A stretch of DNA of 59,821 nt from IMG/VR virus record IMGVR_UViG_3300018080_000197, positions 1 through 59,821 of that record; one strand, 5' to 3'. Positions 1-59,821 of the stretch are shown here, piece after piece. The first letter of the stretch is position 1. Every line of letters starts with the position of its first letter. The position numbers and the translations under genes were made by a program. This DNA is from a virus (Duplodnaviria > Caudoviricetes). Below the pieces are notes generated by a model. It was not told the DNA's origin. It worked only from the letters and a program-made list of their open reading frames with translations, and made no database searches.

Positions 1-650
1 AGACGGCCAAGACGGCCAAGACGGCCAAGACGGCCAAGACGGCCAAGACGGCCAAGACGGCCAAGACGGCCAAGACGGCCAAGACGGCCAAGACGGCCAA
101 GACGGCCAAGACCTCTTCCCCCAGCAAGCCGAAGGGGAAGCCGAAGGCCAAGACTTCCAGTGCCACGGCTGGAGACAGAGGGTGTGCGGCATTCATCCGG
201 CAGTGTTACACGGAAGGGGGATACAACACTCCCACGGATGAAATCCGCCAGAAGTGTGTCGAGAAGTTCCCCAACCATCGGGCTCCCCTGAACCCGTTCT
301 ACATACCCAAGATCAGGAGAGAAATGGTGGCCGCAGGGAAGCTGACCAAACCGGCTTCTACCTCCAAGCCTGAGACCACCAAACCGCGCAAGACACGTGG
401 AGGGGGTGAGTCCGCCACCACGAAGACCGGCGGTGTCCAGCGGAAGGCCGGGCGGACAGCTAAGGCGAAAACCCGGGCCAAATCCGTGCGGGCGCCGTCC
501 ACGGACAAGACTGGTGCAACCGTCAAGTCCAGGTCTTCAAAGGACAAGGGTGCGGCCAAGGCCAAGGCCGCGTCCAAGGCCGTGTCACCGCGGAAGCCGA
601 AGGCCGGACGGTCTTCCACCAAGAAGGCCGCGTCCAAGGCGTCTTCCTGA
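1..650 (+). CDS. 3' part of a histone H1-like basic protein (gene starts at 59497 across the circular junction)
   Basis: Open frame from the (KTA)n repeat through a small domain (GCAAFIRQCYTEGG...IRREMVAAGKL) into a K/A/S-rich tail; continuous with track ORF 324..650. Confidence 0.7.
   Translation, partial: TAKTAKTAKTAKTAKTAKTAKTAKTAKTAKTAKTAKTSSPSKPKGKPKAKTSSATAGDRGCAAFIRQCYTEGGYNTPTDEIRQKCVEKFPNHRAPLNPFYIPKIRREMVAAGKLTKPASTSKPETTKPRKTRGGGESATTKTGGVQRKAGRTAKAKTRAKSVRAPSTDKTGATVKSRSSKDKGAAKAKAASKAVSPRKPKAGRSSTKKAASKASS
2..109 (+). repeat. 9-bp tandem repeat GACGGCCAA x12 (encodes K-T-A)
   Basis: Counted directly; truncated by the window start; 5 copies at 59670-59714. Confidence 0.95.
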
Positions 651-659
651 CGACGGGAA

Positions 660-695
660 AGGGGAGGCGGGACCGTTCCAGGTTCCGTCTCCCCT
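660..695 (+). other. GC-rich stem-loop after the H1-like gene (no U-tract)
   Basis: AGGGGAGGCGGGACC / GGTTCCGTCTCCCCT with G-U pairs, 6-nt loop. Confidence 0.55.
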
Positions 696-715
696 ACGCA
701 TCACCGGAGGGGTGT

Positions 716-2113
716 ATGCCGCACCGTTTGTCAAAACGCAAGCTGTATCCACACCAACAGGACATGTTGTCCTATTGCAGGCGTGAGGAACACCCGGCCC
801 TATTTGTGGAAATGCGTTTGGGGAAGTGTGTGGTAGCCATTCGTCGTTGTCAGACATACACGCCGCGTAATCCAGGTCTAGGTCTAAGAGTATTGATAGT
901 TGCCCCGTTCTCTGCGCTGGACGGCTGGGAGAGGGAATTGCGTCTGGAAGGGGAGAAAGGCGTGGTGTATCTGACAGGGGAGAAAGGCGCGCGCTTCAAA
1001 GCCTTATGGGGTGCATCCTGGACGGCCGGGAACCAATGGTGTCTATTCAACAAAGAGGGGCACCTTAGCCTCCCGGAGGTCATGGACGTTTGGTGGGATG
1101 CTGTGATCCTGGACGAAAGCCATTTTATAAAGAATCCACAAGCCCAAGTAACCGAATTCTTTCTGAACCGCTTCGGGGACGTCCCGCATAGGTGGTTGTT
1201 GACCGGGACGCCCAACCCACAGGGAGACTTGGACCTGTGGACCCAACTAGCCTTCCTGGACGGCAAGGCGTTCGGACATGCCAGCTATTGGGATTTTCGC
1301 GCGTCCAGGTTCTCATGTCCTGTTTGGAGCCATGACTGGAAACCCAATGTGGGGACTCGAACCCTAGTCAAGCGGACACTGGCGGAACGTGCCTTCGTCT
1401 TGAAAAAGGCGGATGTAGGGCTAGAGATTCCCACAGTGTATGAACGGCGCTTGCTGGAACTGCCTGGAGAGGTTCAGGACGCTTACAGAACGGCAGAGGA
1501 AGAGTTCCTGCTGGAGTGGAAGGGGAAAGAGGTCAAGGACACCAAACACGCCGTAGTCCGCCTTCAATGGCTACGACAGTTGTGCTCCGGATACCTGGAC
1601 GGGGAGTTTATCTGGCGCGGGAAATACACTGAGCTGGTGACTCTGCTTCAGGGAGAATTAGCCCATGAACCCGTAGTGGTGTGGTTCAACTACAACAACC
1701 AACTCCGGCAGGCGGCGCAAATGCTGGAGGTCCACGGCATGGACCCGGCCATAGTCTACGGGGATATAAACAAAGCGTCGCGCCGGGAAGAGTTCTCCAG
1801 GTTCCGGGAGGGGAAGACCCGTATCCTGCTGGCACAGCAAGCCGTTGCTCAAACAGGTCTTGACCTTTCAATAGCTGATACCTGTATCTACTTCAACCCA
1901 CCGCTGGGGACTCTGGCGCGTAGTCAGACAGAGGCGCGGATAGAACGTCTGGGGAAACGCGGTCCCCTGCTGGTTGTGGACCTCTGTGTCAAGGACTCTG
2001 TGGATACGGATATCCTGGACGCGCTACAGGACAAGACCGAGGATCAAACCCGGATGTTGCGGAGGGTCCTGACCCTCATTAGGAGACGAAACAGAAATGT
2101 CACACATAGTTGA
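716..2113 (+). CDS. SNF2-like superfamily 2 helicase
   Basis: Q-motif LYPHQ, MRLGKC (motif I), LDESH (motif II), LTGTP (motif III), GLDL and QTEARIER (motifs V/VI). Confidence 0.9.
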   Translation: MPHRLSKRKLYPHQQDMLSYCRREEHPALFVEMRLGKCVVAIRRCQTYTPRNPGLGLRVLIVAPFSALDGWERELRLEGEKGVVYLTGEKGARFKALWGASWTAGNQWCLFNKEGHLSLPEVMDVWWDAVILDESHFIKNPQAQVTEFFLNRFGDVPHRWLLTGTPNPQGDLDLWTQLAFLDGKAFGHASYWDFRASRFSCPVWSHDWKPNVGTRTLVKRTLAERAFVLKKADVGLEIPTVYERRLLELPGEVQDAYRTAEEEFLLEWKGKEVKDTKHAVVRLQWLRQLCSGYLDGEFIWRGKYTELVTLLQGELAHEPVVVWFNYNNQLRQAAQMLEVHGMDPAIVYGDINKASRREEFSRFREGKTRILLAQQAVAQTGLDLSIADTCIYFNPPLGTLARSQTEARIERLGKRGPLLVVDLCVKDSVDTDILDALQDKTEDQTRMLRRVLTLIRRRNRNVTHS

Positions 2114-2645
2114 TTTGTTAGAGTTAGATCAACATCCCGTAAATGCTGGGTTGTTGACTGTAGACCCCGGATTGGGAGGAACGGGACTGGCCTTCTGGAA
2201 GGACTTCACCGTTTGGGAATCAGAGGGAGTGCGTCCCCCGGATAGTGTCCATTCCCTGCGCACGGGGAGGCAGGATTCCCATTGGTGGGATAGGTGCATC
2301 AGACTGTCCAAATCGTTCGAGCTGATTATGAGGCGCTACCGTTGGCCGGGACTGGTAGTGGTTGAAGGGCAAGAACTCTGGTCTTCCAGCGGAACCAGTC
2401 AAGCGTCCGTGGGGAAGGGAGATATGTTCAAGACGGCTTATCTGGTGGGTATGATAGGCCACACAGTGCATGGTGGACGTTGCATTTGCAGGCTGGTTCC
2501 TCCCTCACAGTGGAAGGGCCAGCTTTCCAAACAAGCGGTGGTCAAGCGGATCAAACGGAGACTCCCTGACGTGGAGGACGCCTGTCTGGCGGATCACGTC
2601 TCGGACGCCGTTGGTCTAGGTCTTTTTCTCATGGGAGGACTCTGA
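2097..2645 (+). CDS. RuvC-like Holliday junction resolvase
   Basis: VDPGLGGTGLA, VVVEG, PSQWK and DHVSDAVGLG match the RNase H-fold RuvC catalytic layout. Confidence 0.8.
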   Translation: MSHIVDLLELDQHPVNAGLLTVDPGLGGTGLAFWKDFTVWESEGVRPPDSVHSLRTGRQDSHWWDRCIRLSKSFELIMRRYRWPGLVVVEGQELWSSSGTSQASVGKGDMFKTAYLVGMIGHTVHGGRCICRLVPPSQWKGQLSKQAVVKRIKRRLPDVEDACLADHVSDAVGLGLFLMGGL

Positions 2646-2648
2646 GCA

Positions 2649-2888
2649 ATGTCAGACAAGAAGTCCAACACAAACGGACAAGCTGTAGCTGTGACTTGCA
2701 GACCGGACAGGCTGATATCCTTTCTGGAATGCGTCTCTGAGGTGGTGGAGAAGATACGGGAGGTAGGGACGTCCGAGAGTGTAGTCCTTTACGTTAGGCC
2801 GGGAGATACCAAGCGTCCGTTGTCTGTGGTTGTAAGAGGCAATGTAGACCTCATTGACGACACGGCTTCAGCGGAGGTGTGCTCGTGA
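2649..2888 (+). CDS. hypothetical protein
   Basis: 79-aa ORF tightly packed between neighbours; stop overlaps next start (GTGA). Confidence 0.6.
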   Translation: MSDKKSNTNGQAVAVTCRPDRLISFLECVSEVVEKIREVGTSESVVLYVRPGDTKRPLSVVVRGNVDLIDDTASAEVCS

Positions 2889-3469
2889 GTCTGGAGAATT
2901 GGTATCGCTGCACGGCGTGTCCCCTGTCCCGCTTCCGGAGGCGTGTGGTTCTGGGGAAGGGGACTATACCTGCGCAGATACTAATTGTGGGGGAAGCGCC
3001 GGGGAAGTCCGAGGACCTCCGCGGTGAACCGTTTGTTGGTCCGGCGGGAAGGATACTCCACAGCGCCATAGAGGATGCTACGGAACTAAGTGAACACACG
3101 TTGACCCCTACCATCTACATCACCAACACAGTGGCGTGTAGGCCAACGGATACTCCCAGAGGACCCAATAGGGAACCCACCAAGAAAGAGATTCTGACGT
3201 GTATGCCCCGGTTCCAAGCTACTGTGCGGATGGTAGCTCCACAGGAAGTGATTCTGCTGGGCAAGGTGGCAGAGGTGGCATACAAACGGCTGTATCCGGA
3301 TGCCGTGTGCCTCCGACACCCGGCATACATCTTGCGGAAGGGAGGAACGGAATCCACGGAATACAGAGGACTGGTAAGGGGCCTGGTGGACGTTTTCAAC
3401 AAGATTCCCGTGGAGCACCACAGCCACGGACGCACTATTCACAGGCGGAGGAAGAATGAGCAATCGTAG
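2885..3469 (+). CDS. uracil-DNA glycosylase, family 4-like (Fe-S)
   Basis: CTACPL, GEAPG, PFVGPAG, TNTVACRP, NREP and HPAY motifs. Confidence 0.9.
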   Translation: MSLENWYRCTACPLSRFRRRVVLGKGTIPAQILIVGEAPGKSEDLRGEPFVGPAGRILHSAIEDATELSEHTLTPTIYITNTVACRPTDTPRGPNREPTKKEILTCMPRFQATVRMVAPQEVILLGKVAEVAYKRLYPDAVCLRHPAYILRKGGTESTEYRGLVRGLVDVFNKIPVEHHSHGRTIHRRRKNEQS

Positions 3470-4445
3470 GATTTCAAAGTTTCGCAAGTGGTCCACAGGA
3501 TACCGTCTGGAGGATGGTGTTACGCAGTCCATGTTGTCCGCCTTTCTGGCCTGCCGGAGGCGGATGCTATATGAACTGGCGGGTTGGGAGTCCGTGAAGC
3601 AGAAATCCAGCCTGCGGCTAGGGTCTATGGCTCATGATGTTCTTCACCAGTATCATCTTGGGATCATAGGTGGGAAGGTGCGTCAACCCCAGCAGGCCGA
3701 CCGGATCATCCGGGGGACTGTGGACAAATGCCTGCGGAAGAACCTGAAGGAATCCAGCGCCGTCAACCCGGCGGAGGAAATGGAACTGGAAGCCGTCAAG
3801 GCGCGCGCCGTCCTGGAAGAATACGTCAGGTGGTGGACGGGAGACCTGGAGAGAGACTGGGAGGAAGTAGAAGCCACGTTCGACGTGCAGTTTCACGGCT
3901 TCCGTCTCAGGGGACGTATGGACGGACTCTATCGTAGGTCCAAGCGGCGGTTCGTTCTATACGAGACCAAGACCTTCTCCAGGATGAATGAGGACGAACT
4001 AACGGACAAGCTGTCATTCGACTTCCAGTGTCTGTTCTACTTGACCGCATTGCTCCATCGCGCAGACGGAATGGTCTCCCATGCCAGAGAAGCCCAGGAT
4101 GTGCTTTACAACATGATCCGGGTCCCCCAGCTAGTCCAGGGAGACAAAGAAACCTCCGGACAGTTTGTGGGGAGAATACGCGAGGACGTGCGGACACGTC
4201 CGGAACACTACTTCAAGCGCTTCGATTTGAACTTTCCCCCAGAGATACGGGAAGAGTTCGAGGATGAATTGCTTCTGAAGCTGCGAGAGTTTGAAACTTG
4301 GCTGGGAGGACACCTAGCCACTTACAAAACGGAAGGGTCCTGCTTCACACGGTGGTCCTGTCCGTTCGTTCATGCGTGCGCCTCCGGGAGACTTCGGCCG
4401 CACTACGCCCAGACGCGCATTCTGTTCAGAGAACTTCTGGATTAG
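3456..4445 (+). CDS. PD-(D/E)XK (Cas4/RecB-like) exonuclease
   Basis: ACRRR, GSMAH, RGRMDG...YETKT, QCLFY, C-terminal Cys cluster C..WSCPF...C. Confidence 0.85.
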   Translation: MSNRRISKFRKWSTGYRLEDGVTQSMLSAFLACRRRMLYELAGWESVKQKSSLRLGSMAHDVLHQYHLGIIGGKVRQPQQADRIIRGTVDKCLRKNLKESSAVNPAEEMELEAVKARAVLEEYVRWWTGDLERDWEEVEATFDVQFHGFRLRGRMDGLYRRSKRRFVLYETKTFSRMNEDELTDKLSFDFQCLFYLTALLHRADGMVSHAREAQDVLYNMIRVPQLVQGDKETSGQFVGRIREDVRTRPEHYFKRFDLNFPPEIREEFEDELLLKLREFETWLGGHLATYKTEGSCFTRWSCPFVHACASGRLRPHYAQTRILFRELLD

Positions 4446-4456
4446 GAGCACCAGTT

Positions 4457-5440
4457 ATGGCCCTAAAGCACAAACGAGTATCCCTTGTGCGCAAGGGAAG
4501 TGGAAAGACCGTATCCGAGCAAGCCTTGGATATGTCCAAGTTCCCCGGACTGCCTACAGAGAAGAAAGGTCCTATCACGGAATTCCTTCTCTACACCACG
4601 CTACTGTATGGGAGAGAGGGTGTGGGGAAGACCAAGACATTCTCCACGTTCCCCAACGCCTTGTTCCTCTCCACGGAGCCGGGGACAAAGGGGCTGAAGG
4701 TGTTCGAGTATAACGCCGCTGGCGGAGGTTGTAAGTCGTGGGAATACATTCTGGCGGCGTGTGAGTTGTTGGAGAAGACAGAGGAATTCGACTACGTAGT
4801 CATGGATACCGTAGACAGGGCGTATGACATGGCTATGGACTACGTATGTGCCAAACTGGGGATAGACTACCCCGGACGCACTGTGGACGACCAAGAGGAC
4901 TTCGGCAAGAGCTGGAAGAAAATCCGTCAGGAGTTCCTACGGGCAATCAACCGGATAGTCCAGACCGGCAGAGGCGTAGGCTTCACCTCCCATGCGATAG
5001 AGGAAGACGTGAAACGTCCGGACGGGTCCAGCTACCACCAAATCCGGCCTACCATGTCCAAGCAGGCGCGGAAGGTGGTGGAACCTCTGGTGGACTTCGC
5101 CTTCTACTGCGATTATGTTCGTGGGGCGGACAACAAGGTCCACCGCGTCATGTTCACCAAGGCCACGGAAATGGTGTTCGCCAAGGAACGCGAACTTCCC
5201 GGACAGGCCGTTTCTCTCCCAGCAGTGCTCCCGGTCACGCCGGACGGCGGATACGAAATCCTGGAGGCGGCGTTCTCCGGGAAAAACGTGGGATTGGACC
5301 CTCGGACGCTAATGCCCCCCAGAAACGCCAGTCCGATAGTCCAGAAGTTCATGGCCCAACAACACAAACTTGCGCACAAGTCACCCTCTGCGGTCAAAAC
5401 GGGACACCGCGGTGTGACACTCACACGGAAGGGAGGATAG
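4457..5440 (+). CDS. Sak4-like (AAA_24) recombination ATPase
   Basis: Walker A YGREGVGKT, Walker B VVMDT, TSH; lies between exonuclease and SSB-like gene; GGAG before ATG 4457. Confidence 0.8.
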   Translation: MALKHKRVSLVRKGSGKTVSEQALDMSKFPGLPTEKKGPITEFLLYTTLLYGREGVGKTKTFSTFPNALFLSTEPGTKGLKVFEYNAAGGGCKSWEYILAACELLEKTEEFDYVVMDTVDRAYDMAMDYVCAKLGIDYPGRTVDDQEDFGKSWKKIRQEFLRAINRIVQTGRGVGFTSHAIEEDVKRPDGSSYHQIRPTMSKQARKVVEPLVDFAFYCDYVRGADNKVHRVMFTKATEMVFAKERELPGQAVSLPAVLPVTPDGGYEILEAAFSGKNVGLDPRTLMPPRNASPIVQKFMAQQHKLAHKSPSAVKTGHRGVTLTRKGG

Positions 5441-5507
5441 CCAACTCACCAGTTCGCTAGGTTGACGTTAGTTCACTTTGTTCAAACAGGAGAAAGGAAT
5501 TCAAGCA

Positions 5508-6710
5508 ATGGCAAAGACGCAAGGCAAGTCCAGGACCTCTGTGTTCCAGCAGAGAATGGGCAAAATGCAGGCCAACTATGAAGCCTCCAAGGAAAACAGG
5601 TTCGGAGGCAAGTTCCCGGACGGAACGTTCCGGTTCCAGCTTCAGGAACTCGAGGGACGGGAGTCCAGGTCCTCTAAGGGGGACGATGGTCTTCCGAGAC
5701 TGTTCGTCTACGGCGAACTCTACTGCATGGAAGGCGAGAACGTAGGCAAAATCTTCCGGCAGAACTTCATGGTGGATACGGACGGCGGACTGTCCATGCT
5801 GTGCCAGTTCCTGGAGGACCTCGGCGGAGAACTCCCCGAGGAAGCCAAGGACCTGGAAGAGGCTATAGCCGAGGTCGCCGATCGTGCGCCCATCATTCAG
5901 GGAACTGTTTCCACGTCGGACCGTGGTTTCCAGAATCTGCGGGTAGACCGTCTGCTCCAGGAGAGCGCGGAGAAGGCGGAGGGGGAGTCCGGCGGAGACG
6001 ACGACGGTGACAGCGCCACAGAGGGACAGGGAGAGGAATCCGACGCGGAGGAAGCGATTACCCGCGAATGGGTAGCCGACGCCACCAGAGACCAGTTGGC
6101 GGAAGTCATTGACGCCTACGGTCTGAGCGTCGAAGTCCCCCAGCGTGTGACCACCAAGAAACGCGAGGAAGTCCTTGCGGCGCTGGTGGAGGAAGGCGTC
6201 ATAGAGGAAGAGGAAGAGGAAGAACCTGCCGATGGTGGTTCGGACGGTGACGCCTCCCAGAACGACGCCCCTCCCGCCCTGTCGGCGGACGACTGCCTGA
6301 AGATGGAACCGGAGGCGCTGGCCGAAGCGGTCAAGGACTTCGGTCTGGACGTCAAGGTCCCCAAGAAACTCACCAAGAAGCGCAGGGACCAAATCATCAT
6401 AGCCTTGGACGAAGCTGGCGCTTTCGACGCGCCTGCGGAGAAGGCTCCCGTCCAGGCCAAATCCGGGAAGGCGGCGGCGGGAAAACCGGCCGCACCGGCC
6501 AAACGGACTCTGACTCGCAAGAAGAAAGAGTCCGAGGGTCCGTCTGTGGACGAGCTGCGGGAACTGGCGGCGACTCTGGGAGTCACCGTGGAGGACGACG
6601 CGGACAGGGACGCCGTGGTTACGGCTATCAACCTGTATGAGTATCAGCGTTCCGAACTCACGGATGACGAAGTCGCCATGCTGGAATCCATTGGCGCGGA
6701 CCTCAAATGA
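5508..6710 (+). CDS. ssDNA-binding-like protein with long acidic region and helical repeats
   Basis: N-terminal beta-rich domain (FPDGTFRFQL...GKIFRQNF...FQNLRV) typical of SSBs after Sak4 genes; strong RBS AGGAGAAAGGA. Confidence 0.6.
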   Translation: MAKTQGKSRTSVFQQRMGKMQANYEASKENRFGGKFPDGTFRFQLQELEGRESRSSKGDDGLPRLFVYGELYCMEGENVGKIFRQNFMVDTDGGLSMLCQFLEDLGGELPEEAKDLEEAIAEVADRAPIIQGTVSTSDRGFQNLRVDRLLQESAEKAEGESGGDDDGDSATEGQGEESDAEEAITREWVADATRDQLAEVIDAYGLSVEVPQRVTTKKREEVLAALVEEGVIEEEEEEEPADGGSDGDASQNDAPPALSADDCLKMEPEALAEAVKDFGLDVKVPKKLTKKRRDQIIIALDEAGAFDAPAEKAPVQAKSGKAAAGKPAAPAKRTLTRKKKESEGPSVDELRELAATLGVTVEDDADRDAVVTAINLYEYQRSELTDDEVAMLESIGADLK

Positions 6711-6725
6711 CGGCCTGAGCGTCAC

Positions 6726-6757
6726 GGGGACCGGGGGTTTCTTCGCCTCCGGTCCCC
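6726..6757 (+). other. stem-loop just upstream of the DNA polymerase start
   Basis: GGGGACCGGGGG / CCTCCGGTCCCC, no U-tract. Confidence 0.55.
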
Positions 6758-6768
6758 ACTCTCCCACC

Positions 6769-8562
6769 ATGCGGAATGACCTGCCTACAGTAGCGTATGA
6801 CGTTGAAACGACCGGACTCCACATACACAGTGGAGCACGGATGTTCGCCTATGTGGTTACAGACGAAACGGGTAGTTCAGAGGTGAAGCGGTTGGACGGT
6901 TCCCCGGTCAGACGCCTGACCTCCAGGAAACACCTGGACAGCGTGTGGGATGACTCCCAAAAGGGGAGGCAGGCCAAGACTATGCACAACGCCAAGTTCG
7001 ACCTTCAGGCCACGGAAGTATATCTTGGAAAGCGTCTGGAAGGGCACGATATACACTGCACACATAAGATGGCCCATATCCTACAAAACCATCACCATGA
7101 CCTGAGTCTGGATAATCTGGCGTGGGAACTGGCGGAGTATCCCAGACAGGACGCGGCCATGAAGCGGTTGGCCAAAGTCTACGGCGGAGGGAAGTTGCGC
7201 TATGACAAGGTTCCGGAACGAGACATGACCCAGTATCAGATAGCGGACGGGGAACGCGGGATGCTGCTGTTTTTGTTCTTCTGGCCCAAGATACTAGCCA
7301 ACCCCAAGTGGTTGGAGTGTTACAACGTAGAACGAGAACTGATATGGACAACCATGCGGATGGAAGAACGTGGTCTTATGATCCGCCCTAAAGAGACTGG
7401 GAAACTAGTTGTGGAACTGGAGGACAAGGTAGATGCTTTGCAGGAGAGATTGTTTGACATGGTGGGTTGGCGTTTCAACCCCCTGAGTGACGACCAGTTG
7501 CGTAGGGTCCTCTTCAAGAAGCTGCGGCTTCCCGTGGGGAAGATGACCAAGAAGTCCAATAAGCCCTCTACGGACAAGAACGTATTACATGACCTGAAGG
7601 AAACCACCAACCATCCCGTGATAGACTTGATCCTCCAGATACGCGCATACACCAGAGGGGCGGGGACAGTGGGAAAGTATCTGGATTTGGCGGATGACGG
7701 CTGGATCATTCATCCCACTATCAATACCTGTAGGGCAATCACTGGACGGGAATCTTCGGAACACCCCAACCTCCAGAACGTGGAGAAGGAAGGCGTTCTC
7801 CTGAATCCCTACCCTGTAGCGGCTAGACGCTGCTTCCGCCCCAGAGTGGGATATGTGAACATACACGTGGACTACTCCGGGATAGAAATGCGTCTGTTGA
7901 TCTTCTATTCCAGGGACAAGAAAATGATAGCTTGTCTGAACACGGGGGACGGCGACGTTCACGCCTTGGCCGCTGCTGTGTTCTTCCAGGGTAGATTCAC
8001 AGAGGCGGAGAAGGACGCACGGAAGGTCTTACGCGGCGCTACCAAGAATGCCAACTTTGCCATTCCGTATGGAGCACAACCGGCCAAGGTAGCCGCAACG
8101 CTGGGGATGACTCTCCGGGAGGGAACCGCCGCATTCAGGCGCTACGGCAGAGAGTTCCCGGACATAGTGGCTTTGAACCGCCGCATTTCCCAGCAAGTGG
8201 AGGCGGAAGGCTTTGTGACCACCATCTTTGGGAGAAGGCTTCACGTTCCCCGTAACAAAGCCTATATGGGCACCAATTACCTCATTCAAGGCACAGGAGC
8301 ACAGATTCTCAAACGGGCACAAAACCGCGTCCACCGTTACAACGAGGAATACACGGGAGGGGAAGTGCGGTTGTTGCTGCCCATACATGATGAAATAGTC
8401 ATAGAGTATCCACGGAGCAGGTTGAAGGACCTTCCTGGGTATCTCAAAGACATACGGGACCTGATGGTGGACTTCCCCGAATTCGATATCCCGCTTGACG
8501 TGGAGGCTGGTATGTCCACGTTATGTTGGGCAGAGAAACGGGAGTTGACCATTCCAGACTGA
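6769..8562 (+). CDS. polA: family A DNA polymerase with 3'-5' exonuclease
   Basis: ExoI DVETTG, ExoII HNAKFD, motif A DYSGIEMR, motif B RGATKNANFAIPYG, motif C IHDE; start codon uncertain. Confidence 0.95.
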   Translation: MRNDLPTVAYDVETTGLHIHSGARMFAYVVTDETGSSEVKRLDGSPVRRLTSRKHLDSVWDDSQKGRQAKTMHNAKFDLQATEVYLGKRLEGHDIHCTHKMAHILQNHHHDLSLDNLAWELAEYPRQDAAMKRLAKVYGGGKLRYDKVPERDMTQYQIADGERGMLLFLFFWPKILANPKWLECYNVERELIWTTMRMEERGLMIRPKETGKLVVELEDKVDALQERLFDMVGWRFNPLSDDQLRRVLFKKLRLPVGKMTKKSNKPSTDKNVLHDLKETTNHPVIDLILQIRAYTRGAGTVGKYLDLADDGWIIHPTINTCRAITGRESSEHPNLQNVEKEGVLLNPYPVAARRCFRPRVGYVNIHVDYSGIEMRLLIFYSRDKKMIACLNTGDGDVHALAAAVFFQGRFTEAEKDARKVLRGATKNANFAIPYGAQPAKVAATLGMTLREGTAAFRRYGREFPDIVALNRRISQQVEAEGFVTTIFGRRLHVPRNKAYMGTNYLIQGTGAQILKRAQNRVHRYNEEYTGGEVRLLLPIHDEIVIEYPRSRLKDLPGYLKDIRDLMVDFPEFDIPLDVEAGMSTLCWAEKRELTIPD

Positions 8563-8574
8563 CGGGAGGATTCA

Positions 8575-8796
8575 ATGTCCGAAACACTGTCGCGCCGTCG
8601 TATAGCGAGGGGACGCGCACGGACCCGCGTGGACATAATCAACAGCTTGTGTAGAAAGGTAGGTGTTTGCCGCAGAGACTCGTCGAGCCAGTATCTGACC
8701 AAGACCGAGTGGCTGAAGCTGTCAGAGGCATTCGACGCCGGACAGCAGGCTTTGGAGAGGGAACAGGAACAACAGCAGGACAACGCCAGCAGCTAG
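8575..8796 (+). CDS. hypothetical protein
   Basis: RBS GGGAGG; 73 aa. Confidence 0.65.
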   Translation: MSETLSRRRIARGRARTRVDIINSLCRKVGVCRRDSSSQYLTKTEWLKLSEAFDAGQQALEREQEQQQDNASS

Positions 8797-8814
8797 AGAG
8801 GTCCAGGAACTCCA

Positions 8815-10887
8815 ATGGCAAAAGCTAGGACCAGCACGCCACTAGACGGTTTTGCGGATCACTTCATAGGACTGGTTCCATCCTCCAGCGGACAGGCTGT
8901 AGGAGACTGTCCCTTCTGTGGGAAGGAAGACAGATTCTATGTCAACATGGAAACCGGAGCATGGGATTGCAAGGTCTGTTCCCGGTCCGGGAGTTTCTTG
9001 ACTTTCTTGGAGGAAATGGGCAAACTCAATTCAGAAAGATTCCGTGGTTCTCCGGCCTTGCGTCTGGCCAAAGACAGGGGGTTGAAGGTAGCCACCTTCC
9101 GCGCATGGCGTGTGGGTTGGGATGGGCGTCAGTTTACGGTTCCAGTGGATATCTGCGGCAAGACGTATGACCTCAGACGTTTTAGATTGGGAGGGAAGAC
9201 GCGAGCAACCACGCGGGGACGGGTGTCCTTGGCCGGGATCATGGACCCGGACTCGGATACAGTCTGGTTGTTGGAGGGGGAATGGGATGGTATGGCGCTG
9301 TGGGAATCCCTGGAGCGCTCCGGCGCGTCCGGGTCCGTTGCGGCCGTTTGCGGAGGCGGCGCTTTCCCCCAGCATGGTCTATCCCTCTTCGAGGGAAAGA
9401 ATGTCATTGTGGCATTTGACAATGATTCGGCAGGACAAAAGGGCGCACAGCGTGTCTATAGGATGTTGCATGGTCTGGCCAAGTCCCTCGCATTCGTCCA
9501 TTGGACAGAAGACACCCCGGACAAGTTCGACGTGCGAGACCTCTACTTGCGCAGCGGCGCGGACACTCCGGCTATTCTCCGGGGTCTGTTGAAGGATTCG
9601 CCTCCAGGGCTCCCGGCGGGTTCCACTGAAACGGCGGAGGAACTGACAGGTCCAGGTCTTGATTCGGAGGAAGTCACGGCTAGATTCCGCAAGTGGTTGT
9701 ATCTACCCAATACCGAAGCGTTGACCGTGATGTTCGGCGTTTTGTTGGCCAACCGCTTGCCGGGTGATCCCGTGTGGCTGTATATGGTAGCTCCATCCGG
9801 GGGTTCCAAGTCGGAACTTCTTATGACCTTGCAGGATGCCCCCTTAGTCTGGTTTCTATCCAAGCTGTCCCCCAAGGCGTTGATTTCCGGGATGGTCAAC
9901 AGTGGACAGCCGGACCCGTCATTGCTCCCACGCCTGGACGGAAAGGTCTTGGTAATCAAGGACTTCACGGTCATCCTCAAAATGCGGGATCAAGACAAGG
10001 ACGAAATCTACGGGACACTCAGAGACGCATATGATGGTAGGGTAGACCAAGGCTGGGGAACGGGCGTCTTCCGGACGTATCAGGCCACCTTCGGCGTTCT
10101 CTCCGGCGTGACCAAAGAGATAGAGAAGGAAAGGGCAGGTAGCACTTTGGGGGAACGCTTCCTGAAATATTACCTGCCTATGGACGGATTGGGGAACCTG
10201 CGTAGTCACACGTCGCTTGTGCGGAAAGCGTTGGACAACATAGCCGAAGAACCTGAAATGCGTCTGGAGCTTCGCCAGACGGCGCGGGAGGTCCTGAACC
10301 GCCCCGTGGACGTATCAAACCCCCCGACTATCCCGGAGGCTATCAAGGACAAGCTGGTCATGCTTGCCCAGTGGATAGCAGCTTTGCGAGGAGTCGTCGT
10401 GCGTGAGAGGTTCACACGTGACGTGGAGTATTCCCCTACCCCAGAAGTGGGGACACGTGTGGCCAAGCAGTTGGCCAAGCTGGGAATGGGGATAGCCTTG
10501 TTCAGGCGCGTGGAAGAGTTGGACGAATCCATTTATCAGGTAGTGGTCAAGGTCGCGCGGGACACTGTTCCGGACCGTGTGGAGTGTATAGTCCGTCACC
10601 TCTACATGCGCACCAAGACCGAGTGGGTAACGGCCGGGGACCTCTCCAAGTGGTCCAAGTTCCCTGACGGAACCGTGCGGCGCGTCCTGGAGGACCTGGA
10701 GCTTCTGAACATAGTAGTGGCGTCCAAGACCTCCAGATTCGGGGGAGGGAAGTCCTACAGACTCAGTAGGACCATGTTGCGGCTTATGCGTCCTCTGGAC
10801 CTATACCAGCGCGAGGAAAGCTTCCTGAAGACGCGGCGCAACATCACCAAGCGGCCTAAAACCGGAGGACGGCATAGTGTGTCCTGA
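8815..10887 (+). CDS. primase-helicase (Zn finger + TOPRIM + AAA+-like domain + probable wHTH)
   Basis: CPFC...CKVC, LEGEWD and FDNDSAG TOPRIM motifs, P-loop-like APSGGSKS, LVIKD, ERFL. Confidence 0.85.
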   Translation: MAKARTSTPLDGFADHFIGLVPSSSGQAVGDCPFCGKEDRFYVNMETGAWDCKVCSRSGSFLTFLEEMGKLNSERFRGSPALRLAKDRGLKVATFRAWRVGWDGRQFTVPVDICGKTYDLRRFRLGGKTRATTRGRVSLAGIMDPDSDTVWLLEGEWDGMALWESLERSGASGSVAAVCGGGAFPQHGLSLFEGKNVIVAFDNDSAGQKGAQRVYRMLHGLAKSLAFVHWTEDTPDKFDVRDLYLRSGADTPAILRGLLKDSPPGLPAGSTETAEELTGPGLDSEEVTARFRKWLYLPNTEALTVMFGVLLANRLPGDPVWLYMVAPSGGSKSELLMTLQDAPLVWFLSKLSPKALISGMVNSGQPDPSLLPRLDGKVLVIKDFTVILKMRDQDKDEIYGTLRDAYDGRVDQGWGTGVFRTYQATFGVLSGVTKEIEKERAGSTLGERFLKYYLPMDGLGNLRSHTSLVRKALDNIAEEPEMRLELRQTAREVLNRPVDVSNPPTIPEAIKDKLVMLAQWIAALRGVVVRERFTRDVEYSPTPEVGTRVAKQLAKLGMGIALFRRVEELDESIYQVVVKVARDTVPDRVECIVRHLYMRTKTEWVTAGDLSKWSKFPDGTVRRVLEDLELLNIVVASKTSRFGGGKSYRLSRTMLRLMRPLDLYQREESFLKTRRNITKRPKTGGRHSVS

Positions 10888-11809
10888 ACGGAAGATCACC
10901 AAGCGGTTGAAGGCGTTGAAAGGTCCGGTCAAACGGGGCGTGGGAACGGCTGTCTTCTGGTATGGCGGGAAGGGAATCCTGTGTAGGCGCTTGCGTCCGT
11001 TGTTCCCTCCCCACAAACGCTATGTGGAACCATTCGGAGGTGGTGCGTCCGTCCTGTTGAGCAAGGAACCCGTGGAGGTGGAAGTCTACAATGACTTGGA
11101 CTCCGGTCTGGCCGACTTCTTCAGGGTCATGGCGGACCCGGAGGTCTTCCAACGGTTCTATCGTCACATAGAAGCACTTCCTTCCTCACGACAAATCTAC
11201 CTGGAATACGTGGATACGTGGAAGCGCGAGAGGGACCCGGCCGTTCGTGTGGCCAAGTGGTTCGTGGTTGCCCGGCAATCCTTCAACGGCAGATTCGGGA
11301 AAGGTTGGCGGTTCGATAGCCAACGAACCATCATGGGGTGTGGTCAGGCCGTGCGCGCGTGGCTTCAGGCCGTGGAGAAGCTTCCGGAGATTCATTTCCG
11401 ATTGCTTCACGTCCAAGTGGAGAACGACGACTTCAGGGAGATTCTGCCCCGCTATGACACGCCAGATACCCTCTTCTATTGTGATCCTCCCTACGTTCAT
11501 GCCACGCGCGGCGAAGTCAGGTATGACTTGGACATGCCGGACGATGACCATAGGGAACTGGTTGACATGCTATTGAAGTTGAAGGGAATGGTTGCCCTGT
11601 CCGGGTATGCCAATACCTTGTATACCGTTCTGGAAGACAACGGCTGGAACCGTAGGGATTTGGTGGTGACGTGTCCCTCCGCCAGCAGAGACTACGGGAC
11701 AGGCAACATCCCCAGAGGGGAGAGAACGGAATCCCTGTGGAGGAATCCGCAGGCAATGAAGGCGTGGAAGCTGGCCAAGGCCAGAAAACCACTTGTCATA
11801 GGGAGATAG
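10877..11809 (+). CDS. DNA adenine methyltransferase (Dam/D12 class)
   Basis: WYGGK, YVEPFGGGASV, VYNDLD and YCDPPY; target sequence unknown. Confidence 0.92.
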   Translation: MCPERKITKRLKALKGPVKRGVGTAVFWYGGKGILCRRLRPLFPPHKRYVEPFGGGASVLLSKEPVEVEVYNDLDSGLADFFRVMADPEVFQRFYRHIEALPSSRQIYLEYVDTWKRERDPAVRVAKWFVVARQSFNGRFGKGWRFDSQRTIMGCGQAVRAWLQAVEKLPEIHFRLLHVQVENDDFREILPRYDTPDTLFYCDPPYVHATRGEVRYDLDMPDDDHRELVDMLLKLKGMVALSGYANTLYTVLEDNGWNRRDLVVTCPSASRDYGTGNIPRGERTESLWRNPQAMKAWKLAKARKPLVIGR

Positions 11810-11811
11810 GA

Positions 11812-12522
11812 ATGGCTCGACGACGAATCACCAAGAAGCCGCGACCGGAAGCCGTTGTGGGGCGCGCGGTCACGTCCCCGGAACATGACTTCAGCGGGAA
11901 GGGAGGTCATTGGGGACGCAATGCCGCAGAACTGAAACGGTTGGTTGCGGAATACGAGAAGGTCCCTCTGGACAGTCTCCGGCCGTGGAAGGACAACCCC
12001 CGGATCAACACAGAGGCTATCCCCGTGGTGGCCGAGCTAATCAAGCAGCACGGCTTCGCCGGGGTAGTAGTAGCTACGCCGGACGGCGTGATACGCGCGG
12101 GACACACACGCTATGCCGCTCTGGTTTCCCTCCAGCAGGACCCGGACTTTGCTGGGGAGAAAGGGACGGTCTGGGTTCACTGGAAGAACTTCCCCACAGA
12201 GACGGCGGCGGAAGCTTATGCCCTTGCAGACAACAAGTCCGCAGAACGCGCCGACTGGGATCATGCCAAGCTGGCCAGATTGTTCAAGCAACGGAACACG
12301 GCGGACCTGGAGACCTTGCGCCAGTTCTCCGGGTTCAAGCAGCGGGAGATAGACTGGCACAGCGGACCCAGAATAGACCCGGAGAAGCTTCCTGACTTTG
12401 AAGTTCCAGCCAAGAGCTACACGGTCCGGATAGACAACGTTGACCCGGACGATTGGGAGACTGTTCTGGAACTGGTCAACAAGGCGTTGGAGGACACGGG
12501 ATATGCTGCCCAAGTTTACTAG
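11812..12522 (+). CDS. ParB/Srx N-terminal domain protein
   Basis: LRPWKDNPRIN, IKQHGF, IRAGHTRYAA and YALADNK; ParB type commonly linked to phage DNA-modification genes. Confidence 0.85.
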   Translation: MARRRITKKPRPEAVVGRAVTSPEHDFSGKGGHWGRNAAELKRLVAEYEKVPLDSLRPWKDNPRINTEAIPVVAELIKQHGFAGVVVATPDGVIRAGHTRYAALVSLQQDPDFAGEKGTVWVHWKNFPTETAAEAYALADNKSAERADWDHAKLARLFKQRNTADLETLRQFSGFKQREIDWHSGPRIDPEKLPDFEVPAKSYTVRIDNVDPDDWETVLELVNKALEDTGYAAQVY

Positions 12523-13549
12523 GCACGGTCACTCCGATTACGTCCACGTTTTGGTTGCCTACAACTACCTCCGGGGGAAGGACGGCATAGACCAGATACG
12601 CAGACTGACTAACAACCCCAACCTGTGCGTGTTGCTGGACAGCGGCGCTTTCATTGCCCACAGAACCCAAAAGGACATTGACCTCCAGGAGTATATGGAT
12701 TTCGTCCGGGAGGTGGGTCCGGAACTGTTCGGCTACTTTGCGCTGGACGTGATAGGCGACGTTGACGCCACGCTGCGTAACCTGGAGACCATGCGGGAGG
12801 CAGGGTTGACGCCGTGGCCTGTCTTCCAAATCAGCACAGACCGTGCGGATTTCAGGACCACAACGGAGGGCGCCTCCGTAGTGGGTATAGGTGGACTGAA
12901 TGAGCGGGTGTGGCCTTGGACCAGAAGCGCCAGATTGTCATACCTGAAGATGATGCGGGAATGGTCCCTGGACGCCGGAGTAGGTCTGCACTTGCTAGGA
13001 TATGCGGACCCGCCGGTTCTGGAGGCGTTCCAGCCGTTTTCGGCGGACTCCAGCACTTGGTTCAACGGACAGAGGTATGGGAGGGTGTTCCTCTACGCCG
13101 GACGTGGGAAATGGTTGCGGCTCTATAGGGACAATTGGCGCAAGAAGATGACTCCTGAAGCGGAATTGGAAATCACGCGGGCAGGCTACAGCGTGGCGGA
13201 CCTGGAGAATCCGGAACTGTGGACCAACACCCGCGAGAACTCGGAATCCGGAACCAACTTCTTGGCCAATCTCATGGCGCGTTCATGGGTCAAATTCTCA
13301 CTGGAGTTCTTTGCCCAGTTCACGATACGGGTGTTTCTGGTGGCGGATTCGGGAATACGTCACGGGAATCAATACCCCTTGATCCGGGAGGCTGGGAGGA
13401 TTCTTGGACGTTCTTCCCCAGCGACGGGGGAGACCTCACCGCGGCGGATAACCAAGACCCGGAAAGCCACAGACCGGGGAGTTCACGTCAAGAAGGGAAC
13501 GCCTGTGGAGTTCCCTGTAGTCAGACCACAACGGAGGTTTGGAGAATGA
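12503..13549 (+). CDS. dpdA: DpdA-like DNA guanine transglycosylase (TGT fold)
   Basis: LLDSGAF, ALDVIGD, GIGG, LHLLG and SADSSTW motifs; directly upstream of queC. Confidence 0.8.
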   Translation: MLPKFTRHGHSDYVHVLVAYNYLRGKDGIDQIRRLTNNPNLCVLLDSGAFIAHRTQKDIDLQEYMDFVREVGPELFGYFALDVIGDVDATLRNLETMREAGLTPWPVFQISTDRADFRTTTEGASVVGIGGLNERVWPWTRSARLSYLKMMREWSLDAGVGLHLLGYADPPVLEAFQPFSADSSTWFNGQRYGRVFLYAGRGKWLRLYRDNWRKKMTPEAELEITRAGYSVADLENPELWTNTRENSESGTNFLANLMARSWVKFSLEFFAQFTIRVFLVADSGIRHGNQYPLIREAGRILGRSSPATGETSPRRITKTRKATDRGVHVKKGTPVEFPVVRPQRRFGE

Positions 13550-14262
13550 GCGAGAAACGTTGCGTGTTGGCCCTTAGCGGAGGAATGGATTCCTCCACGC
13601 TGTTGTATCACTTGCTGGAAAGGGACTGGGAAGTCTCCTGTCTGGCATTCGACTACGGACAGCGCCACAAGAAGGAACTGGAGTGCGCACGCCAGATAGG
13701 GAGGTGTGCAGGAGTCCAGGTCTCCACTGTGAATCTGGGAGACATGGCGCGTGTCATCTTCCCCACGGAATGTCTCACAGGGGGTCCAGAGGAAGTCCCG
13801 GACGGTCCGTTCACGGGCGCTTCCATGCGGGTGACTGCTGTTCCCAATCTGGCCATGATCCTGATTTCAATCTGCGCGGGACACGCCATTTCCATCGGAG
13901 CAAAAGCTCCAAGTGGCTACCACGTGGAAGCCTACATGGTAGCATTCGGTTGCCACAAGCGTGAGACGTGGACCTACCCTGATAACAGGGTAGCATTCAC
14001 ATACCCTATGATAGAAGTGCTTTCCAAGTGCTACTATGAACCTGTGGAACTCCTGACGCCGTTTGTGGGTATGTCCAAACAGGCCGTGTTACGGAAGGGA
14101 CTGGACCTACATGTTCCGTTTCACAGGACGTGGACGTGCTACAACGGGATAGGTCTTCCCTGCGGCAAATGTGGCGCGTGCATGGAGCGTCTGGAAGCCT
14201 TTCGTCTGAATGGACGGCCGGACCCGTTGAAATACAGGGACGAATCCGGCTGTTGTGGTTAG
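13546..14262 (+). CDS. queC: 7-cyano-7-deazaguanine synthase (divergent)
   Basis: LSGGMDS, FDYGQRH, YPD, TWTCY...PCGKCGACMER; ATGA overlap with dpdA. Confidence 0.92.
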   Translation: MSEKRCVLALSGGMDSSTLLYHLLERDWEVSCLAFDYGQRHKKELECARQIGRCAGVQVSTVNLGDMARVIFPTECLTGGPEEVPDGPFTGASMRVTAVPNLAMILISICAGHAISIGAKAPSGYHVEAYMVAFGCHKRETWTYPDNRVAFTYPMIEVLSKCYYEPVELLTPFVGMSKQAVLRKGLDLHVPFHRTWTCYNGIGLPCGKCGACMERLEAFRLNGRPDPLKYRDESGCCG

Positions 14263-14368
14263 GAGACGCTCCAGGACGGCAATTTCAGGAGATAACTGGT
14301 GTCTCAGGACCTTTTTAGGGTTACGCGCGGCCTGAGTGACAGGCGCGCGGCTTGCTGGAGGTGAAAGA

Positions 14369-14845
14369 ATGGTTACGGTCACTGTGGTTTTGAGGTGGGA
14401 AGCTGCACACAGACTCCAGAAGGTGGACAGCAAGTGCAATTCCCTGCATGGACACTCCTACAGGGCAGACATTACCGTAGGGTGTCACTGTCTGAGCGAA
14501 GCCGGGATGGTCATGGACTTCGGGGAGTTGAAGGAACTGCTATGGGCACACGTTGTCAAACCGTGGGATCACGCTATCCTTTTGTGGGAGGAAGACGTTG
14601 AACTGCACAGCATGGCTATCCATATGGGAAACAAGTTGGCTATCTTCCCCGACGACGTCACAGCGGAGTGTCTGGCGGAGACCTTGCTGTCCAAGTGTAA
14701 GGGCAGACTATTGGCATACATGGACAAGACAGCCACGGGAGGCAGTGGGTTGTTCGTGTCCCGAGTCAAAGTCTTCGAGACGGACTCCTGTTGGGCGGAA
14801 GCGGTCAACGACGGGATTTCGCAAGGAAGGCCGGTGACACCATGA
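14369..14845 (+). CDS. queD: 6-carboxy-tetrahydropterin synthase
   Basis: EAAHRL, CNSLHGHSY, DFGELK, WDH, TAE, FET. Confidence 0.93.
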   Translation: MVTVTVVLRWEAAHRLQKVDSKCNSLHGHSYRADITVGCHCLSEAGMVMDFGELKELLWAHVVKPWDHAILLWEEDVELHSMAIHMGNKLAIFPDDVTAECLAETLLSKCKGRLLAYMDKTATGGSGLFVSRVKVFETDSCWAEAVNDGISQGRPVTP

Positions 14846-15615
14846 TAGTCCAGAACATCTTTGTCAGTGTGGAGGGCGAAACTACTCTGGGAGGTCCTTT
14901 GCAGTGGACTACGTTCGTGCGCTTCAAAGGGTGTAATCTCCGCTGCTGGAAGGATTCCGGCGGGTGTGATGCTCCGGAGGCATTGGACGGCCGTGTAGAG
15001 TATGCTTGTGAGGAACAAACTCCAGAGAAATTCGCCAGTCACATTGTCTGGGGAATGAAGATAGGACACTATCCCAAACGCCTGACCCTTACAGGGGGAG
15101 AACCCCTTCTCCAGGAAGAGGACCTGTTGGAGTTTGTCCATTTGGTCCGCGAAGACGTGCTGGGTCCCGTGGAAGTGTGTCTGGAAACCAATGGGTCCGT
15201 GCCTCTTTCCGAGGTGGTTTGCAAGGTTATGGATTGCATCATCATGGACTTGAAACCGCCTTCCAGCGGAGAATCTGAACACGTCTGCTGGGAGAATCTT
15301 CAACGGCTGGAACCCGAAGATTTCGTCAAGGTAGTGGTCTCCACTGTAGAGGACCTGGAATGGGCGGCCAAAGCATGGTGGGTCAATGCTCCACTGTGGA
15401 ATGACCGGAATGTTCAAGCGCCGGGATGGTCCATAGGCGCTAAGATGGAATCAAGTATTATGTCGTCGAAGGATCAACCGTTATGGGCTACAGCATATAC
15501 AGGACTCACTCCCCAGCAGATAGCAGACTGGATACGCCAGCATGGTATGTGGAAATGGCGTCTGAACCTCCAGTGTCACCGCTGGTTGTGGCCGTGGGAA
15601 ACGGAGGGAGTCTAA
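14842..15615 (+). CDS. queE: 7-carboxy-7-deazaguanine synthase (radical SAM)
   Basis: FVRFKGCNLRC-x6-CD, LTGGEPLLQ, LETNG, MDLKPPSSG, LNLQCH. Confidence 0.92.
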   Translation: MIVQNIFVSVEGETTLGGPLQWTTFVRFKGCNLRCWKDSGGCDAPEALDGRVEYACEEQTPEKFASHIVWGMKIGHYPKRLTLTGGEPLLQEEDLLEFVHLVREDVLGPVEVCLETNGSVPLSEVVCKVMDCIIMDLKPPSSGESEHVCWENLQRLEPEDFVKVVVSTVEDLEWAAKAWWVNAPLWNDRNVQAPGWSIGAKMESSIMSSKDQPLWATAYTGLTPQQIADWIRQHGMWKWRLNLQCHRWLWPWETEGV

Positions 15616-16091
15616 TGGGCGTCTTCGGCGGCGCGCAAGGTCTGGCGGATTTCATACAGAACCTGGACGGTCTGTTCGGATTCATCCGGACGGTCAAGGC
15701 ACACCCGGAGTTCCACTTCCTCACGAATGATACGACCGGCCTGTGTGAGGGACGCTATGAACTCTGGATAAGCGTGGAGTGGGAAGAGAAGATGTTGCTC
15801 CTATTGAAGCCGTCCACACGGGAGGGACTGACCGGCAAAGTCCACCTAGCCACTGCTCAGAATAGCGCCAGTTCGCGAATAGAGGTCAAGTTCCAGAAGT
15901 GGTTCCAGAACTGTGGACGTATTTGCACCCTGGAAACGTTGACCATTCTGGGGCAGGCCATTGCAGACGCTACGGACGGGATAGTAGCGCTGGACAAACG
16001 GAAACAGGAGATAGTGTGCAACAGACCCACGGCTGAACTCCTAAAGTCGGCCGACGAGGTGGAGAATGGGAAAGATACTGACAAAAGATGA
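15615..16091 (+). CDS. hypothetical protein
   Basis: TAATG overlap with queE; RBS GGAGGGAG. Confidence 0.65.
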   Translation: MGVFGGAQGLADFIQNLDGLFGFIRTVKAHPEFHFLTNDTTGLCEGRYELWISVEWEEKMLLLLKPSTREGLTGKVHLATAQNSASSRIEVKFQKWFQNCGRICTLETLTILGQAIADATDGIVALDKRKQEIVCNRPTAELLKSADEVENGKDTDKR

Positions 16092-16626
16092 ATCCTTCCG
16101 GTTGTATCAATTGGGCGCATTCGGGAACCGCGTCAAACAGTGGGATAGCCTTCCGGCTGTGTGGAGGGATGATACCTACCACGGGAAGATAGTCATACGG
16201 TCCAGGAAAGGGGGAGGCGGACCCTGCCGATATGACATTGATCCCACGTGGAACGCTGTCAATGACGAACTCCAGAAACCCAAATGGGCAGGACACCACA
16301 GATACGTGTTCTTCAATCAGGCTATCCCCGTTGACCGGATAGTCCTGAACGCCGAAGTAGCGGACCTTCCCCAGCCTCCGGGACTGGTCATGGCGTATTC
16401 CACTCTAGCTACCCATATGCGCACGGCGTTGAAACAAGCGTGCAGGGTAGCGCAGGGTTGGGAGGTCATACGGATCATACGTAGCGTGTGTGATCCCGTA
16501 GCGGCGGATTGTCTGGAGGCGCTGTTAGCGGAGTATCCATCCCACGCCGTGGAGTTCACGGTTTTGGACAGGTCCATAGGGGACCTGGGCTGGAATACCA
16601 TAGTGTGGGAGGTCAGGGCATACTAG
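16066..16626 (+). CDS. hypothetical protein, possibly ATP-grasp-like
   Basis: RBS GAGGTGGAG; C-terminal VEFT...IVWEVR resembles the ATP-grasp ending (weak). Confidence 0.55.
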   Translation: MGKILTKDESFRLYQLGAFGNRVKQWDSLPAVWRDDTYHGKIVIRSRKGGGGPCRYDIDPTWNAVNDELQKPKWAGHHRYVFFNQAIPVDRIVLNAEVADLPQPPGLVMAYSTLATHMRTALKQACRVAQGWEVIRIIRSVCDPVAADCLEALLAEYPSHAVEFTVLDRSIGDLGWNTIVWEVRAY

Positions 16627-16639
16627 CGGAGGAATCACA

Positions 16640-16933
16640 ATGGAACCGCATATAGTGGCCGAAATTCACAATGCAAGACTGGTCTGTTTTGACAAGACGT
16701 GGGGACAGAATCCCCCGCAAACGGAACAGATAACCATTCTGGAAATCAAGCAACAGGACGCTATGGGGGAAACCGCATGGCGTGAAGTCCTGCGCTTGGT
16801 AGATGGAAGAGTAGGCAAATCGGGTAGTTCCCCAAGCGTCAATACACTAAAATGGGCTGTGGACCTGTTGGTTCAATTGGTGGCTTCTGCACACTACGTA
16901 AAGGAAGAGGGAACGGATGTTGATACTGATTGA
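16640..16933 (+). CDS. hypothetical protein
   Basis: RBS GGAGG; 97 aa. Confidence 0.65.
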   Translation: MEPHIVAEIHNARLVCFDKTWGQNPPQTEQITILEIKQQDAMGETAWREVLRLVDGRVGKSGSSPSVNTLKWAVDLLVQLVASAHYVKEEGTDVDTD

Positions 16934-17531
16934 CTGTGACGGCGTGGTAGTGGACCTGTTCTCGGCCTACTGTGACCACGTGTGTGTAGGCGGGATGCAC
17001 GAGAAGGTCCTACAGGCTATGTCCTATGGTCCCTCTGACAAAACGTGGGTCAAGGCTGTAGTCACAGCGGACAACAGACGCTTGGAGGACGTGCAGCGAA
17101 CTACGGATATCCTGTTCAACACGGTTCCCCCGGAGTGGTGGTCCTCTCTCCCAGCATACCCATACGCACGGGAGGTGGTGGAACTGTGCAAGCACTACGG
17201 GTCCGTCTGTTTTGTGACGCTGCCCTGGAAACCGTCAGACGCGGGAGGGAAGCTGGCGTGGCTGGAGAGGGAGTTCCCGGAGGTCCCGCGCGCCATTATC
17301 AGCAACCGGGAGGTTCTGGCGGCGCAAGGCGTGGTTCTGGTGGACGACAATCCGGACAACACCAAATTGTTCCGGAGAAGCGGCGGGTTCGCAGCAACCT
17401 TCCTCCAGCAGTGGACCCGGACGGCAGACAATGACGTGCAGGGTCCTTTGACGGCAGACCACAGGCTAAATGACCTGCGGGAGAAGCTGGACGCTATCTC
17501 GCGCCTGACCCGCAGACGGAAAGGAAGATGA
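16917..17531 (+). CDS. HAD-family 5'(3')-deoxyribonucleotidase-like
   Basis: Motif I IDCDGV, FVT, KLAWL and LVDD. Confidence 0.85.
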   Translation: MLILIDCDGVVVDLFSAYCDHVCVGGMHEKVLQAMSYGPSDKTWVKAVVTADNRRLEDVQRTTDILFNTVPPEWWSSLPAYPYAREVVELCKHYGSVCFVTLPWKPSDAGGKLAWLEREFPEVPRAIISNREVLAAQGVVLVDDNPDNTKLFRRSGGFAATFLQQWTRTADNDVQGPLTADHRLNDLREKLDAISRLTRRRKGR

Positions 17532-17532
17532 C

Positions 17533-17907
17533 ATGGGAATGGTGATAACCGAACTGGGAAACGCCGAGGATTGGCGGTTCGTTCGGGCGGAAAAGACAGC
17601 AGAAGACGGCAACGTGGAGTTCCGCTGGGTCGCCAGCAAGCGGCGCGTGTTCAATGAGGAGTCCCCGGACGGGACTTGGTGGCAAACGGACGTGATTCTC
17701 CGCGTGGAGAATGACGACGTCGCCGCCTACGGCGTCAGGATAGAGAAGGGGGATTCCGTTGGAGAGAAAGGACGGCCGGACCCCTTCCCCACGTGGGTAG
17801 TGATGATGTTGGCCGGGTTCAAGACCACTTTTCTGGAGCAGGGTCAAGGGCAGGCGCAGTCTCCCATAGTGGGGATTGACGGGAAACCCGTGGCCGGAGT
17901 GAACTAA
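17533..17907 (+). CDS. hypothetical protein
   Basis: 124-aa ORF contiguous with neighbours. Confidence 0.6.
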   Translation: MGMVITELGNAEDWRFVRAEKTAEDGNVEFRWVASKRRVFNEESPDGTWWQTDVILRVENDDVAAYGVRIEKGDSVGEKGRPDPFPTWVVMMLAGFKTTFLEQGQGQAQSPIVGIDGKPVAGVN

Positions 17908-18203
17908 TGGCTAAGGGCAAGTCTACTCCCAGAGGGAAGCTTCAGTGGAGATTCGGACGCCTTCAGAAGCAATTCGAGAAGGCCAAAAAGCTGAACCCGG
18001 ATGACCCGGAGGATTGTGTCATGCCTCTGGGTTCTCACGCGGGGAAGACTCTGGGAGAGATTGCGGATGATGACGAAGGATTACTGTATCTGGACTACAT
18101 AGTAGGGCAGTGGGATGAAAGTCCGCTGGTCCAGAAGGTTTGCAGGGTTCTGGAGACGCCGGAAAGACAGGAACGTCTCCGCAGATTGTTGGAGGACGGA
18201 TGA
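17907..18203 (+). CDS. small protein with MPxGx[HY]xGK module (DUF3820-like)
   Basis: VMPLGSHAGKTLGEIA...YLDY. Confidence 0.65.
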   Translation: MAKGKSTPRGKLQWRFGRLQKQFEKAKKLNPDDPEDCVMPLGSHAGKTLGEIADDDEGLLYLDYIVGQWDESPLVQKVCRVLETPERQERLRRLLEDG

Positions 18204-18586
18204 TTCCGTCTGGAAAGGCTACAGAAATGGATAGAGGACCATTGAAGTGTCCGTTGACCGTCAATGCCATAATGGTGGAGGCGGATGCCCACGCGCACGA
18301 AGCGGGGTTCAGGGATTCCACGCATACGGCCACATTCGGAGAACACATAGCCTTGTGTCACTCCGAATTGTCGGAGGCGCTGGAGGCATTCCGCAAGGAT
18401 GGTATGGTCTCCATGCGCTTCACGGACAGCGGCAAGCCGGAGGGAGTAGGGGAGGAACTGGCCGACGTGATTATCCGCGTCTGTGACATGGCCATGTTGT
18501 TCAATATCCCCCTGGAGGATTGCATCCGTCACAAGATGCTATACAACCGCACGCGCCCCAAGCATCACGGCGGGAAGTCCATTTGA
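18200..18586 (+). CDS. MazG-like NTP pyrophosphohydrolase
   Basis: HSELSEALEA...EELADVIIR...KMLYNRTRP. Confidence 0.88.
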   Translation: MIPSGKATEMDRGPLKCPLTVNAIMVEADAHAHEAGFRDSTHTATFGEHIALCHSELSEALEAFRKDGMVSMRFTDSGKPEGVGEELADVIIRVCDMAMLFNIPLEDCIRHKMLYNRTRPKHHGGKSI

Positions 18587-18622
18587 CCCACACGGGTGAT
18601 TCCGTCTGGAGGGAGAACAAAC

Positions 18623-19648
18623 ATGCCGGAAACCACTAACGCACCAGTAGTTCCCAGACAACACGTAATGACGTGGCAAGAAGCATTGGCCCGATTGAAG
18701 GTCCTGGACGTGGACAAGCTGGGTCACAGAGTCTACGGAGTCCCGCGCGGGGGAATGTGTCTGGCCACGTTGCTGGCTCACGCCACTACCACGCACGTTC
18801 CCAGCCAAGCGGATATCATCCTGGACGATATCATTGACTCCGGACAGACACAGCGCAACTACAGGAACAAGTATCCGCAGGCGCGGTTCGTCGCCATTGT
18901 GGACAAGACCACGGACGGCTACACGTCCAAACACGTCACCCTGCCGGAACTGTGGCGCGCCGCCGCTGCTGGGGGTGAGAGCATCCCCGAGGACCCGCAC
19001 ACGTTTCCGGTGGACAAAGACATGGGCTGGATTACGTTCCCGTGGGAGATAGACGGGAAGGGCGATCCAGAGACGGCGGAAGGGCGGATAGCTGCGCAGG
19101 ATTCCGTGATACGCCTTCTCCAGTTCATGGGGGAGAATCCTCTGAGACAGGGACTGAAGGACACGCCGGACCGCGTGTTACGGATGTATCAGGAGTTGAC
19201 CAGTGGCTACGGAGAGAACCCCACAGCCCATTTGAAGGCGGCGTTTGACTCCGAATGTGATGAAATGGTAGTTGTCCGGGGAATCCGTTTCACGTCCCTG
19301 TGTGAACACCATCTTCTCCCCTTCACGGGGGACGTGGCTATCGGCTACCTCCCAGCCAACGGCCGTGTGGTCGGCCTGTCCAAGCTGGTCCGCGTGGTAG
19401 ACACACTGGCCAAGCGGCTCCAGATTCAGGAGCGGTTGACGGGGGAGATAGCGCAGACCATCATGGGGTTGGCCGGGGGATTGCACCCGTTGGGAGTGGG
19501 AGTGGTGGTCCAGGCGCGGCATTCGTGTATGGGTTGCCGCGGTGTCAAACGTCCGGAATCAGAGGCTGTTACCTCCGCTATGCTGGGGGTTTTCCGCGAA
19601 AAGCCGGAGGTCCGGTCTGAATTCCTGTCTTTGGTGAGGGACAAGTAG
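18623..19648 (+). CDS. folE: phosphoribosyltransferase-like domain fused to GTP cyclohydrolase I
   Basis: N-half GVPRGG, LDDIIDSGQT, WITFPWE; C-half TPDRV, SLCEHHLLPF, GLSKLVR, RLQIQERLT, HSCMGCRG. Confidence 0.92.
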   Translation: MPETTNAPVVPRQHVMTWQEALARLKVLDVDKLGHRVYGVPRGGMCLATLLAHATTTHVPSQADIILDDIIDSGQTQRNYRNKYPQARFVAIVDKTTDGYTSKHVTLPELWRAAAAGGESIPEDPHTFPVDKDMGWITFPWEIDGKGDPETAEGRIAAQDSVIRLLQFMGENPLRQGLKDTPDRVLRMYQELTSGYGENPTAHLKAAFDSECDEMVVVRGIRFTSLCEHHLLPFTGDVAIGYLPANGRVVGLSKLVRVVDTLAKRLQIQERLTGEIAQTIMGLAGGLHPLGVGVVVQARHSCMGCRGVKRPESEAVTSAMLGVFREKPEVRSEFLSLVRDK

Positions 19649-19655
19649 CGCAAAC

Positions 19656-19790
19656 AGGACGGATTACTGTGGAGAAATTCCAACAATCCCTAGATACTTA
19701 TAGACCTGTATTGTTCTGTTTAGTAGTTGTAAAGTTGTCAACAAGACGATACAGTATTGTAGAGGTCTAGGGATTGTTGGAAGAATCCCA
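19656..19790. repeat. AT-rich element A with a perfect 17-bp inverted repeat; inverted homologue at 59075-59212
   Basis: TTCCAACAATCCCTAGA (19678-19694) / TCTAGGGATTGTTGGAA (19766-19782). Confidence 0.85.
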
Positions 19791-19804
19791 GTGGAGGGAG
19801 AATA

Positions 19805-20479
19805 GTGTCAGTCAAGAGGTTGAAACGGAAACGGTGTCCACTCTGTGGGCAGGAATGGGGGATTAGCGCATGGACCCCCAATCCGCATTTGGCGGACGGG
19901 CTGTGGCATTGGTGTAACGCCTGTCTGTTCACATACAAGACGGCCATGCGGGAGAGCAAGGACTCCCTGGAGCGCGCCAAGCTCCGGAGGCAATACAGGA
20001 ACGCCTATCACAGGGCCTACAACAAGGCAGTGGCCGGGAGGGAGAGAAACATCCGGAAGGCCGTCAGAGGGCGGCGCATGGGAAGAAAGGTTCTCCAGGC
20101 AGTCTTGTCCAAGAAACTGACCGTGGAGGTTCTGCGGCGGGAATCCGTGTATGCGGAGTTCATGCGGCTTCTCCCCCAATTGCGGAAGACCCCCACGTGG
20201 ACCCTCTTCGAGGACCAGATTCTGGCCCGTTATGAGAAGGAAGCGGAGGACATGTTGGAACCCAGTCCTACCGAGAAGGTCAGGGTCTATAGGTTCTTGC
20301 CGGAGGAAGTCTACCCGGAGTTGGCATTGGCTACGTTCAATTGCTCCGTGGCCGTGGGGAACAGAATAGCGTCACAGCCCACAAGACCAGCCACGTGGGA
20401 GGATGATGCTAAAGAGTCTCTGGTCAGGCTGTCACAAGCCATAGCGGAGGTGGGATACTATGTCATACCAGAAGCTTAG
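19805..20479 (+). CDS. Zn-finger, basic helical protein
   Basis: CPLC...WCNAC; RBS GGAGGGAG. Confidence 0.65.
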   Translation: MSVKRLKRKRCPLCGQEWGISAWTPNPHLADGLWHWCNACLFTYKTAMRESKDSLERAKLRRQYRNAYHRAYNKAVAGRERNIRKAVRGRRMGRKVLQAVLSKKLTVEVLRRESVYAEFMRLLPQLRKTPTWTLFEDQILARYEKEAEDMLEPSPTEKVRVYRFLPEEVYPELALATFNCSVAVGNRIASQPTRPATWEDDAKESLVRLSQAIAEVGYYVIPEA

Positions 20480-20825
20480 GAAGTTCCGGGTAATGGCCGG
20501 GTTCAACGTGGAGGACGGGATAGTAGGAATCATGTATTCCGGGGACACGTTGGTGGTGGATAGGGCCAGCGGACTGGACCGCGTGGTCAGGGGCTCCGTG
20601 GAGGTAGGCGGACCCGTGAGGTTCCTGGAATTCGGGAAGCGCGTGGCACGCGCATTCATGGAAGACCCGGAGAAGGATATCCGGACGGCCAAGGTCTACG
20701 CCGGGAAGTTCCGGTTGGCCGTGGGAGACGTGACGCTGGACAAGTGGTGTTCAGGTCTCCAGGAACTGTTCAAGGACGGTGTGCAGTTCCACCGCGTAAC
20801 CAAAATGAACCGTCTAATGTGCTAG
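20460..20825 (+). CDS. hypothetical protein
   Basis: RBS GGAGGTGG; 121 aa. Confidence 0.6.
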   Translation: MSYQKLRKFRVMAGFNVEDGIVGIMYSGDTLVVDRASGLDRVVRGSVEVGGPVRFLEFGKRVARAFMEDPEKDIRTAKVYAGKFRLAVGDVTLDKWCSGLQELFKDGVQFHRVTKMNRLMC

Positions 20826-20852
20826 CGGCCGAACTGAACGGAGGTCAACGGA

Positions 20853-21569
20853 ATGAAGTTCTCACGAGCCAATCTTCAGGTAGTGAGAGTGGTTACACGG
20901 AATAAGGCGGACACGGTTCTCCGGCAGGTCCGGATAGACGCGGACGGGACAACCGTTGCTTCTGACGGAAACGCGGTCATGGCCGTGGAACCCGTGAGCG
21001 AGGACACCATCCGTGAGGAATCCGCCCTTCCGGCCTTCGCGTCTGAAACGGACGTTCCGGAGGACGGGGTAGGACTGGTCCCGGAAGTGGTCACGGAAGC
21101 CATACGGAATCTCCCCAAGGGGAACCTGGCCTTGGAACTGGGGTTCGTGGTCCTGACGGACTGTTCGGAGAAGGAGCAGCAGGTAGCTTTGACTACCACG
21201 GACCTGAAGATGAATAAGACCGTGGAAGGCTACATGGCGCGCAAGCGCTTCCCGGAGTGGCGAAGCATCCTGAAGCGGATCAAGCGCCGTTCCACACGCA
21301 AGGTCTGCCTCCACAGGAAGTCGTTGATTCGGTTGTTGAATGCTGTTGACGCGGCTTGCCCGGCCGGGGAGCCATTGGTCTTCCTGGAGTTCTCGGACAC
21401 GCCGGAGACGGACGGCATTCTTCTACGCGCCGTGGCCGTGGAGACGGGGCAGAGAGTCATAGGCTATCTTATGCCTATGGATACGGGAGAGGACTGGTTG
21501 AAGCTGTCCCCGTGGGAGCAGTCCGTGTTTGCCCGCGCTATCAAGCGGTTGAAGGGAGGAAGGGTATGA
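20853..21569 (+). CDS. sliding-clamp (DnaN beta-like) fold protein, two-domain size
   Basis: LRQVRI...TVASDG...MA, RFPEWRSIL and YLMPM resemble beta-clamp domains II-III. Confidence 0.6.
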   Translation: MKFSRANLQVVRVVTRNKADTVLRQVRIDADGTTVASDGNAVMAVEPVSEDTIREESALPAFASETDVPEDGVGLVPEVVTEAIRNLPKGNLALELGFVVLTDCSEKEQQVALTTTDLKMNKTVEGYMARKRFPEWRSILKRIKRRSTRKVCLHRKSLIRLLNAVDAACPAGEPLVFLEFSDTPETDGILLRAVAVETGQRVIGYLMPMDTGEDWLKLSPWEQSVFARAIKRLKGGRV

Positions 21570-21799
21570 AGTTCCCTTTGGAAGATGTTGGACGTGTGTG
21601 TCCTGTATGCGGACACTTCATGGGCAGCCTGCGGGTGACTGTCTGGCGAGGGAAGTCCATGCGTCTGGACAGTTACAGAATCTGTCTCTGCTGTGGGAGG
21701 GGCAGTTTCCAGAAGTGCTACGGGTGTGATAGGTCTACCCGTGGACGGATCAACTACAGGGGACGGGTTCTCCCCTGTTGCCCGGACTGTTTGTTCTGA
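21566..21799 (+). CDS. small Cys-rich Zn-finger protein
   Basis: Four CxxC pairs; ATGA overlap. Confidence 0.6.
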   Translation: MKFPLEDVGRVCPVCGHFMGSLRVTVWRGKSMRLDSYRICLCCGRGSFQKCYGCDRSTRGRINYRGRVLPCCPDCLF

Positions 21800-21829
21800 C
21801 CAAGAGGTTGAAGACTGGAGGTCCGAGGA

Positions 21830-22015
21830 ATGCCATTGTGGTGGAGACGCTTGAAGGTGCGGATACGGCTGTGGTTCCTCCGGAGGAAGTTGCGGAGGTG
21901 TCAACGTGCATTCAACAAGTGGGCGGAGGCGCTGTCTGAGACCACACGCGCGGTCAAGTCCCTGCTGGACTACAGGGATGACCTGCGCGACGAGGGTTAC
22001 AGGGATGACGGATAG
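21830..22015 (+). CDS. hypothetical coiled-coil protein
   Basis: RBS GGAGGT/GAGG; 61 aa. Confidence 0.55.
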   Translation: MPLWWRRLKVRIRLWFLRRKLRRCQRAFNKWAEALSETTRAVKSLLDYRDDLRDEGYRDDG

Positions 22016-22400
22016 GCGGAGAATCACCAAGCGCAGAAAGGCGGAGTCCGAGGACTTGTCCGGTCCCGTCCCTGCGGCCAATAGGGACGCTGGCGCTGGT
22101 GGTGCGCGTGGGTATGACGTGCCATTGGTTCGCCCGGGTTGGACGGATTTTGGAGACCTGTTCAATGAGGACCCGGACCGTGCTATCAAGTGTCAGGGGA
22201 AACCCCATGACCTGGGCGTGCGCGTGTTTACGGGAAGGCGTGCCCCTTACAAGGGGATAGACCTGTGCTTCTACTATCATGGTCCCCTGGACGAAGCCAT
22301 ACGGTGGCTGGCGGAGAACAGGACGGCGTTCCAACGAGTGGGGAAGCGGTTAGAAGAGCTTGAATGTCAGGCGAAGAGACAGAAGGGAGGTCCACCATGA
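22005..22400 (+). CDS. hypothetical protein with N-terminal RRRITKR
   Basis: Overlaps both neighbours in operon fashion. Confidence 0.6.
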   Translation: MTDRRRITKRRKAESEDLSGPVPAANRDAGAGGARGYDVPLVRPGWTDFGDLFNEDPDRAIKCQGKPHDLGVRVFTGRRAPYKGIDLCFYYHGPLDEAIRWLAENRTAFQRVGKRLEELECQAKRQKGGPP

Positions 22401-22633
22401 GTGGAGGTTCAGCTTGTCAATGCACAGAAAGGCAAAAGCCCGTAGGAGAGAGGCAGTGGGTAGTCCGAAGATTGCGTTGTCACTACTCCGCGTTTGCGGG
22501 GTATAGATGCACGTGGTCCGAGTTCTCCGCCGTGCAGTGTCTGGCTTGCGGACGGCTGTGGAGAACCAAGGCCGCTTATGTGGATTTCCTGACGCACCAA
22601 CCGTGGCTTGAAGAGGTAGCGCAGGACTCATAG
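22397..22633 (+). CDS. small Cys-containing hypothetical protein
   Basis: CQC...CLAC; ATGA overlap; RBS GGGAGGT. Confidence 0.65.
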   Translation: MSGGSACQCTERQKPVGERQWVVRRLRCHYSAFAGYRCTWSEFSAVQCLACGRLWRTKAAYVDFLTHQPWLEEVAQDS

Positions 22634-22639
22634 GGGGTC

Positions 22640-22900
22640 TTGTCCGGGAGACAACATGTCTGCTGCGGCTAGGGGAGAACAAGGGAGGCGACCCCGTCAC
22701 CTCCAAAAGCTAGACAAGGACAGTGGTGTTCTCGCTCCACCATGTCCGGACGGTAATGGTCGAAACGAGTTCCGGCTCTTCAGGACATTCCGGCCGGAAC
22801 ACGGTTGCCTCCGGGGAACCGTCAATCGTCCTCCCTCTCCCCAGCTTTCCATAAGGATTGGCGCGCGTGTGAAAGCGGAACGGGGCGGTCCCGTTCCGTG
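22640..22900 (+). ncRNA. candidate structured RNA (unassigned)
   Basis: Four local hairpins plus a long-range stem 22672-22691/22826-22842. Confidence 0.35.
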
Positions 22901-22931
22901 CAGATAGATAGTCATTTGGTTGGAGACTGAC

Positions 22932-23225
22932 ATGTCAGAGACACCCGTAGAAGGGAGCAGCGAAGTGACGTCGTATGCGATCAAGGGAACCTTTGGTCGC
23001 GGGAAGTCTGAGTTGGGGCAAGAAGTTCTGGAGACGTTGGCCGGAACCTTGCAGGCGGAATCCCCCGTGGCGGCGCTGCAAAGCGTGGTCAAGGACATCG
23101 GAGGGGAGAACAACTACAGGAACGTGGGCGTGTTCTGGATGCGCGGCGACCTGTATGTCTTCTCGGCCGTGGCCGTGGAGTGCGAACCCCAGTTGGTGGG
23201 GATAGCCACAATTCAGGAAGTGTGA
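22932..23225 (+). CDS. hypothetical protein
   Basis: RBS GGAG; followed by terminator. Confidence 0.6.
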   Translation: MSETPVEGSSEVTSYAIKGTFGRGKSELGQEVLETLAGTLQAESPVAALQSVVKDIGGENNYRNVGVFWMRGDLYVFSAVAVECEPQLVGIATIQEV

Positions 23226-23240
23226 CCGGGAGAGACGGAA

Positions 23241-23282
23241 CGGGGAGGGTAGGTCTCACGGACCTGCCTTCCCCGCTGTTTT
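23241..23282 (+). terminator. intrinsic terminator
   Basis: 15-bp stem CGGGGAGGGTAGGTC/GACCTGCCTTCCCCG followed by CTGTTTT. Confidence 0.7.
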
Positions 23283-23291
23283 GGGGAGTGG

Positions 23292-23352
23292 CAAAAATTT
23301 CTCTGGAAAAATTGAAAAAGTGGTTGACAAGGGGCAGATAAGGGGCTATATT
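23292..23352 (+). promoter_or_regulatory. strong sigma70-type promoter with A-tract UP region
   Basis: TTGACA (23324-23329), 17-bp spacer, TATATT (23347-23352); upstream A-tracts. Confidence 0.8.
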
Positions 23353-23401
23353 CTATAACATGGTAAGGGACATTCAGACAACCCAAACGGAGACCAAAGG
23401 A

Positions 23402-25767
23402 ATGGCATTCAAGGCATACATCCGGTTTGAAGAGAATGGGGAAGACAGGCTGTTGCGGGTCTTCCCCCGGTCCAAGAAGGTCCACACGTTCAGGACACAA
23501 GACGCCGCACAGAAGGCGCTTGAACGGAAGACTAGCGACTGGAAGCGTCCTATCAAGTGTGGCCACGTGGTTCCGGCCGGGTTCGGCGCTGTTCACACGT
23601 GGGATTGGTCTCGGGTTTTCAATGTTGCTCTTTAGGAGTGTAACTGTGGAGGTCCAGGGGATGCACAAGAAGCGGGACGGATACGGAGTGACGGGATACT
23701 GTGGTGGGATCACAGCCACAGTGGCCGTCTTCGGGGTTAGGGGAGACGCGGACAGGCTCAGACGTGTTCTGCGCAGTCCCCGCGGTGTGGCCGGGACATG
23801 GAACGGTCCTGTGCGCATGGCTACTCTGGCGCGTGCTATCCCGTTCTGCAAGGGATGGTCCGTGGCGCGGATAGTCAAGGCGTGGGATGACCACAAGCTT
23901 CCGACGTGGAGGGGATAGGATGGAGCCCGTAGCTAAAATCAGAACGTGGAAGGATTTGGTAGTGGCGTCTGGCGGGAAGATACTCGGGACGCATGAAGCC
24001 ATGAGCCGCTCCCATTACACGGAAGTGGAAGCCTCAGACGGCTTTAGTTTTACGGTCAGGGATTCCAGCCACGGAAACTGGCGAACGAATGCTACCAGAC
24101 GGGAGACCACGGTCAATATTCGCACAGGGAAATGGGCGTTGCGGCAAATAGCTATCAATCTGGGTTACAACGCGAAGCAGCTCAAAGGATTGAACCTGGA
24201 TACCATTCGTGACATGACGCTTCTGGCGTCCAAGGAAAGAGCTAGTGTCTGATTACCTGAACCAGTATCTGGAGGTTCCGCGCGGGACGGTTCTTCGGGA
24301 GACCCGGAGAGCCGTCCTGATCCAGTGGGAACAGAGTGTGACTGGTTCCAAGAAAACGGCTGTCTGGGTCCCCCGTTCCGTCCTCCGGGAGGTGCGGAAG
24401 GGACCCTTTCCTCCCCAGCGGTTCCTACCCCGCTGGTTTCTACGCAAACGTGGTCTAGGCTGGTTGGTAGGCCAGTCTGAGATTTGATTGGAGGTCCAGG
24501 GAATGATTCTGGTCAAGACACAGGAAGACGCCAAGAGGCTGGAGCAGCTTGTGATACAAGCCGAACTGCTGTTGAAAGGGGCACTGGGAAGGATGACCGT
24601 AGCGGCTGTGGGGAAGGAAGACCTGACGGAATTCCGGCGGGAATGCCGGATAGCCGCTGAAGTCCACGGCGGACTCTGCACGTTGATCCAGGAAGCGGAG
24701 ACAGTGGAGCAAGCACTGTGCGAACCCAAGCAGAGCTAGAAGCGGCATACGAGGTCAGGAACGGCGTCATAGTCACGCCGTGTGCCTACAAAGGGGAACC
24801 GCTGTGGGTCCCCTTCTACTGGGAAGCGGCTATGGAAGGCATGGCCGACGAGGTCCGTGGGGATACATTCATTTTCCACGTGTGTGAAGGGGACCGTTGG
24901 GTCTGGCGAGAACTCCGGGAAAGCACACAGAGACTTCTCCTGAGCCAGAGCGGCGACCACATACACGGCGAGGAAGAAAGGGAGACATAATGAGCAAGCG
25001 ACAGGAAAAGCCGAAGCGACAGACGCAACATGGATTGGCCGCTGTGAACTGGGAGAGGCGGGGCGACCTCTTCGAAGCGGCCGGGAACCGGATGGAAGTC
25101 TATGTGGCGCGGTTGAAGACGCTGGACGGCAGGCCGGCGGGAGTGGTCACGTTGGGGACCATGAAGCCTCCGGAGATACCCGGCATACTGGGGGAGCCGC
25201 TGGGGTTCCGAAACTGGACGCTGGGTCTGTGGGGGAATCCCGGAGAGGACGGACAGCGGGAACTCTACTTCCATATGGGGATCACAGGGGAGGGAAAGGA
25301 CCCGGCGGCGGATGCACAGCGCAACGCCGGACTGGTGGTCATGGGAATAGCGGGTTGGATTGAAGAGGTCTTCAACCAGCCGGTCAAGAAGGGTCTGGAC
25401 GTGTTCATGGCGCAATCGGACGGGGCGTTGAACGGGGAGGACCACAATGGGAAGGCGTGAAGGTCTGGTTCCGTTCGGGACCGAAAGCGTGTTCTACTCC
25501 CCGTGGGAACACAACGGGTGTCTGCGTTTGATAGGTGGTCCTCTGGCGGAGGATCACGGCGGCGGGGAGGTAGTGACCATCCCGGACGTGAAGGTGGTTT
25601 CCGTGCCTCTGGCGTTGATCCTGTGGAAGGACAGGGGGATTGAAGCCGGGGTGTCTCACGTCTACCTCTTGGAGGACCTGCAAATGCGTCCTCTGGTCCT
25701 GACCTACAGGTGGTGGGGGCCGGAGAAGGAATGGTGGAGGAAGAAATGTCCCCTGCAATCAGACTAG
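23402..25767 (+). CDS. run of eight small early hypothetical ORFs (23402-23635, 23661-23918, 23920-24252, 24245-24487, 24503-24739, 24718-24990, 24990-25460, 25447-25767)
   Basis: Head-to-tail packing downstream of the promoter; most have GGAG-type RBS. Confidence 0.6.
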
Positions 25768-26078
25768 GCCAATGGACGGAATCTGCAATCAGTGTCTGGA
25801 CCAAGCAGCTACGTTCCCCGGTCCAGGTAGACGGGAAGGTGGTTGGGGAGGTGGCGCTGTGGAGGTGGCGGGAGGAAGCCTTCAGAACGGATGTTGTGCG
25901 CCGGTCTCAGGACTGGTGGTTCGTCCAGTTCCTGCGGCTGGGAGAGACGTTCTGTTCGGACGTGGCCGTCAATCTGGACGTCCCTGGAGCTTGTTGTGTT
26001 GGAACGGCCCAGGCGGCGGTTCTCCCGTGGCTGAAAACCTTGTTGGCGACAGAAGGGAAGGTGAACAGTGGCGTTTGA
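25746..26078 (+). CDS. hypothetical protein, one copy of the 'DGK..G...WRW' domain
   Basis: Paralogous to the repeats in 26068..27027. Confidence 0.65.
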   Translation: MSPAIRLGQWTESAISVWTKQLRSPVQVDGKVVGEVALWRWREEAFRTDVVRRSQDWWFVQFLRLGETFCSDVAVNLDVPGACCVGTAQAAVLPWLKTLLATEGKVNSGV

Positions 26079-27027
26079 CATAGGCAGGTGGTTTCCCACT
26101 CAGGAGCAATTCACGGACTCATGGCAAGTCAACTTCGGCTTGGACGGGAAGTGCATAGGACACCTCCGGGTGTGGCGGTGGAACAGCGCCGGGAGACAGC
26201 GCACAGGATGCAAGGAAGTTGTGTGGCACGTCCAGGTCATCCCACCGGGAGGGTTCTACACGGCGTGTGAATCGCACGTCTTGAAAGCTTCTGCCCTTGG
26301 GGATGGTGTGGAGGGAGCGGGGGAGGCACAGCGTGAGGCGCTGGAGTGGTTCGGCAGACACTCTATGAAGCGGATACGGGATATGATGGTTCGAGACGTG
26401 GAAGTGGTGGACTGGAAGCTGGCGGATTCCGTGGACGACTCCGGAGTGTTCGAGACATGGAAGGCGCGGGTCCTGCTGGACCACAAACTGTTGGGAGAAC
26501 TCCAGGTCTGGAGGTGGGGTCTGTCCGGGAAGGTCCGGCCGGACAGCCTGAAGGCTCCGTTCTGGCGGACACAGTTCATTCCGTATGGGGCGGTCTTCAG
26601 CCCGGAAGGCAGTTTCGCTCTGCAAGTGGCGGAGGTTCTTCCCCCGGAAGCGGCCATTCAAGGGGCGCTGGACTGGTTGGAGGCGGATAAGGGTTGGCGG
26701 TGCGGCAGGGGGTCGGGATTAGCGTGTTACTCGGTAGGTCCGCGGTGGGATGACACGCACGTGGAGTTCCCGTTGACCAGACCCAAGGACCGGGTAGTCC
26801 GTCACGGCGTGGAACTCCTGCGGAACGACGCGCACTACGGAAACGTTTACGTCTGGCGCTTCGGTCCCGAGAACCGGGAGGATGACTCCTGGAGGTGGTG
26901 CGTGGAATGGGAAGGCCGGAGAGCGTCCGGAAACTGCGGATGCACGGACCCGGAAGAGGCGCTTTTGTTCGCCGTGAAGCTGGCGGAAGAGAACGTGGAG
27001 TGGCTGAACAGGACGCCCGGACTCTGA
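26068..27027 (+). CDS. hypothetical protein with three 'G.L.VWR[WF]' domain repeats
   Basis: Internal repeats visible in the translation. Confidence 0.7.
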   Translation: MAFDIGRWFPTQEQFTDSWQVNFGLDGKCIGHLRVWRWNSAGRQRTGCKEVVWHVQVIPPGGFYTACESHVLKASALGDGVEGAGEAQREALEWFGRHSMKRIRDMMVRDVEVVDWKLADSVDDSGVFETWKARVLLDHKLLGELQVWRWGLSGKVRPDSLKAPFWRTQFIPYGAVFSPEGSFALQVAEVLPPEAAIQGALDWLEADKGWRCGRGSGLACYSVGPRWDDTHVEFPLTRPKDRVVRHGVELLRNDAHYGNVYVWRFGPENREDDSWRWCVEWEGRRASGNCGCTDPEEALLFAVKLAEENVEWLNRTPGL

Positions 27028-27061
27028 CGGCGTGTAGGAACGAAGTTCACAGAAGACGGTC

Positions 27062-27098
27062 AGGGGACTGGAGTTGGGAGGACTCCGGTCCCCTTTTT
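27062..27098 (+). terminator. intrinsic terminator ending the early block
   Basis: AGGGGACTGGAGT / ACTCCGGTCCCCT followed by TTTT. Confidence 0.8.
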
Positions 27099-27328
27099 CA
27101 TGGGGTTGCTATGGGGTTCTTCAGATATTGTAAAGGTAGGTCCGGAAGGTTGGAAGGGGTCAGACGGTCATAGAGGGTATGTTATGGTGGGTTTTGAGGG
27201 TGTGGGGAGGGGGTGAAAGACACGACCTCTCCTGTCTGCTTTTCCCCTTGACCGGGGGAGATTCGCCTACCAAGATTGAATATGCGGAAGGGACGTGACA
27301 ACATAGCAACCGGAAACCAACCAACAGC

Positions 27329-28306
27329 ATGGCCAAGAAGTCTACAAACAAGGGAGACAACCCAAAGAAAAGAATCCCGGACGGCGGGGACGGGGGAAAG
27401 AGTGAACGTGTTATTACCAAGACGCGGATACGGCCCAATCCGGAGACACAGGAGAGACGGCGGAGAGAGGGAAAGCCTCCCCTTCCCAAGCAGGTCATGC
27501 GCAACCTGTCCTTCTGGGAGAAGGGACATTCAGGGAACCCGTCAGGCAGGCGTAAAGGCTACAAACCATTAGCGCCTATGCTGCGCAAGTTATTGAACAA
27601 AGTAGACAAGAAGACCGGCAAGAGTCTAGGGCAGGAGATAGTGGAGAAGTGCGCGGAGCGCGCGGCGTTCGGGGATGACAAGTTCGCTCGGCTGGTCTTC
27701 GACAGGGTAGACGGGAAAGCGCCGGACGCCACGGCTCAGAGGCTGTTTGAGGAAGCCTATGAAAGCTTCCTGGACGACTTCCTGGAGGCTGTCAAAGGGA
27801 CGGTCAAATCCCCTGCGGACCGCGCGCGTATTCTGGAGAGGCTGGGTCTGGAGGTCCCCGAGGTTCCTTCCCCAGCATCCCCGGAAGGGGAAAGGCAGGA
27901 GCCGGATGACGTGGAGACGGACCCGGAGAAGACCCGGCAGGATGCTATCCGGTTCTACACGTCTATCCGTGACAATCCCACTGAAGCGGCGGCGTTGCGG
28001 CTAAAGGCGCAAGAGAGATTGGACGTATTGTTGGGGCACCTCCCCGACCTGGAAACGGATGATCCGGAGGAACTGGGGAATTACCTAGTGCGGTTCGTCA
28101 AGCAGGCTCAGACGTTGGGAGGCGCACCGGCTTCCCCGGAAGGGGAGGGAGAAGTTGCGAGGGAGTCAGGCAGGCGGACGGGGACCGGGACTGACGGGAA
28201 CACCTCTCCACATACTAGCTCTAAAACTGGAGGGAACACGAGAGGTCCGGTCAAGTCCCGGTCTACCACTTCTGTGGCCAAAGGCAAGCGGGGGAAACGC
28301 GCATGA
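27329..28306 (+). CDS. terS: terminase small subunit (DUF5681-like), unusually long
   Basis: FWEKGHSGNPSGRRKG, DRVDGK; ATGA overlap with terL. Confidence 0.75.
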   Translation: MAKKSTNKGDNPKKRIPDGGDGGKSERVITKTRIRPNPETQERRRREGKPPLPKQVMRNLSFWEKGHSGNPSGRRKGYKPLAPMLRKLLNKVDKKTGKSLGQEIVEKCAERAAFGDDKFARLVFDRVDGKAPDATAQRLFEEAYESFLDDFLEAVKGTVKSPADRARILERLGLEVPEVPSPASPEGERQEPDDVETDPEKTRQDAIRFYTSIRDNPTEAAALRLKAQERLDVLLGHLPDLETDDPEELGNYLVRFVKQAQTLGGAPASPEGEGEVARESGRRTGTGTDGNTSPHTSSKTGGNTRGPVKSRSTTSVAKGKRGKRA

Positions 28307-29718
28307 CCACCAGCGTGGCCACGCCCCAGCAGCAGCAGCGGAGGTCCAGAAGGGGCCGGAGACAGGCGAGGGAATCCCTTTACGTCCTGACGGATAGATG
28401 GTCTCCCCTGCGCTACCACGCTGAACAGGCACGGTTGTGGAACTCCAGGGCGCGGTTCCGTGTGGTCCACGCGGGGAGACGGTCAGGCAAGACCGAACTG
28501 GCCAAACGGTATCTGGTCAAGTGTGCGCTGGCGTGTGAGAGACCGCATGGCTGGTTCGTCTATGCTGCCCCCACGTTTGCGCAGGCCAAGCAAATCTACT
28601 GGCATGACGCCAAGGCGCTGGTTCCGCGTCGTCTCATGGCCGGGAAGCCTAACGAGTCAGAGTTGACTATCCGACTGCGGAACGGCGCGGATATCACGGT
28701 TCTGGGTCTTGACCGACCGGAGAGGTTGGAGGGAAGAGACCTGGACGGGATAGACATTGACGAATATGGCAACATGAAGAAAAGCGTCTGGCATGAGCAC
28801 GTTCGTCCCGCGTTGTCCACTCCAGGCCGTCCGGGATGGGCATGGTTGTTCGGAGTTCCGGAGGGACGCAACCACTACTATGACTTGGCCGAATATGCCA
28901 AGGGACCGGACCCGGAGTGGGATTGCTTCTGGTGGCATTCAGCGGACATTCTGGACGCCAAGGAAATGGAAGCAGTCAGGCGGGAAATGGACGAGCGAAC
29001 TCTGAGGCAGGAATACGGGGGAGAGTTCGTGGACTTTGCGGGAAGGGCTTATTACCCCTTCACACGAGAACTCCACGCTACCGAGAACCTGTCCGGCTAC
29101 TATGATCCGCGTGACGACTTGATACTTTGTTTTGACTTCAACGTGTCTCCAGGCGTGGCCGCTGTGTGTCAGGAGAGATTCTACACGGGAGACAACCCGG
29201 ACGTGGAGAAGTCCAAACCAATCACGATGGTCATAGGCGAGGTCTGGATAGAGAGAGGGTCCAACACGCCTATGGTCTGCCGGAGACTGGTGGAGGACTG
29301 GAAGGAACACAAGGGACGTGTTCTGTGCTACGGAGACGCCACGGGAGGGGCAAAAGGAACGGCCAAGGTGCAAGGGTCCGACATAGACTTGATACCAGCG
29401 GAACTCCGGCCGCACTTCCAGCCGGGTCCGGTCTACATGCGGTTCCCAAAGGCCAACCCTGCCGTGCGGTCCAGAATCAACGCTGTCAACACCCGTCTCC
29501 TGACTGCGGACGGGAAGGTCAAACTGCTCGTGGACCCGGCCAAAGCGCCGCACGTGGTCAAGGACCTGGAGGGGGTCACGGTCAAGGAAGGTTCCGCCGG
29601 AGAACTGGACAAGGATGGTTCGTTGGAACTCACACACATTTCTGATGGACTAGGTTACTACTTGGCTAAGGACTTCCCGGTCCGGACTCCGGGAGTGGTT
29701 CAAGTGACCAGCCTGTAG
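28303..29718 (+). CDS. terL: terminase large subunit
   Basis: AGRRSGKT, YAAPT..QA, DIDEY, nuclease CFDFN, YGDATG, HISDGLGY. Confidence 0.95.
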   Translation: MTTSVATPQQQQRRSRRGRRQARESLYVLTDRWSPLRYHAEQARLWNSRARFRVVHAGRRSGKTELAKRYLVKCALACERPHGWFVYAAPTFAQAKQIYWHDAKALVPRRLMAGKPNESELTIRLRNGADITVLGLDRPERLEGRDLDGIDIDEYGNMKKSVWHEHVRPALSTPGRPGWAWLFGVPEGRNHYYDLAEYAKGPDPEWDCFWWHSADILDAKEMEAVRREMDERTLRQEYGGEFVDFAGRAYYPFTRELHATENLSGYYDPRDDLILCFDFNVSPGVAAVCQERFYTGDNPDVEKSKPITMVIGEVWIERGSNTPMVCRRLVEDWKEHKGRVLCYGDATGGAKGTAKVQGSDIDLIPAELRPHFQPGPVYMRFPKANPAVRSRINAVNTRLLTADGKVKLLVDPAKAPHVVKDLEGVTVKEGSAGELDKDGSLELTHISDGLGYYLAKDFPVRTPGVVQVTSL

Positions 29719-29728
29719 GAGCAGAGAC

Positions 29729-30067
29729 ATGCCGATAGAAGACTGGGTTTGTTGTGTGGTTACGCTGAAGAGCGGAGTATCACACACCATATACCTGGAC
29801 AGGGACTTGGCCTGTGGAGTCTGCAAGGTGGTGGAAAAGGCCGTGGCTTCCCCTGACACGGACAGGCAAATCCTGCTCATCGGGAGGATCAAAAACCCGG
29901 CCGGGAACGGGTTGGTCCTGGAGAGGACCTTGGTGGTGGCGACGGACCGGATAGCGTCCGTGGAATTCACGGACGCGCCCCAGTTCGTCTACCCGGTTAC
30001 GATTACTCCGCAAGTGGAGGATGACAATGGCAACGAAGACGGCGCACAAGGGAACCCCCAAACGTGA
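29729..30067 (+). CDS. hypothetical protein
   Basis: RBS AGGAG; 112 aa. Confidence 0.6.
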   Translation: MPIEDWVCCVVTLKSGVSHTIYLDRDLACGVCKVVEKAVASPDTDRQILLIGRIKNPAGNGLVLERTLVVATDRIASVEFTDAPQFVYPVTITPQVEDDNGNEDGAQGNPQT

Positions 30068-30155
30068 CGGGTCCGGACGCGGCATGAGAACAAACCGTGG
30101 ACGCGGAGGGTGCTCAACCACGCAACGGACGGGGAAAGGGAGGACAAGACAATGA
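30027..30155 (+). CDS. 42-aa Gly/Arg-rich small protein (below the ORF-track cutoff)
   Basis: GGAGG at 30016-30020; MATKTAHKGTPKRDGSGRGMRTNRGRGGC...; stop overlaps next ATG (ATGA). Confidence 0.6.
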   Translation: MATKTAHKGTPKRDGSGRGMRTNRGRGGCSTTQRTGKGRTRQ

Positions 30156-30493
30156 GGATGAAAGGGTCATGGAAGACCACGGCGGCGGGAATCTTCGCCA
30201 TTCTGGGAGGACTGGGAACCATTCTCCACGGGGTCCTGACAGAGGAACCCACACAGTGGGAGGTTGCTCTTACGTCCATAGCCTCCGGGATAGGTCTCCT
30301 GTGTGCAAGAGACAACAACAGGAGTTCGGAGGACGTGGGGGTGCAGCGCCGTGGCAACGGACCTCCCCCGCCCCAGCACGCTAATTGCAGGTGCGTTCCC
30401 CCTGTAGATGACAGGACAGAGGCGTTGTGTGGAATTGGGGACACGGATGACGTGGACACACCAGACGCTGATTCTCTAAACCGGGGAGTCTGA
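30152..30493 (+). CDS. putative holin-like two-TM protein
   Basis: SWKTTAAGIFAILGGLG and IASGIGLLCARD hydrophobic segments; M-R-M dual start. Confidence 0.6.
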   Translation: MRMKGSWKTTAAGIFAILGGLGTILHGVLTEEPTQWEVALTSIASGIGLLCARDNNRSSEDVGVQRRGNGPPPPQHANCRCVPPVDDRTEALCGIGDTDDVDTPDADSLNRGV

Positions 30494-30523
30494 GACTCCC
30501 GCACTTCTGAAAGGAGCAATGAC

Positions 30524-30928
30524 GTGAGACACATTGGACTATCGTGCATGGTGGTTCTGCTGCTGATTTGCACAGCAGGCGTTGACGTGGGAGACACCGC
30601 GGACCCTGACGTTCAGACCCTCCAGGTCCTGGACAATGCGGCCGTGATCCTCCCGGAGGTGGCCAGCCTGGAGAAGGTTGACTTCCGCGTGGAGAGGACG
30701 TGCAGGGACGCTATGTGGTTGCCTACGCCGCATAGTGCCCTATGTTCTCTCAGTTGTGCGGGTTGTGCGGACCCTCCCTCTATTACGTCACTCCGGGAGA
30801 GTCTGGACATAGCCCATTTGATCCGACGACACAGATACTATGAATCCGCAAACCATTCTCTGAGCAGACGCCGGGACGGCCTTGTCCTGCGAATGAACTG
30901 GAGGTCCGCAGTCCTCCGGACGTGCTAG
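30524..30928 (+). CDS. hypothetical protein with N-terminal hydrophobic signal
   Basis: RBS AAGGAG; IGLSCMVVLLLICTAG. Confidence 0.45.
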   Translation: MRHIGLSCMVVLLLICTAGVDVGDTADPDVQTLQVLDNAAVILPEVASLEKVDFRVERTCRDAMWLPTPHSALCSLSCAGCADPPSITSLRESLDIAHLIRRHRYYESANHSLSRRRDGLVLRMNWRSAVLRTC

Positions 30929-31006
30929 CTACGGCGGGTGAAACCCGCCTCCACACCCTTGGCAATGTGGGCATGGGGTGCGATTGTGCAGACCGGAGGA
31001 ACGGAC

Positions 31007-31180
31007 ATGATTTCAGACGCGCTACACGGGTTGGGAAAGGCTGTGGGAGAGGTTCTGAAGGTGGCGTTGCCGTGGTTGCGGAAAGAGACCACCAAACAGA
31101 AGTCGGTCAAGGCCGTGGGAGACAATAAGGACCTGCGGCGGGACATTGACAGGACCATCCGGGAGGAGCTGGAAAGGTGA
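31007..31180 (+). CDS. small hypothetical protein
   Basis: RBS GGAGG; GTGA overlap with next gene. Confidence 0.55.
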   Translation: MISDALHGLGKAVGEVLKVALPWLRKETTKQKSVKAVGDNKDLRRDIDRTIREELER

Positions 31181-31728
31181 TACAGCCGGGAGACAAGCTA
31201 CAGGTGAGAATAGATGGAACAAGCCACGTCATGGACGCGGACACCTTCACGGTCACGGCCGTCAAATCCTCTTCCCCCAGCAGACCGCAGGCGGCGCATA
31301 GGGCACTTTACGCGGTCCCGCGTCCAAAGGTTCCGGGGAACCGTCACAATGCGCGTGTGGAGGCGTTGCGGCAGTCCAGAGAGGCACAGAGGCGGAAGGG
31401 CCACCAGCGGAGACGAAGGCAGAGGTCATCCGCCACAAGACGGAACCTGCTCACTCTGCTGGCAACCGTAGCACTCATGGTGGTAACTGCCGGTTGTGCG
31501 CTCTTCCGTCCGCCTCCCATAGTCAGACACCCCCAGACGCCGGTCCTGATTACGGAAGTCTCCGGGTCCAAGATCAAGGTGGCCGTGTATGACCGGGAGA
31601 ACAACAGCATGATAGACGCCGGTTGGACCGAGATTTCCGGATACGCGGGTTGGACGCTGGCGCCCTACGATTGGGAAGATTACCTGGAGAGGAACGCGGA
31701 CTATGCCGACACAGAAACCGGAAGATAG
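31177..31728 (+). CDS. putative lipoprotein/spanin-like protein
   Basis: Arg-rich stretch, then LLTLLATVALMVVTAGC lipobox-like sequence and PPP. Confidence 0.55.
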   Translation: MIQPGDKLQVRIDGTSHVMDADTFTVTAVKSSSPSRPQAAHRALYAVPRPKVPGNRHNARVEALRQSREAQRRKGHQRRRRQRSSATRRNLLTLLATVALMVVTAGCALFRPPPIVRHPQTPVLITEVSGSKIKVAVYDRENNSMIDAGWTEISGYAGWTLAPYDWEDYLERNADYADTETGR

Positions 31729-32122
31729 CGCTATCTTCAAGCTGGGAGAACTGACTGCGCAGGTCAAAACTCTGACCACCAGCGTGGGCAATATGGAAAC
31801 CAAGCTGGAAGGAACCGTCACCCGTATCTTTACCAAGCTGGATGCACAAGACGCGGGTTTGAGGGAACTGGTATCAGCAGAGGTAGGCAAGGTCTCCACG
31901 CACCCCACACCCTGTCAGGAACTGCGAGACCTCCAGGGAGTAGTTCAAGCAGGCCAGACGGAAATACGGTCCGTTTGGAACACGATAGCCACAGTTGGTC
32001 CTACAGTGGGAACCATCCTGGCCCTTCTCATATCCGCAATGGCTATGTGGGGCGCCTGGAAAGCCGAAGCAAGAGGACAAGCCAATGCCGAGCCCAGACA
32101 CAGCGTCGTTGAACAAAGATAA
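31703..32122 (+). CDS. coiled-coil membrane protein
   Basis: C-terminal TM segment VGTILALLISAMAMWGAW. Confidence 0.6.
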   Translation: MPTQKPEDSAIFKLGELTAQVKTLTTSVGNMETKLEGTVTRIFTKLDAQDAGLRELVSAEVGKVSTHPTPCQELRDLQGVVQAGQTEIRSVWNTIATVGPTVGTILALLISAMAMWGAWKAEARGQANAEPRHSVVEQR

Positions 32123-33611
32123 CGTCTCCACCACGTCCGTGGCCTATGATGCAATGGCCGTCAAGTGGCCGCTGCTGCACGACCTCTTGGGCGGGACGCT
32201 GGCCATGCAGGCCGCAGGGGAAAAATGGCTTCCCAAGGAGCCCAAAGAGGAAGACCACGCCTATCAACTCCGCCTGGAGAGGTCACAACTATACAACGGC
32301 TACGGGGACACTATCAAACGTCTGACGAGCCGTCCGTTCTCCAAACCAGTCACCACCAGCGTGGAACTTCCCGAGAGGCTGGAACTCCTGCTGGCCAACG
32401 CGGACAACGCCGGAGGCGATATTACCCAGTTCGCGCGGGAGGTCTTCAGGACTATGGCTATCTACGGGATGGCCCACATTCTGGTGGACTCTCCCCCGGA
32501 CCCGGTTGCAGGAACCAAGACTCTGGCGGATGAAAAGGCCGCAGGGACACACCCTTACTTCGTGTTGATTCAACCGCCCCAATTGTTGGGATACAAGACG
32601 CGCGTGGGGTCTGACGGTCTCCCGGAACTCTCCCAAATCCGAATCTATGAACGGGTGATAGAGGATGACGGGGACTACGCCAGCAAAGAGATTGAGCAAA
32701 TCCGTGTCTACAACGCGGACGGGACATGGGAGATACACAGGAAGCGCACAGAGGAAGACAAGTCTATCCGGTGGGTCCTTCACGAGGACGGGGAGCACTC
32801 GTATCCTGGAATACCTCTTGTGACCGTCTATGCGGACAAGATAGGCTACATGCAGGCCAACCCTCCCCTGGAGGACTTGGCGTGGGTCAACCTGGAACAT
32901 TGGCAATCCCGCAGTGACCAAAAGAACATCCTGCGTATAGCCCGTGTCGGAATCCTGTTCGCCTCCGGATTCCTCACGGAAGAGATAGAAGCCGGGATCA
33001 CAGTAGGTCCCTCCCGTATGGTGGCTTCTACCAATCCGGACGCCAAGCTGCAATACGTAGAACACACAGGCAAGGCCATAGAGTCCGGAGAGACGGATAT
33101 AGCCCACTTGGAGGAACGCATGGAAGTGCTTGGCCAACAGCCTTTCCTCCAGCGTTCCGGGGCACAGACGGCCACAGGGAAGGCCATAGATGAAAGTCGG
33201 ACGCAATCCGATATCCAGGCGTGGATTCAATCCCTGGAGAACGGTTTGTGGTATGCCTTCCATCGCGCCGCCGTATGGCTGGGGGAGAAAATCCCGAAAG
33301 GGTTCTCGGTCAACGTGTTCTCTGACTTCTCTATCTCGTGGGGACGAACGGAGGACGTGAAGGCCCTTCAGGCCATGCGAGACAAGAGACAGATTACACA
33401 GCAGACGTTCTTGACCGAGGTCAAGCGGCGCGGTCTGCTGGGGGATTCCGTGGACGTGGAGAGGGAGGTAGCCTATACACAGGCTGAAACGTCAGGTCCG
33501 TCAATGGACCTGGAGGGATACATCCCGCCGGATGACGAACAGGAGACGGACGGCGAAGAGGAACCTGTAGACGCCAGTCCCCTGGACGCAACAGAACAAA
33601 CGGAGGAATAG
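32085..33611 (+). CDS. portal protein (DUF4055-type)
   Basis: GGTLAM...WLPKEPKE...Y..RL, HILVD, PPLEDLA.VNLEHWQ..SDQ; size and position. Confidence 0.88.
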   Translation: MPSPDTASLNKDNVSTTSVAYDAMAVKWPLLHDLLGGTLAMQAAGEKWLPKEPKEEDHAYQLRLERSQLYNGYGDTIKRLTSRPFSKPVTTSVELPERLELLLANADNAGGDITQFAREVFRTMAIYGMAHILVDSPPDPVAGTKTLADEKAAGTHPYFVLIQPPQLLGYKTRVGSDGLPELSQIRIYERVIEDDGDYASKEIEQIRVYNADGTWEIHRKRTEEDKSIRWVLHEDGEHSYPGIPLVTVYADKIGYMQANPPLEDLAWVNLEHWQSRSDQKNILRIARVGILFASGFLTEEIEAGITVGPSRMVASTNPDAKLQYVEHTGKAIESGETDIAHLEERMEVLGQQPFLQRSGAQTATGKAIDESRTQSDIQAWIQSLENGLWYAFHRAAVWLGEKIPKGFSVNVFSDFSISWGRTEDVKALQAMRDKRQITQQTFLTEVKRRGLLGDSVDVEREVAYTQAETSGPSMDLEGYIPPDDEQETDGEEEPVDASPLDATEQTEE

Positions 33612-33612
33612 C

Positions 33613-33924
33613 ATGTCCAACAAAGCATCCGCTGAAGAGAAACGCTGGAAGGCGGAGAATGACGCACACACGCTGGCGGAAGCGGAGACTATGAAGGCCG
33701 ACAAGTCGCGCCTCTCCGCTGCACGCAAAGTGGCCGAGACACAAGCCACTGAAATGCGCGACAGGGCCAACGCCATGTCCCGCATAGCCGGAAAGGGTCC
33801 TTCCCCCAGCAACGGAAAGGGAGAAGGCGGAACCAAGTCCAGGTCCGGCGGGTCCTCTTCCAGCAGAGGTCCGGCCAAGGCGGCTCACGTCCCGGACATG
33901 TCCAAGAGGTTCTACAATGGATAA
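33613..33924 (+). CDS. hypothetical basic protein
   Basis: RBS GGAGG; 103 aa. Confidence 0.65.
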   Translation: MSNKASAEEKRWKAENDAHTLAEAETMKADKSRLSAARKVAETQATEMRDRANAMSRIAGKGPSPSNGKGEGGTKSRSGGSSSSRGPAKAAHVPDMSKRFYNG

Positions 33925-34411
33925 GTCCAAAGTCCGTGAGATAGTCCAGGAGACAGCGCCTTGGCTGATATGGGCGTTGCAATTGCAGGACTGGAACATT
34001 CAGATAGCGTATGAGACGCTGGCCAGTGAGAACACAGCTACAGGGTTCCACGCGGACGCCAAGATAGACAAAGTGACTGGTTCCCAACGCGCGCTAATCA
34101 CTCTGGATCATGACGCGCTTCACACCAGACAGCAGGTCCTAGGCGCTTTGGGGCATGAACTTCTGCATATCTTCCACCAAGGGTTCGACCTCTACGGAAA
34201 CGCCGTAGACGCTGTAGCGCCGGACACCGCGGCTGTGATCCTGGAGAGGGTCTTCTATGACGCCAGAGAAGCTATGGTGCGTCGCGTGGAGAGAATGCTG
34301 TCCGGGGGTCTGTGTCTGGATTGGGAGGCTGTCATAGCGCAGGCCAAGGAACGCGCGGCCGGTTTTGTCCCCAAAGGCGAGGTGACTGAAGTTGGCGAAG
34401 AGGATAACTAG
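33917..34411 (+). CDS. HExxH metallopeptidase-like protein
   Basis: LGHELLH with downstream E. Confidence 0.6.
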   Translation: MDKSKVREIVQETAPWLIWALQLQDWNIQIAYETLASENTATGFHADAKIDKVTGSQRALITLDHDALHTRQQVLGALGHELLHIFHQGFDLYGNAVDAVAPDTAAVILERVFYDAREAMVRRVERMLSGGLCLDWEAVIAQAKERAAGFVPKGEVTEVGEEDN

Positions 34412-35537
34412 GGAGCAGGTCAAGCGGCTGGTCAGACCTGTCAACCAAAAGCTGGTGGACAAGGCTATCCTCCACGCCCACTTTATCAACCGCTACTCCA
34501 ACACAGAAACCAACAAGATATTGGTTTTCTTGAATAGGGAAGTATTCCCTGATTTGGTCTATCAGATACAACGACGTTTGGCTGTTATGAAGAAGAGGGG
34601 GTTTGACAAAGGACCGTGGACCACGGAACACCTCCGGGAATTGCTGGCCACTTCCGATGCTATCTTCCGGGAGGGATTGGGGGAGGCGGGAGCATCCCTC
34701 CGGCAGGACCTGAAGGCATGGTCCGTCTCGGAGGCTGAACATGAACGCGCCGTCTTGGCGGCGGAGACCAGTCCGTGGAACATAGAGTTCTCCACTCCCA
34801 ACGTCCAGACGTTGCATTCCATAGTCACTTCTGAACCGTTCCAGGGTAAGGTTCTGAACAAGTGGTGGTCCGGCGTGGAGGCGTCTGCCAAGGACGGTAT
34901 CCGCAGGCAGGTAACACAGGGAATAGCCGAGGGCCAGACCATCCCGCAGATAGTCCGGCGTCTGGTGGGAACCCAAGCTGCGGCGTTTGGAGACGGGGAG
35001 TTGGGGAAGATACGCCGGAACGCTGAAGCCGTAGCACGGACGGCTATCAACCATGTCTCCACTCAGGCGCGGGAGTCCATCTATGAAGCCAACTCTGACG
35101 TGATAGCAGGGGTTCAGTATGTGGCCACCTTGGACGCCAGAACCACGGAAATCTGTATGTCCCTGGACGGCAGGGTCTTCGGCATACGGGAGGGTCCAAG
35201 ACCTCCAATGCACTTCAATTGCAGGTCCACTACAGTTCCTGCCCTGAAGTCATGGAAACAGCTTGGGATAAACCTGCGAGAAGCGCCGTTGGGAACACGC
35301 GCCACGCTGGACGGACAGGTCTCTGAGAGAGTGACATACAGTCAGTGGCTCAAGTCGCAACCGCAAGCTGTCCAGGTAGCCGCACTGGGAAAGGCCAAGG
35401 CCGAACTGTTCAGCAAGGGGATGCCCATAGATAAGTTCGTCAACGACAAGGGCCAAACTGTTCCTGTGAAGGTCCTGGAGAAAATGAGAATACCTTCGTC
35501 TGTGAAGTCCATACGGACTGGCGGGAGGTCCAGGTGA
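34392..35537 (+). CDS. head morphogenesis / minor capsid protein (SPP1 gp7 / Mu F-like)
   Basis: ARTA, ATLDARTTEIC.SLDG, PPMHFNCRS. Confidence 0.9.
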   Translation: MAKRITREQVKRLVRPVNQKLVDKAILHAHFINRYSNTETNKILVFLNREVFPDLVYQIQRRLAVMKKRGFDKGPWTTEHLRELLATSDAIFREGLGEAGASLRQDLKAWSVSEAEHERAVLAAETSPWNIEFSTPNVQTLHSIVTSEPFQGKVLNKWWSGVEASAKDGIRRQVTQGIAEGQTIPQIVRRLVGTQAAAFGDGELGKIRRNAEAVARTAINHVSTQARESIYEANSDVIAGVQYVATLDARTTEICMSLDGRVFGIREGPRPPMHFNCRSTTVPALKSWKQLGINLREAPLGTRATLDGQVSERVTYSQWLKSQPQAVQVAALGKAKAELFSKGMPIDKFVNDKGQTVPVKVLEKMRIPSSVKSIRTGGRSR

Positions 35538-35693
35538 GCACATACGCCACTCCCAGCCACAGCAAACCGGATACCTACTGCTTTGGCTGTGACGGAAAAA
35601 TTGAATTTCCGTCACTACTTAGAGGAATCCGTTTTGGCGTCAAAGCACAGAGAGAGATAGAATGCAGGTAACACGGGTAGTGCATGGAAGTGA

Positions 35694-35756
35694 TTGGACG
35701 GGAAGTCCAAGGGTTGTCGGCCGACCCTTTTCGGCCGGAGGACGGGAAGTCCAAGG
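35694..35756 (+). promoter_or_regulatory. tandem GGGAA-loop hairpins in the scaffold leader (17-bp direct repeat)
   Basis: GGACGGGAAGTCCAAGG at 35696-35712 and 35740-35756. Confidence 0.6.
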
Positions 35757-35772
35757 ATAGGGAGGACGTAAG

Positions 35773-36657
35773 ATGGCCCTTGACGCAATAAGGGATTCGC
35801 TGGAGGGACTGCCGGAAGACGTGGCGCGTGAATACGTGGAAATCACGCTGGGAGAAGGAAGCAACGCCAGAAAGCTGTTCAAGCTGGACGTAACGCCGCA
35901 GGAAGGCTTTGAACTGGACAACGTGTCCGGCCTGCGGTCTGCACTGGGAAAGGAGCGTGACGGGAGACGAACTGCGGAAGACAAGCTGAAGCCTTACGAT
36001 GGACTTGACGTGGAGAAGGCCCGACAGGCCATGCAGAAGATGGACGACATGGCCAATTGGAATCCAGACAAAGAGGTCGCGGAACGGATTCAGGCCAGAG
36101 AGCGCCAGCTTGTCCAGAAGCATACGGAGAAGGTGGACGAATTGACCGGCGAAATCAAGTCGCGCGACACACAGATTTCCAAGCTGGTCCTGGAGTCACA
36201 GGCCCAAGCGGCCATTGACAAGTATCAGGGTTCCTCTCTGTTGCTGCTTCCGCACGTCCTCCGCCAGACCAAGCTTCGCCGCTTGGACAACGGGGACTTC
36301 GTGGCGGAGGTGGTGGATTCTGACGGGATTCCCCGGATAGGGGACTCCACGGGAGGAGCCATGACCATAGACCAACTCGTCGCCGAAATGCGCAGCAAGC
36401 AGGAATACTCCGGGGCATTTCGTGGAAGCGGAGCACGTGGAAGCGGAGCAGGCGGGACGCCGCCCGCAAACGGAGGCGGGACACCTCCCAACCCCAGAAG
36501 GGGAGTCAAGACAATCCACGTGACGGATACGGATGCTATCAACCGCAACCTGGACAAGATAGCCACTGGGGAAATCACTGTGGTTGGAGGCAAGGGCGGC
36601 GGAGTCACGCGGGACGACGTGACAAGGTCGGAACCCGGACAGGTGCAAGCAGAGTAG
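35773..36657 (+). CDS. capsid scaffolding protein
   Basis: GLRSALGKER coiled coil, GSGAGG tail; directly before the MCP. Confidence 0.75.
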   Translation: MALDAIRDSLEGLPEDVAREYVEITLGEGSNARKLFKLDVTPQEGFELDNVSGLRSALGKERDGRRTAEDKLKPYDGLDVEKARQAMQKMDDMANWNPDKEVAERIQARERQLVQKHTEKVDELTGEIKSRDTQISKLVLESQAQAAIDKYQGSSLLLLPHVLRQTKLRRLDNGDFVAEVVDSDGIPRIGDSTGGAMTIDQLVAEMRSKQEYSGAFRGSGARGSGAGGTPPANGGGTPPNPRRGVKTIHVTDTDAINRNLDKIATGEITVVGGKGGGVTRDDVTRSEPGQVQAE

Positions 36658-36760
36658 ACGTGGCGTTGTAAATCCGTGGGATACGGTCGCGTCTGGGATG
36701 GGCGCGCAAAAGGGTGTTCTGGTTCACTCGGTCAGGTAGCCATTCAGAAAGGATAGAAAC

Positions 36761-37993
36761 ATGGCAAACGACCTTTCAGCAATCATGCACAAGATTCTTG
36801 CCAAGGGCGTTGTGACCCTGCGCGAGCAGTGCATGATGATTCGGCTTGTCAACACTGACTACGAAGCCGAAGCCAAGGAAAAAGGCGACAGGATTGACAT
36901 CCCGGTTCCCGTCGCTGTAGGAACTCGTGACGTGACCCCCGGAGTCACGGCCCCCACGCCGGTTGACACCACTCCCACCAAGGTCCAGGTGGTTCTTGAC
37001 CAGTGGAAACAGACCGATCCGTTCCACCTCACGGACAAGGACCTCGTGGAGATTGACCGGAACGAACACTTCATGCCCGGTCAAATGGGAGAGGCTATCA
37101 AGTCTCTGGCCAATCTGGTCAACCAGTATCTCCACTCCCTCTATGTCAACGACAGTCAGGGAGTCTACGGGTTCCACGGGACCCCCGGAACCACGCCGTT
37201 CAACGCCACTGACGGAACGTCATCCGCCACAGGCGTCCGGAAGGTTCTCCACCGCCAACTCTGTCCGCGTTCCGGACGACGTGCGGTTCTGGACTTCGAC
37301 GCTGGCGCGAACGCGCTGGACCTCGAAGCCTTCAGGTCCGCCGAGAAGGTCATGTCCAAGGACGTGGTGATAGAGGGTGAAATCGGCCGGAAATACGGCA
37401 TTGACTGGTTCGAGGATGACCACGTCTCCACACACACAGCAGGGACCATCGCAGACGCTTCCGCCGGGAGAACGTGCGCAGTCAACAACGCGAGCGGATA
37501 CGCGGCCGGGATTGACACGATCAACGTCAACAACGGTGCGGAAGCTTCCGTGACCGGGACAATCGTCCGCGGTGACATAATCTCGTTCGCCAGTCACGAC
37601 CAGACCTATTGCGTCGTGTCCAACACGGGGAGCGCACAGTTCAACGATACGACCAAGGAATACACGTTCGCAACGAATGCTATCGCTGGTCTGAAGTTCT
37701 ACCCCGCGCTCACCACGGCCGTGGCGGACAACGACGTCATCACGGTCAAGGCCACTCACGTGGTCAACCTTGCCTTCCACAGGGACGCCTTCGCCTTCGG
37801 TTCGCGTCCGCTGCTGGGGGCAACGTCCGAGTTCCAGCTCGGTTCGCTCATGGTCGCCGCGCAGGACCCGTTGACGGGTCTGGCCCTCCGCTTGGAGGTC
37901 AAGCGCCAACACAAACAGGTCAGTTGGGAATTCGACGTTCTCTACGGCGGGTTGCTGGTTCGCCCCCAGCTTTGCGCCCGTCTGGGAGGCTAG
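36761..37993 (+). CDS. major capsid protein (P22-coat-like) with inserted beta domain
   Basis: KGDRIDIPVP, NLAFHRDAFAF, FDVLYG; strong RBS; position. Confidence 0.88.
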   Translation: MANDLSAIMHKILAKGVVTLREQCMMIRLVNTDYEAEAKEKGDRIDIPVPVAVGTRDVTPGVTAPTPVDTTPTKVQVVLDQWKQTDPFHLTDKDLVEIDRNEHFMPGQMGEAIKSLANLVNQYLHSLYVNDSQGVYGFHGTPGTTPFNATDGTSSATGVRKVLHRQLCPRSGRRAVLDFDAGANALDLEAFRSAEKVMSKDVVIEGEIGRKYGIDWFEDDHVSTHTAGTIADASAGRTCAVNNASGYAAGIDTINVNNGAEASVTGTIVRGDIISFASHDQTYCVVSNTGSAQFNDTTKEYTFATNAIAGLKFYPALTTAVADNDVITVKATHVVNLAFHRDAFAFGSRPLLGATSEFQLGSLMVAAQDPLTGLALRLEVKRQHKQVSWEFDVLYGGLLVRPQLCARLGG

Positions 37994-38084
37994 TCGCGTT
38001 TCCATTGACGTAAAGGTCGCCGGGAACCTCCAATCCCGGAGGGAAGGGTAGGTGGGAGACGTGCAAGACACAGGGAGGAACAGA

Positions 38085-38474
38085 ATGGGAAAGGTCATCA
38101 TCTTTGAGACCGTAGAGATAGTGGGTCCGGGAGGAAGGTCCCGCGTGAGAAAGGACCAAGTGGCGTCTTATCTCCGCCGGGATGGTTTCAGGCTGGCCCC
38201 TGCGGATGACCCCACGCCGGAAGCTCAGGCGAACCCCGAACCGGAGGCGGAGGAAATCCTTTCTCCCCAGCAACCGGAAGCGGTTGAAGCGGATGACGGC
38301 GCGGACGAAGAACCCGACGTTGTTGACAGCGCCGAAGAGGAAGAGGAAGAGGAAGAGGAACCGGAAGACGGTTTCGACGACATGTCCTACCGAGACCTCC
38401 AGGCGCTGTGTGTGGAGAGAGATATCCCGGCCACAGGGACGCGCGCACAGCTTCTGGAGCGTCTGAGGTCCTGA
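38085..38474 (+). CDS. acidic protein with C-terminal SAP domain
   Basis: DDMSYRDLQALCVERDIPATGTRAQLLERL; poly-E tract. Confidence 0.75.
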   Translation: MGKVIIFETVEIVGPGGRSRVRKDQVASYLRRDGFRLAPADDPTPEAQANPEPEAEEILSPQQPEAVEADDGADEEPDVVDSAEEEEEEEEEPEDGFDDMSYRDLQALCVERDIPATGTRAQLLERLRS

Positions 38475-38554
38475 GACACCTTCCAGGCTCCATAATGGCC
38501 GTCCTCGGCCTGTAGCGGAGCCGAATCCGGGTAATTTAGCCGGGGAGACTTGCA

Positions 38555-39091
38555 ATGTCCCTGATAGTGGAAGACGGAACCGGCCGTTCAGACGCTGAAA
38601 GCTATATCTCAGTGGCCGACGCCGATACTTACCACACCAAGTTCACGGCTTCGGCCGCTTGGGCAGGTGCGGGAACTGCGGATAAGGAAACAGCACTGAG
38701 ACAGGCTACCCAGTATCTGGACGACGAGTATCGCGGACGTTGGAAGGGATACCCGGTTGACGACGAGCAGGCGCTGGCGTGGCCGCGTCTGGACGTGGAA
38801 GACGAAAACGGATACGTGGTTGATTCCGACGCCGTCCCGGAGCAAGTGCAAAGAGCAGCCGCAGAAATGGCTTTGCGCGCCCTGTCATCCGGACCTAATC
38901 TCCTGCCGGACATAGTGGAACGCGGAACCGTGAAGAGCATCCGCAAGAAACTAGGTCCGATGGAAAAAGAGGTGGAGTATGTGGGAGGTGGAACCATAGC
39001 GGTTTCCGGACAGACCAATACCCACTTCCAGAAGGTCTACAGGATGCTGATTGGGCTGATTCGGGTTGGTGGCCGTGTGGAGAGGGGATAG
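38555..39091 (+). CDS. head-tail adaptor (DnaT-like family)
   Basis: LIVEDGTG..AESYISVADAD, QALAWPR. Confidence 0.8.
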   Translation: MSLIVEDGTGRSDAESYISVADADTYHTKFTASAAWAGAGTADKETALRQATQYLDDEYRGRWKGYPVDDEQALAWPRLDVEDENGYVVDSDAVPEQVQRAAAEMALRALSSGPNLLPDIVERGTVKSIRKKLGPMEKEVEYVGGGTIAVSGQTNTHFQKVYRMLIGLIRVGGRVERG

Positions 39092-39094
39092 GCC

Positions 39095-39466
39095 GTGACG
39101 GACTTCGACGTTGACATGCTGGAGGTAGCTGCCCAGCTACTGGCGGAATTCGGCAAGACCGTTACGGCCTACGTTCCTGCTGTTGGGCGGACGTATGATC
39201 CGGCCACGGGAACCACTTCAGGCGGAGAGGATTCGTTCAGTGTCCTCATGTCTCCACCTGTCCCCGAACGTGTGAGGGAACGGCAGGGAGACGTGGTTGT
39301 AGCCCGAGAGGTCACAGCGGCATACATAGCCGCAGAGGACCTCCAGTTCACCCCCACAGTGGGAATGCGTGTAGTCTTCAACGGGGAATCGCATAGGGCA
39401 GTAGAAGTCTCTCCCTTGCATTCCGGGGACCAGATAGCCGCATACCATCTGACTCTGGAGTCCTGA
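39095..39466 (+). CDS. head closure / head-tail joining protein
   Basis: LLAEFG, YDPATG; synteny. Confidence 0.65.
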   Translation: MTDFDVDMLEVAAQLLAEFGKTVTAYVPAVGRTYDPATGTTSGGEDSFSVLMSPPVPERVRERQGDVVVAREVTAAYIAAEDLQFTPTVGMRVVFNGESHRAVEVSPLHSGDQIAAYHLTLES

Positions 39467-39468
39467 AC

Positions 39469-39939
39469 GTGGGAGTCCTCAAATCAGACCTGGACAAATT
39501 CGTCCTGGAGTTGAACGCCTTCACGGATAAGGTCCTCCCGGAGAATCTGGTCCTCTTCCACAAGAAACTCTCACTCCAGGTTCTTCGCGGAGTGGTCATG
39601 CGAACTCCCGTGGATACGGGACGCGCTAGGGGCAATTGGCAACTAGGCGTAGAAACGGTTCCCACGGGAGAAGTGACAGACTTCGAGAAGCCACAGGCCA
39701 CAAGCGGTGAGGCTGGAAAGAAGAAACGTAGACCTCAGTTCAATGCAGTAGGAAAGGCTACCTTTGAACGGGGACTGGCCAACCTTGCTGCCCTGAAACC
39801 ATTTTCCGTAGTGTTCATAACCAACAATGTTCCCTACATAGAACCACTGGAAAACGGCCACTCCAAACAGGCCCCTAATGGGATGGTCAAGGTAACGTTG
39901 GAACAGGTCAGAACGCAGTTCGCAACGGAGGTAGGCTAA
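39469..39939 (+). CDS. HK97 gp10-like neck/tail completion protein
   Basis: TPVDTGRARGNW, NNVPYIEPLENGHSKQAP.GMV. Confidence 0.85.
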   Translation: MGVLKSDLDKFVLELNAFTDKVLPENLVLFHKKLSLQVLRGVVMRTPVDTGRARGNWQLGVETVPTGEVTDFEKPQATSGEAGKKKRRPQFNAVGKATFERGLANLAALKPFSVVFITNNVPYIEPLENGHSKQAPNGMVKVTLEQVRTQFATEVG

Positions 39940-40127
39940 TGCCAGTATTCGTGAAGAAACGCTCCGGGAAGAAACCATACGTAGTGGTGGACCCGGCAGG
40001 GAAGGTCTACGGGAGACACAGAACCAGACCAACGGCCAACAGGCAGGTATCCGCTATCAACCTGTCCATGCTGCGCAAGGCAGGGAGAAAAGGACTTCCC
40101 GCCGCTCCCAAACGGAAACGGAAGTAG
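39939..40127 (+). CDS. small basic hypothetical protein
   Basis: TAATG overlap; RBS GGAGGT. Confidence 0.6.
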   Translation: MPVFVKKRSGKKPYVVVDPAGKVYGRHRTRPTANRQVSAINLSMLRKAGRKGLPAAPKRKRK

Positions 40128-40130
40128 GGC

Positions 40131-40559
40131 ATGTCTCTCAAACACCTCACCCTCCACAACACTATCAGAGGATACTTTGACGGGACGGTCATCCCTCTGA
40201 TTTCAGGCGGACTCCCAACGCAATACGACAACGACGACACATTCGCCAAGCCGGAGAATGCACGCTGGTGTCGTTTCACCATACTTCCGGGAGAGTCCTT
40301 CCAGGTCACGGTTGGGAAGAACCAACGGTATAGGACACCCGGCGTGGCGTCTGCACAGGTTTTCACCCCAGCAGGGGCCGGGGACGCGGAAGCGCTGGGA
40401 GTAGCCGACACCATAAAGGACGCATTCCGTTCCCTCCGGCTGGGGAGTGGGATTCGCTTCAGGACGCCTTCTGTAGTTCCGGTTGGTCGCGTCGGGGATG
40501 AATGGCAAGTCAATGTGGACATGCCGTTCCAAGCCGACTCGCTTGACGACGCCCCATAA
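40131..40559 (+). CDS. tail terminator-like protein
   Basis: Synteny; G...QVFTP.G.G...ADTI...F...WQVNV..PF. Confidence 0.7.
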   Translation: MSLKHLTLHNTIRGYFDGTVIPLISGGLPTQYDNDDTFAKPENARWCRFTILPGESFQVTVGKNQRYRTPGVASAQVFTPAGAGDAEALGVADTIKDAFRSLRLGSGIRFRTPSVVPVGRVGDEWQVNVDMPFQADSLDDAP

Positions 40560-40574
40560 CGAAAGGACTAGCAA

Positions 40575-42008
40575 ATGTCTGACAGGGCAATTCTTCGGTT
40601 TGTGGAAGAGAACCAGTATGGCGTCACGCCGTCTGGTCAGATTTCCGCCGTCGCGACCACGAGCGTTGTTGCGGCGGACAACAGCTACAATGACAGTTCG
40701 GAAGACCTGTCGGTCTTCTCTCCCGGGCAACGGATTTACGTGTCCGGATTCGCCAATTCCGCCAACAACGGATACAAGACTGTCGTGTCGGCCACGGCCA
40801 ACAAACTGATAGTCAAGGAAAGTCTCGCCGACGAGTCCGCCGGAGTGACGGTCTCCCTGGAAGCCGCCATGGTGGGAATCCGTCATACGGGGGAATCACT
40901 TGGGCAAGACACGGACACACAGACCTCCAACGAGGTCCGTTGCGACAGGCAACCGGCCACCATCGTCCGGACCGCAATCTCCGCCGGTGGAGACGTGAAC
41001 TACGAACTGTCGTATGACACGTTCAACGAGTGGCTGGCGGCGGCGTTCATGGCGGCGGACTGGTCGGATAAGGTCCAGCTTCAGAATCTCGCAGACGTGA
41101 CCGTGGTGGACATAGGTGGAGGCGTCTTGGTGTTCCAGTCCGCCACAGACGGCGCGTTTTCCACGCTGAATGCTTACCAGTGGATAGAGGTGCGCGGCTT
41201 CGCCACGGCTGGGAACAACGGCTACTTCAAGATAGCCGCTATCAGCAGTCAGACTCCCGGCAGTCTGGACGACAACAGGATATCCGTGCTAAACGCCGGA
41301 ACGCTGGTGGCGGAAGGAACTCCCCCCGCAGACGTGGATATCACAATGGGGAGCCAGGTTGTAAACGGAGTCACCAAGCGTTCCTTCACCCTGGAACGTT
41401 ACTACTGTGACTTGGTTGCCCCGGCCAAACCCTACGCCAGAATGCCGGGAATGATGGTTGACACCCTGAACCTGGACGTGACGGCGGACGCCGTTGTTAC
41501 GGGAAGCTTCGGCTTCACAGGGAAGCAATCACAGTCTCAGGCGGACTCCGCCGGATATCACACAGAGGACCCGCCGGACAATGAGGTAGTAGCCTCCACG
41601 TCCGACGTGGAAGCCATTCTGGAGAACAACGAGGTCACAGAGGTCACTTCCTTCACGCTGGCGCTGGCCAACAATCTGCGGAACAAACCCGCTGTGGGCT
41701 CCCTCGGTCCGGTCGGCAAGGGGGTAGGACAGGTCAACCCCACGGGAACCGTCCAACTCTACTATGAAGACGAAGCTGTCATGGACAAGTATCTGGACTT
41801 CGAGTGGTCCGCCTTGTCCACAGTTGTGGAGGACGAAGACGGAAACGTCTACATCATTGACCTGCCCAGGGTCAAATACACCAATGGACGCCGTGTTGGC
41901 GGAGGAATCAACACGGACATAATCGCCGACATGACGTGGGAAGCCGCACGTCACCTCACAGAAGACGTGACCATTCGGCTGGTCAAGTTCGCTGCGGCGG
42001 ACACGTGA
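40575..42008 (+). CDS. major tail tube protein with two inserted 'GF...NNGY' domains
   Basis: EENQYGVTP, SNEVR.DRQ, GDVNYELSY, SFTLER, IDLPRVKY. Confidence 0.8.
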   Translation: MSDRAILRFVEENQYGVTPSGQISAVATTSVVAADNSYNDSSEDLSVFSPGQRIYVSGFANSANNGYKTVVSATANKLIVKESLADESAGVTVSLEAAMVGIRHTGESLGQDTDTQTSNEVRCDRQPATIVRTAISAGGDVNYELSYDTFNEWLAAAFMAADWSDKVQLQNLADVTVVDIGGGVLVFQSATDGAFSTLNAYQWIEVRGFATAGNNGYFKIAAISSQTPGSLDDNRISVLNAGTLVAEGTPPADVDITMGSQVVNGVTKRSFTLERYYCDLVAPAKPYARMPGMMVDTLNLDVTADAVVTGSFGFTGKQSQSQADSAGYHTEDPPDNEVVASTSDVEAILENNEVTEVTSFTLALANNLRNKPAVGSLGPVGKGVGQVNPTGTVQLYYEDEAVMDKYLDFEWSALSTVVEDEDGNVYIIDLPRVKYTNGRRVGGGINTDIIADMTWEAARHLTEDVTIRLVKFAAADT

Positions 42009-42069
42009 TCCGTTACGGGATGCCCTCCCGTAGCGTGACGGGAACTAGGGCACAATAGGGAGGAACCCG

Positions 42070-42492
42070 ATGGCTGGGTTCAAGCTGGATTCGCTCAAGG
42101 TGGACGACACCCTGCAAACGGAGGGTGTCTGGACGGAACTGTTTCCCGGGCTACAGGTGCGGATTGCGCGGCTTGGGAATCCCAAGTGTGAAAAGCTTCT
42201 CCAGAAGCTGCGCAAGCCGCACCTCCGGACTCTGCGGAAGGGACAAATCTCGGAGGAACTGGCCGACAGTCTGCTGAAGCAGGCTATGGCCAAGACCGTT
42301 CTTCTGGACTGGAAGGGGTTGGTAGTGACCGGGGAGAACGGGGAAGACGTGAGTATCCCCTACTCCCCAGAGCAGGCGCTCAAGTTCTTCCAGGACAAAT
42401 CCATCCCCGACTTCTTCGACGCCGTTTTGGAGTTCTCCCGCAACGCACAGAACTTCCACGAGGACGACAAAGAGGAAACGGAGGGAAACTGA
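42070..42492 (+). CDS. tail assembly chaperone (gpG-like)
   Basis: EGVW, IAR.GN, VLLDWKG, IPYSPE; ends in slippery G GGA AAC TGA. Confidence 0.85.
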   Translation: MAGFKLDSLKVDDTLQTEGVWTELFPGLQVRIARLGNPKCEKLLQKLRKPHLRTLRKGQISEELADSLLKQAMAKTVLLDWKGLVVTGENGEDVSIPYSPEQALKFFQDKSIPDFFDAVLEFSRNAQNFHEDDKEETEGN

Positions 42493-42977
42493 GTGCGGTT
42501 CTACGCTGGCAATTGGAATGGGCGCCCTTTATCAAACTCCTGGAACGCCGGAGAGCTAAAGGGCGTCCAACCCCAGCGTTGGACAATGAACCCGCGTTGT
42601 TTGTTGACCTCATTCCGGCGTGGGAGGCGTTCCTTGACCTTCACCGGAGCCGGCAGATTCTCTTCGACGTGTGTCCGTTCGCTGTGTCCGACGTGGAGGC
42701 GTGGCTTAGACTCCACGGATACTCAGGAGAACTTGCCGTGGACCTATACGACCAGATTTCGTGTCTGGATTCGGTATGGGTTGAATGGGCCAGGAAGAAA
42801 TCGGACGATGAACGGAAGGAACTCCAGGACCGTTTAGGGAAGGGGAGACACCGTGGCCGACCTCCCAGTAAGAATAGACGCAAGACAGGCGCGCGTAGGC
42901 GCGTCTCAGTTCGTGGACGCCGTTCACAAAATGCGGGCAGGAGCGGCGCAGGCCACCAGAGACACCAACGAGCTTGA
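42483..42977 (+). CDS. -1 frameshift extension of the chaperone (gpGT-like)
   Basis: X XXY YYZ heptamer GGGAAAC at 42483-42489; -1 frame open to 42977 (WEAFLDLHRSR). Confidence 0.75.
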   Translation, partial: GKLSAVLRWQLEWAPFIKLLERRRAKGRPTPALDNEPALFVDLIPAWEAFLDLHRSRQILFDVCPFAVSDVEAWLRLHGYSGELAVDLYDQISCLDSVWVEWARKKSDDERKELQDRLGKGRHRGRPPSKNRRKTGARRRVSVRGRRSQNAGRSGAGHQRHQRA

Positions 42978-45900
42978 CAAGGCTACCAACAAGTTCGGGA
43001 ATACGGCCAAGACGGTCACACGGATAGTTGGAGGTCTGTTCGCCACCGTAGGAACAACTATAGCCTTTCGTCAAGCAGTTGGGATCATAGCGGACTTCGA
43101 GTTCGTCATGTCTCAGGTCAAAGGCGTCTCTGGCGCGACGGCCGAGGAGTTCGGCAGACTGGAAGATTCCGCGCGGGAACTGGGAGCAACTACTGAGTTC
43201 TCCGCCACACAGGCAGGGGATGCCCTGTTGTCCCTGTCCCGCGCGGGATTTGAAGCCAACGAGTCAATAGCCTCTCTGGAACCAACGTTGAATCTGGCGA
43301 CAGCAGCGGCTATAGGACTGGGGGATTCAGCGGCTATAGTTGCTGGTTCCCTTCGCCAATTCCAACTCCCAGCCACGGAAGCGGAACGGGTAACGGACAC
43401 CTTCCTGAATACGGCTAACAGTGCAGCTACCAATGTGACGGAACTCTCCGAAGCCATGAAGCTGGCGGGACCCGTAGCTGCCCAACTAGGCCGGTCCATA
43501 GAGGAAACGTCCGCTACAGTAGGAGTTCTCGGGGACTTTATGATTCAAGGTTCAATGGCCGGGACCAACCTGCGGGGAATCCTAGCCGCTATTTTGGACC
43601 CGACCGAGAAGGCTATGTATGCCCTTCGTGAAATGGGGATAGCGCTGGAAGACATTGATCCAGCCACCAAGTCACTCTCGGAAATCTTCAAGGTCTTCCG
43701 TGACCGTGGACTGGACGCTGGGAAAGCCGTGGAGATATTCGGCAGACGCAACGTTGCGGCGGCGCTGGCGTTGGCGTCTGCGGCGGACCGTGTAGAAGCA
43801 TTGACCAAGGCCAACGAAGCGGCCGCAGGGGAAGCCAAGCGCATGGCGGAAATCATGCGCAATACCTTGCGTGGCTCTATCAACAATCTCAAATCCGCCG
43901 TGGAGGAACTGTTTCTCAAAACCGGAGACGCCGGACTCTCAGGCGCGTTGCGGCGCGTGGTGGACGTGGCTACGGAGACTATCCGGATGATGGTTGGACT
44001 AAAGGTGGAGGTGGACGAAAACACGCGCGCCGCTGAAGTCCTGCTCAGAGTCCTGCAAGGCGTAGCTGTGGCTCTAGCGGCCATAGTGGCTATCAAGGCT
44101 GTGGTTTTCCTGAAGACTGTCACGCTGGGGTTCTACAGCGCCGGATTGGCCATAGCAACGGCTACGGCGTCCCTGCTGGGATACAACGTGGCCATGTCGG
44201 CCGCTACTGCCCAGACCGTGGCGCTGGTGGCTATCATAAGCAAGGCCATAGCCGTGGTGACGGTCTTCCTGTCTCTCTTCTCTGTTTCTGCTTATGTCTC
44301 CAGCAACAGCCAAGCCGTTCAGGTCTTTATGAGTGAAGTAATACTAGGCTTCCGGCAAACCGTGGAGACAATCAGTCTCTTGGCCAAGTCGGCCGTAGAA
44401 TCAGTCACGTGGTTGATTGACAAGCTGTCTCAGGGGATGGTCCTCTTTGGCGCGGACTTCATAGCTGCGCTACAGAAGATCACTACGGTTGGAGGACCGC
44501 TTCTGTCCCGGTTAGGGGTAGACGTGCAGGGGTTGAACCGTGAGTTCCAGGAGACCATTGACACTCTCCGCACACAAGCCGGGGAATTGGGAGGTGCGGA
44601 CCTATCCAGTCGTCTGAACCCGTTGATAGACGAATCCATAGCCCATGTCCAGGAAGCCGTAGAATTGCACAAGAGCGCCGTGGAGCAAATCAAGCGCGAC
44701 TTGGCCGATGGTCCTGACCCCACGAATTGGAGTGACTTCTTTGATTGGGTAGGGGACAAACTGGACGGATACAAGCAGAAGCTGAAGGACTCGCTTGGAT
44801 TGGACTTCGGCATGGGGGATTTCAACATCCCCGACAAGATCAAGATAGACCTCCCCGATGTGGACCCCACGATGTTGGAGGCTATCAACAAGGCTGTGGA
44901 GGGACTATCCCAACCCACGGACCAACGAGAGGGAATCAACTTCCTGACCGAGAGAATAGGTCTGGTGGAGCAAGAGAATCAGCTTGTGGGGAAGTCTGCG
45001 GAATTGCGCAAGGTGGAGCAAGAAGTCCTCCAGGCGTCCATACAGGCGGATAAGGAAATGTTGAAGGGGAAAGACGCTCTTCTCCAGCGCCTCAGAGAGG
45101 CATTGACGGTCCAGGTCCAGACCAACGCCGTAGAGGACGTGAGAGAGCGCGTGCGCCAGCTAGAGCAGGAAGCAGACCTGATAGGAAAGACAGCGGGAGG
45201 GAAAGAGCAGGAAAATGAACTCTTGAAGGCCAGAAACGCATTGCAGGCCGTGGGTCTGGACCAAGACCATGAAGCCTATGTCCAATTGGAGGCTATAGTA
45301 GCTCTTCTCCAGAAAAAGAAGGTGGAGGAAGCGTTCGACAAGGTGATAGAAGGTCTCCAGAAGGAGCGAGAGGCTATAGGACAAACCAACGCCGAACGCA
45401 GGTTCACCACAGCGTTGGAACAGGCCAGAACCGTAGTGCAGGAAAAAGGGTTGGACCTTTCCTCCCAGCAAGAGGCGTCCGTCCGCCGAGAGATACAGGC
45501 TATCAACGATAAGAACGCCGCTTTGAAATTCAACGAGATTCTCCGGGATATGGAAGAGCAAAACAGGTTGCTGTTGCTGGGGAATGCGGAGAGGGAGCGT
45601 GAACTCATTCTTGCACGCGCGCGCAAGGCCGTGGAGGAAGAGGGAGGGAGGTTCACGGCGTGGCATACGGACCAGATAGAACAGCAGGTCCAACAGACCG
45701 AAGAACTCCGCAAGATACAGGCCATGTCCGACCTCCGCCGGGAATTTGCCTTGGAACGCGAAATGATCCTTATGTCCGACGAAGAAAGGGAACGTGCTAT
45801 CCGCCTGGAGGGGATCAAGCAGGACATGCGCTCTCAGGGAATAGAACTGACCCAACAGGACATAGCTCTGATAGACGAGCAAATACGCCAGACTCAGAAG

Positions 45901-46503
45901 CTGGAAGAACGAATGGCTATCTTCAGAGACATAGCGCGTGAAGCCGGTCAAGAGATAGCTGAACAGTTTGAGCTAATGACGTGGGAAGCCAAGTCGTTCA
46001 AGGACGCCCTCCGCGATGTGACCAAAGAGATATCACGGATGGTCTTCAAGCAAATGGTGACACAGCAGCTAGCCAACCTGATTACTGGAGGACTCCAGGC
46101 CGGGTTTGCCGCTGGAGTGGGCGCCAGCAGTGGTGGGGGAGGCGGAAGCACTTCCGCTGTCACCGCGGGTCTTCGCGGCGGTGGCAATCTGGGTCCCCAG
46201 CAGTATGGCGGTGTGTTCATGCGTCCTACGGACTTCCAGACTTCCGGGGGAGAGACCGGAATCTTCGGGGAATCCGGACCGGAGGCGGTTATGCCTCTTG
46301 GAAGGGATTCCAAAGGACGGTTGGGAGTCATGGCCAATGGAGAGGCAGGCGGTTCCCGCCTCACTCAGAATGTCACCATGCACGTCCACACGCCGGATGC
46401 TGATTCGTTCCGGAGGTCACAGACACAGATATCCGCCGACCTGCACAGGGTAGGCCGGTCCTTCGTAGAACAGGAGAGGAACCGTGGGCTTTCACGAGGT
46501 TAG
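42853..46503 (+). CDS. tape measure protein (TP901-type)
   Basis: 1216 aa; ARELGATTEFSA, GSMAGTNLR, C-terminal GESGPEAVMPL. Confidence 0.93.
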   Translation: MADLPVRIDARQARVGASQFVDAVHKMRAGAAQATRDTNELDKATNKFGNTAKTVTRIVGGLFATVGTTIAFRQAVGIIADFEFVMSQVKGVSGATAEEFGRLEDSARELGATTEFSATQAGDALLSLSRAGFEANESIASLEPTLNLATAAAIGLGDSAAIVAGSLRQFQLPATEAERVTDTFLNTANSAATNVTELSEAMKLAGPVAAQLGRSIEETSATVGVLGDFMIQGSMAGTNLRGILAAILDPTEKAMYALREMGIALEDIDPATKSLSEIFKVFRDRGLDAGKAVEIFGRRNVAAALALASAADRVEALTKANEAAAGEAKRMAEIMRNTLRGSINNLKSAVEELFLKTGDAGLSGALRRVVDVATETIRMMVGLKVEVDENTRAAEVLLRVLQGVAVALAAIVAIKAVVFLKTVTLGFYSAGLAIATATASLLGYNVAMSAATAQTVALVAIISKAIAVVTVFLSLFSVSAYVSSNSQAVQVFMSEVILGFRQTVETISLLAKSAVESVTWLIDKLSQGMVLFGADFIAALQKITTVGGPLLSRLGVDVQGLNREFQETIDTLRTQAGELGGADLSSRLNPLIDESIAHVQEAVELHKSAVEQIKRDLADGPDPTNWSDFFDWVGDKLDGYKQKLKDSLGLDFGMGDFNIPDKIKIDLPDVDPTMLEAINKAVEGLSQPTDQREGINFLTERIGLVEQENQLVGKSAELRKVEQEVLQASIQADKEMLKGKDALLQRLREALTVQVQTNAVEDVRERVRQLEQEADLIGKTAGGKEQENELLKARNALQAVGLDQDHEAYVQLEAIVALLQKKKVEEAFDKVIEGLQKEREAIGQTNAERRFTTALEQARTVVQEKGLDLSSQQEASVRREIQAINDKNAALKFNEILRDMEEQNRLLLLGNAERERELILARARKAVEEEGGRFTAWHTDQIEQQVQQTEELRKIQAMSDLRREFALEREMILMSDEERERAIRLEGIKQDMRSQGIELTQQDIALIDEQIRQTQKLEERMAIFRDIAREAGQEIAEQFELMTWEAKSFKDALRDVTKEISRMVFKQMVTQQLANLITGGLQAGFAAGVGASSGGGGGSTSAVTAGLRGGGNLGPQQYGGVFMRPTDFQTSGGETGIFGESGPEAVMPLGRDSKGRLGVMANGEAGGSRLTQNVTMHVHTPDADSFRRSQTQISADLHRVGRSFVEQERNRGLSRG

Positions 46504-47455
46504 GTTCTCAGACGCTATCAGCTACGGGACTTCCGGAGGTCCGGGTTTCAGCACGTCTATCATCGTAACGGACTCCGGCGCGGAAGAGCGCATCCCGCAT
46601 TGGGAGTCTGCCCGTAGACGCTATGACGTGAAGTGGGCTATAAAGTCCAGGGACGAACTGCGGGAAGTAGCGGAGTTCTACATCCGCAGATTGGGTCCGG
46701 CCTACGGGTTCCGTTACAAGGACTGGTTGGACTATGCCTCTACGGCGGAGGGAAGGGTTTCTGACGACGAGGGGATAGCCGTCACGGCCTTTGACCAGCT
46801 TCTACGCACAGGGGACGGCAGTCTGACACAGTTCCAGCTAGTCAAACGCTACCAAGACCTGTTGGTGGACCGTGTGCGCACCATAACCAAACCAGTCCAG
46901 GGAACCGTCCGCGTGGGAATAGATGGTGTGGAGCAGACCTCCGGATGGTCCGTCAACACCACCACAGGGATAATCACGTTCACAACCGCACCCGGCGGGA
47001 ATCTGGACGTGACGGCTGGGTATGAATTCGACGTCCCGGTCAGATTCGGGAAGGAAGTGGACCTGTCTTTGGGAATGTCACACGAAGCGTTTGACATAGG
47101 ACAGATACCCAACATCCCCTTGGTGGAAATCCGCGACGAGGTAGCGCAGTCCGAGGAATTCTTCTTCGGCGGCGCGGCCTACATAACCCTGTCCGCCGAC
47201 AGAACCATTTCCCTGAATGACGGGAGAGTCCTGCACGTCACACCCTCCGCCAACGGATACGCATTGCTTCTCCCCAGCAACCCCACTTCCCTTCCGGGAG
47301 GGGGACCCTACTGGTATATCCACAACGCCAGTGATTCCTACACGTTTGAAATCCGGGATCACGAGGACACCCTGATTTCCTTGGTGGGGTTGGGGAAGAC
47401 CGTGGAGATAGTGCTTGCCCGTTACACCACTTTGTTCAAATGGTTGGCCATATGA
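46484..47455 (+). CDS. distal tail protein (GTA DUF2460-like) with C-terminal extension
   Basis: FHEVRF, GGPGFST, GFRYKDWLDY, FQLVKRY, GYEFDVPVRF. Confidence 0.88.
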   Translation: MGFHEVRFSDAISYGTSGGPGFSTSIIVTDSGAEERIPHWESARRRYDVKWAIKSRDELREVAEFYIRRLGPAYGFRYKDWLDYASTAEGRVSDDEGIAVTAFDQLLRTGDGSLTQFQLVKRYQDLLVDRVRTITKPVQGTVRVGIDGVEQTSGWSVNTTTGIITFTTAPGGNLDVTAGYEFDVPVRFGKEVDLSLGMSHEAFDIGQIPNIPLVEIRDEVAQSEEFFFGGAAYITLSADRTISLNDGRVLHVTPSANGYALLLPSNPTSLPGGGPYWYIHNASDSYTFEIRDHEDTLISLVGLGKTVEIVLARYTTLFKWLAI

Positions 47456-48588
47456 TTACCCTGGAGAAACATCTAGGCGGTTCGTTCTGGAACCCTATAG
47501 GGACCAACCACAAGCTGGGTTCCCAGTCACCGCGGGTGCAATATGTGTCCGTGGCCAACCCCGGTTCCAAGATATGGCTTCCTCCCGCCACCTACATGCG
47601 TCCAGGCGGACCCAGATTCATCATCGCCAACAACCCCAGCAGCACATATCCGTTAGAGTTGGTCAACAGAACCGGAGTCACAGAGATAGCAGAGGTTCCC
47701 CCGGAATACTCGGTCACGTCCAGTCTGGTTGATCCTTCAATTCTGGACGGGTCCACTCCTGTAGGGTTATGGACACACAGACTCCGCAAGCTTGGTGGAG
47801 CAGGCTGGGGTGATCCGGACCTTGACGAACACGACGACTTCTTGTTGGCCGCGTGGCAATTCAACCAGAGTGGAAGCATGGGAGACGATACTGCTCCAGC
47901 CAACAATGATTTGTCCCTAGTGGTATCCCCCACGTCCATTACAGGAAGATATGGGGCAGGAACCAACTTGTCCGGAGGCTACTTCACACGAGACGGGAAC
48001 TTGAGCACACCCGTGGAGGTTCACCACTGGACATGGTCGCTCTGGTTCAGGTATGACACCTCACCCGCCAGCCACGGCGACAGATACTATCTGGTCTACT
48101 GGATAGGCAATCCCGCTCCAGGAACCGGGAGTGACTTCACCATCTATCTGGCCAATCACTACAGCTACATTTGGTTGGTGGCGGACTCGGCTACTATAGG
48201 ACCGGCGCTGGGGTTCAGCTTCAACGTGCATTCTCTCAATTTATTCGATGGGCAGTGGCACAACCTTATCTTCAAACACAAAATGGAATACAACTTGTTA
48301 GGAATCCCAACTTCGGCAGAGCAATGGCTCTATCTGGACGGGAACTTGTTGGGAAACACCAGTGGACTTGGCCATGATACAGAAATGTGGGAAGCGGGAG
48401 TCAACCGGGACGAAGACCTGATACTGGGAAGAAAGTATGACGGAACATCCGCGTGGCCTGGAGACATGGACGAATTCTACTTCTGGGCAGGGGCCAAGAA
48501 CGATGATGACGCGGGAGAGGCTTTGTTGTCGGATGACGCCGTAGCTGCCCTGTGGAACTCTGGAGCAGGAACCTTTTACGTGGGATGA
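47452..48588 (+). CDS. LamG/concanavalin-like tail protein
   Basis: LAAWQFN, WTWSLWF, DGQWHNL, LYLDG, GDMDEFYFW, ALWNSGAG. Confidence 0.75.
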   Translation: MITLEKHLGGSFWNPIGTNHKLGSQSPRVQYVSVANPGSKIWLPPATYMRPGGPRFIIANNPSSTYPLELVNRTGVTEIAEVPPEYSVTSSLVDPSILDGSTPVGLWTHRLRKLGGAGWGDPDLDEHDDFLLAAWQFNQSGSMGDDTAPANNDLSLVVSPTSITGRYGAGTNLSGGYFTRDGNLSTPVEVHHWTWSLWFRYDTSPASHGDRYYLVYWIGNPAPGTGSDFTIYLANHYSYIWLVADSATIGPALGFSFNVHSLNLFDGQWHNLIFKHKMEYNLLGIPTSAEQWLYLDGNLLGNTSGLGHDTEMWEAGVNRDEDLILGRKYDGTSAWPGDMDEFYFWAGAKNDDDAGEALLSDDAVAALWNSGAGTFYVG

Positions 48589-48591
48589 TCT

Positions 48592-49482
48592 ATGCCTTAC
48601 GCATTGGATAACTGGATAGCCTGGCTCACGGGAGAAAGGGTTCACCGTTGGTGCAATCTGTGGCGGATCACCAGACAGGATGCTGTGACGTTTCGTTTCA
48701 CAGACCATGACCGGCCCGTCATCTTCCCAGAGAACGGAACGGACCAGACGTATACCCCGTCCGGCGGCGTGAACGCCACGGCTTATCAGAAGACTTCCAG
48801 CCTTCGTCCGGACAACCTGGAGATAGTAGGTATCATAAATGATGCTACCATTACAGCTTCGGACCTTCGCACGGGAAAGTTCCGGGAGGCGGAGATTGAC
48901 CACTATCTGGTGGACTGGCGCTATCCGTGGGCTGGAGCAATCCAACACAACCGCTATTGGATAGTCGAAGTGACCTACAACGGAGAGGAATGGCAAGCCA
49001 AGATAGAGGGGATAGGGCGCTGGTTGAACCAGAACGTTGGAGAGGTCTACGGGAGAACGTGCAGACACACGCTTGGAGACACTGCCTGCGGAATCAACCT
49101 AGCCTCATGGACTGACACTGGGGAAGTGGGCGCGGTCTCCAACCGGAGGATTTTCACCATAGTGAATGTGGACCCCGGAGACCAAGCGGCCGGACGCACA
49201 GCGGGATACTTCCAGTATGGTCTTCTCACCTTCACCTCCGGCAACAATTCCGGACTGGCCTTCGAAGTCAAGGCGCATGTAGACCTAACCGGAACCAAAT
49301 ACATAGAGTTTTACGTGTTTGCCCCATACACTATCCAGGCTGGAGACCGCTTCACGGTCTACGCCGGATGCAACAAGATATGGGGCACGTGCAAAAACCA
49401 GTTCTTCAATCAGGTGAACTTCGGAGGATTCCCCTTCATTCCCGGCAATGACGCCATGCTACAGACCCCACTTTCCAAATGA
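48592..49482 (+). CDS. baseplate hub (DUF2163/BR0599-like)
   Basis: FRFTDHD, CRHTLGD..CG, AGCNK...C...F.NQVNFGGFPFIPG. Confidence 0.9.
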   Translation: MPYALDNWIAWLTGERVHRWCNLWRITRQDAVTFRFTDHDRPVIFPENGTDQTYTPSGGVNATAYQKTSSLRPDNLEIVGIINDATITASDLRTGKFREAEIDHYLVDWRYPWAGAIQHNRYWIVEVTYNGEEWQAKIEGIGRWLNQNVGEVYGRTCRHTLGDTACGINLASWTDTGEVGAVSNRRIFTIVNVDPGDQAAGRTAGYFQYGLLTFTSGNNSGLAFEVKAHVDLTGTKYIEFYVFAPYTIQAGDRFTVYAGCNKIWGTCKNQFFNQVNFGGFPFIPGNDAMLQTPLSK

Positions 49483-49913
49483 GCACAGCAAGAGACATAG
49501 TGAGACTGGCGCGCGGATATCTGGGAACTCCGTTCCATCACCAAGGAAGGATTCCCATTTCCGGTTTGGACTGTGTGGGGTTGGTGGTTCGTGTGGCGTC
49601 CGATATGGGAATCCCCGTGCAGGATGACACCAAGTATCCGCGTGTGGCGCGGGACAACCGGATGCTGGAGGTGATGCTACATAACGGCCTGACGCCCATC
49701 CCCGCCTTCCTCCAGCAACCGGGAGACGTGTTGGTCTTCTGGTTCAACAGCGCCAAGCGTTGGCCACAACACGCGGCCTTCAGGACTGACTATGGGATGC
49801 TGCATACCTACACTACTGTGGGTAGAGTGGTAGAACATGGGTATACTCCCCCGTGGCAAAAGCGCCTGTTGGCCGTCCTGAGATTCCCGGAGGTTGAACC
49901 GTGGCAACAGTAG
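49479..49913 (+). CDS. NlpC/P60 peptidase (tail-associated)
   Basis: ARGYLGTPFHHQGR, GLDCVGL, QHAA, MLH. Confidence 0.9.
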   Translation: MSTARDIVRLARGYLGTPFHHQGRIPISGLDCVGLVVRVASDMGIPVQDDTKYPRVARDNRMLEVMLHNGLTPIPAFLQQPGDVLVFWFNSAKRWPQHAAFRTDYGMLHTYTTVGRVVEHGYTPPWQKRLLAVLRFPEVEPWQQ

Positions 49914-52267
49914 TTCTAGGCGTGGCTGGAAGCGTAGCGCTAGGTCCCGTGGGAGGGATACTGGGAGCCACGGTTGGGAGTTACATTGACAACGCTTTCC
50001 TGTTCCCTCTGATTTTCCCGGAGGACGAGCCCGAACCTATGTATGGTTCACGAGTGGGCTCCCTGCAAGTCCAGACGGCTTCGGAGGGAACAGGCGTCAA
50101 GTATTGTCTGGGTCCGGGAATCAGAATCTCCGGGACCGTCATATGGGTTTCCACGTTGATAGAGGTGGCCAACGAGACTCCGGGGGAGAGTGTGGGTAAG
50201 GGAGGTGGAGGAACCACCAGTCCGTCTACAGTCAACTATTATTATTACGTGGACGTGGCCGTTGCTATCTGCGAGGGAGAGATAGAGGACATAGACAAAG
50301 TATGGGCAGACGGGGTATTGATCTACGACAGCGGGGAGGACCCCCGCTACTCCAGCCGTGTGGCGGATGAAATCCGCTTCTACCCTGGAAGCATGACACA
50401 GGACCCGGACGATATCATAGAGGCTTACGAGGGGGCAAGTGAGGTTCCGGCGTTCAGGGGGACAGCCTACATGCTGTTCCACAGGCTGTATCTCGGAGAC
50501 TTTGGGAACCGAATTCCCCAATTCTCGTTCCAGGTCAAGGCCGAATCCTCCAAGACCGTGCAATCCGCCCTAGTGGATATTCTGACGCGCGCGGGTCTGG
50601 ACGCTACGGATTATGACGTGACCGCAGTCACTGGCAACCTGGACGGTTACGCCGTTCCCGGTCCCCAGAAGACCTCACAGGTTCTTAGCCCACTAATGAC
50701 CGCGTTCGATTTGGTGGCCAGACAATCCAATGGTGTTCTGGTGATAGAACCGCGTGAGACCTCTGAAGTCACGGTCCTGGACCCGGATAGTCTGGCGGCG
50801 CACGAGGAAGACAGTGATCCGGCGCGTCCTGCTGAAATCAGCGAGGTCTTCGGGGGAGACCTTCCCCGTGAAGTGAACCTTCAATACATAGACAAGGACG
50901 CCGACTACCAACAGGGGAGCCAGCGAGAACGTAGAATCCAGACCCCTGCGGATACCGTGGTGAACCTGAACTTGGCCGTGGCTATGAACGGCGCTACGGC
51001 GCGTGAGATAGCGTCCAGGGAGCTTTGGCAACCGTGGGTCCAACGGCAGGTCATAAAGCTCCAGCTTCCTCCCAGCAGCGTCACAGTAGAGGCTAACGAC
51101 ATTCTGGAAGTCACCATGTTCGACGACACTACCTTCGGGATTTTCGTCAAACGTGTGGACGTGGGGATCAACAGCCTTTTGGTAGTGGAGGGAGTGGTAG
51201 AGGCTACTGGAGGACAAGGCTACTCCGGGATAGCGGATGCTCCGGACCTTCCAGCCAATGCGCTTTATGTCCCCCCGGATATCAGTTTCTACCTTTGTGA
51301 CATTCCGCCCATCATCCCCACGGATATTGTGGCTGGCAATGGTTCGGCATACCTCTACATAGCCCAATGCACCACCAACCCGGACCTGGAGTATGCTGGC
51401 GCATTCTATTATGAGTCCTTCACGTCCGGGGAACTGGAGTATCAAAACGGATATGCCCCTATAGAAACCGTCATGGGAACTGCGGATACTGTGTTGGCTT
51501 CTGGTCCGGAGGGATACTGGGATAGAGAAAACACTGTGGACGTGGTGTTGACCAACGGAACGCTGGCCAACGCGGACGAAGACGATATCTACAGAGGCGG
51601 TTACATGGCCCTTCTTGGCGATGAAATCATAGCCTTCGAGAATGCTGCTCCAACAGGGTCCCCGCGCACATACAGACTAGGCAAGTTGTTGCGTGGACTC
51701 CGTGGAACAGAATGGGCTATCAATAGTCACTCTATGGGGGAACGGTTTGTTCTGTTGACAAACATGTCCGGCGCGCTTTCCGTTGGAGTCAACAGGGGAT
51801 TCCTTCACCTTCATATCTGGTATGGCGTGTCCAGCTACTGGAAGTGCATTTCCCCCGGAGGGGACGCCACAACGGCCGCAGAAACCCAATTGGACTTCCA
51901 GGCCAACGGAGTCAAACCCTTCTCCCCAGTCCATATAACCGGAAGCAGAAACACAGCCAATGACCTGACCATTTCCTGGATACGCCGGACCAGAATGCCC
52001 GTAAAGCTCTTCAGTTCTCCAGGGATAATCCCGCTTCTGGAGAGCGAGGAATCCTACGTAGTGGAGATACTGGCCAACCCCGGAGACGCCACACCGCTTC
52101 GGACGATTGTGGTTGACTCCGCCACGTCCGTGGTGTATCCCGCTACTGGGGATGGTTCGCAGACTGAAGACGGCTTGACCCCCGGAGACCTTGTGAACGT
52201 CAGGATAGCGCAAGTCTCCACGTCCGGCGGACCAACCAGAGGATTCGCCAGAGAGGGAACCATCTAA
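49901..52267 (+). CDS. central tail / host-specificity protein (GTA megatron-like)
   Basis: AVAICEG, VWADG, PAFRGTAY, DFGNRIPQ, LLRGLRGTE, ISWIRRTR. Confidence 0.88.
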   Translation: MATVVLGVAGSVALGPVGGILGATVGSYIDNAFLFPLIFPEDEPEPMYGSRVGSLQVQTASEGTGVKYCLGPGIRISGTVIWVSTLIEVANETPGESVGKGGGGTTSPSTVNYYYYVDVAVAICEGEIEDIDKVWADGVLIYDSGEDPRYSSRVADEIRFYPGSMTQDPDDIIEAYEGASEVPAFRGTAYMLFHRLYLGDFGNRIPQFSFQVKAESSKTVQSALVDILTRAGLDATDYDVTAVTGNLDGYAVPGPQKTSQVLSPLMTAFDLVARQSNGVLVIEPRETSEVTVLDPDSLAAHEEDSDPARPAEISEVFGGDLPREVNLQYIDKDADYQQGSQRERRIQTPADTVVNLNLAVAMNGATAREIASRELWQPWVQRQVIKLQLPPSSVTVEANDILEVTMFDDTTFGIFVKRVDVGINSLLVVEGVVEATGGQGYSGIADAPDLPANALYVPPDISFYLCDIPPIIPTDIVAGNGSAYLYIAQCTTNPDLEYAGAFYYESFTSGELEYQNGYAPIETVMGTADTVLASGPEGYWDRENTVDVVLTNGTLANADEDDIYRGGYMALLGDEIIAFENAAPTGSPRTYRLGKLLRGLRGTEWAINSHSMGERFVLLTNMSGALSVGVNRGFLHLHIWYGVSSYWKCISPGGDATTAAETQLDFQANGVKPFSPVHITGSRNTANDLTISWIRRTRMPVKLFSSPGIIPLLESEESYVVEILANPGDATPLRTIVVDSATSVVYPATGDGSQTEDGLTPGDLVNVRIAQVSTSGGPTRGFAREGTI

Positions 52268-53559
52268 TGAGCAATACTCCAAAAACCAACCTCCCGCGTC
52301 TGGCCACAGGACAGGCCAACGCGGAGGTGATCCACAATGAAGCCTTGAACAGGTTGGACACCTTTACCCAGCTTTCGGTCAAGGACCGCGATCTGTCCAC
52401 ACCTCCCGGAAGTCCTGCCGAAGGTGACACGTATCTGGTCGCCACCAGTCCTACAGGAGACTGGACCGGCCACGCCGGTGATGTGGCTATGTATTACAGC
52501 GGTTGGTTGTTCGCCACTCCCCGCGAAGGCTGGGTAGCATGGGTTGACGACGAGGACGTGTTGATCTACTTCAGCGGGTCCGCATGGTTCACCCTTCCAG
52601 CTTCCCCTACGGGAGGAACCTATGTCACTACGTTGGTCAACAGGTATATCTCCCCCACAGGGTCTGACGTAACCGGGGACGGGTCAAGCGGGAACCCGTG
52701 GCAAACGCTGGAACATGCCCTATCTGAAACATCGTCATATTGGATCACTGATACGGGAACTCTCCGAATCAACGTGGCCGCAGGAGCTTACTCGTATACG
52801 GCCATGACACAAGTCACAGCCTTGGCCAGCACACACGGAAATGGAAAGATAGAAATACTTGGTGATACACAGAATCCGGAGAACCACAGATTCACTGCTC
52901 TGGTCAACAGCGACGAACTTACAATCTCGGATTTCGCCGTGACCGGCGGATCAACCGTGATTACCTTCTCCGGATCACCGGACCTATCTACTGTCATAGA
53001 CGGAACCAGCATCATCTTCATACAGGGATACACCACGGACCCGGACAACAATGGGTTCTTCACGGTAACTGCCCACAATGACACGGCCAAAACGGTTACG
53101 ATTACCACTCCCTCCGGCGCTTCGGATTCTACTGAGACCGCATACGCCGGGATCACGAAGAACGTGGACGCGCTTGTGGAGGTGTTCAGTCCACACAGGG
53201 AGTATCTGGAGTTCAGGGGAGTGACCTTTGAGGGTGCGCAGGCGGATGATGAAACTGGAGGCGGAATCCGTTGCAAGGCGTCTACTCTGTGCATGGACAG
53301 TTGCTTGGTGCGCTACAACATCCGCGGTGTGGCTGTCCTCTGTCAAGGCATAGTGCGCGTCATTGACAGCGATGTGGAAAACAACAAGATAGGACTTTAT
53401 GCTTACGCATTGGGTCTTCTGGAGGCGTCGGATTCCGGAAATGCTGGAACCAATTACGACTACGGCGCTGTGGCCGACGCCAACGGCGTGGCTAACAGGG
53501 GCGCCATAACGGGTGATACCCCTGGACTCGAAACCAACGGAGGCATTGTGTTGCCATGA
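52267..53559 (+). CDS. DUF2793-type tail fibre with beta-helix-like C-terminus
   Basis: QANAEVIHNEAL.RLD, PPGSPAEGD.Y, PREGW.AWV; YISPTGSD.TGDGS..NPW.TL. Confidence 0.85.
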   Translation: MSNTPKTNLPRLATGQANAEVIHNEALNRLDTFTQLSVKDRDLSTPPGSPAEGDTYLVATSPTGDWTGHAGDVAMYYSGWLFATPREGWVAWVDDEDVLIYFSGSAWFTLPASPTGGTYVTTLVNRYISPTGSDVTGDGSSGNPWQTLEHALSETSSYWITDTGTLRINVAAGAYSYTAMTQVTALASTHGNGKIEILGDTQNPENHRFTALVNSDELTISDFAVTGGSTVITFSGSPDLSTVIDGTSIIFIQGYTTDPDNNGFFTVTAHNDTAKTVTITTPSGASDSTETAYAGITKNVDALVEVFSPHREYLEFRGVTFEGAQADDETGGGIRCKASTLCMDSCLVRYNIRGVAVLCQGIVRVIDSDVENNKIGLYAYALGLLEASDSGNAGTNYDYGAVADANGVANRGAITGDTPGLETNGGIVLP

Positions 53560-53813
53560 GCGAAGCATTGCTGGTCAACGGAAAACTACGGGCTGTTTCT
53601 ACAGGTTTTGCCGTATGTCCCTGCGGGACCCGCGTCACGGCCGACGAGGGATTCAGAGTCACGGGTTTGGTGGAGGGACAATTCTCTGTGGAGACGGCTT
53701 CCCTCATTCCCAACCCCGGCGTTCTTCTAGCTGCCCCAAGTGAATTCTACTTCGACAGCGGAGACAGCCAAGTCAAGCGCTATGACGGGGAGTCCTACAC
53801 GCCTTACCCCTAG
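53556..53813 (+). CDS. hypothetical tail-region protein
   Basis: ATGA overlap; 85 aa. Confidence 0.55.
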   Translation: MSEALLVNGKLRAVSTGFAVCPCGTRVTADEGFRVTGLVEGQFSVETASLIPNPGVLLAAPSEFYFDSGDSQVKRYDGESYTPYP

Positions 53814-53826
53814 CAGGGAGGAAGTC

Positions 53827-54885
53827 ATGTCCAAATTCGTTCCCAGAAACGTCATCCCTCTTCCCAGCGGCGCGTATGTCCGTGGGGCAGACGCCACCAC
53901 GGGAAGGTTGATTCGCACCACGTCCGGGAATGAAATCACGGACCTCCGGTTGGTGTTGGATAGGGCGCCATGCCGTTACAAAACCGGGGACGCATTGGCT
54001 ATCAATGACTGGTTGACGCCGGAGGACCCCGGTCTGTTCGATAGCTGGTTGCTCAAACAATGGGATTCCCAACTCCGTTGTGTCTGGAGACTGGACGAGA
54101 CCGGGACCCCCACAGAAATGGCGGACGCCACTGGGGGAGGTTCCTCCCTGGAAGTGGTCAACGGCGGGTCCATGACGTTTGGCAACGCGGGTATCCACGG
54201 CAACGCTGTAAACACCAACGCCGCTGGATACTTCAAGATAAGGGCAGACGCTATCAATGGTATGCTTCAGGCTCCCCCGGACAATGACCCTGACAAGGGG
54301 ATAGGGGAATTCACCATCAGCCTTTGGATACGACGGGCCACAATTCCAGCGTATAACACTGAATACACCCTCTTCCACATAGACGACTCCGCTAGGGACA
54401 TTCGTGGGTATTACTATTGTAATGCCACTCCGGGAGCGTCTTATCTGCGGATGGTAGCTGGCCTAGGCTACACCTTCTACTATGTAGAACCATCCGTTCT
54501 GTTCGACGGGAACTGGCACAACGTGGTCTTCTCTCGTGAGTTCACCTACCCGGCTACCCCCACGGCAGACCCTGACAAGGGGATAGGCAGAGTTTTCCTG
54601 GACGGGGTGATGGGCGTAGCGGATGACTATTTCATTTATGAACACGCTTGTTTCCGAACACAAGCGGACCTGACCCGTTACCTCTACATAGGGGCAGATT
54701 CGCTAGGAGCAACTCTGTGGGATGGTGAACTAGACGAAGTGACGTTCTGGTTCTCACAGGGAGAGAGAACACAAGCCACACAGGTGGACGCCTCCCTATC
54801 CTACAGGGGCACAGTCTCACTCTACAACCCTCCGGTCCCCACGTTTCCATTCACTAACGGAACCGGGAGGTTCTACAACCCCTAG
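53827..54885 (+). CDS. second LamG/concanavalin-like protein
   Basis: VWRLDE, FTISLWI, DGNWHNV, VFLDG, YIG, GELDEV. Confidence 0.78.
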   Translation: MSKFVPRNVIPLPSGAYVRGADATTGRLIRTTSGNEITDLRLVLDRAPCRYKTGDALAINDWLTPEDPGLFDSWLLKQWDSQLRCVWRLDETGTPTEMADATGGGSSLEVVNGGSMTFGNAGIHGNAVNTNAAGYFKIRADAINGMLQAPPDNDPDKGIGEFTISLWIRRATIPAYNTEYTLFHIDDSARDIRGYYYCNATPGASYLRMVAGLGYTFYYVEPSVLFDGNWHNVVFSREFTYPATPTADPDKGIGRVFLDGVMGVADDYFIYEHACFRTQADLTRYLYIGADSLGATLWDGELDEVTFWFSQGERTQATQVDASLSYRGTVSLYNPPVPTFPFTNGTGRFYNP

Positions 54886-54893
54886 GAGATTCC

Positions 54894-56384
54894 ATGCGCA
54901 AGGGTTTGATCCAACTACAGGATGGTTCCTTCACCAACGTGGAGGAACTGGCCGCTATTCAATCTCCAGCGGCCGACGACAAACCGGACCGGCTACGGAT
55001 ACGGCCGGTTGGACTGCCGGGAAGTTTTGAACTCTCCGGCGCGGACAAGACCACAATTGAGGATTGGATTTCTACCATGAATCCCACAGATTTCGTTGAA
55101 CTCCAGGACGGAACCCGGTTGAATCTGGGTAGGGCCGCCGCCATTCGCCCCATTTCAATGGCCACAGGATATGAGGAAATCACGGTCAGGATGCTGGGGG
55201 AAGCTGGCGCATTGACCTACAGCGGCGCGGACGCTGTGACCATCTATGATTGGTTGTCCGCAGGACAGGTCCTCTTCACCAACACAGTGGTTGTGGCCAA
55301 GTCCAACAATGCCTACACCACCATTCAAAGCGCGATTGATTCTATAGCGGACGCCGCCGCAGACAACCGCTACACGGTTCTGGTCATGCCTGGAGTCTAC
55401 GAAGAAACGGTCACGGGGAAAGACTATGTGGACGTGATCGGAGTCACAGTGGAGGGACAGGGCGTAGTCCTGACCAATGAAGTGGGTCCGCTCTATGCTT
55501 TCCCCAGCAGTGGAGGCAGTCTCAAAGATATCTATCTCCAGCTTCTCCCGGTCAGTGACACTGTGACTTATTGGGCCGTGGAGGCTTCAGGTGGAGACGT
55601 GACTATCAAGGACTGCCGGTTCTTGGTGGCTTCCGCTGTAGACGGTTGCGTAGCCGGACTGGTCAAGGCCACCAGTTGTTCCTACTTCCGTATGGAGCAC
55701 TGCTGGGGTGAATACACCATGACGGGGAACGGCGCGCCGGGAGAGATACACATAGCCGTCAATCTGGTCAGTCAGACATATGCCCGTCTGGAGAACAACC
55801 GTGTGGACATGCGTGTGTCCGACCAAGCGGACAGCATCATAGGAATCTGGGATTCGGCCACCTACAACACGGAACTGTTCCGGAACACCTTCGCCATTCT
55901 CCCGGACCACACCAGCTTCAACGGGAACTGTGTCTGTTACTACTATGACGGCGAAGCCGGGGACAGCATAGCGTCCGTTTGGAACGCATGGTCAATCACG
56001 GCCGGACAGGCCGGAGAGGCAGGAACGTATCACTGTTTCTATATCAACCAGCAAGCTACCCTTCTGTCCGTCCAGGACACTTACCAGATAGCGCTAGGCG
56101 GGTCCGGAACGCCCTACTGGGTCTTTCTGAACAACGCTTCCGCTTCCGCCAGTATCATTCTGGTCTCGGCCATAGGGTCCGGGACCTACGGCGGGACGGG
56201 GACATACTTCTACTCCACCTCCAGCCCAGCCGGTGACTTTCTGGCCAACGGCGTCCATTCCATAGGTGCGTTCAAGACGGGTCCCGTTGCCAGTCCGTCC
56301 AGTGGTTGGACCGGAACGGTGACGTTCGCCAGCGACACGGACATAACCGTGGTCAACGGAATCATCACGGCCAAGAACCCATAG
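54894..56384 (+). CDS. pectin-lyase-like beta-helix tailspike with duplicated N-terminal domain
   Basis: YTTIQSAID, VMPGVYEE; two copies of [QE]LQDG...SGAD..TI.DW. Confidence 0.75.
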   Translation: MRKGLIQLQDGSFTNVEELAAIQSPAADDKPDRLRIRPVGLPGSFELSGADKTTIEDWISTMNPTDFVELQDGTRLNLGRAAAIRPISMATGYEEITVRMLGEAGALTYSGADAVTIYDWLSAGQVLFTNTVVVAKSNNAYTTIQSAIDSIADAAADNRYTVLVMPGVYEETVTGKDYVDVIGVTVEGQGVVLTNEVGPLYAFPSSGGSLKDIYLQLLPVSDTVTYWAVEASGGDVTIKDCRFLVASAVDGCVAGLVKATSCSYFRMEHCWGEYTMTGNGAPGEIHIAVNLVSQTYARLENNRVDMRVSDQADSIIGIWDSATYNTELFRNTFAILPDHTSFNGNCVCYYYDGEAGDSIASVWNAWSITAGQAGEAGTYHCFYINQQATLLSVQDTYQIALGGSGTPYWVFLNNASASASIILVSAIGSGTYGGTGTYFYSTSSPAGDFLANGVHSIGAFKTGPVASPSSGWTGTVTFASDTDITVVNGIITAKNP

Positions 56385-56419
56385 TGTGAGCGAACCGGCG
56401 GAATGTCGGTCCTCCCTAC

Positions 56420-56453
56420 AACAGCCGGGTTGGCTCAGGTTGACCCGGCTGTT
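56420..56453 (+). terminator. stem-loop ending the late operon
   Basis: AACAGCCGGGT / ACCCGGCTGTT; weak U-tract. Confidence 0.55.
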
Positions 56454-56709
56454 CCTCTACCTGGACTCCACGCTACACAGAGTCTCGGGACTCCCGGAAT
56501 ACCCGCAGGGACCGCTAAGGCGCTCACGCGGCGTCTCCTGAGCCGTGATTAGCTATTTGGAGAGGGGTTCCTGTGCGTCCAGGGGAGTCCCCGGACGGAC
56601 CTACTCGAAACTCGGTCTAGACCGATTCCGCATGTCTTTTTCTTTGAAAAGTAGCATGTTACAAGTCAAAGTCTTCCAACAGACTGTGACAATTCCACTG
56701 GAATTCGCT

Positions 56710-56747
56710 AAAAATCCTCTTGACTTCCACTATAGTATAGGTAGACT
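56710..56747 (+). promoter_or_regulatory. putative sigma70-type promoter
   Basis: AAAAAT, then TTGACT (56720-56725), 16 bp, TAGACT (56742-56747). Confidence 0.55.
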
Positions 56748-56801
56748 CTCAGTATGGGAATTGCCCATTTACCATGTTCTTGTTCAACGGAGGTCAACGG
56801 A

Positions 56802-57622
56802 ATGAGACGCGGAAACCAATTGGAGGTCCTGGAAGTAATTCGGACGCGCGACGGTCATTGGATTTGCCCTATCTGTGGTGAACCGTACGACCACTATGGG
56901 CTGGCCCGGGAATGTCTGGAAGAGTGTAGGGGAGCCCACAGCCATGTCTAGGCGATGCCGATACACGTTTCGCAGCACAGACGGCCGCACATTCAAGGTA
57001 GTGATTACCCCTGTGAGCTACAAGGGCAATCCATCTGGATTCAGGTTCACGCTAGCGGGAAGGACGTTTTTCCGCCTCAGACTGACAGCGGAGGAAGTGT
57101 TGTCCGACGCCAAAAACGTCTTGAACAAAATGTTGTTGCCAGAAGGGGCAGAAGTGATTGTGGAGGACACCAATGGCTAGCCATGAATACGATGTGCGCA
57201 GGCTGGCAGGGACCAAGACACCTATCTGGGCACTGTCCAAGCTGAAGCAGAAACCCTTCCCGCACTGGCTCACCATGCGGTTCTTCAAGGAAGATGAACG
57301 CGGAGCTAATGAGTGTCTGTTCCGGCTATGCAGGCGCACAGTGGGATTGGCTACCATCCGTGCCACGTGCAAGGTCTACGGCGCTACGTTGGACGAATCC
57401 TGCCTGGACTCCCAGTTGAAGGTAGACCTGCCTCCAGGAAGTGTCTGGAATATCAACGGGCTCCACACGCGGACCCGACCATTCGCCAGACCCGGCAGGC
57501 GACAACTTGACATAAGGGACCTGCTGGAGGACATGGAACACGGCGTCTCTTCCTGCCCCAATCCGGACTGCGCTGTCTGTAACACTGTGGAGGAACCCAC
57601 TTGCCAGAAGAACGACAGATAA
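56802..57622 (+). CDS. three small early ORFs (56802-56951 CxxC; 56944-57180; 57173-57622 with C-terminal Cys cluster)
   Basis: Overlapping start/stop packing; GGAG-type RBSs. Confidence 0.6.
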
Positions 57623-57924
57623 CCAAGACCCCCAGACGGGCCATAACCAAAACCCGCAGACGGGATGCTGGGAGTGAACGCAGGATAACCAAGACCCCCA
57701 GACGGATGATAACCAAGACGGCGCGCCTCTCCCTCCCCGACACCTTCAGGGTCCGGAACATGGGGAGAGGTTTGCAAAGACCATTCGCCCTCCAGCAATG
57801 CGTCAACAGGCCGTTCCCCGTCTGGGTCTGCAAGGCGTTTTTCGAGACAGAGGCTATGGCCGTGCGCGCATACCCCCTGTCAGGGGACTTCACCCTGGAG
57901 CTGGAAGCGGAGGACATACAATGA
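57601..57924 (+). CDS. protein with four R-x-I-T-K-T repeats
   Basis: TTG start with GGAGG RBS; stop overlaps next ATG; 22-bp direct repeat at 57618 and 57684. Confidence 0.7.
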   Translation: MPEERQITKTPRRAITKTRRRDAGSERRITKTPRRMITKTARLSLPDTFRVRNMGRGLQRPFALQQCVNRPFPVWVCKAFFETEAMAVRAYPLSGDFTLELEAEDIQ

Positions 57925-58799
57925 AGCATTGCTACGAAACGGTCAGATTCAACCACAAAAGCTGGCCTGTGGTGGAGAAGGTAATAGAGATAGTGGCGGA
58001 ATACAGGGGGCAGGGATACTCCCTTACGCTCCGCCAACTCTACTATCAGTTCGTGGCCAGAGGCCACATAGCCAACACCATGAGGGACTACAAAAGGCTG
58101 GGAGGTCTGGTGAGCAAGGCGCGCCGCGGTGGCTACCTGGACTGGGAGGCTATAGAGGACCGCACGCGGAATCTCCAGGGAAACTCCCACTGGGGGAGTC
58201 CGGGAGAGATAGTGCAGGCGTGCGTCAGGTCCTACGCCGTGGACAAGTGGGAGGACCAGCCACACAGAGTGGAGGTCTGGGTAGAGAAGGAAGCCTTGGT
58301 GGGAGTGGTGGCCAGAGTGGCCGGGGAACTGGACGTGGACTACTTCGCGTGCAGAGGCTATGTCTCTGACTCTGAAATGGAAGCTGCTGCACGACGTCAC
58401 ATAGCCTACGAACGCTGCGGGCAGTCCGTCACGGTTCTGCACTTGGGAGACCATGACCCCAGCGGGATTGACATGTCCAGGGATATCCAGGAACGGTTGG
58501 ACCTCTACCTGGCCCACACTAACGTGTTACGGATAGCTCTGAACATGGATCAAGTGGAGGAATACACGCCTCCGCCCAACCCGGCCAAACTGACGGACAC
58601 GCGCTGTCAAGACTACATGGCACGCTTCGGGGATGAATCATGGGAACTGGACGCTCTGGAACCCGCCGTCCTCTCCCAGCTAATCAAGGATCACGTAACG
58701 TCTCTACGGGACGACGTGCTATATGAAGCTGCCCTAGTAAGGCAGGAAAGCGGTCGTGACAAGCTCAGGGACGTGGCGGAGACCATTGACGACGAGTAG
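57921..58799 (+). CDS. Topo VI-A/Spo11-like wHTH + TOPRIM protein
   Basis: TLRQLYYQ, VWVEKEAL, RGY.S, LGDHDPSG, WELDAL. Confidence 0.75.
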   Translation: MKHCYETVRFNHKSWPVVEKVIEIVAEYRGQGYSLTLRQLYYQFVARGHIANTMRDYKRLGGLVSKARRGGYLDWEAIEDRTRNLQGNSHWGSPGEIVQACVRSYAVDKWEDQPHRVEVWVEKEALVGVVARVAGELDVDYFACRGYVSDSEMEAAARRHIAYERCGQSVTVLHLGDHDPSGIDMSRDIQERLDLYLAHTNVLRIALNMDQVEEYTPPPNPAKLTDTRCQDYMARFGDESWELDALEPAVLSQLIKDHVTSLRDDVLYEAALVRQESGRDKLRDVAETIDDE

Positions 58800-58849
58800 G
58801 ATTTCCGTCCTCCCACAACGCACACACACACAGGCAGAAAGGACATGTC

Positions 58850-59074
58850 ATGCAGAACGTAACCGTAGAGGTGGACGGGGACACCCTGATTCTGAGGGTG
58901 AACCTGTCCAAGTCCTACGGGATGACTGAATCCCGGAAGTCCAAGGGAATAGCCACCAGCAACGGTCCTGTTTCCCTGAGACACTACGGACTCCACGACG
59001 TGGTCATGGGGTTGAACGTCTGGCGCAAGATACGTCCAGTCAAACCCCGAGGAACGCGGAAGCCGGAGGCGTAG
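58850..59074 (+). CDS. small beta-rich hypothetical protein
   Basis: RBS AAAGGA; 74 aa. Confidence 0.65.
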   Translation: MQNVTVEVDGDTLILRVNLSKSYGMTESRKSKGIATSNGPVSLRHYGLHDVVMGLNVWRKIRPVKPRGTRKPEA

Positions 59075-59212
59075 GGAAAATGCGACGAATCCCTAGTCAT
59101 CACACAACCAGAACTGTTCTGTTACATACACGTATAACAGGTAAACAGAACAATACGGTTACACAAGTGAATAGGGATTCGTCTAATTTCTCCATAAGAA
59201 CTCCGTTCCTCT
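59075..59212. repeat. AT-rich element B, inverted homologue of element A
   Basis: GACGAATCCCTA (59084-59095) / TAGGGATTCGTC (59172-59183); shared blocks with 19670-19775. Confidence 0.85.
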
Positions 59213-59325
59213 TCAGGAAACAAGGGCAGTCCGGCCTAGAACCGGCCGAATCTGTGCTTTTGAAAATCTTCTTGTCACAACTACAGACCCGCCAAGAACT
59301 TGGGGGAATCAGGCCGGGATTAGCT

Positions 59326-59363
59326 GAAAATCTCTTGACAGGACGGTCACACGGGGGTATCTT
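59326..59363 (+). promoter_or_regulatory. sigma70-type promoter for the H1-like/replication operon
   Basis: TTGACA (59335-59340), 17 bp, TATCTT (59358-59363). Confidence 0.75.
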
Positions 59364-59496
59364 CAAGGCCGTGTTAGACCACAACTACAGACATGCACTT
59401 GGCCGGGACTGGTTGTATCGCCCACTGGGCCTAGCCCCCGTGGTCTAACCGGGTGATACAGCCGTCCCGGTCTTCTCTTCAGGGAGGACGGACAGA

Positions 59497-59821
59497 ATGA
59501 CAGAGGACGCCAAACAGACGGCGACCACAGCGCCTCAGACGGAACCCTCCCCCAGCAACGGGGGACGGACAGTGACCCTGACCCCCAAAGCGCCGGAGAC
59601 GGGGGAACAGCAGGGGACGACGGTGAAGACGGGAAAATCCGCACCCGTCAAGAAGGCCAAGAAGGCCAAGACGGCCAAGACGGCCAAGACGGCCAAGACG
59701 GCCAAGACGGCCAAGACCTCTTCCCCCAGCAAGCCGAAGGGGAAGCCGAAGGCCAAGACTGCCAGTGCCACGGCTGGAGACAGAGGGTGTGCGGCATTCA
59801 TCCGGCAGTGTTACACGGAAG
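59497..59821 (+). CDS. 5' part of the histone H1-like protein
   Basis: RBS AGGGAGG; MTEDAKQ...VKKAKKAK(TAK)5TSSPSKPKG..., open to the window end. Confidence 0.75.
   Translation, partial: MTEDAKQTATTAPQTEPSPSNGGRTVTLTPKAPETGEQQGTTVKTGKSAPVKKAKKAKTAKTAKTAKTAKTAKTSSPSKPKGKPKAKTASATAGDRGCAAFIRQCYTE
59670..59821 (+). repeat. terminal overlap with window start (circular assembly, unit ~59,605 bp)
   Basis: Matches 65-216 except T156 vs G59761. Confidence 0.92.

Follow-up and report, generated by a model that had tools for sequence, protein, structure and literature searches.

A short basic peptide, R-x-I-T-K, shared by the ends of unrelated, mostly DNA-handling proteins of an uncultured Caudoviricetes virus: a possible tether to DNA

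Clients of the PCNA clamp are recognised through the PIP box or APIM ([KR]-[FYW]-[LIVA]-[LIVA]-[KR]), and gp43, gp33 and gp55 of T4 have clamp-binding C-terminal tails. Among DNA-binding motifs, the AT-hook has the core R-G-R-P in a basic context, with three copies in HMGA, and histone H1 carries S/T-P-K-K motifs. The bacterial beta-clamp is bound by the clamp-binding motif (CBM) QL[SD]LF, given in generalised form as Q-phi-x-[LM]-[FL] or Q-phi-x-[L/M]-x-[F/L] (PMC11139829). [quoted passage not shown] The initial annotation of the DNA analysed here (a stretch of 59,821 nt, hereafter the window) had pointed to a recurring peptide tag and known of no described system like it. With clamp-binding tails, AT-hooks and DNA-sliding basic peptides as close analogues, that statement was too strong.

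The tag, [RK]-x-I-T-K-[RKT], occurs ten times in the proteome of the window (85 called genes, 18,815 aa), six of these occurrences lying outside ORF 57601 (Table 1). Every core copy listed by the initial annotation was found in its place and frame, and both of its variants, in the exonuclease and the head morphogenesis protein, were present. Of the looser TLTRK copies that it had added, the one at the C-terminus of Sak4 (GVTLTRKGG) stood, but the acidic protein g5508 has its KRTLTRKKK away from the ends, within a repeat resembling the helix-extended-helix motif, so that this copy probably contributes to a fold and is not a tag. Further ITK words (RTITKP at 46883, RSITKE at 49537 and AGITKN at 53152) look like chance occurrences.

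Table 1. Positions of the tag copies, the variants and two proteins discussed in the text
Feature	Position	Strand	Details
RRNITKR, primase-helicase C-terminus	10834..10854	+	9 residues before protein end
ERKITKR, D12-class N6-adenine DNA methylase, residues 4-10	10886..10906	+	gene 10877-11809
RRRITKK, ParB-like protein, residues 3-9	11818..11838	+	gene 11812-12522
RRITKTR, DpdA C-terminal tail	13442..13462	+	35 residues before end; gene 12503-13549, or from 12440
RRRITKR, ORF 22005-22400 (131 aa, no assigned function), residues 4-10	22014..22034	+
ERVITKTR, TerS (small terminase, DUF5681), residues 26-33	27404..27427	+	gene 27329-28306
Variant RRISK, PD-(D/E)XK exonuclease, residues 4-8	3465..3479	+	gene 3456-4445; N-terminus MSNRRISK
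Variant KRITR, Mu F-like head morphogenesis protein, residues 3-7	34398..34412	+	gene 34392-35537; N-terminus MAKRITR
ORF 57601, 107-aa orphan with four tag copies	57601..57924	+	copies within 57613-57720
g20853, two-domain protein with predicted DnaN-type clamp fold	20853..21569	+	ends in related basic tail ...FARAIKRLKGGRV

In all seven core carriers the tag lies no more than 35 residues from a protein end. The initial annotation had placed it beyond the catalytic folds, and the domain envelopes from Pfam and PHROG agree: the matched domains begin at residue 28 of the methylase, at about residues 40-47 of the ParB-like protein and at residue 63 of TerS, and the match of DpdA stops near residue 252 of 369, before the tagged tail. 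The methylase gene has a GTG start with GGAGGA 7 nt 5' of it, and the primase-helicase shows Toprim and primase family matches. All five core carriers with a family match (primase-helicase, D12 methylase, ParB-like protein, DpdA and TerS) act on DNA, in agreement with the earlier description of the carriers as replication, modification and packaging proteins. Within the 7-deazaguanine gene cluster the tag is found only on DpdA, its DNA-acting enzyme, and QueC, QueD, QueE and FolE are without it. No core copy was found in the structural and lysis genes (28.3-56.4 kb). Around each copy, four to seven Arg or Lys residues fall within about 11 residues, a feature of composition only that matches the roughly four basic residues of molecular sleds. 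A basic C-tail, ...RLTRRRKGR, is also present on a non-DNA enzyme, the NT5C-like nucleotidase g16917.

The recurrence was compared with shuffles within each protein and with shuffles inside blocks of 8 or 12 residues. Outside ORF 57601, 0.08 occurrences were expected against the six seen, and 0 of 500 shuffles reached six. When all four- and five-residue patterns in the terminal 35 residues were scanned without bias, R.ITK ranked first with seven proteins; in 100 shuffles of the same segments the best pattern averaged 3.8 proteins, with a maximum of 5. As background, 647 kb of other viral loci held [RK].ITK 19 times across all six frames. In the window, R.ITK occurs 13 times in the three plus-strand frames and never in the three minus-strand frames. 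Eleven of the 13 are in the frame of their own gene (85-gene set), including all ten core copies; the remaining two are intergenic (40556) or in frame only with an upstream ATG start (49537). Two copies only 52 nt apart (10843 and 10895) occupy different absolute frames, each being the frame of its own gene. R, I, T and K are constant in 10/10 copies, and x is one of seven different residues (N, K, R, R, R, V, Q, A, R and M). The Ile codon varies as had been noted (ATA 5, ATC 4, ATT 1; genome usage 41/37/22%). R-x-I-T-K is thus real, in frame, terminal and selected at four fixed positions, since the same peptide stands on the free ends of seven unrelated proteins and looser versions stand at the same ends in relatives. 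The frame counts, shuffles and codons support selection on the peptide and not on the DNA, as first proposed.

Those relatives, whose primases are 47-53% identical, have on the corresponding termini a basic-x-[IV]-x-basic motif, in a dialect that differs from one to the next, and the tag is therefore not specific to this phage, as had been supposed. The primase C-tails of all four aligned orthologues (RRNITKR, KASVKRK, AREIRKE and RRKVRKA) share an aliphatic column followed by basic residues. The N-arm of the ParB-like protein, MARRRITKKP in the window, aligns with MAKRTVKRRP in genome G001, and a DpdA homologue in genome G002 (30% identity) ends in ...KKIRRMKK. A weak, probable G001 orthologue of ORF 22005 (E 0.001, C-terminal part only) begins MPTKRKIKRRP. 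Methylases of different families bear the motif: the D12 enzyme in the window and, in G001, an N6/N4 methylase at its N-terminus (MMVKRRRIIKRRP) and a C-5 methylase at its C-terminus (...RKKIKRRKV). Five G002 proteins bear it as well, namely the clamp-fold protein, Sak4, UDG, the exonuclease and the acidic protein.

Counted in terminal 20-residue segments, [RK][RK][IV].[RK] is enriched in G002 (15 against 4.36 expected; 0 of 2000 shuffles). This degenerate pattern was picked after inspection of L083 and L088, so that only G001 is an independent test, with a modest result (7 against 2.92; 58 of 2000 shuffles). The pattern was not enriched in the more distant relatives L085 (1 against 0.61) and L086 (2 against 1.45), and an exact-residue scan of G001 and G002 revealed no significant shared pattern (best in four proteins, null maxima 7 and 6). 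The dialects, a comparison of three genomes, differ in residue use. In the window, 22 terminal matches have I 17 times and V 5 times as the aliphatic, followed by T in 11; in G002, 39 matches have V 28 times and I 11 times, the next residue being R or K in 22 of them and T in 2; G001 shows a mixture. I-T-K is best explained as this lineage's stricter version of an older motif, [RK]-x-[IV]-[TKR]-[KR], commonly with P next, carried on short basic tails or arms that extend proteins handling DNA. The motif is kept in place in relatives and, where function is known, confined to DNA-handling proteins.

The four copies in ORF 57601 (RQITKT, RAITKT, RRITKT and RMITKT, with Ile codons at 57619, 57643, 57685 and 57709) are built from a duplicated 24-nt tandem unit. 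The ORF has a coding score of +29.9, a TTG start with GGAGGA 6 nt 5' of it, and a stop that overlaps the start of the next gene as ATGA; homologue searches with it found none. A protein of 381 aa in G002 has tag-like units, KKITKK among them, at each of its ends, and the window also encodes an (AKT)n Lys-rich protein. The multi-copy carriers are Lys-rich.

On the best, though tentative, reading the tag is portable and tethers its carriers to phage DNA or some other polyanion. A small arm of this kind would keep the primase-helicase, methylase, ParB-like protein, DNA transglycosylase DpdA and small terminase on the phage DNA where they must act, its basic residues providing non-specific affinity as in AT-hooks and DNA-sliding basic peptides, and ORF 57601 with its four copies would be a small multivalent DNA-binding protein. 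With DNA as the presumed ligand, binding would raise the local concentration of the carrier enzymes on it. Tethering to DNA alone fails to explain the four invariant positions, because the ability of basic peptides to slide tolerates changes of sequence. Nor is the concerted change between lineage dialects predicted by a universal ligand such as DNA; under DNA tethering, the dialects would need copying between tails or differences in DNA modification.

A doubtful extension is that the tag is an addressing code with lineage dialects (I-T-K here, [IV]-K-R-R-P in G001 and K-K-[VI]-R-K in G002) with one co-evolving reader, which would be either a protein of the phage or its own DNA with the 7-deazaguanine modification. 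If so, the peptide alone would bring enzymes of replication, modification and packaging to the phage DNA, methylases of recent acquisition among them, and ORF 57601, with its four copies, would act as adaptor or regulator of the code.

One candidate reader is g20853, which had been called clamp-like. Its AlphaFold2 model (pLDDT 94.0, pTM 0.86, 125-sequence alignment) points to a DnaN-type clamp fold: Foldseek found 138 PDB matches with E <= 0.001, headed by DnaN clamps (query TM 0.49-0.57 over about 220-230 columns), and sliding clamps or clamp complexes were seen throughout among the matches listed. No Pfam or PHROG match was found for this protein. Tails in its family carry [RK][RK][IV].[RK] in 29 of 125 sequences, against 11.6 expected, and g20853 looks more like another carrier than the reader. 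The related tails on the clamp-like protein, Sak4, exonuclease and UDG in relatives argue against any one of them as sole reader and leave DNA itself as a simple candidate hub. Of the proposal of a hub that recruits replication, modification and packaging enzymes, the part about the carriers stood, but no hub was identified.

The main rival to a DNA or polyanion tether, possible though somewhat unlikely, is a docking motif, short and linear, with one co-evolving reader among the phage or host proteins (for example g20853, the acidic g5508 or a host factor) that would gather primase, modification enzymes and TerS, with ORF 57601 as a multivalent adaptor or competitor. Four invariant positions with a free x are typical of motifs read by a pocket, and the tags sit on free ends of many DNA enzymes, as clamp-binding motifs do (PMC11139829). 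The phage has its own predicted clamp-fold protein; I-T-K in the window corresponds to [IV]-K-R in G001 in three aligned pairs (primase tail, ParB arm, and ORF 22005 with its probable orthologue, a pair of which the C-terminal part alone aligns); and the residue after the aliphatic differs from that in G002 (T in 11/22 against 2/39). However, the tag does not fit the beta-clamp consensus, the clamp-fold family is itself basic-tailed, and none of the five G002 carriers named above resembles a sole reader. TerS and a head protein would also be unusual replisome clients, and no candidate reader was singled out.

It is improbable that the tag is a by-product of tails selected for charge only, with I-T-K recurring by local duplication and by retention of first codons at module swaps. 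The tandem duplication in ORF 57601 is of this kind, and the slot after the primase gene, filled by a different protein in each of three phages, with an N-terminal tag every time and a methylase match in two of the three, fits retention of 5' codons. Beyond the 9-15 nt motif, however, the flanks of the copies have no nucleotide similarity; four positions are fixed around a variable x, block shuffles that keep composition give 0.08 against the six observed, and the aliphatic position is kept across orthologues only 47-53% identical.

More improbable still is a regulatory site, with the Thr phosphorylated or the tag serving as a degron or cleavage site, so that one host or phage enzyme would switch many DNA proteins together. 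Basophilic kinase sites generally have the shape R-x-x-T, which the tag matches with Arg at -3; the tags are on exposed ends, and Thr replaces a basic residue specifically in the window's lineage. The kinase or protease site first suggested is nevertheless not supported, as no kinase, protease or ADP-ribosyltransferase domain was found (Pfam, 40 of the 85 window proteins), and in relatives the tag persists although Thr is absent, which makes this residue dispensable for the conserved core function.

A nucleotide element, with ATHACCAAG either bound on the DNA by a protein (for example the ParB-like one) or acting in RNA as a signal close to gene borders, and the peptide incidental, is largely refuted and very remote: four copies do lie within 2.6 kb around the parB-like gene with four more in tandem, the Ile codon is 15 or 18 nt past the start codon in four genes and the Thr codon is ACC in 10/10 copies against 34% genome usage, but Thr before Lys is ACC in 38/42 cases elsewhere, so that this is ordinary codon-pair bias, every independent site keeps the codon phase of the gene it lies in, with three different absolute frames in use, the Ile and Arg wobble positions and the whole x codon vary, orthologous tails share the peptide pattern but spell it in different codons, and AT[ACT]ACCAA[GA] on the plus strand falls 10 times of 12 in gene frame 0 (one in frame 2, one intergenic), with two copies of the word on the minus strand.

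Several described signals were rejected as identities for the tag. The Tat signal peptide has an RR motif followed by a hydrophobic h-region; here basic or polar residues follow the N-terminal tags (for example KKPRPEAVVGRAVTSPEHD and RRKAESEDLSG), and two copies are C-terminal. In cluster K mycobacteriophages a conserved, start-associated DNA word stands just upstream of start codons; the present word lies inside coding sequence, either 15-84 nt past a start or close to the end of a gene, and is in codon phase every time. The tag does not fit the consensus of the CBM (none of the 10 core copies has Gln first or a hydrophobic pair at its C-terminal side), of the APIM (position 2 never aromatic, position 4 Thr in 10/10 where an aliphatic is expected) or of the PIP box. 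Nor is it an AT-hook, with G-R-P in 0/10 copies and Pro after the basic residues in only 4/10.

The likeness to clamp-binding motifs lies in one short motif carried on disordered N- or C-termini of many unrelated DNA enzymes, outside their catalytic folds; their clients include polymerase partners, methylases and nucleases, and the window phage encodes its own predicted clamp-fold protein. Unlike those motifs, the tag is basic, with a single aliphatic and neither Gln nor a hydrophobic pair, and the clamp-fold protein is itself tailed. Like the AT-hook and H1 motifs, it is small and portable with a strict core, single on enzymes and multiple on small architectural proteins, and ORF 57601 has two T-P-R-R units; it differs in lacking the G-R-P core and in its Ile-Thr, which has no counterpart there. 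With molecular sleds it shares a short basic terminal peptide, of viral origin, that would give non-specific DNA affinity to any cargo and join enzymes and substrates on the virus's own DNA, but sled activity is robust to sequence, whereas the tag has four invariant positions and lineage dialects.

The ten core copies of the tag R-x-I-T-K-[RKT] (x, any residue) lie in seven carrier proteins, and every copy named in the initial annotation was found at its coordinates and in its frame. The gene names proposed at that stage were borne out by family searches, which also matched a PD-(D/E)XK exonuclease, a Sak4-like AAA_24 protein, a family A DNA polymerase, UDG, a SNF2 helicase and a Mu F-like head protein. 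The whole virus record (59,821 bases, G+C 57%) has a positive GC skew throughout, and 85 genes were called, all on the + strand, covering 94% of the window and encoding 18,815 residues. A 7-deazaguanine synthesis set was recognised, comprising QueC (from its N-terminal sequence), QueD/PTPS, radical-SAM QueE and GTP cyclohydrolase I. Together with DpdA, these make up a full set for 7-deazaguanine modification of DNA, which adjoins the methylase and ParB-like genes, and two genes of no known function lie inside this region.

Coordinates of the features discussed, in the numbering of the window
Feature	Position	Strand	Basis
Toprim primase-helicase	8815-10887	+	family searches
D12-class N6-adenine DNA methylase	10877-11809	+	family searches
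ParB-like protein	11812-12522	+	family searches
DpdA-type transglycosylase	12503-13549	+	family searches
DUF5681 small terminase	27329-28306	+	family searches
Predicted 7-deazaguanine DNA modification set	12503-16626; 18623-19648	+	
Genes of no known function in that region	15615-16091; 16066-16626	+	
Predicted clamp-fold protein (g20853)	20853-21569	+	
C-terminal ending of family A polymerase	8520-8562	+	
Strongly acidic protein (g5508)	5508-6710	+	
Acidic protein (g38052)	38052-38474	+	
Wrap-around Lys-rich protein	59497..59821 + 1..650	+	
8-mer CCCCAGCA, example sites	119; 3687; 9367; 28324; 59724	+	
8-mer CCCCAGCA, example sites	12157; 18974; 55708	-	
Overlapping record ends	44-216 = 59649-59821		

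Across the window, the three + frames together contained R.ITK 13 times, the three - frames not once. The 18,815-residue proteome contained 10 matches to [RK].ITK[RKT], of which the six outside ORF 57601, the 107-residue carrier of four copies, compare with 0.08 expected; none of 500 shuffles reached six. Shuffling was performed within each protein, or in 8- or 12-residue blocks so that local basic composition was retained, and the block shuffles (0.08 vs 6) ruled out composition alone as the source of the tag. When all four- and five-residue patterns in the terminal 35 residues were scanned without bias, the top pattern was R.ITK, present in seven proteins, compared with a mean of 3.8 and a maximum of 5 proteins for the best pattern in 100 shuffles. 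As background, unrelated viral loci totalling 647 kb contained [RK].ITK 19 times over six frames. The ITK words at 46883, 49537 and 53152, and the intergenic one at 40556, look like chance.

The Thr codon of the tag was ACC in 10/10 copies, against a genome usage of 34-37%; this invariance does not indicate a nucleotide constraint, because 38 of the 42 other Thr-then-Lys cases in the genome also used ACC (as ACC-AAR). The Ile codons were ATA (5), ATC (4) and ATT (1), for a genome usage of 41/37/22%, the Arg codon was CGN with all four third bases occurring, and the x codon was wholly different among copies, giving seven residue types in ten copies. The DNA word AT[ACT]ACCAA[GA] was found 12 times on the + strand, ten times in phase with the gene that contains it, once in frame 2 and once between genes; a stricter form was found twice on the - strand. 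At the primase/methylase junction, two copies 52 nt apart were in different absolute frames, each in that of its own gene, and nucleotide similarity between the flanks of the copies was absent beyond the motif. The pattern is therefore read as selection on the peptide, as the initial annotation had suggested, given the gene-frame phase, the free synonymous variation and the unlike flanks; the enrichment likewise held both in the gene frame relative to other frames and over the shuffled proteome.

Good ribosome-binding sites were present 7 nt 5' of GTG 10877 (GGAGGA) and before ATG 11812 (GGGAGA), and translation of the N-terminal copies is further supported by the ParB N-arm, which is also kept in an orthologue. 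ORF 57601 has GGAGGA 6 nt 5' of TTG 57601, a positive coding score and a stop that overlaps the start of the next gene as ATGA.

In all seven carriers the tag was at most 35 residues from an end and outside the matched domains. The five core carriers of known function all act on DNA, and in the deazaguanine cluster the tag was restricted to DpdA, its one DNA-acting enzyme; no core copies were found in the structural and lysis genes of the window. Looser forms were observed in the exonuclease (MSNRRISK), the Mu F-like head protein (MAKRITR), a 73-residue protein (RRRIAR) and the clamp-fold protein (RAIKR), as well as at the ends of Sak4. Basic tails were not limited wholly to DNA proteins, as the NT5C-like nucleotidase ends in ...RLTRRRKGR. 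For ORF 57601, no homologue but itself was found in 5.8 billion proteins, none among the compared viral loci, and no usable match in the Atlas. ORF 22005 (131 residues) gave no Pfam or PHROG match and no usable Atlas match (Atlas model pLDDT 0.38), and has a weak counterpart in G001, the complete genome of a relative. Tat signals and start-associated sequences were also considered, and the tag belonged to neither class.

No close relatives were found in the collections searched (INPHARED, IMG/VR and genome contigs). An INPHARED megablast with 27000-47000 returned no match, the IMG/VR search by the ParB-like protein returned two distant matches, and the one genome contig matched by TerL was useless for comparison because it is 41% GC and has only two genes in common. 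Among the viral loci compared, L083-L093, there was no excess of exact I-T-K, nor was there one in G001. Exact-residue terminal patterns were not significant in L083, L085-L088, G001 or G002, the degenerate class pattern [RK][RK][IV].[RK] alone being enriched. As this pattern was picked after L083 and L088 had been inspected, G001 is the sole independent test.

Relatives of the window and counts of [RK][RK][IV].[RK] in terminal segments of 20 residues, compared with shuffled versions of these segments
Genome or locus	Extent	Primase identity	Observed	Expected	Shuffles reaching observed
L083	7.3-kb fragment	53%	2	0.24	19/1000
G001	complete genome, 81.6 kb	51%	7	2.92	58/2000
G002 (= L088 contig)	44.4 kb	47%	15	4.36	0/2000
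L085		41%	1	0.61	468/1000
L086		41%	2	1.45	434/1000
L087			1	0.18	164/1000
L084			0	0.45	not enriched

The primase C-tails aligned column by column (RRNITKR in the window, KASVKRK in G001, AREIRKE in G002, RRKVRKA in L083), with Ile/Val followed by T/K/R and then K/R. The ParB N-arms also aligned (MARRRITKKP in the window, MAKRTVKRRP in G001), and the G002 homologue of DpdA has ...KKIRRMKK at its end. From lineage to lineage the tail dialect changes in a concerted manner. For terminal [RK].[IV].[KR], the window used I 17 and V 5 times, with Thr next in 11/22, and G002 used V 28 and I 11 times, with R/K next in 22/39 and Thr in 2; G001 was mixed, and in aligned pairs I-T-K of the window stood opposite [IV]-K-R of G001. 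The latter genome carries the tag on two DNA methylases of other families than the D12 enzyme of the window, at the N-terminus of an N6/N4 methylase (MMVKRRRIIKRRP) and the C-terminus of a C-5 methylase (...RKKIKRRKV). The slot 3' of the primase gene holds a different protein in the window, L083 and G001, each with an N-terminal tag.

Near its ParB-like and DpdA genes, G002 encodes a 381-residue protein without a Pfam match (40739-41884; L106:739-1884, - strand). Both its ends consist of about a dozen K-K-[IVLT]-x-K-K units, including KKITKK, KKVVKK and KKIVKK, and an (AKAV)n run occupies the middle; it may correspond to the multi-copy carriers of the window. The wrap-around gene of the window encodes an (Ala-Lys-Thr)n Lys-rich protein of histone-H1-like composition. 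The record ends overlap at 98.3% identity, so the genome is circular or terminally redundant; a 9-bp repeat, AGACGGCCA, has 12.4 and 7.7 copies at the two ends.

Two acidic proteins were also noted. The first (g5508, net charge -39) has what look by eye like three helix-extended-helix (SAP/Rho-N-like) repeats with Glu/Asp runs between them, and its N-terminal domain is kept in L083, G001 and G002, where a poly-Lys tail ends the protein instead. The second (g38052, -24) has an end motif that looks, by eye, similar to these candidate repeats; family searches gave no support for the assignment in either protein. At the DNA level, the 8-mer CCCCAGCA occurred at 25 sites (17 +, 8 -) against 3.3 expected, a count reached in 0/100 shuffles, and it is a DNA word because its sites are restricted to no codon phase and to neither strand. 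It often has a pyrimidine run, TTCCCCCAGCA, on its 5' side. Its reverse complement, TGCTGGGG, is similar to the E. coli Chi site. One possibility for the word is a Chi-like sequence of the host, or a recognition sequence of another kind.

The tag is thus real, selected and conserved in position, on DNA-handling proteins. We tentatively suggest that it may act as a portable arm binding nucleic acid or another polyanion, because every carrier of identifiable function handles DNA, unrelated methylases gain the tag, and the multi-copy carriers (ORF 57601 and the 381-residue protein of G002) are Lys-rich. In addition, according to PMC4797294, about four basic residues suffice for a peptide to bind and slide on DNA. 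Docking, with the tag as a motif recognised by a single protein, is the other main reading and a slightly less probable one. That four positions never vary and that the dialects follow lineage fits docking better than a portable arm, because the activity of such molecular sleds is robust to sequence (PMC4797294) and DNA does not co-evolve. Portable arm and docking motif are not exclusive, as the charge could bind DNA while a partner reads Ile-Thr.

The protein g20853 was considered as such a partner. Pfam and PHROG gave no match for it, and it belongs to a large unnamed family with 1320 representatives (E <= 0.001). An earlier AlphaFold2 model from 9 sequences was poor (pLDDT 58.8); that from 125 sequences reached pLDDT 94.0 and pTM 0.86, and Foldseek gave 138 PDB matches at E <= 0.001, those listed (query TM 0.49-0.57) being DnaN sliding clamps and one 'DNA replication regulation protein'. 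The model and these matches identify it as a two-domain protein of DnaN fold, which may be a processivity factor or have some other role. The phage has a family A polymerase, and no clamp-loader family was found among the 40 of 85 window proteins scanned. Family members share a conserved W-E motif followed by a basic C-terminal tail. Such basic tails occur almost throughout the family, with [RK][RK][IV].[RK] in 29/125 tails against 11.6 expected (0/1000 shuffles reach 29), and g20853 therefore resembles a further carrier more than it does a reader. Its co-fold with residues 1-50 of ORF 57601 scored 0.00, a non-answer that does not bear on binding either way. The family A polymerases of the window, L083-L088 and G001 have a common C-terminal ending, W-x-x-K-[RK]-x-[LVIMF] (WAEKRELTIPD in the window; WEHKRKLPIPK, WERKREVEVPK and WSAKKMFNILV in relatives), which could be a partner-binding tail of their own.

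It is improbable that the tag is a mere by-product, left when tails were duplicated and modules swapped. That it is a degron or a site of modification is slightly more improbable still, with kinases, proteases and ADP-ribosyltransferases absent among the 40 of 85 window proteins scanned. A nucleotide-level element is very improbable and was rejected on the frame phase, the wobble variation and the strand counts.

If a peptide of 5-6 residues were enough to bring any enzyme to the DNA or the replisome of a phage, this would explain how phages swap in methylases and other DNA-modifying enzymes of unrelated families that work at once. Orphan proteins of uncultured phages could then be annotated as 'DNA-acting' by a simple rule, and engineering would gain a compact handle. 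Being statistically strong and conserved in position, the tag of this phage is a good place to find a reader.

A full-text literature search, with most subscription journals outside its scope, returned no paper on a shared basic terminal tag of phage DNA enzymes. The tag is not a categorically new system. It is like clamp-binding motifs in its placement and in the kind of protein that carries it. It matches neither the PIP nor the APIM consensus. It also fails to match the clamp-binding consensus given in PMC11139829. With AT-hooks and molecular sleds it shares chemistry and portability; it is distinguished from the former by the missing R-G-R-P core, and from the latter by being far stricter in sequence than a sled requires.

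Follow-up and report, generated by a model that had tools for sequence, protein, structure and literature searches.

Why should the first enzyme of a viral 7-deazaguanine pathway, GTP cyclohydrolase I (FolE), carry a phosphoribosyltransferase (PRT)-like domain at its N-terminus, and what could such a domain do there? The question is raised by a gene of a tailed virus (Duplodnaviria; Caudoviricetes), whose IMG/VR record IMGVR_UViG_3300018080_000197 was analyzed over its whole length of 59,821 nucleotides, referred to here as the window. A first-pass annotation, made from the sequence alone, described the gene as a complete FolE preceded, in the same reading frame, by a compact type I purine PRT-like domain of the Gpt type. 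It offered three roles for the domain: salvage of guanine released by the DNA transglycosylase DpdA, phosphoribosylation of preQ0 or CDG, and regulation. The architecture is fully borne out by the structural, profile, Pfam and NCBIfam results given below, and the three roles fare unequally.

The fusion is encoded by a single reading frame. In the open reading frame (ORF) analysis of the window, one stop-free frame on the plus strand spans 18596/18623..19648. A ribosome-binding site, GGAGGGAG, is located at 18608-18615, the ATG at 18623 lies 7 nt downstream of it, and the MazG-like ORF on the 5' side stops at 18586. The 341-aa translation (P0001) contains VYGVPRGG (aa 37-44), IILDDIIDSGQT (aa 65-76) and WITFPWE (aa 136-142) exactly as first quoted, followed in the same frame by the complete FolE (PF01227, TIGR00063). 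A second assembly, which probably derives from the same sample and is not independent of the source, covers 18795-19700 in a single contig that crosses the domain junction and shows 0 differences and 0 gaps. Two further assembly matches (X2 and X3) span only 151 bases of the conserved FolE part. Mis-assembly of two genes was rejected, as the fusion is kept at 36-45% identity in dozens of contigs, and it is also contradicted by the second assembly. The in-frame fusion of a PRT-like domain to FolE is therefore confirmed as real, far beyond chance. Its features and those of the surrounding cluster are collected in Table 1.

Table 1. Positions of the fusion gene, its motifs and the neighboring pathway genes in the window.
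Feature	Position	Strand	Remarks
Whole mini-PRT::FolE fusion ORF	18623..19648	+	341 aa plus stop; alternative GTG start at 18596
Predicted loop-less Gpt/XGPRT-like PRT domain	18659..19051	+	aa ~13-143; AF2, Foldseek, VIA, family profile
Loop I (PPi loop), PRGG	18743..18754	+	aa 41-44; aligns with XGPRT SRGG
Short connector, deletion site	18755..18814	+	aa 45-64; Gpt has ~35 residues there (beta2 - flexible loop II - beta3)
PRPP-binding loop III, IILDDIIDSGQT	18815..18850	+	aa 65-76, including DDIIDSGQT; NF006613 and PDB alignments
VDK	18899..18907	+	aa 93-95; K95 aligns with XGPRT K115
Lineage-specific insert	18911..19021	+	aa 97-133; low-confidence model, one helix at aa 107-116
WITFPWE	19028..19048	+	aa 136-142; W136 aligns with XGPRT W134
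GTP cyclohydrolase I (FolE, type IA)	19100..19636	+	aa 160-338; CEHH at 19301-19312
DpdA-type DNA transglycosylase	12440..13549	+	phrog_887 E 3.9e-23, phrog_7068 E 1.3e-13; predicted guanine source
QueC	13558..14262	+	PF06508 E 2.4e-44; phrog_1550
QueD	14336..14845	+	PF01242 E 1.8e-26; phrog_2389
QueE	14791..15615	+	phrog_2076 E 2.2e-30; Radical SAM / Fer4_12
MazG-like nucleotide pyrophosphohydrolase	18140..18586	+	phrog_3301 E 4.8e-28; directly upstream of the fusion

Curated thresholds identify the C-terminal half as a genuine FolE. PF01227 matches aa 160-338 with E 1.1e-65 and 220.9 bits against a threshold of 27, TIGR00063 scores 203.6 bits (threshold 181.6) and NF006826 scores 222.7 (threshold 162); phrog_2197 is matched as well. 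CEHH (aa 227-230) and HSC (aa 300-302) are present, and CEHH and H-x-C are presumably the zinc and catalytic motifs of FolE. C227, H230 and C302 are invariant in an alignment of 82 fusions, in which the conservation of all residues discussed here was counted. This half is of the same kind as the type IA FolE of the 7-deazaguanine clusters of, for example, Pseudomonas phages PaMx25, NP1 and iggy and of Escherichia phages 9g and CAjan.

The N-terminal half falls below the family models that would name it. PF00156 is absent from the window protein in a Pfam search even at E<=1, below its gathering score; among 150 relatives, 23 match the model at E<=1e-3 and 10 score at least 26.3 bits. Against the NCBIfam equivalog NF006613, the window protein scores 31.1 bits, over the PRPP loop alone, where the cut-off is 138 bits. 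The fold is nevertheless present in the AF2 model of the domain (pLDDT 84). With this model as query against the PDB, the top-ranked Foldseek matches were chains of XGPRT or related 6-oxopurine PRTs at probability 1.0, and all 23 of the matches listed at E<=1e-3 were 6-oxopurine PRTs. Structure comparison with VIA gave Z 9.3 to 6kp5 and 8.5 to 7kl6; the four best matches were 6-oxopurine PRTs (Z 8.0-9.3) and the best 33 rows were all PRT-fold proteins. The family profile aligned with PDB XGPRT (E 1e-8) over two collinear blocks that extend from the N-terminal KYVVTW to PWD. A search of 1.84e9 representatives with the N-terminal part alone as the query found 447 proteins at E<=1e-3, and 39 at the stricter E<=1e-10. 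Predicted structure and sequence profiles together fully support the assignment of the domain to the type I PRT fold, nearest to Gpt/XGPRT.

XGPRT of Escherichia coli and Yersinia pestis (PDB 1a95, 1nul, 4jls, 5xtk and 6kp5) is the best match in both structure and sequence. Both show the same order of elements: a KYVVTW-like start, SRGG/PRGG, DDxxD(T/S)GxT, the Lys after beta-5 and a terminal W-x-x-x-PW(D/E). In loop I, P41 and G44 are invariant in the 82 fusions and R/K42 occurs in 80. In the PRPP loop, D68, D69, G74 and T76 are found in 82/82, S/T73 in 82/82 and D72 in 80/82. Position 95 is K in 72 and R in 4 of the 82 sequences, and WITFPWE is similarly constrained (W136 79/82, P140 82/82, W141 81/82, E142 81/82). 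In the PDB alignment, D72, K95 and W136 correspond to XGPRT D92, K115 and W134, so that the purine-contact positions are matched at the level of sequence. The Asp at the first position presumably acts on purine N7 as the catalytic base of 6-oxopurine PRTs, the Lys at the second is taken here to have a role in binding O6, and the Trp at the third is assumed to stack on the purine. This Asp and Lys are hallmarks of 6-oxopurine PRTs. The PRPP loop is comparable to loop III of B. subtilis HPRT, which reads EDIIDSGLT in the available text of PMC6783271.

The phage domain differs from XGPRT in what lies between these motifs. Wherever both motifs were found in a relative (150 relatives were examined), PRGG and DD lie 23-34 aa apart, against about 50 in Gpt. 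The profile alignment has a gap here, in which family profile positions 46-55, about 10 residues, stand for XGPRT 51-85 (beta2, flexible loop II and beta3). By spacing and profile alignment, the beta-hairpin of flexible loop II, ~25 residues long, is missing family-wide. In 6-oxopurine PRTs, this loop closes over the active site, as described in the available text of PMC6783271. The phage domain is also unlike XGPRT in being fused to FolE, and the window copy has an added insert of 37 aa with pLDDT 53-60 in the AF2 model. The distance from the PRPP loop to W is accordingly 69 in the window; of the 105 relatives with both motifs, 104 have 32-50 and the remaining one has 78.

The fusion lies in a predicted 7-deazaguanine cluster. 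The dpdA-queC-queD-queE set found upstream is the one described for deazaguanine phages in the main texts of PMC10484667, PMC6884629 and PMC10516641. Those main texts describe FolE alone and do not contain the term 'phosphoribosyl'; their supplements might list the domain. Literature searches on DpdA, phages and phosphoribosyltransferases and on the fusion itself found no characterized PRT-FolE fusion, in agreement with the first-pass annotation, and no mention of a loop-less PRT domain on phage FolE was found in the literature searched. Pfam (E<=1) and PHROGs searches of the unassigned ORFs at 15483-18203 revealed neither a kinase nor a PRPP synthetase, and no phage guanylate kinase was recognized among the cluster genes by Pfam and PHROGs. 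The MazG-like protein directly upstream resembles the C-terminal half of another protein, a mini-PRT::MazG fusion (P0012), with 33% identity over 120 aa (BLASTP, E 2e-11), and it was considered as a second Rosetta-stone partner. This candidate was dropped: the family is general in phages, including actinophages (247 records), and a MazG-like gene occurs in 0 of 80 related loci, so its adjacency to the fusion is taken as unspecific.

A survey of domain architectures, as the first-pass annotation had proposed, showed the PRT::FolE fusion to be recurrent and widespread in IMG/VR relatives and cultured phages. In 65 of the 80 best IMG/VR relatives, the domain and FolE share one frame and lie inside Que clusters, and PF01227 is present in 106 of 120 listed profile matches. 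Between 32 and 34 cultured-phage records (PaMx25, NP1, VpKK5 and others) carry the fusion and are labelled solely "GTP cyclohydrolase"; all 32 matches of the N-domain among cultured phages are on FolE. In PaMx25, one ORF of 297 aa carries both domains; as deposited, however, folE begins only with the cyclohydrolase domain, and the N-domain is covered by a hypothetical gene called in a different frame. The fusion is thus not rare, and it has gone unremarked in cultured phages. Other arrangements also occur. One representative (P0017) has the domain fused to FolE2, which is non-homologous to FolE, and one (P0012) to a MazG-like protein. In two relatives (L119 and L120), the mini-PRT is a gene of its own, directly 5' of FolE. 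Several stand-alone mini-PRTs end in a helix that resembles the FolE N-terminal helix. Among related loci, some phages carry a separate full-length, loop-containing Gpt-like gene beside FolE: one such protein (L129) scores 134.1 bits against the NF006613 cut-off of 138, and another relative (L131) has the order QueE - PRT - FolE, with a PRT that matches NF006613 over its full length at 66 bits. DpdA is present in 15 of 17 fusion-bearing contigs of at least 30 kb. In one terminally repeated phage genome (G002/L013), the fusion and QueC/D/E are present and no DpdA was detected by phrog_887, phrog_7068, PF01702 or the window DpdA. Chromosomal paralogues in Dehalococcoidia have lost CEHH from the FolE half and keep the PRT motifs intact, which suggests an independent function for the PRT half. 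No conserved Que/DpdA neighborhood was found at these loci, and they are therefore uninformative on the role in phages.

The best-supported role is the one first proposed, salvage of the guanine released by DpdA to GMP, held tentatively at slightly less than even odds (a probability of about 0.45). In this reading, the N-domain is a stripped-down descendant of Gpt/XGPRT in which both the PPi loop and the PRPP/5'-phosphate loop are kept, together with the purine-contacting Asp, Lys and Trp positions, and the loop II hairpin is lost. DpdA would expel one guanine for each preQ0 inserted into DNA, and the domain, with guanine as its substrate and with catalysis proceeding without loop II, would still bind guanine and PRPP and make GMP. 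Host kinases would then convert GMP back to GTP, on which the fused FolE acts, so that the purine ring would be recycled into new preQ0. The same reaction would remove free guanine, a competitor of preQ0 for exchange by DpdA if it were left in place. The predicted XGPRT-type fold and homology, with constrained ligand-contact positions in the 82 fusions, favor this role. So do the linkage of the domain to FolE, FolE2, Que clusters and DpdA (in the 15 of 17 long contigs) and the separate full-length Gpt-like or mini-PRT genes in the same cluster position. The Dehalococcoidia paralogues, with intact PRT motifs beside a FolE half that lacks CEHH, also count in its favor. The family-wide absence of flexible loop II argues against it, as do the lack of a guanylate kinase among the cluster genes, the scores of the window protein below the PF00156 and NF006613 cut-offs, the genome without detectable DpdA and the Dehalococcoidia paralogues outside a Que/DpdA context. 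GMP is two kinase steps from GTP; the fusion therefore gives no direct channelling, which also counts against salvage.

The suggestion that the domain may be regulatory is judged less probable, though it is still a serious rival. The loop-less pocket would bind a phosphoribosyl ligand without turnover and tune the fused GTP-using enzyme. Candidate ligands are GMP, GDP, GTP, (p)ppGpp and PRPP, perhaps together with guanine or preQ0, which would report purine-nucleotide status or the level of the end product. The loss of loop II, which would leave the pocket permanently open, speaks for this role. In HPRT, an open loop II favors (p)ppGpp binding, and ppGpp binds where the substrates do, at loop I / loop III, according to the available text of PMC6783271; this behavior is consistent with a sensor. 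The ppGpp-bound PRT-like protein 5vog was the fifth-best VIA match (Z 7.9), and PyrR and PurR were also matched. Like the PurR effector domain, PyrR, 5vog and (p)ppGpp-inhibited HPRT, the phage domain has a PRT fold of the kind that binds PRPP, a nucleotide or an alarmone at loop I / loop III. The regulatory PRT-fold proteins nevertheless match at Z 4.1-7.9, below the 6-oxopurine PRTs, and none of them carries a cyclohydrolase domain. All three fusion partners (FolE, FolE2 and the MazG-like protein) use nucleoside triphosphates, and the model of the full-length fusion (pTM 0.80) is compatible with a fixed arrangement of the two domains. Stand-alone mini-PRT genes and full-length Gpt-like genes in the same cluster position, however, fit an enzyme better than a regulator in cis. 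The Asp that aligns with the catalytic base is kept together with the whole acidic pair, and in Dehalococcoidia the PRT motifs persist although the FolE half looks catalytically dead, which would leave nothing to regulate.

Phosphoribosylation of a 7-deazaguanine is improbable, and this proposal found little support. ToyH-type PRTs belong to toyocamycin/sangivamycin biosynthesis. In the present case, the domain would use PRPP to phosphoribosylate preQ0, CDG or ADG and so open a route at the nucleotide level. A loop-less PRT that makes preQ0/CDG ribonucleotides in place of GMP, giving a DpdA-free route to deazaguanine DNA as in G002, is equally doubtful. By its description, ToyH is presumably alike in being a PRT linked to a 7-deazapurine base derived through FolE/QueD/QueE/QueC, and its setting presumably differs from the phage context, which has DpdA, an enzyme that uses the free base. 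The O6 / N1-H / 2-NH2 face, which in their assumed roles the conserved Lys and Trp would contact, is also present in the 7-deazaguanines. The near-invariant D72, in contrast, aligns with the Asp presumed to act on N7, an atom that 7-deaza bases do not have. The fusion does occur with QueC/D/E and no recognizable DpdA in G002/L013, and the available text of PMC10516641 notes deazaguanine phages without an identified DpdA. Campylobacter phages are fully substituted and have no identified DpdA in the main text of PMC10484667, but they match the FolE half only and are not among the 34 full-length or 32 N-domain matches. DpdA, an enzyme that inserts the free base, is encoded in the window and in 15 of the 17 long contigs with the fusion. 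Moreover, Pfam and PHROGs searches found no kinase or reductase set for a deazaguanine nucleotide in the cluster. Just as improbable is a remnant without catalysis whose value would be structural, such as help with assembly or solubility of the FolE decamer: the missing loop II, the 37-aa low-confidence insert tolerated by the window copy and the FolE-like terminal helix of several stand-alone members would fit it, but near-invariant ligand-binding residues across sequences only 35-50% identical are unexpected for a scaffold, and the domain is also found alone and on unrelated partners.

Guanine salvage bears directly on the economy of DNA modification. Where about a quarter of the phage guanines are replaced, one GTP is spent and one guanine is freed per site, and the published pathway schemes examined do not, in the parts available, state the fate of the released guanine. 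A 6-oxopurine PRT without the loop thought to be needed for catalysis would represent either a new minimal catalyst or a nucleotide sensor of a new class. This domain is present but unannotated in hundreds of phage genes labelled 'GTP cyclohydrolase I', among them genes of well-studied Pseudomonas and Vibrio phages, and the PaMx25 gene is mis-called in its deposited annotation. A salvage domain on the first enzyme of the pathway would, if true, close the loop from released guanine to new preQ0 and could explain how a high level of substitution is sustained.

The target ORF runs uninterrupted in a single frame from its best start, ATG 18623, which has GGAGGGAG 7 nt ahead of it, to the stop at 19646-19648. 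The three PRT motifs quoted in the first-pass annotation are all present (aa 37-44, 65-76 and 136-142), and the complete GTP cyclohydrolase I that it placed behind them was recovered as PF01227 at aa 160-338 (E 1.1e-65). This FolE half passes the TIGR00063 equivalog cut-off (203.6 vs 181.6 bits), carries both CEHH and HSC, and is an ordinary member of its own family. The junction of the two domains lies inside one Logan contig of the probable source sample with 0 differences or gaps, in an assembly that is not independent of the source. The fusion is supported independently by many diverged contigs in which the fused frame is kept.

The 59.8-kb virus contig has an estimated completeness of 92% (CheckV), a G+C content of 57% and nearly all genes on the + strand. 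Its 7-deazaguanine DNA-modification cluster sits between the terminase and a replication block composed of an SNF2 helicase, a UDG-superfamily protein, a PD-(D/E)XK nuclease, a family A polymerase, a primase and a Dam-type methylase. Five ORFs of the cluster (202, 186, 97, 124 and 98 aa; window 15483-16933 and 17533-18203) had no Pfam match in three lists (E<=1) and no PHROG match (E<=1e-3). The NT5C-like and MazG-like genes could be a nucleotide-clearing pair; the MazG-like family is widespread elsewhere, including actinophages without Que genes.

Features of the 7-deazaguanine cluster in the window
Feature	Position (nt)	Match or placement
DpdA-type transglycosylase	12440-13549	phrog_887, E 3.9e-23
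QueC	13558-14262	
QueD	14336-14845	
QueE	14791-15615	
NT5C-like 5'(3')-deoxyribonucleotidase	16917-17531	PF06941, E 8.5e-6; phrog_2643
MazG-like pyrophosphohydrolase	18140-18586	directly upstream of target ORF
mini-PRT::FolE fusion (target ORF)	18623-19648	+ strand, 341 aa

Curated models match the N-terminal part at the PRPP loop only, namely NF006613 (xanthine PRT) at E 1.5e-7, with 31 bits vs a cut-off of 138, and phrog_8995 at E 2e-7; PF00156 has no match in the target protein. A phmmer search of PDB sequences matched XGPRT at E 0.004 in three collinear segments, which are SRGG, the PRPP loop with K115, and W-x-x-x-PW. Residues 1-155, used as a query against 1.84 billion representatives, returned 447 relatives at E<=1e-3, 39 of them at E<=1e-10. 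A 27-relative profile aligned with XGPRT in two blocks (E 1e-8), with profile 1-45 on XGPRT 2-50 and profile 56-104 on XGPRT 86-142. The AF2 model of the domain, built from 144 sequences, has a mean pLDDT of 84, and its best PDB matches in Foldseek are all XGPRT chains (probability 1.0, E 6e-5, TM 0.47-0.55). A second structure scan of 48,161 chains, independent of Foldseek, ranked four 6-oxopurine PRTs first (6kp5, Z 9.3; 7kl6, Z 8.5; 4z1o, 8.3; 1vdm, 8.0), and 7kl6 superposes on the model with an rmsd of 2.8 over 108 residues. With XGPRT and 6-oxopurine PRTs as the top sequence, profile and structure matches, the PRTase fold first proposed for this domain is borne out.

Conservation was assessed in 82 aligned fusion proteins. 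P41, G44, D68, D69, G74, T76 and P140 are invariant, and position 73 is S or T in all 82. W141 and E142 are kept in 81 each, D72 and R/K42 in 80 each, W136 in 79 and K95 in 72, with R in four more. In the phmmer alignment, the XGPRT counterparts are R37, D88, D89, D92, T93-T96, K115 and W134. Their roles are presumably those of HGPRT/XGPRT, which are ribose/Mg binding, N7 base, 5'-phosphate loop, O6 contact and base stacking. The loop III of B. subtilis HPRT is EDIIDSGLT, and its loop I is likewise described in passages of PMC6783271. Loop I and the PRPP loop are 23-34 residues apart wherever both motifs were found among 150 representatives, compared with about 50 in Gpt, and about 10 profile positions replace XGPRT residues 51-85 in the profile alignment. 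What has been lost is the hairpin formed by beta2, flexible loop II and beta3. A further feature of the window copy is a 37-residue insert at aa 97-133, which is modelled with low confidence; a similar one occurs in only one other representative. Because the domain falls below the curated score cut-offs and lacks loop II, it is not filed as a Gpt. It descends from Gpt/XGPRT and is read as working alike, with a putative activity, and it is a loop-less, Gpt-derived subfamily that is typically N-terminal on phage FolE.

The one-frame fusion to FolE recurs in cultured phages, IMG/VR and protein sets. At least 80% of the fusion protein is covered in 34 of 405 matching cultured-phage records, and the N-domain alone matched 32 records, in each of which the gene bearing it is annotated as GTP cyclohydrolase. 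Carriers include Pseudomonas phages PaMx25, NP1, JG012, JG054 and Quinobequin-P09, Vibrio phage VpKK5, and Stenotrophomonas, Xanthomonas and Variovorax phages; in Sphingomonas phage MMDA13 the fusion is gp31 (295 aa). Both domains of PaMx25 (JQ067084.3; L001, 5862-6792) lie on a single 297-aa ORF at 5899-6792. In the record as deposited, folE starts only where the cyclohydrolase domain does, and a 124-aa hypothetical protein is annotated in a different frame. The best 80 IMG/VR relatives were picked by similarity to the entire fusion, which biases the fusion fraction upward: the PRPP loop is upstream of FolE and in frame in 65, which sit in QueD/QueE/QueC/DpdA clusters, all three motif patterns match in 46, and 15 match no motif pattern or have plain FolE. 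PF01227 is present in 106 of the 120 profile matches listed from a 5.8-billion-protein set and in 42 of the best 150 representatives, among which two have inteins within the FolE part and one (P0017) has FolE2. The mini-PRT::FolE fusions P0028 (422 aa) and P0135 (582 aa) have their FolE domain split, immediately ahead of the CEHH region, by an intein (Intein_splicing), which in P0135 is accompanied by an HNH endonuclease. P0017, a metagenomic representative of 564 aa, consists of a mini-PRT (aa 31-110), a Pro-rich linker of ~180 aa and FolE2 (PF02649, aa 290-557), and represents a separate, independent fusion with a type IB GTP cyclohydrolase, which is not homologous to FolE.

Separate genes and other partners were also found. 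Among 19 viral loci related to a stand-alone mini-PRT, 14 are fusions, two (L119 and L120, one protein in two records) encode mini-PRT and FolE as adjacent genes, mini-PRT first, and three encode full-length Gpt-like proteins retaining the hairpin. One of these three genes (136 aa) lies between QueE and FolE at locus L131, directly ahead of FolE, and another (156 aa) adjoins QueE at L129, scoring 134.1 bits vs the 138-bit xanthine-PRT cut-off. P0012 (217 aa) joins a mini-PRT to a MazG-like pyrophosphohydrolase homologous to that of the window (33% over 120 aa, E 2e-11). Mini-PRTs encoded alone (~130-150 aa; P0002, P0010, P0015, P0022, P0029, P0035 and others in the alignment of relatives) end in a helix, RxLQxxx, like the first FolE helix; they may be split-fusion remnants or carry a docking element.

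The strict motif pattern yielded only 29 loci in ~185,000 species genomes. These are canonical fusions on phage-sized MAG contigs, ordinary Gpt-like genes in CPR bacteria, and Dehalococcoidia/Tepidiformaceae chromosomal loci (L085, L092, L094, L096, L100, L101, L103, L106, L109, L111) with a mini-PRT fused to a FolE-like domain bearing CERH for the catalytic CEHH. In the last kind the H-x-C region is altered, with further substitutions, and the PRT motifs PRGG, DDIIDSGxT and FPWE are intact. No Que/DpdA genes lie beside these loci, whose neighbours are unrelated metabolic genes.

The domain may serve guanine salvage (probability roughly 0.45), a reading with putative catalysis, a putative substrate and a putative physiological role. 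DpdA swaps DNA guanine for preQ0, as described in parts of PMC10484667 and PMC10516641; therefore, every base modified costs one GTP at FolE and releases one guanine. With PRPP, a PRT of the Gpt type would convert the freed guanine to GMP, which host kinases could return to GTP. Salvage is favoured because the domain descends from XGPRT, all ligand-contacting positions outside loop II are strictly conserved, independent fusions reach both kinds of GTP cyclohydrolase I, and full-length Gpt-like genes hold the same position in some clusters. The chief objection is the absent loop II. That absence would suit a nucleotide sensor, the main rival role and less probable than salvage. Also consistent with a sensor are the binding of (p)ppGpp and nucleotides by the open PRT pocket of HPRT (sections of PMC6783271) and the use of nucleoside triphosphates by all fusion partners.

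Phosphoribosylation of preQ0 or CDG, also raised at first pass, is improbable. The co-occurrence of DpdA argues against it: of the 17 contigs of at least 30 kb that carry the fusion, the gene was found in 15 (9 by tblastn, 6 of 8 by phrog_887), and L034, one of the two exceptions, breaks off within the cluster at the very point where relatives have DpdA. Campylobacter phages, described in parts of PMC10484667 as fully substituted with no DpdA identified, match the FolE half only, which also speaks against it. In its favour, phage record G002 (L013/L113; 39.7 kb, direct terminal repeats) has ParB-like - QueD - QueE - miniPRT::FolE with QueC distant, and no DpdA was found there with phrog_887, phrog_7068, PF01702 or the window's DpdA; G002 either encodes a transglycosylase that has diverged or follows a route that needs no DpdA. 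An inert scaffold is equally improbable, being hard to reconcile with the conservation pattern.

Full-text literature searches found no mention of the domain, and the main texts of PMC10484667, PMC6884629 and PMC10516641 nowhere contain 'phosphoribosyl'. The fusion is real and widespread, has been overlooked and can be tested directly; guanine salvage, its putative function, would add incrementally to a known pathway.
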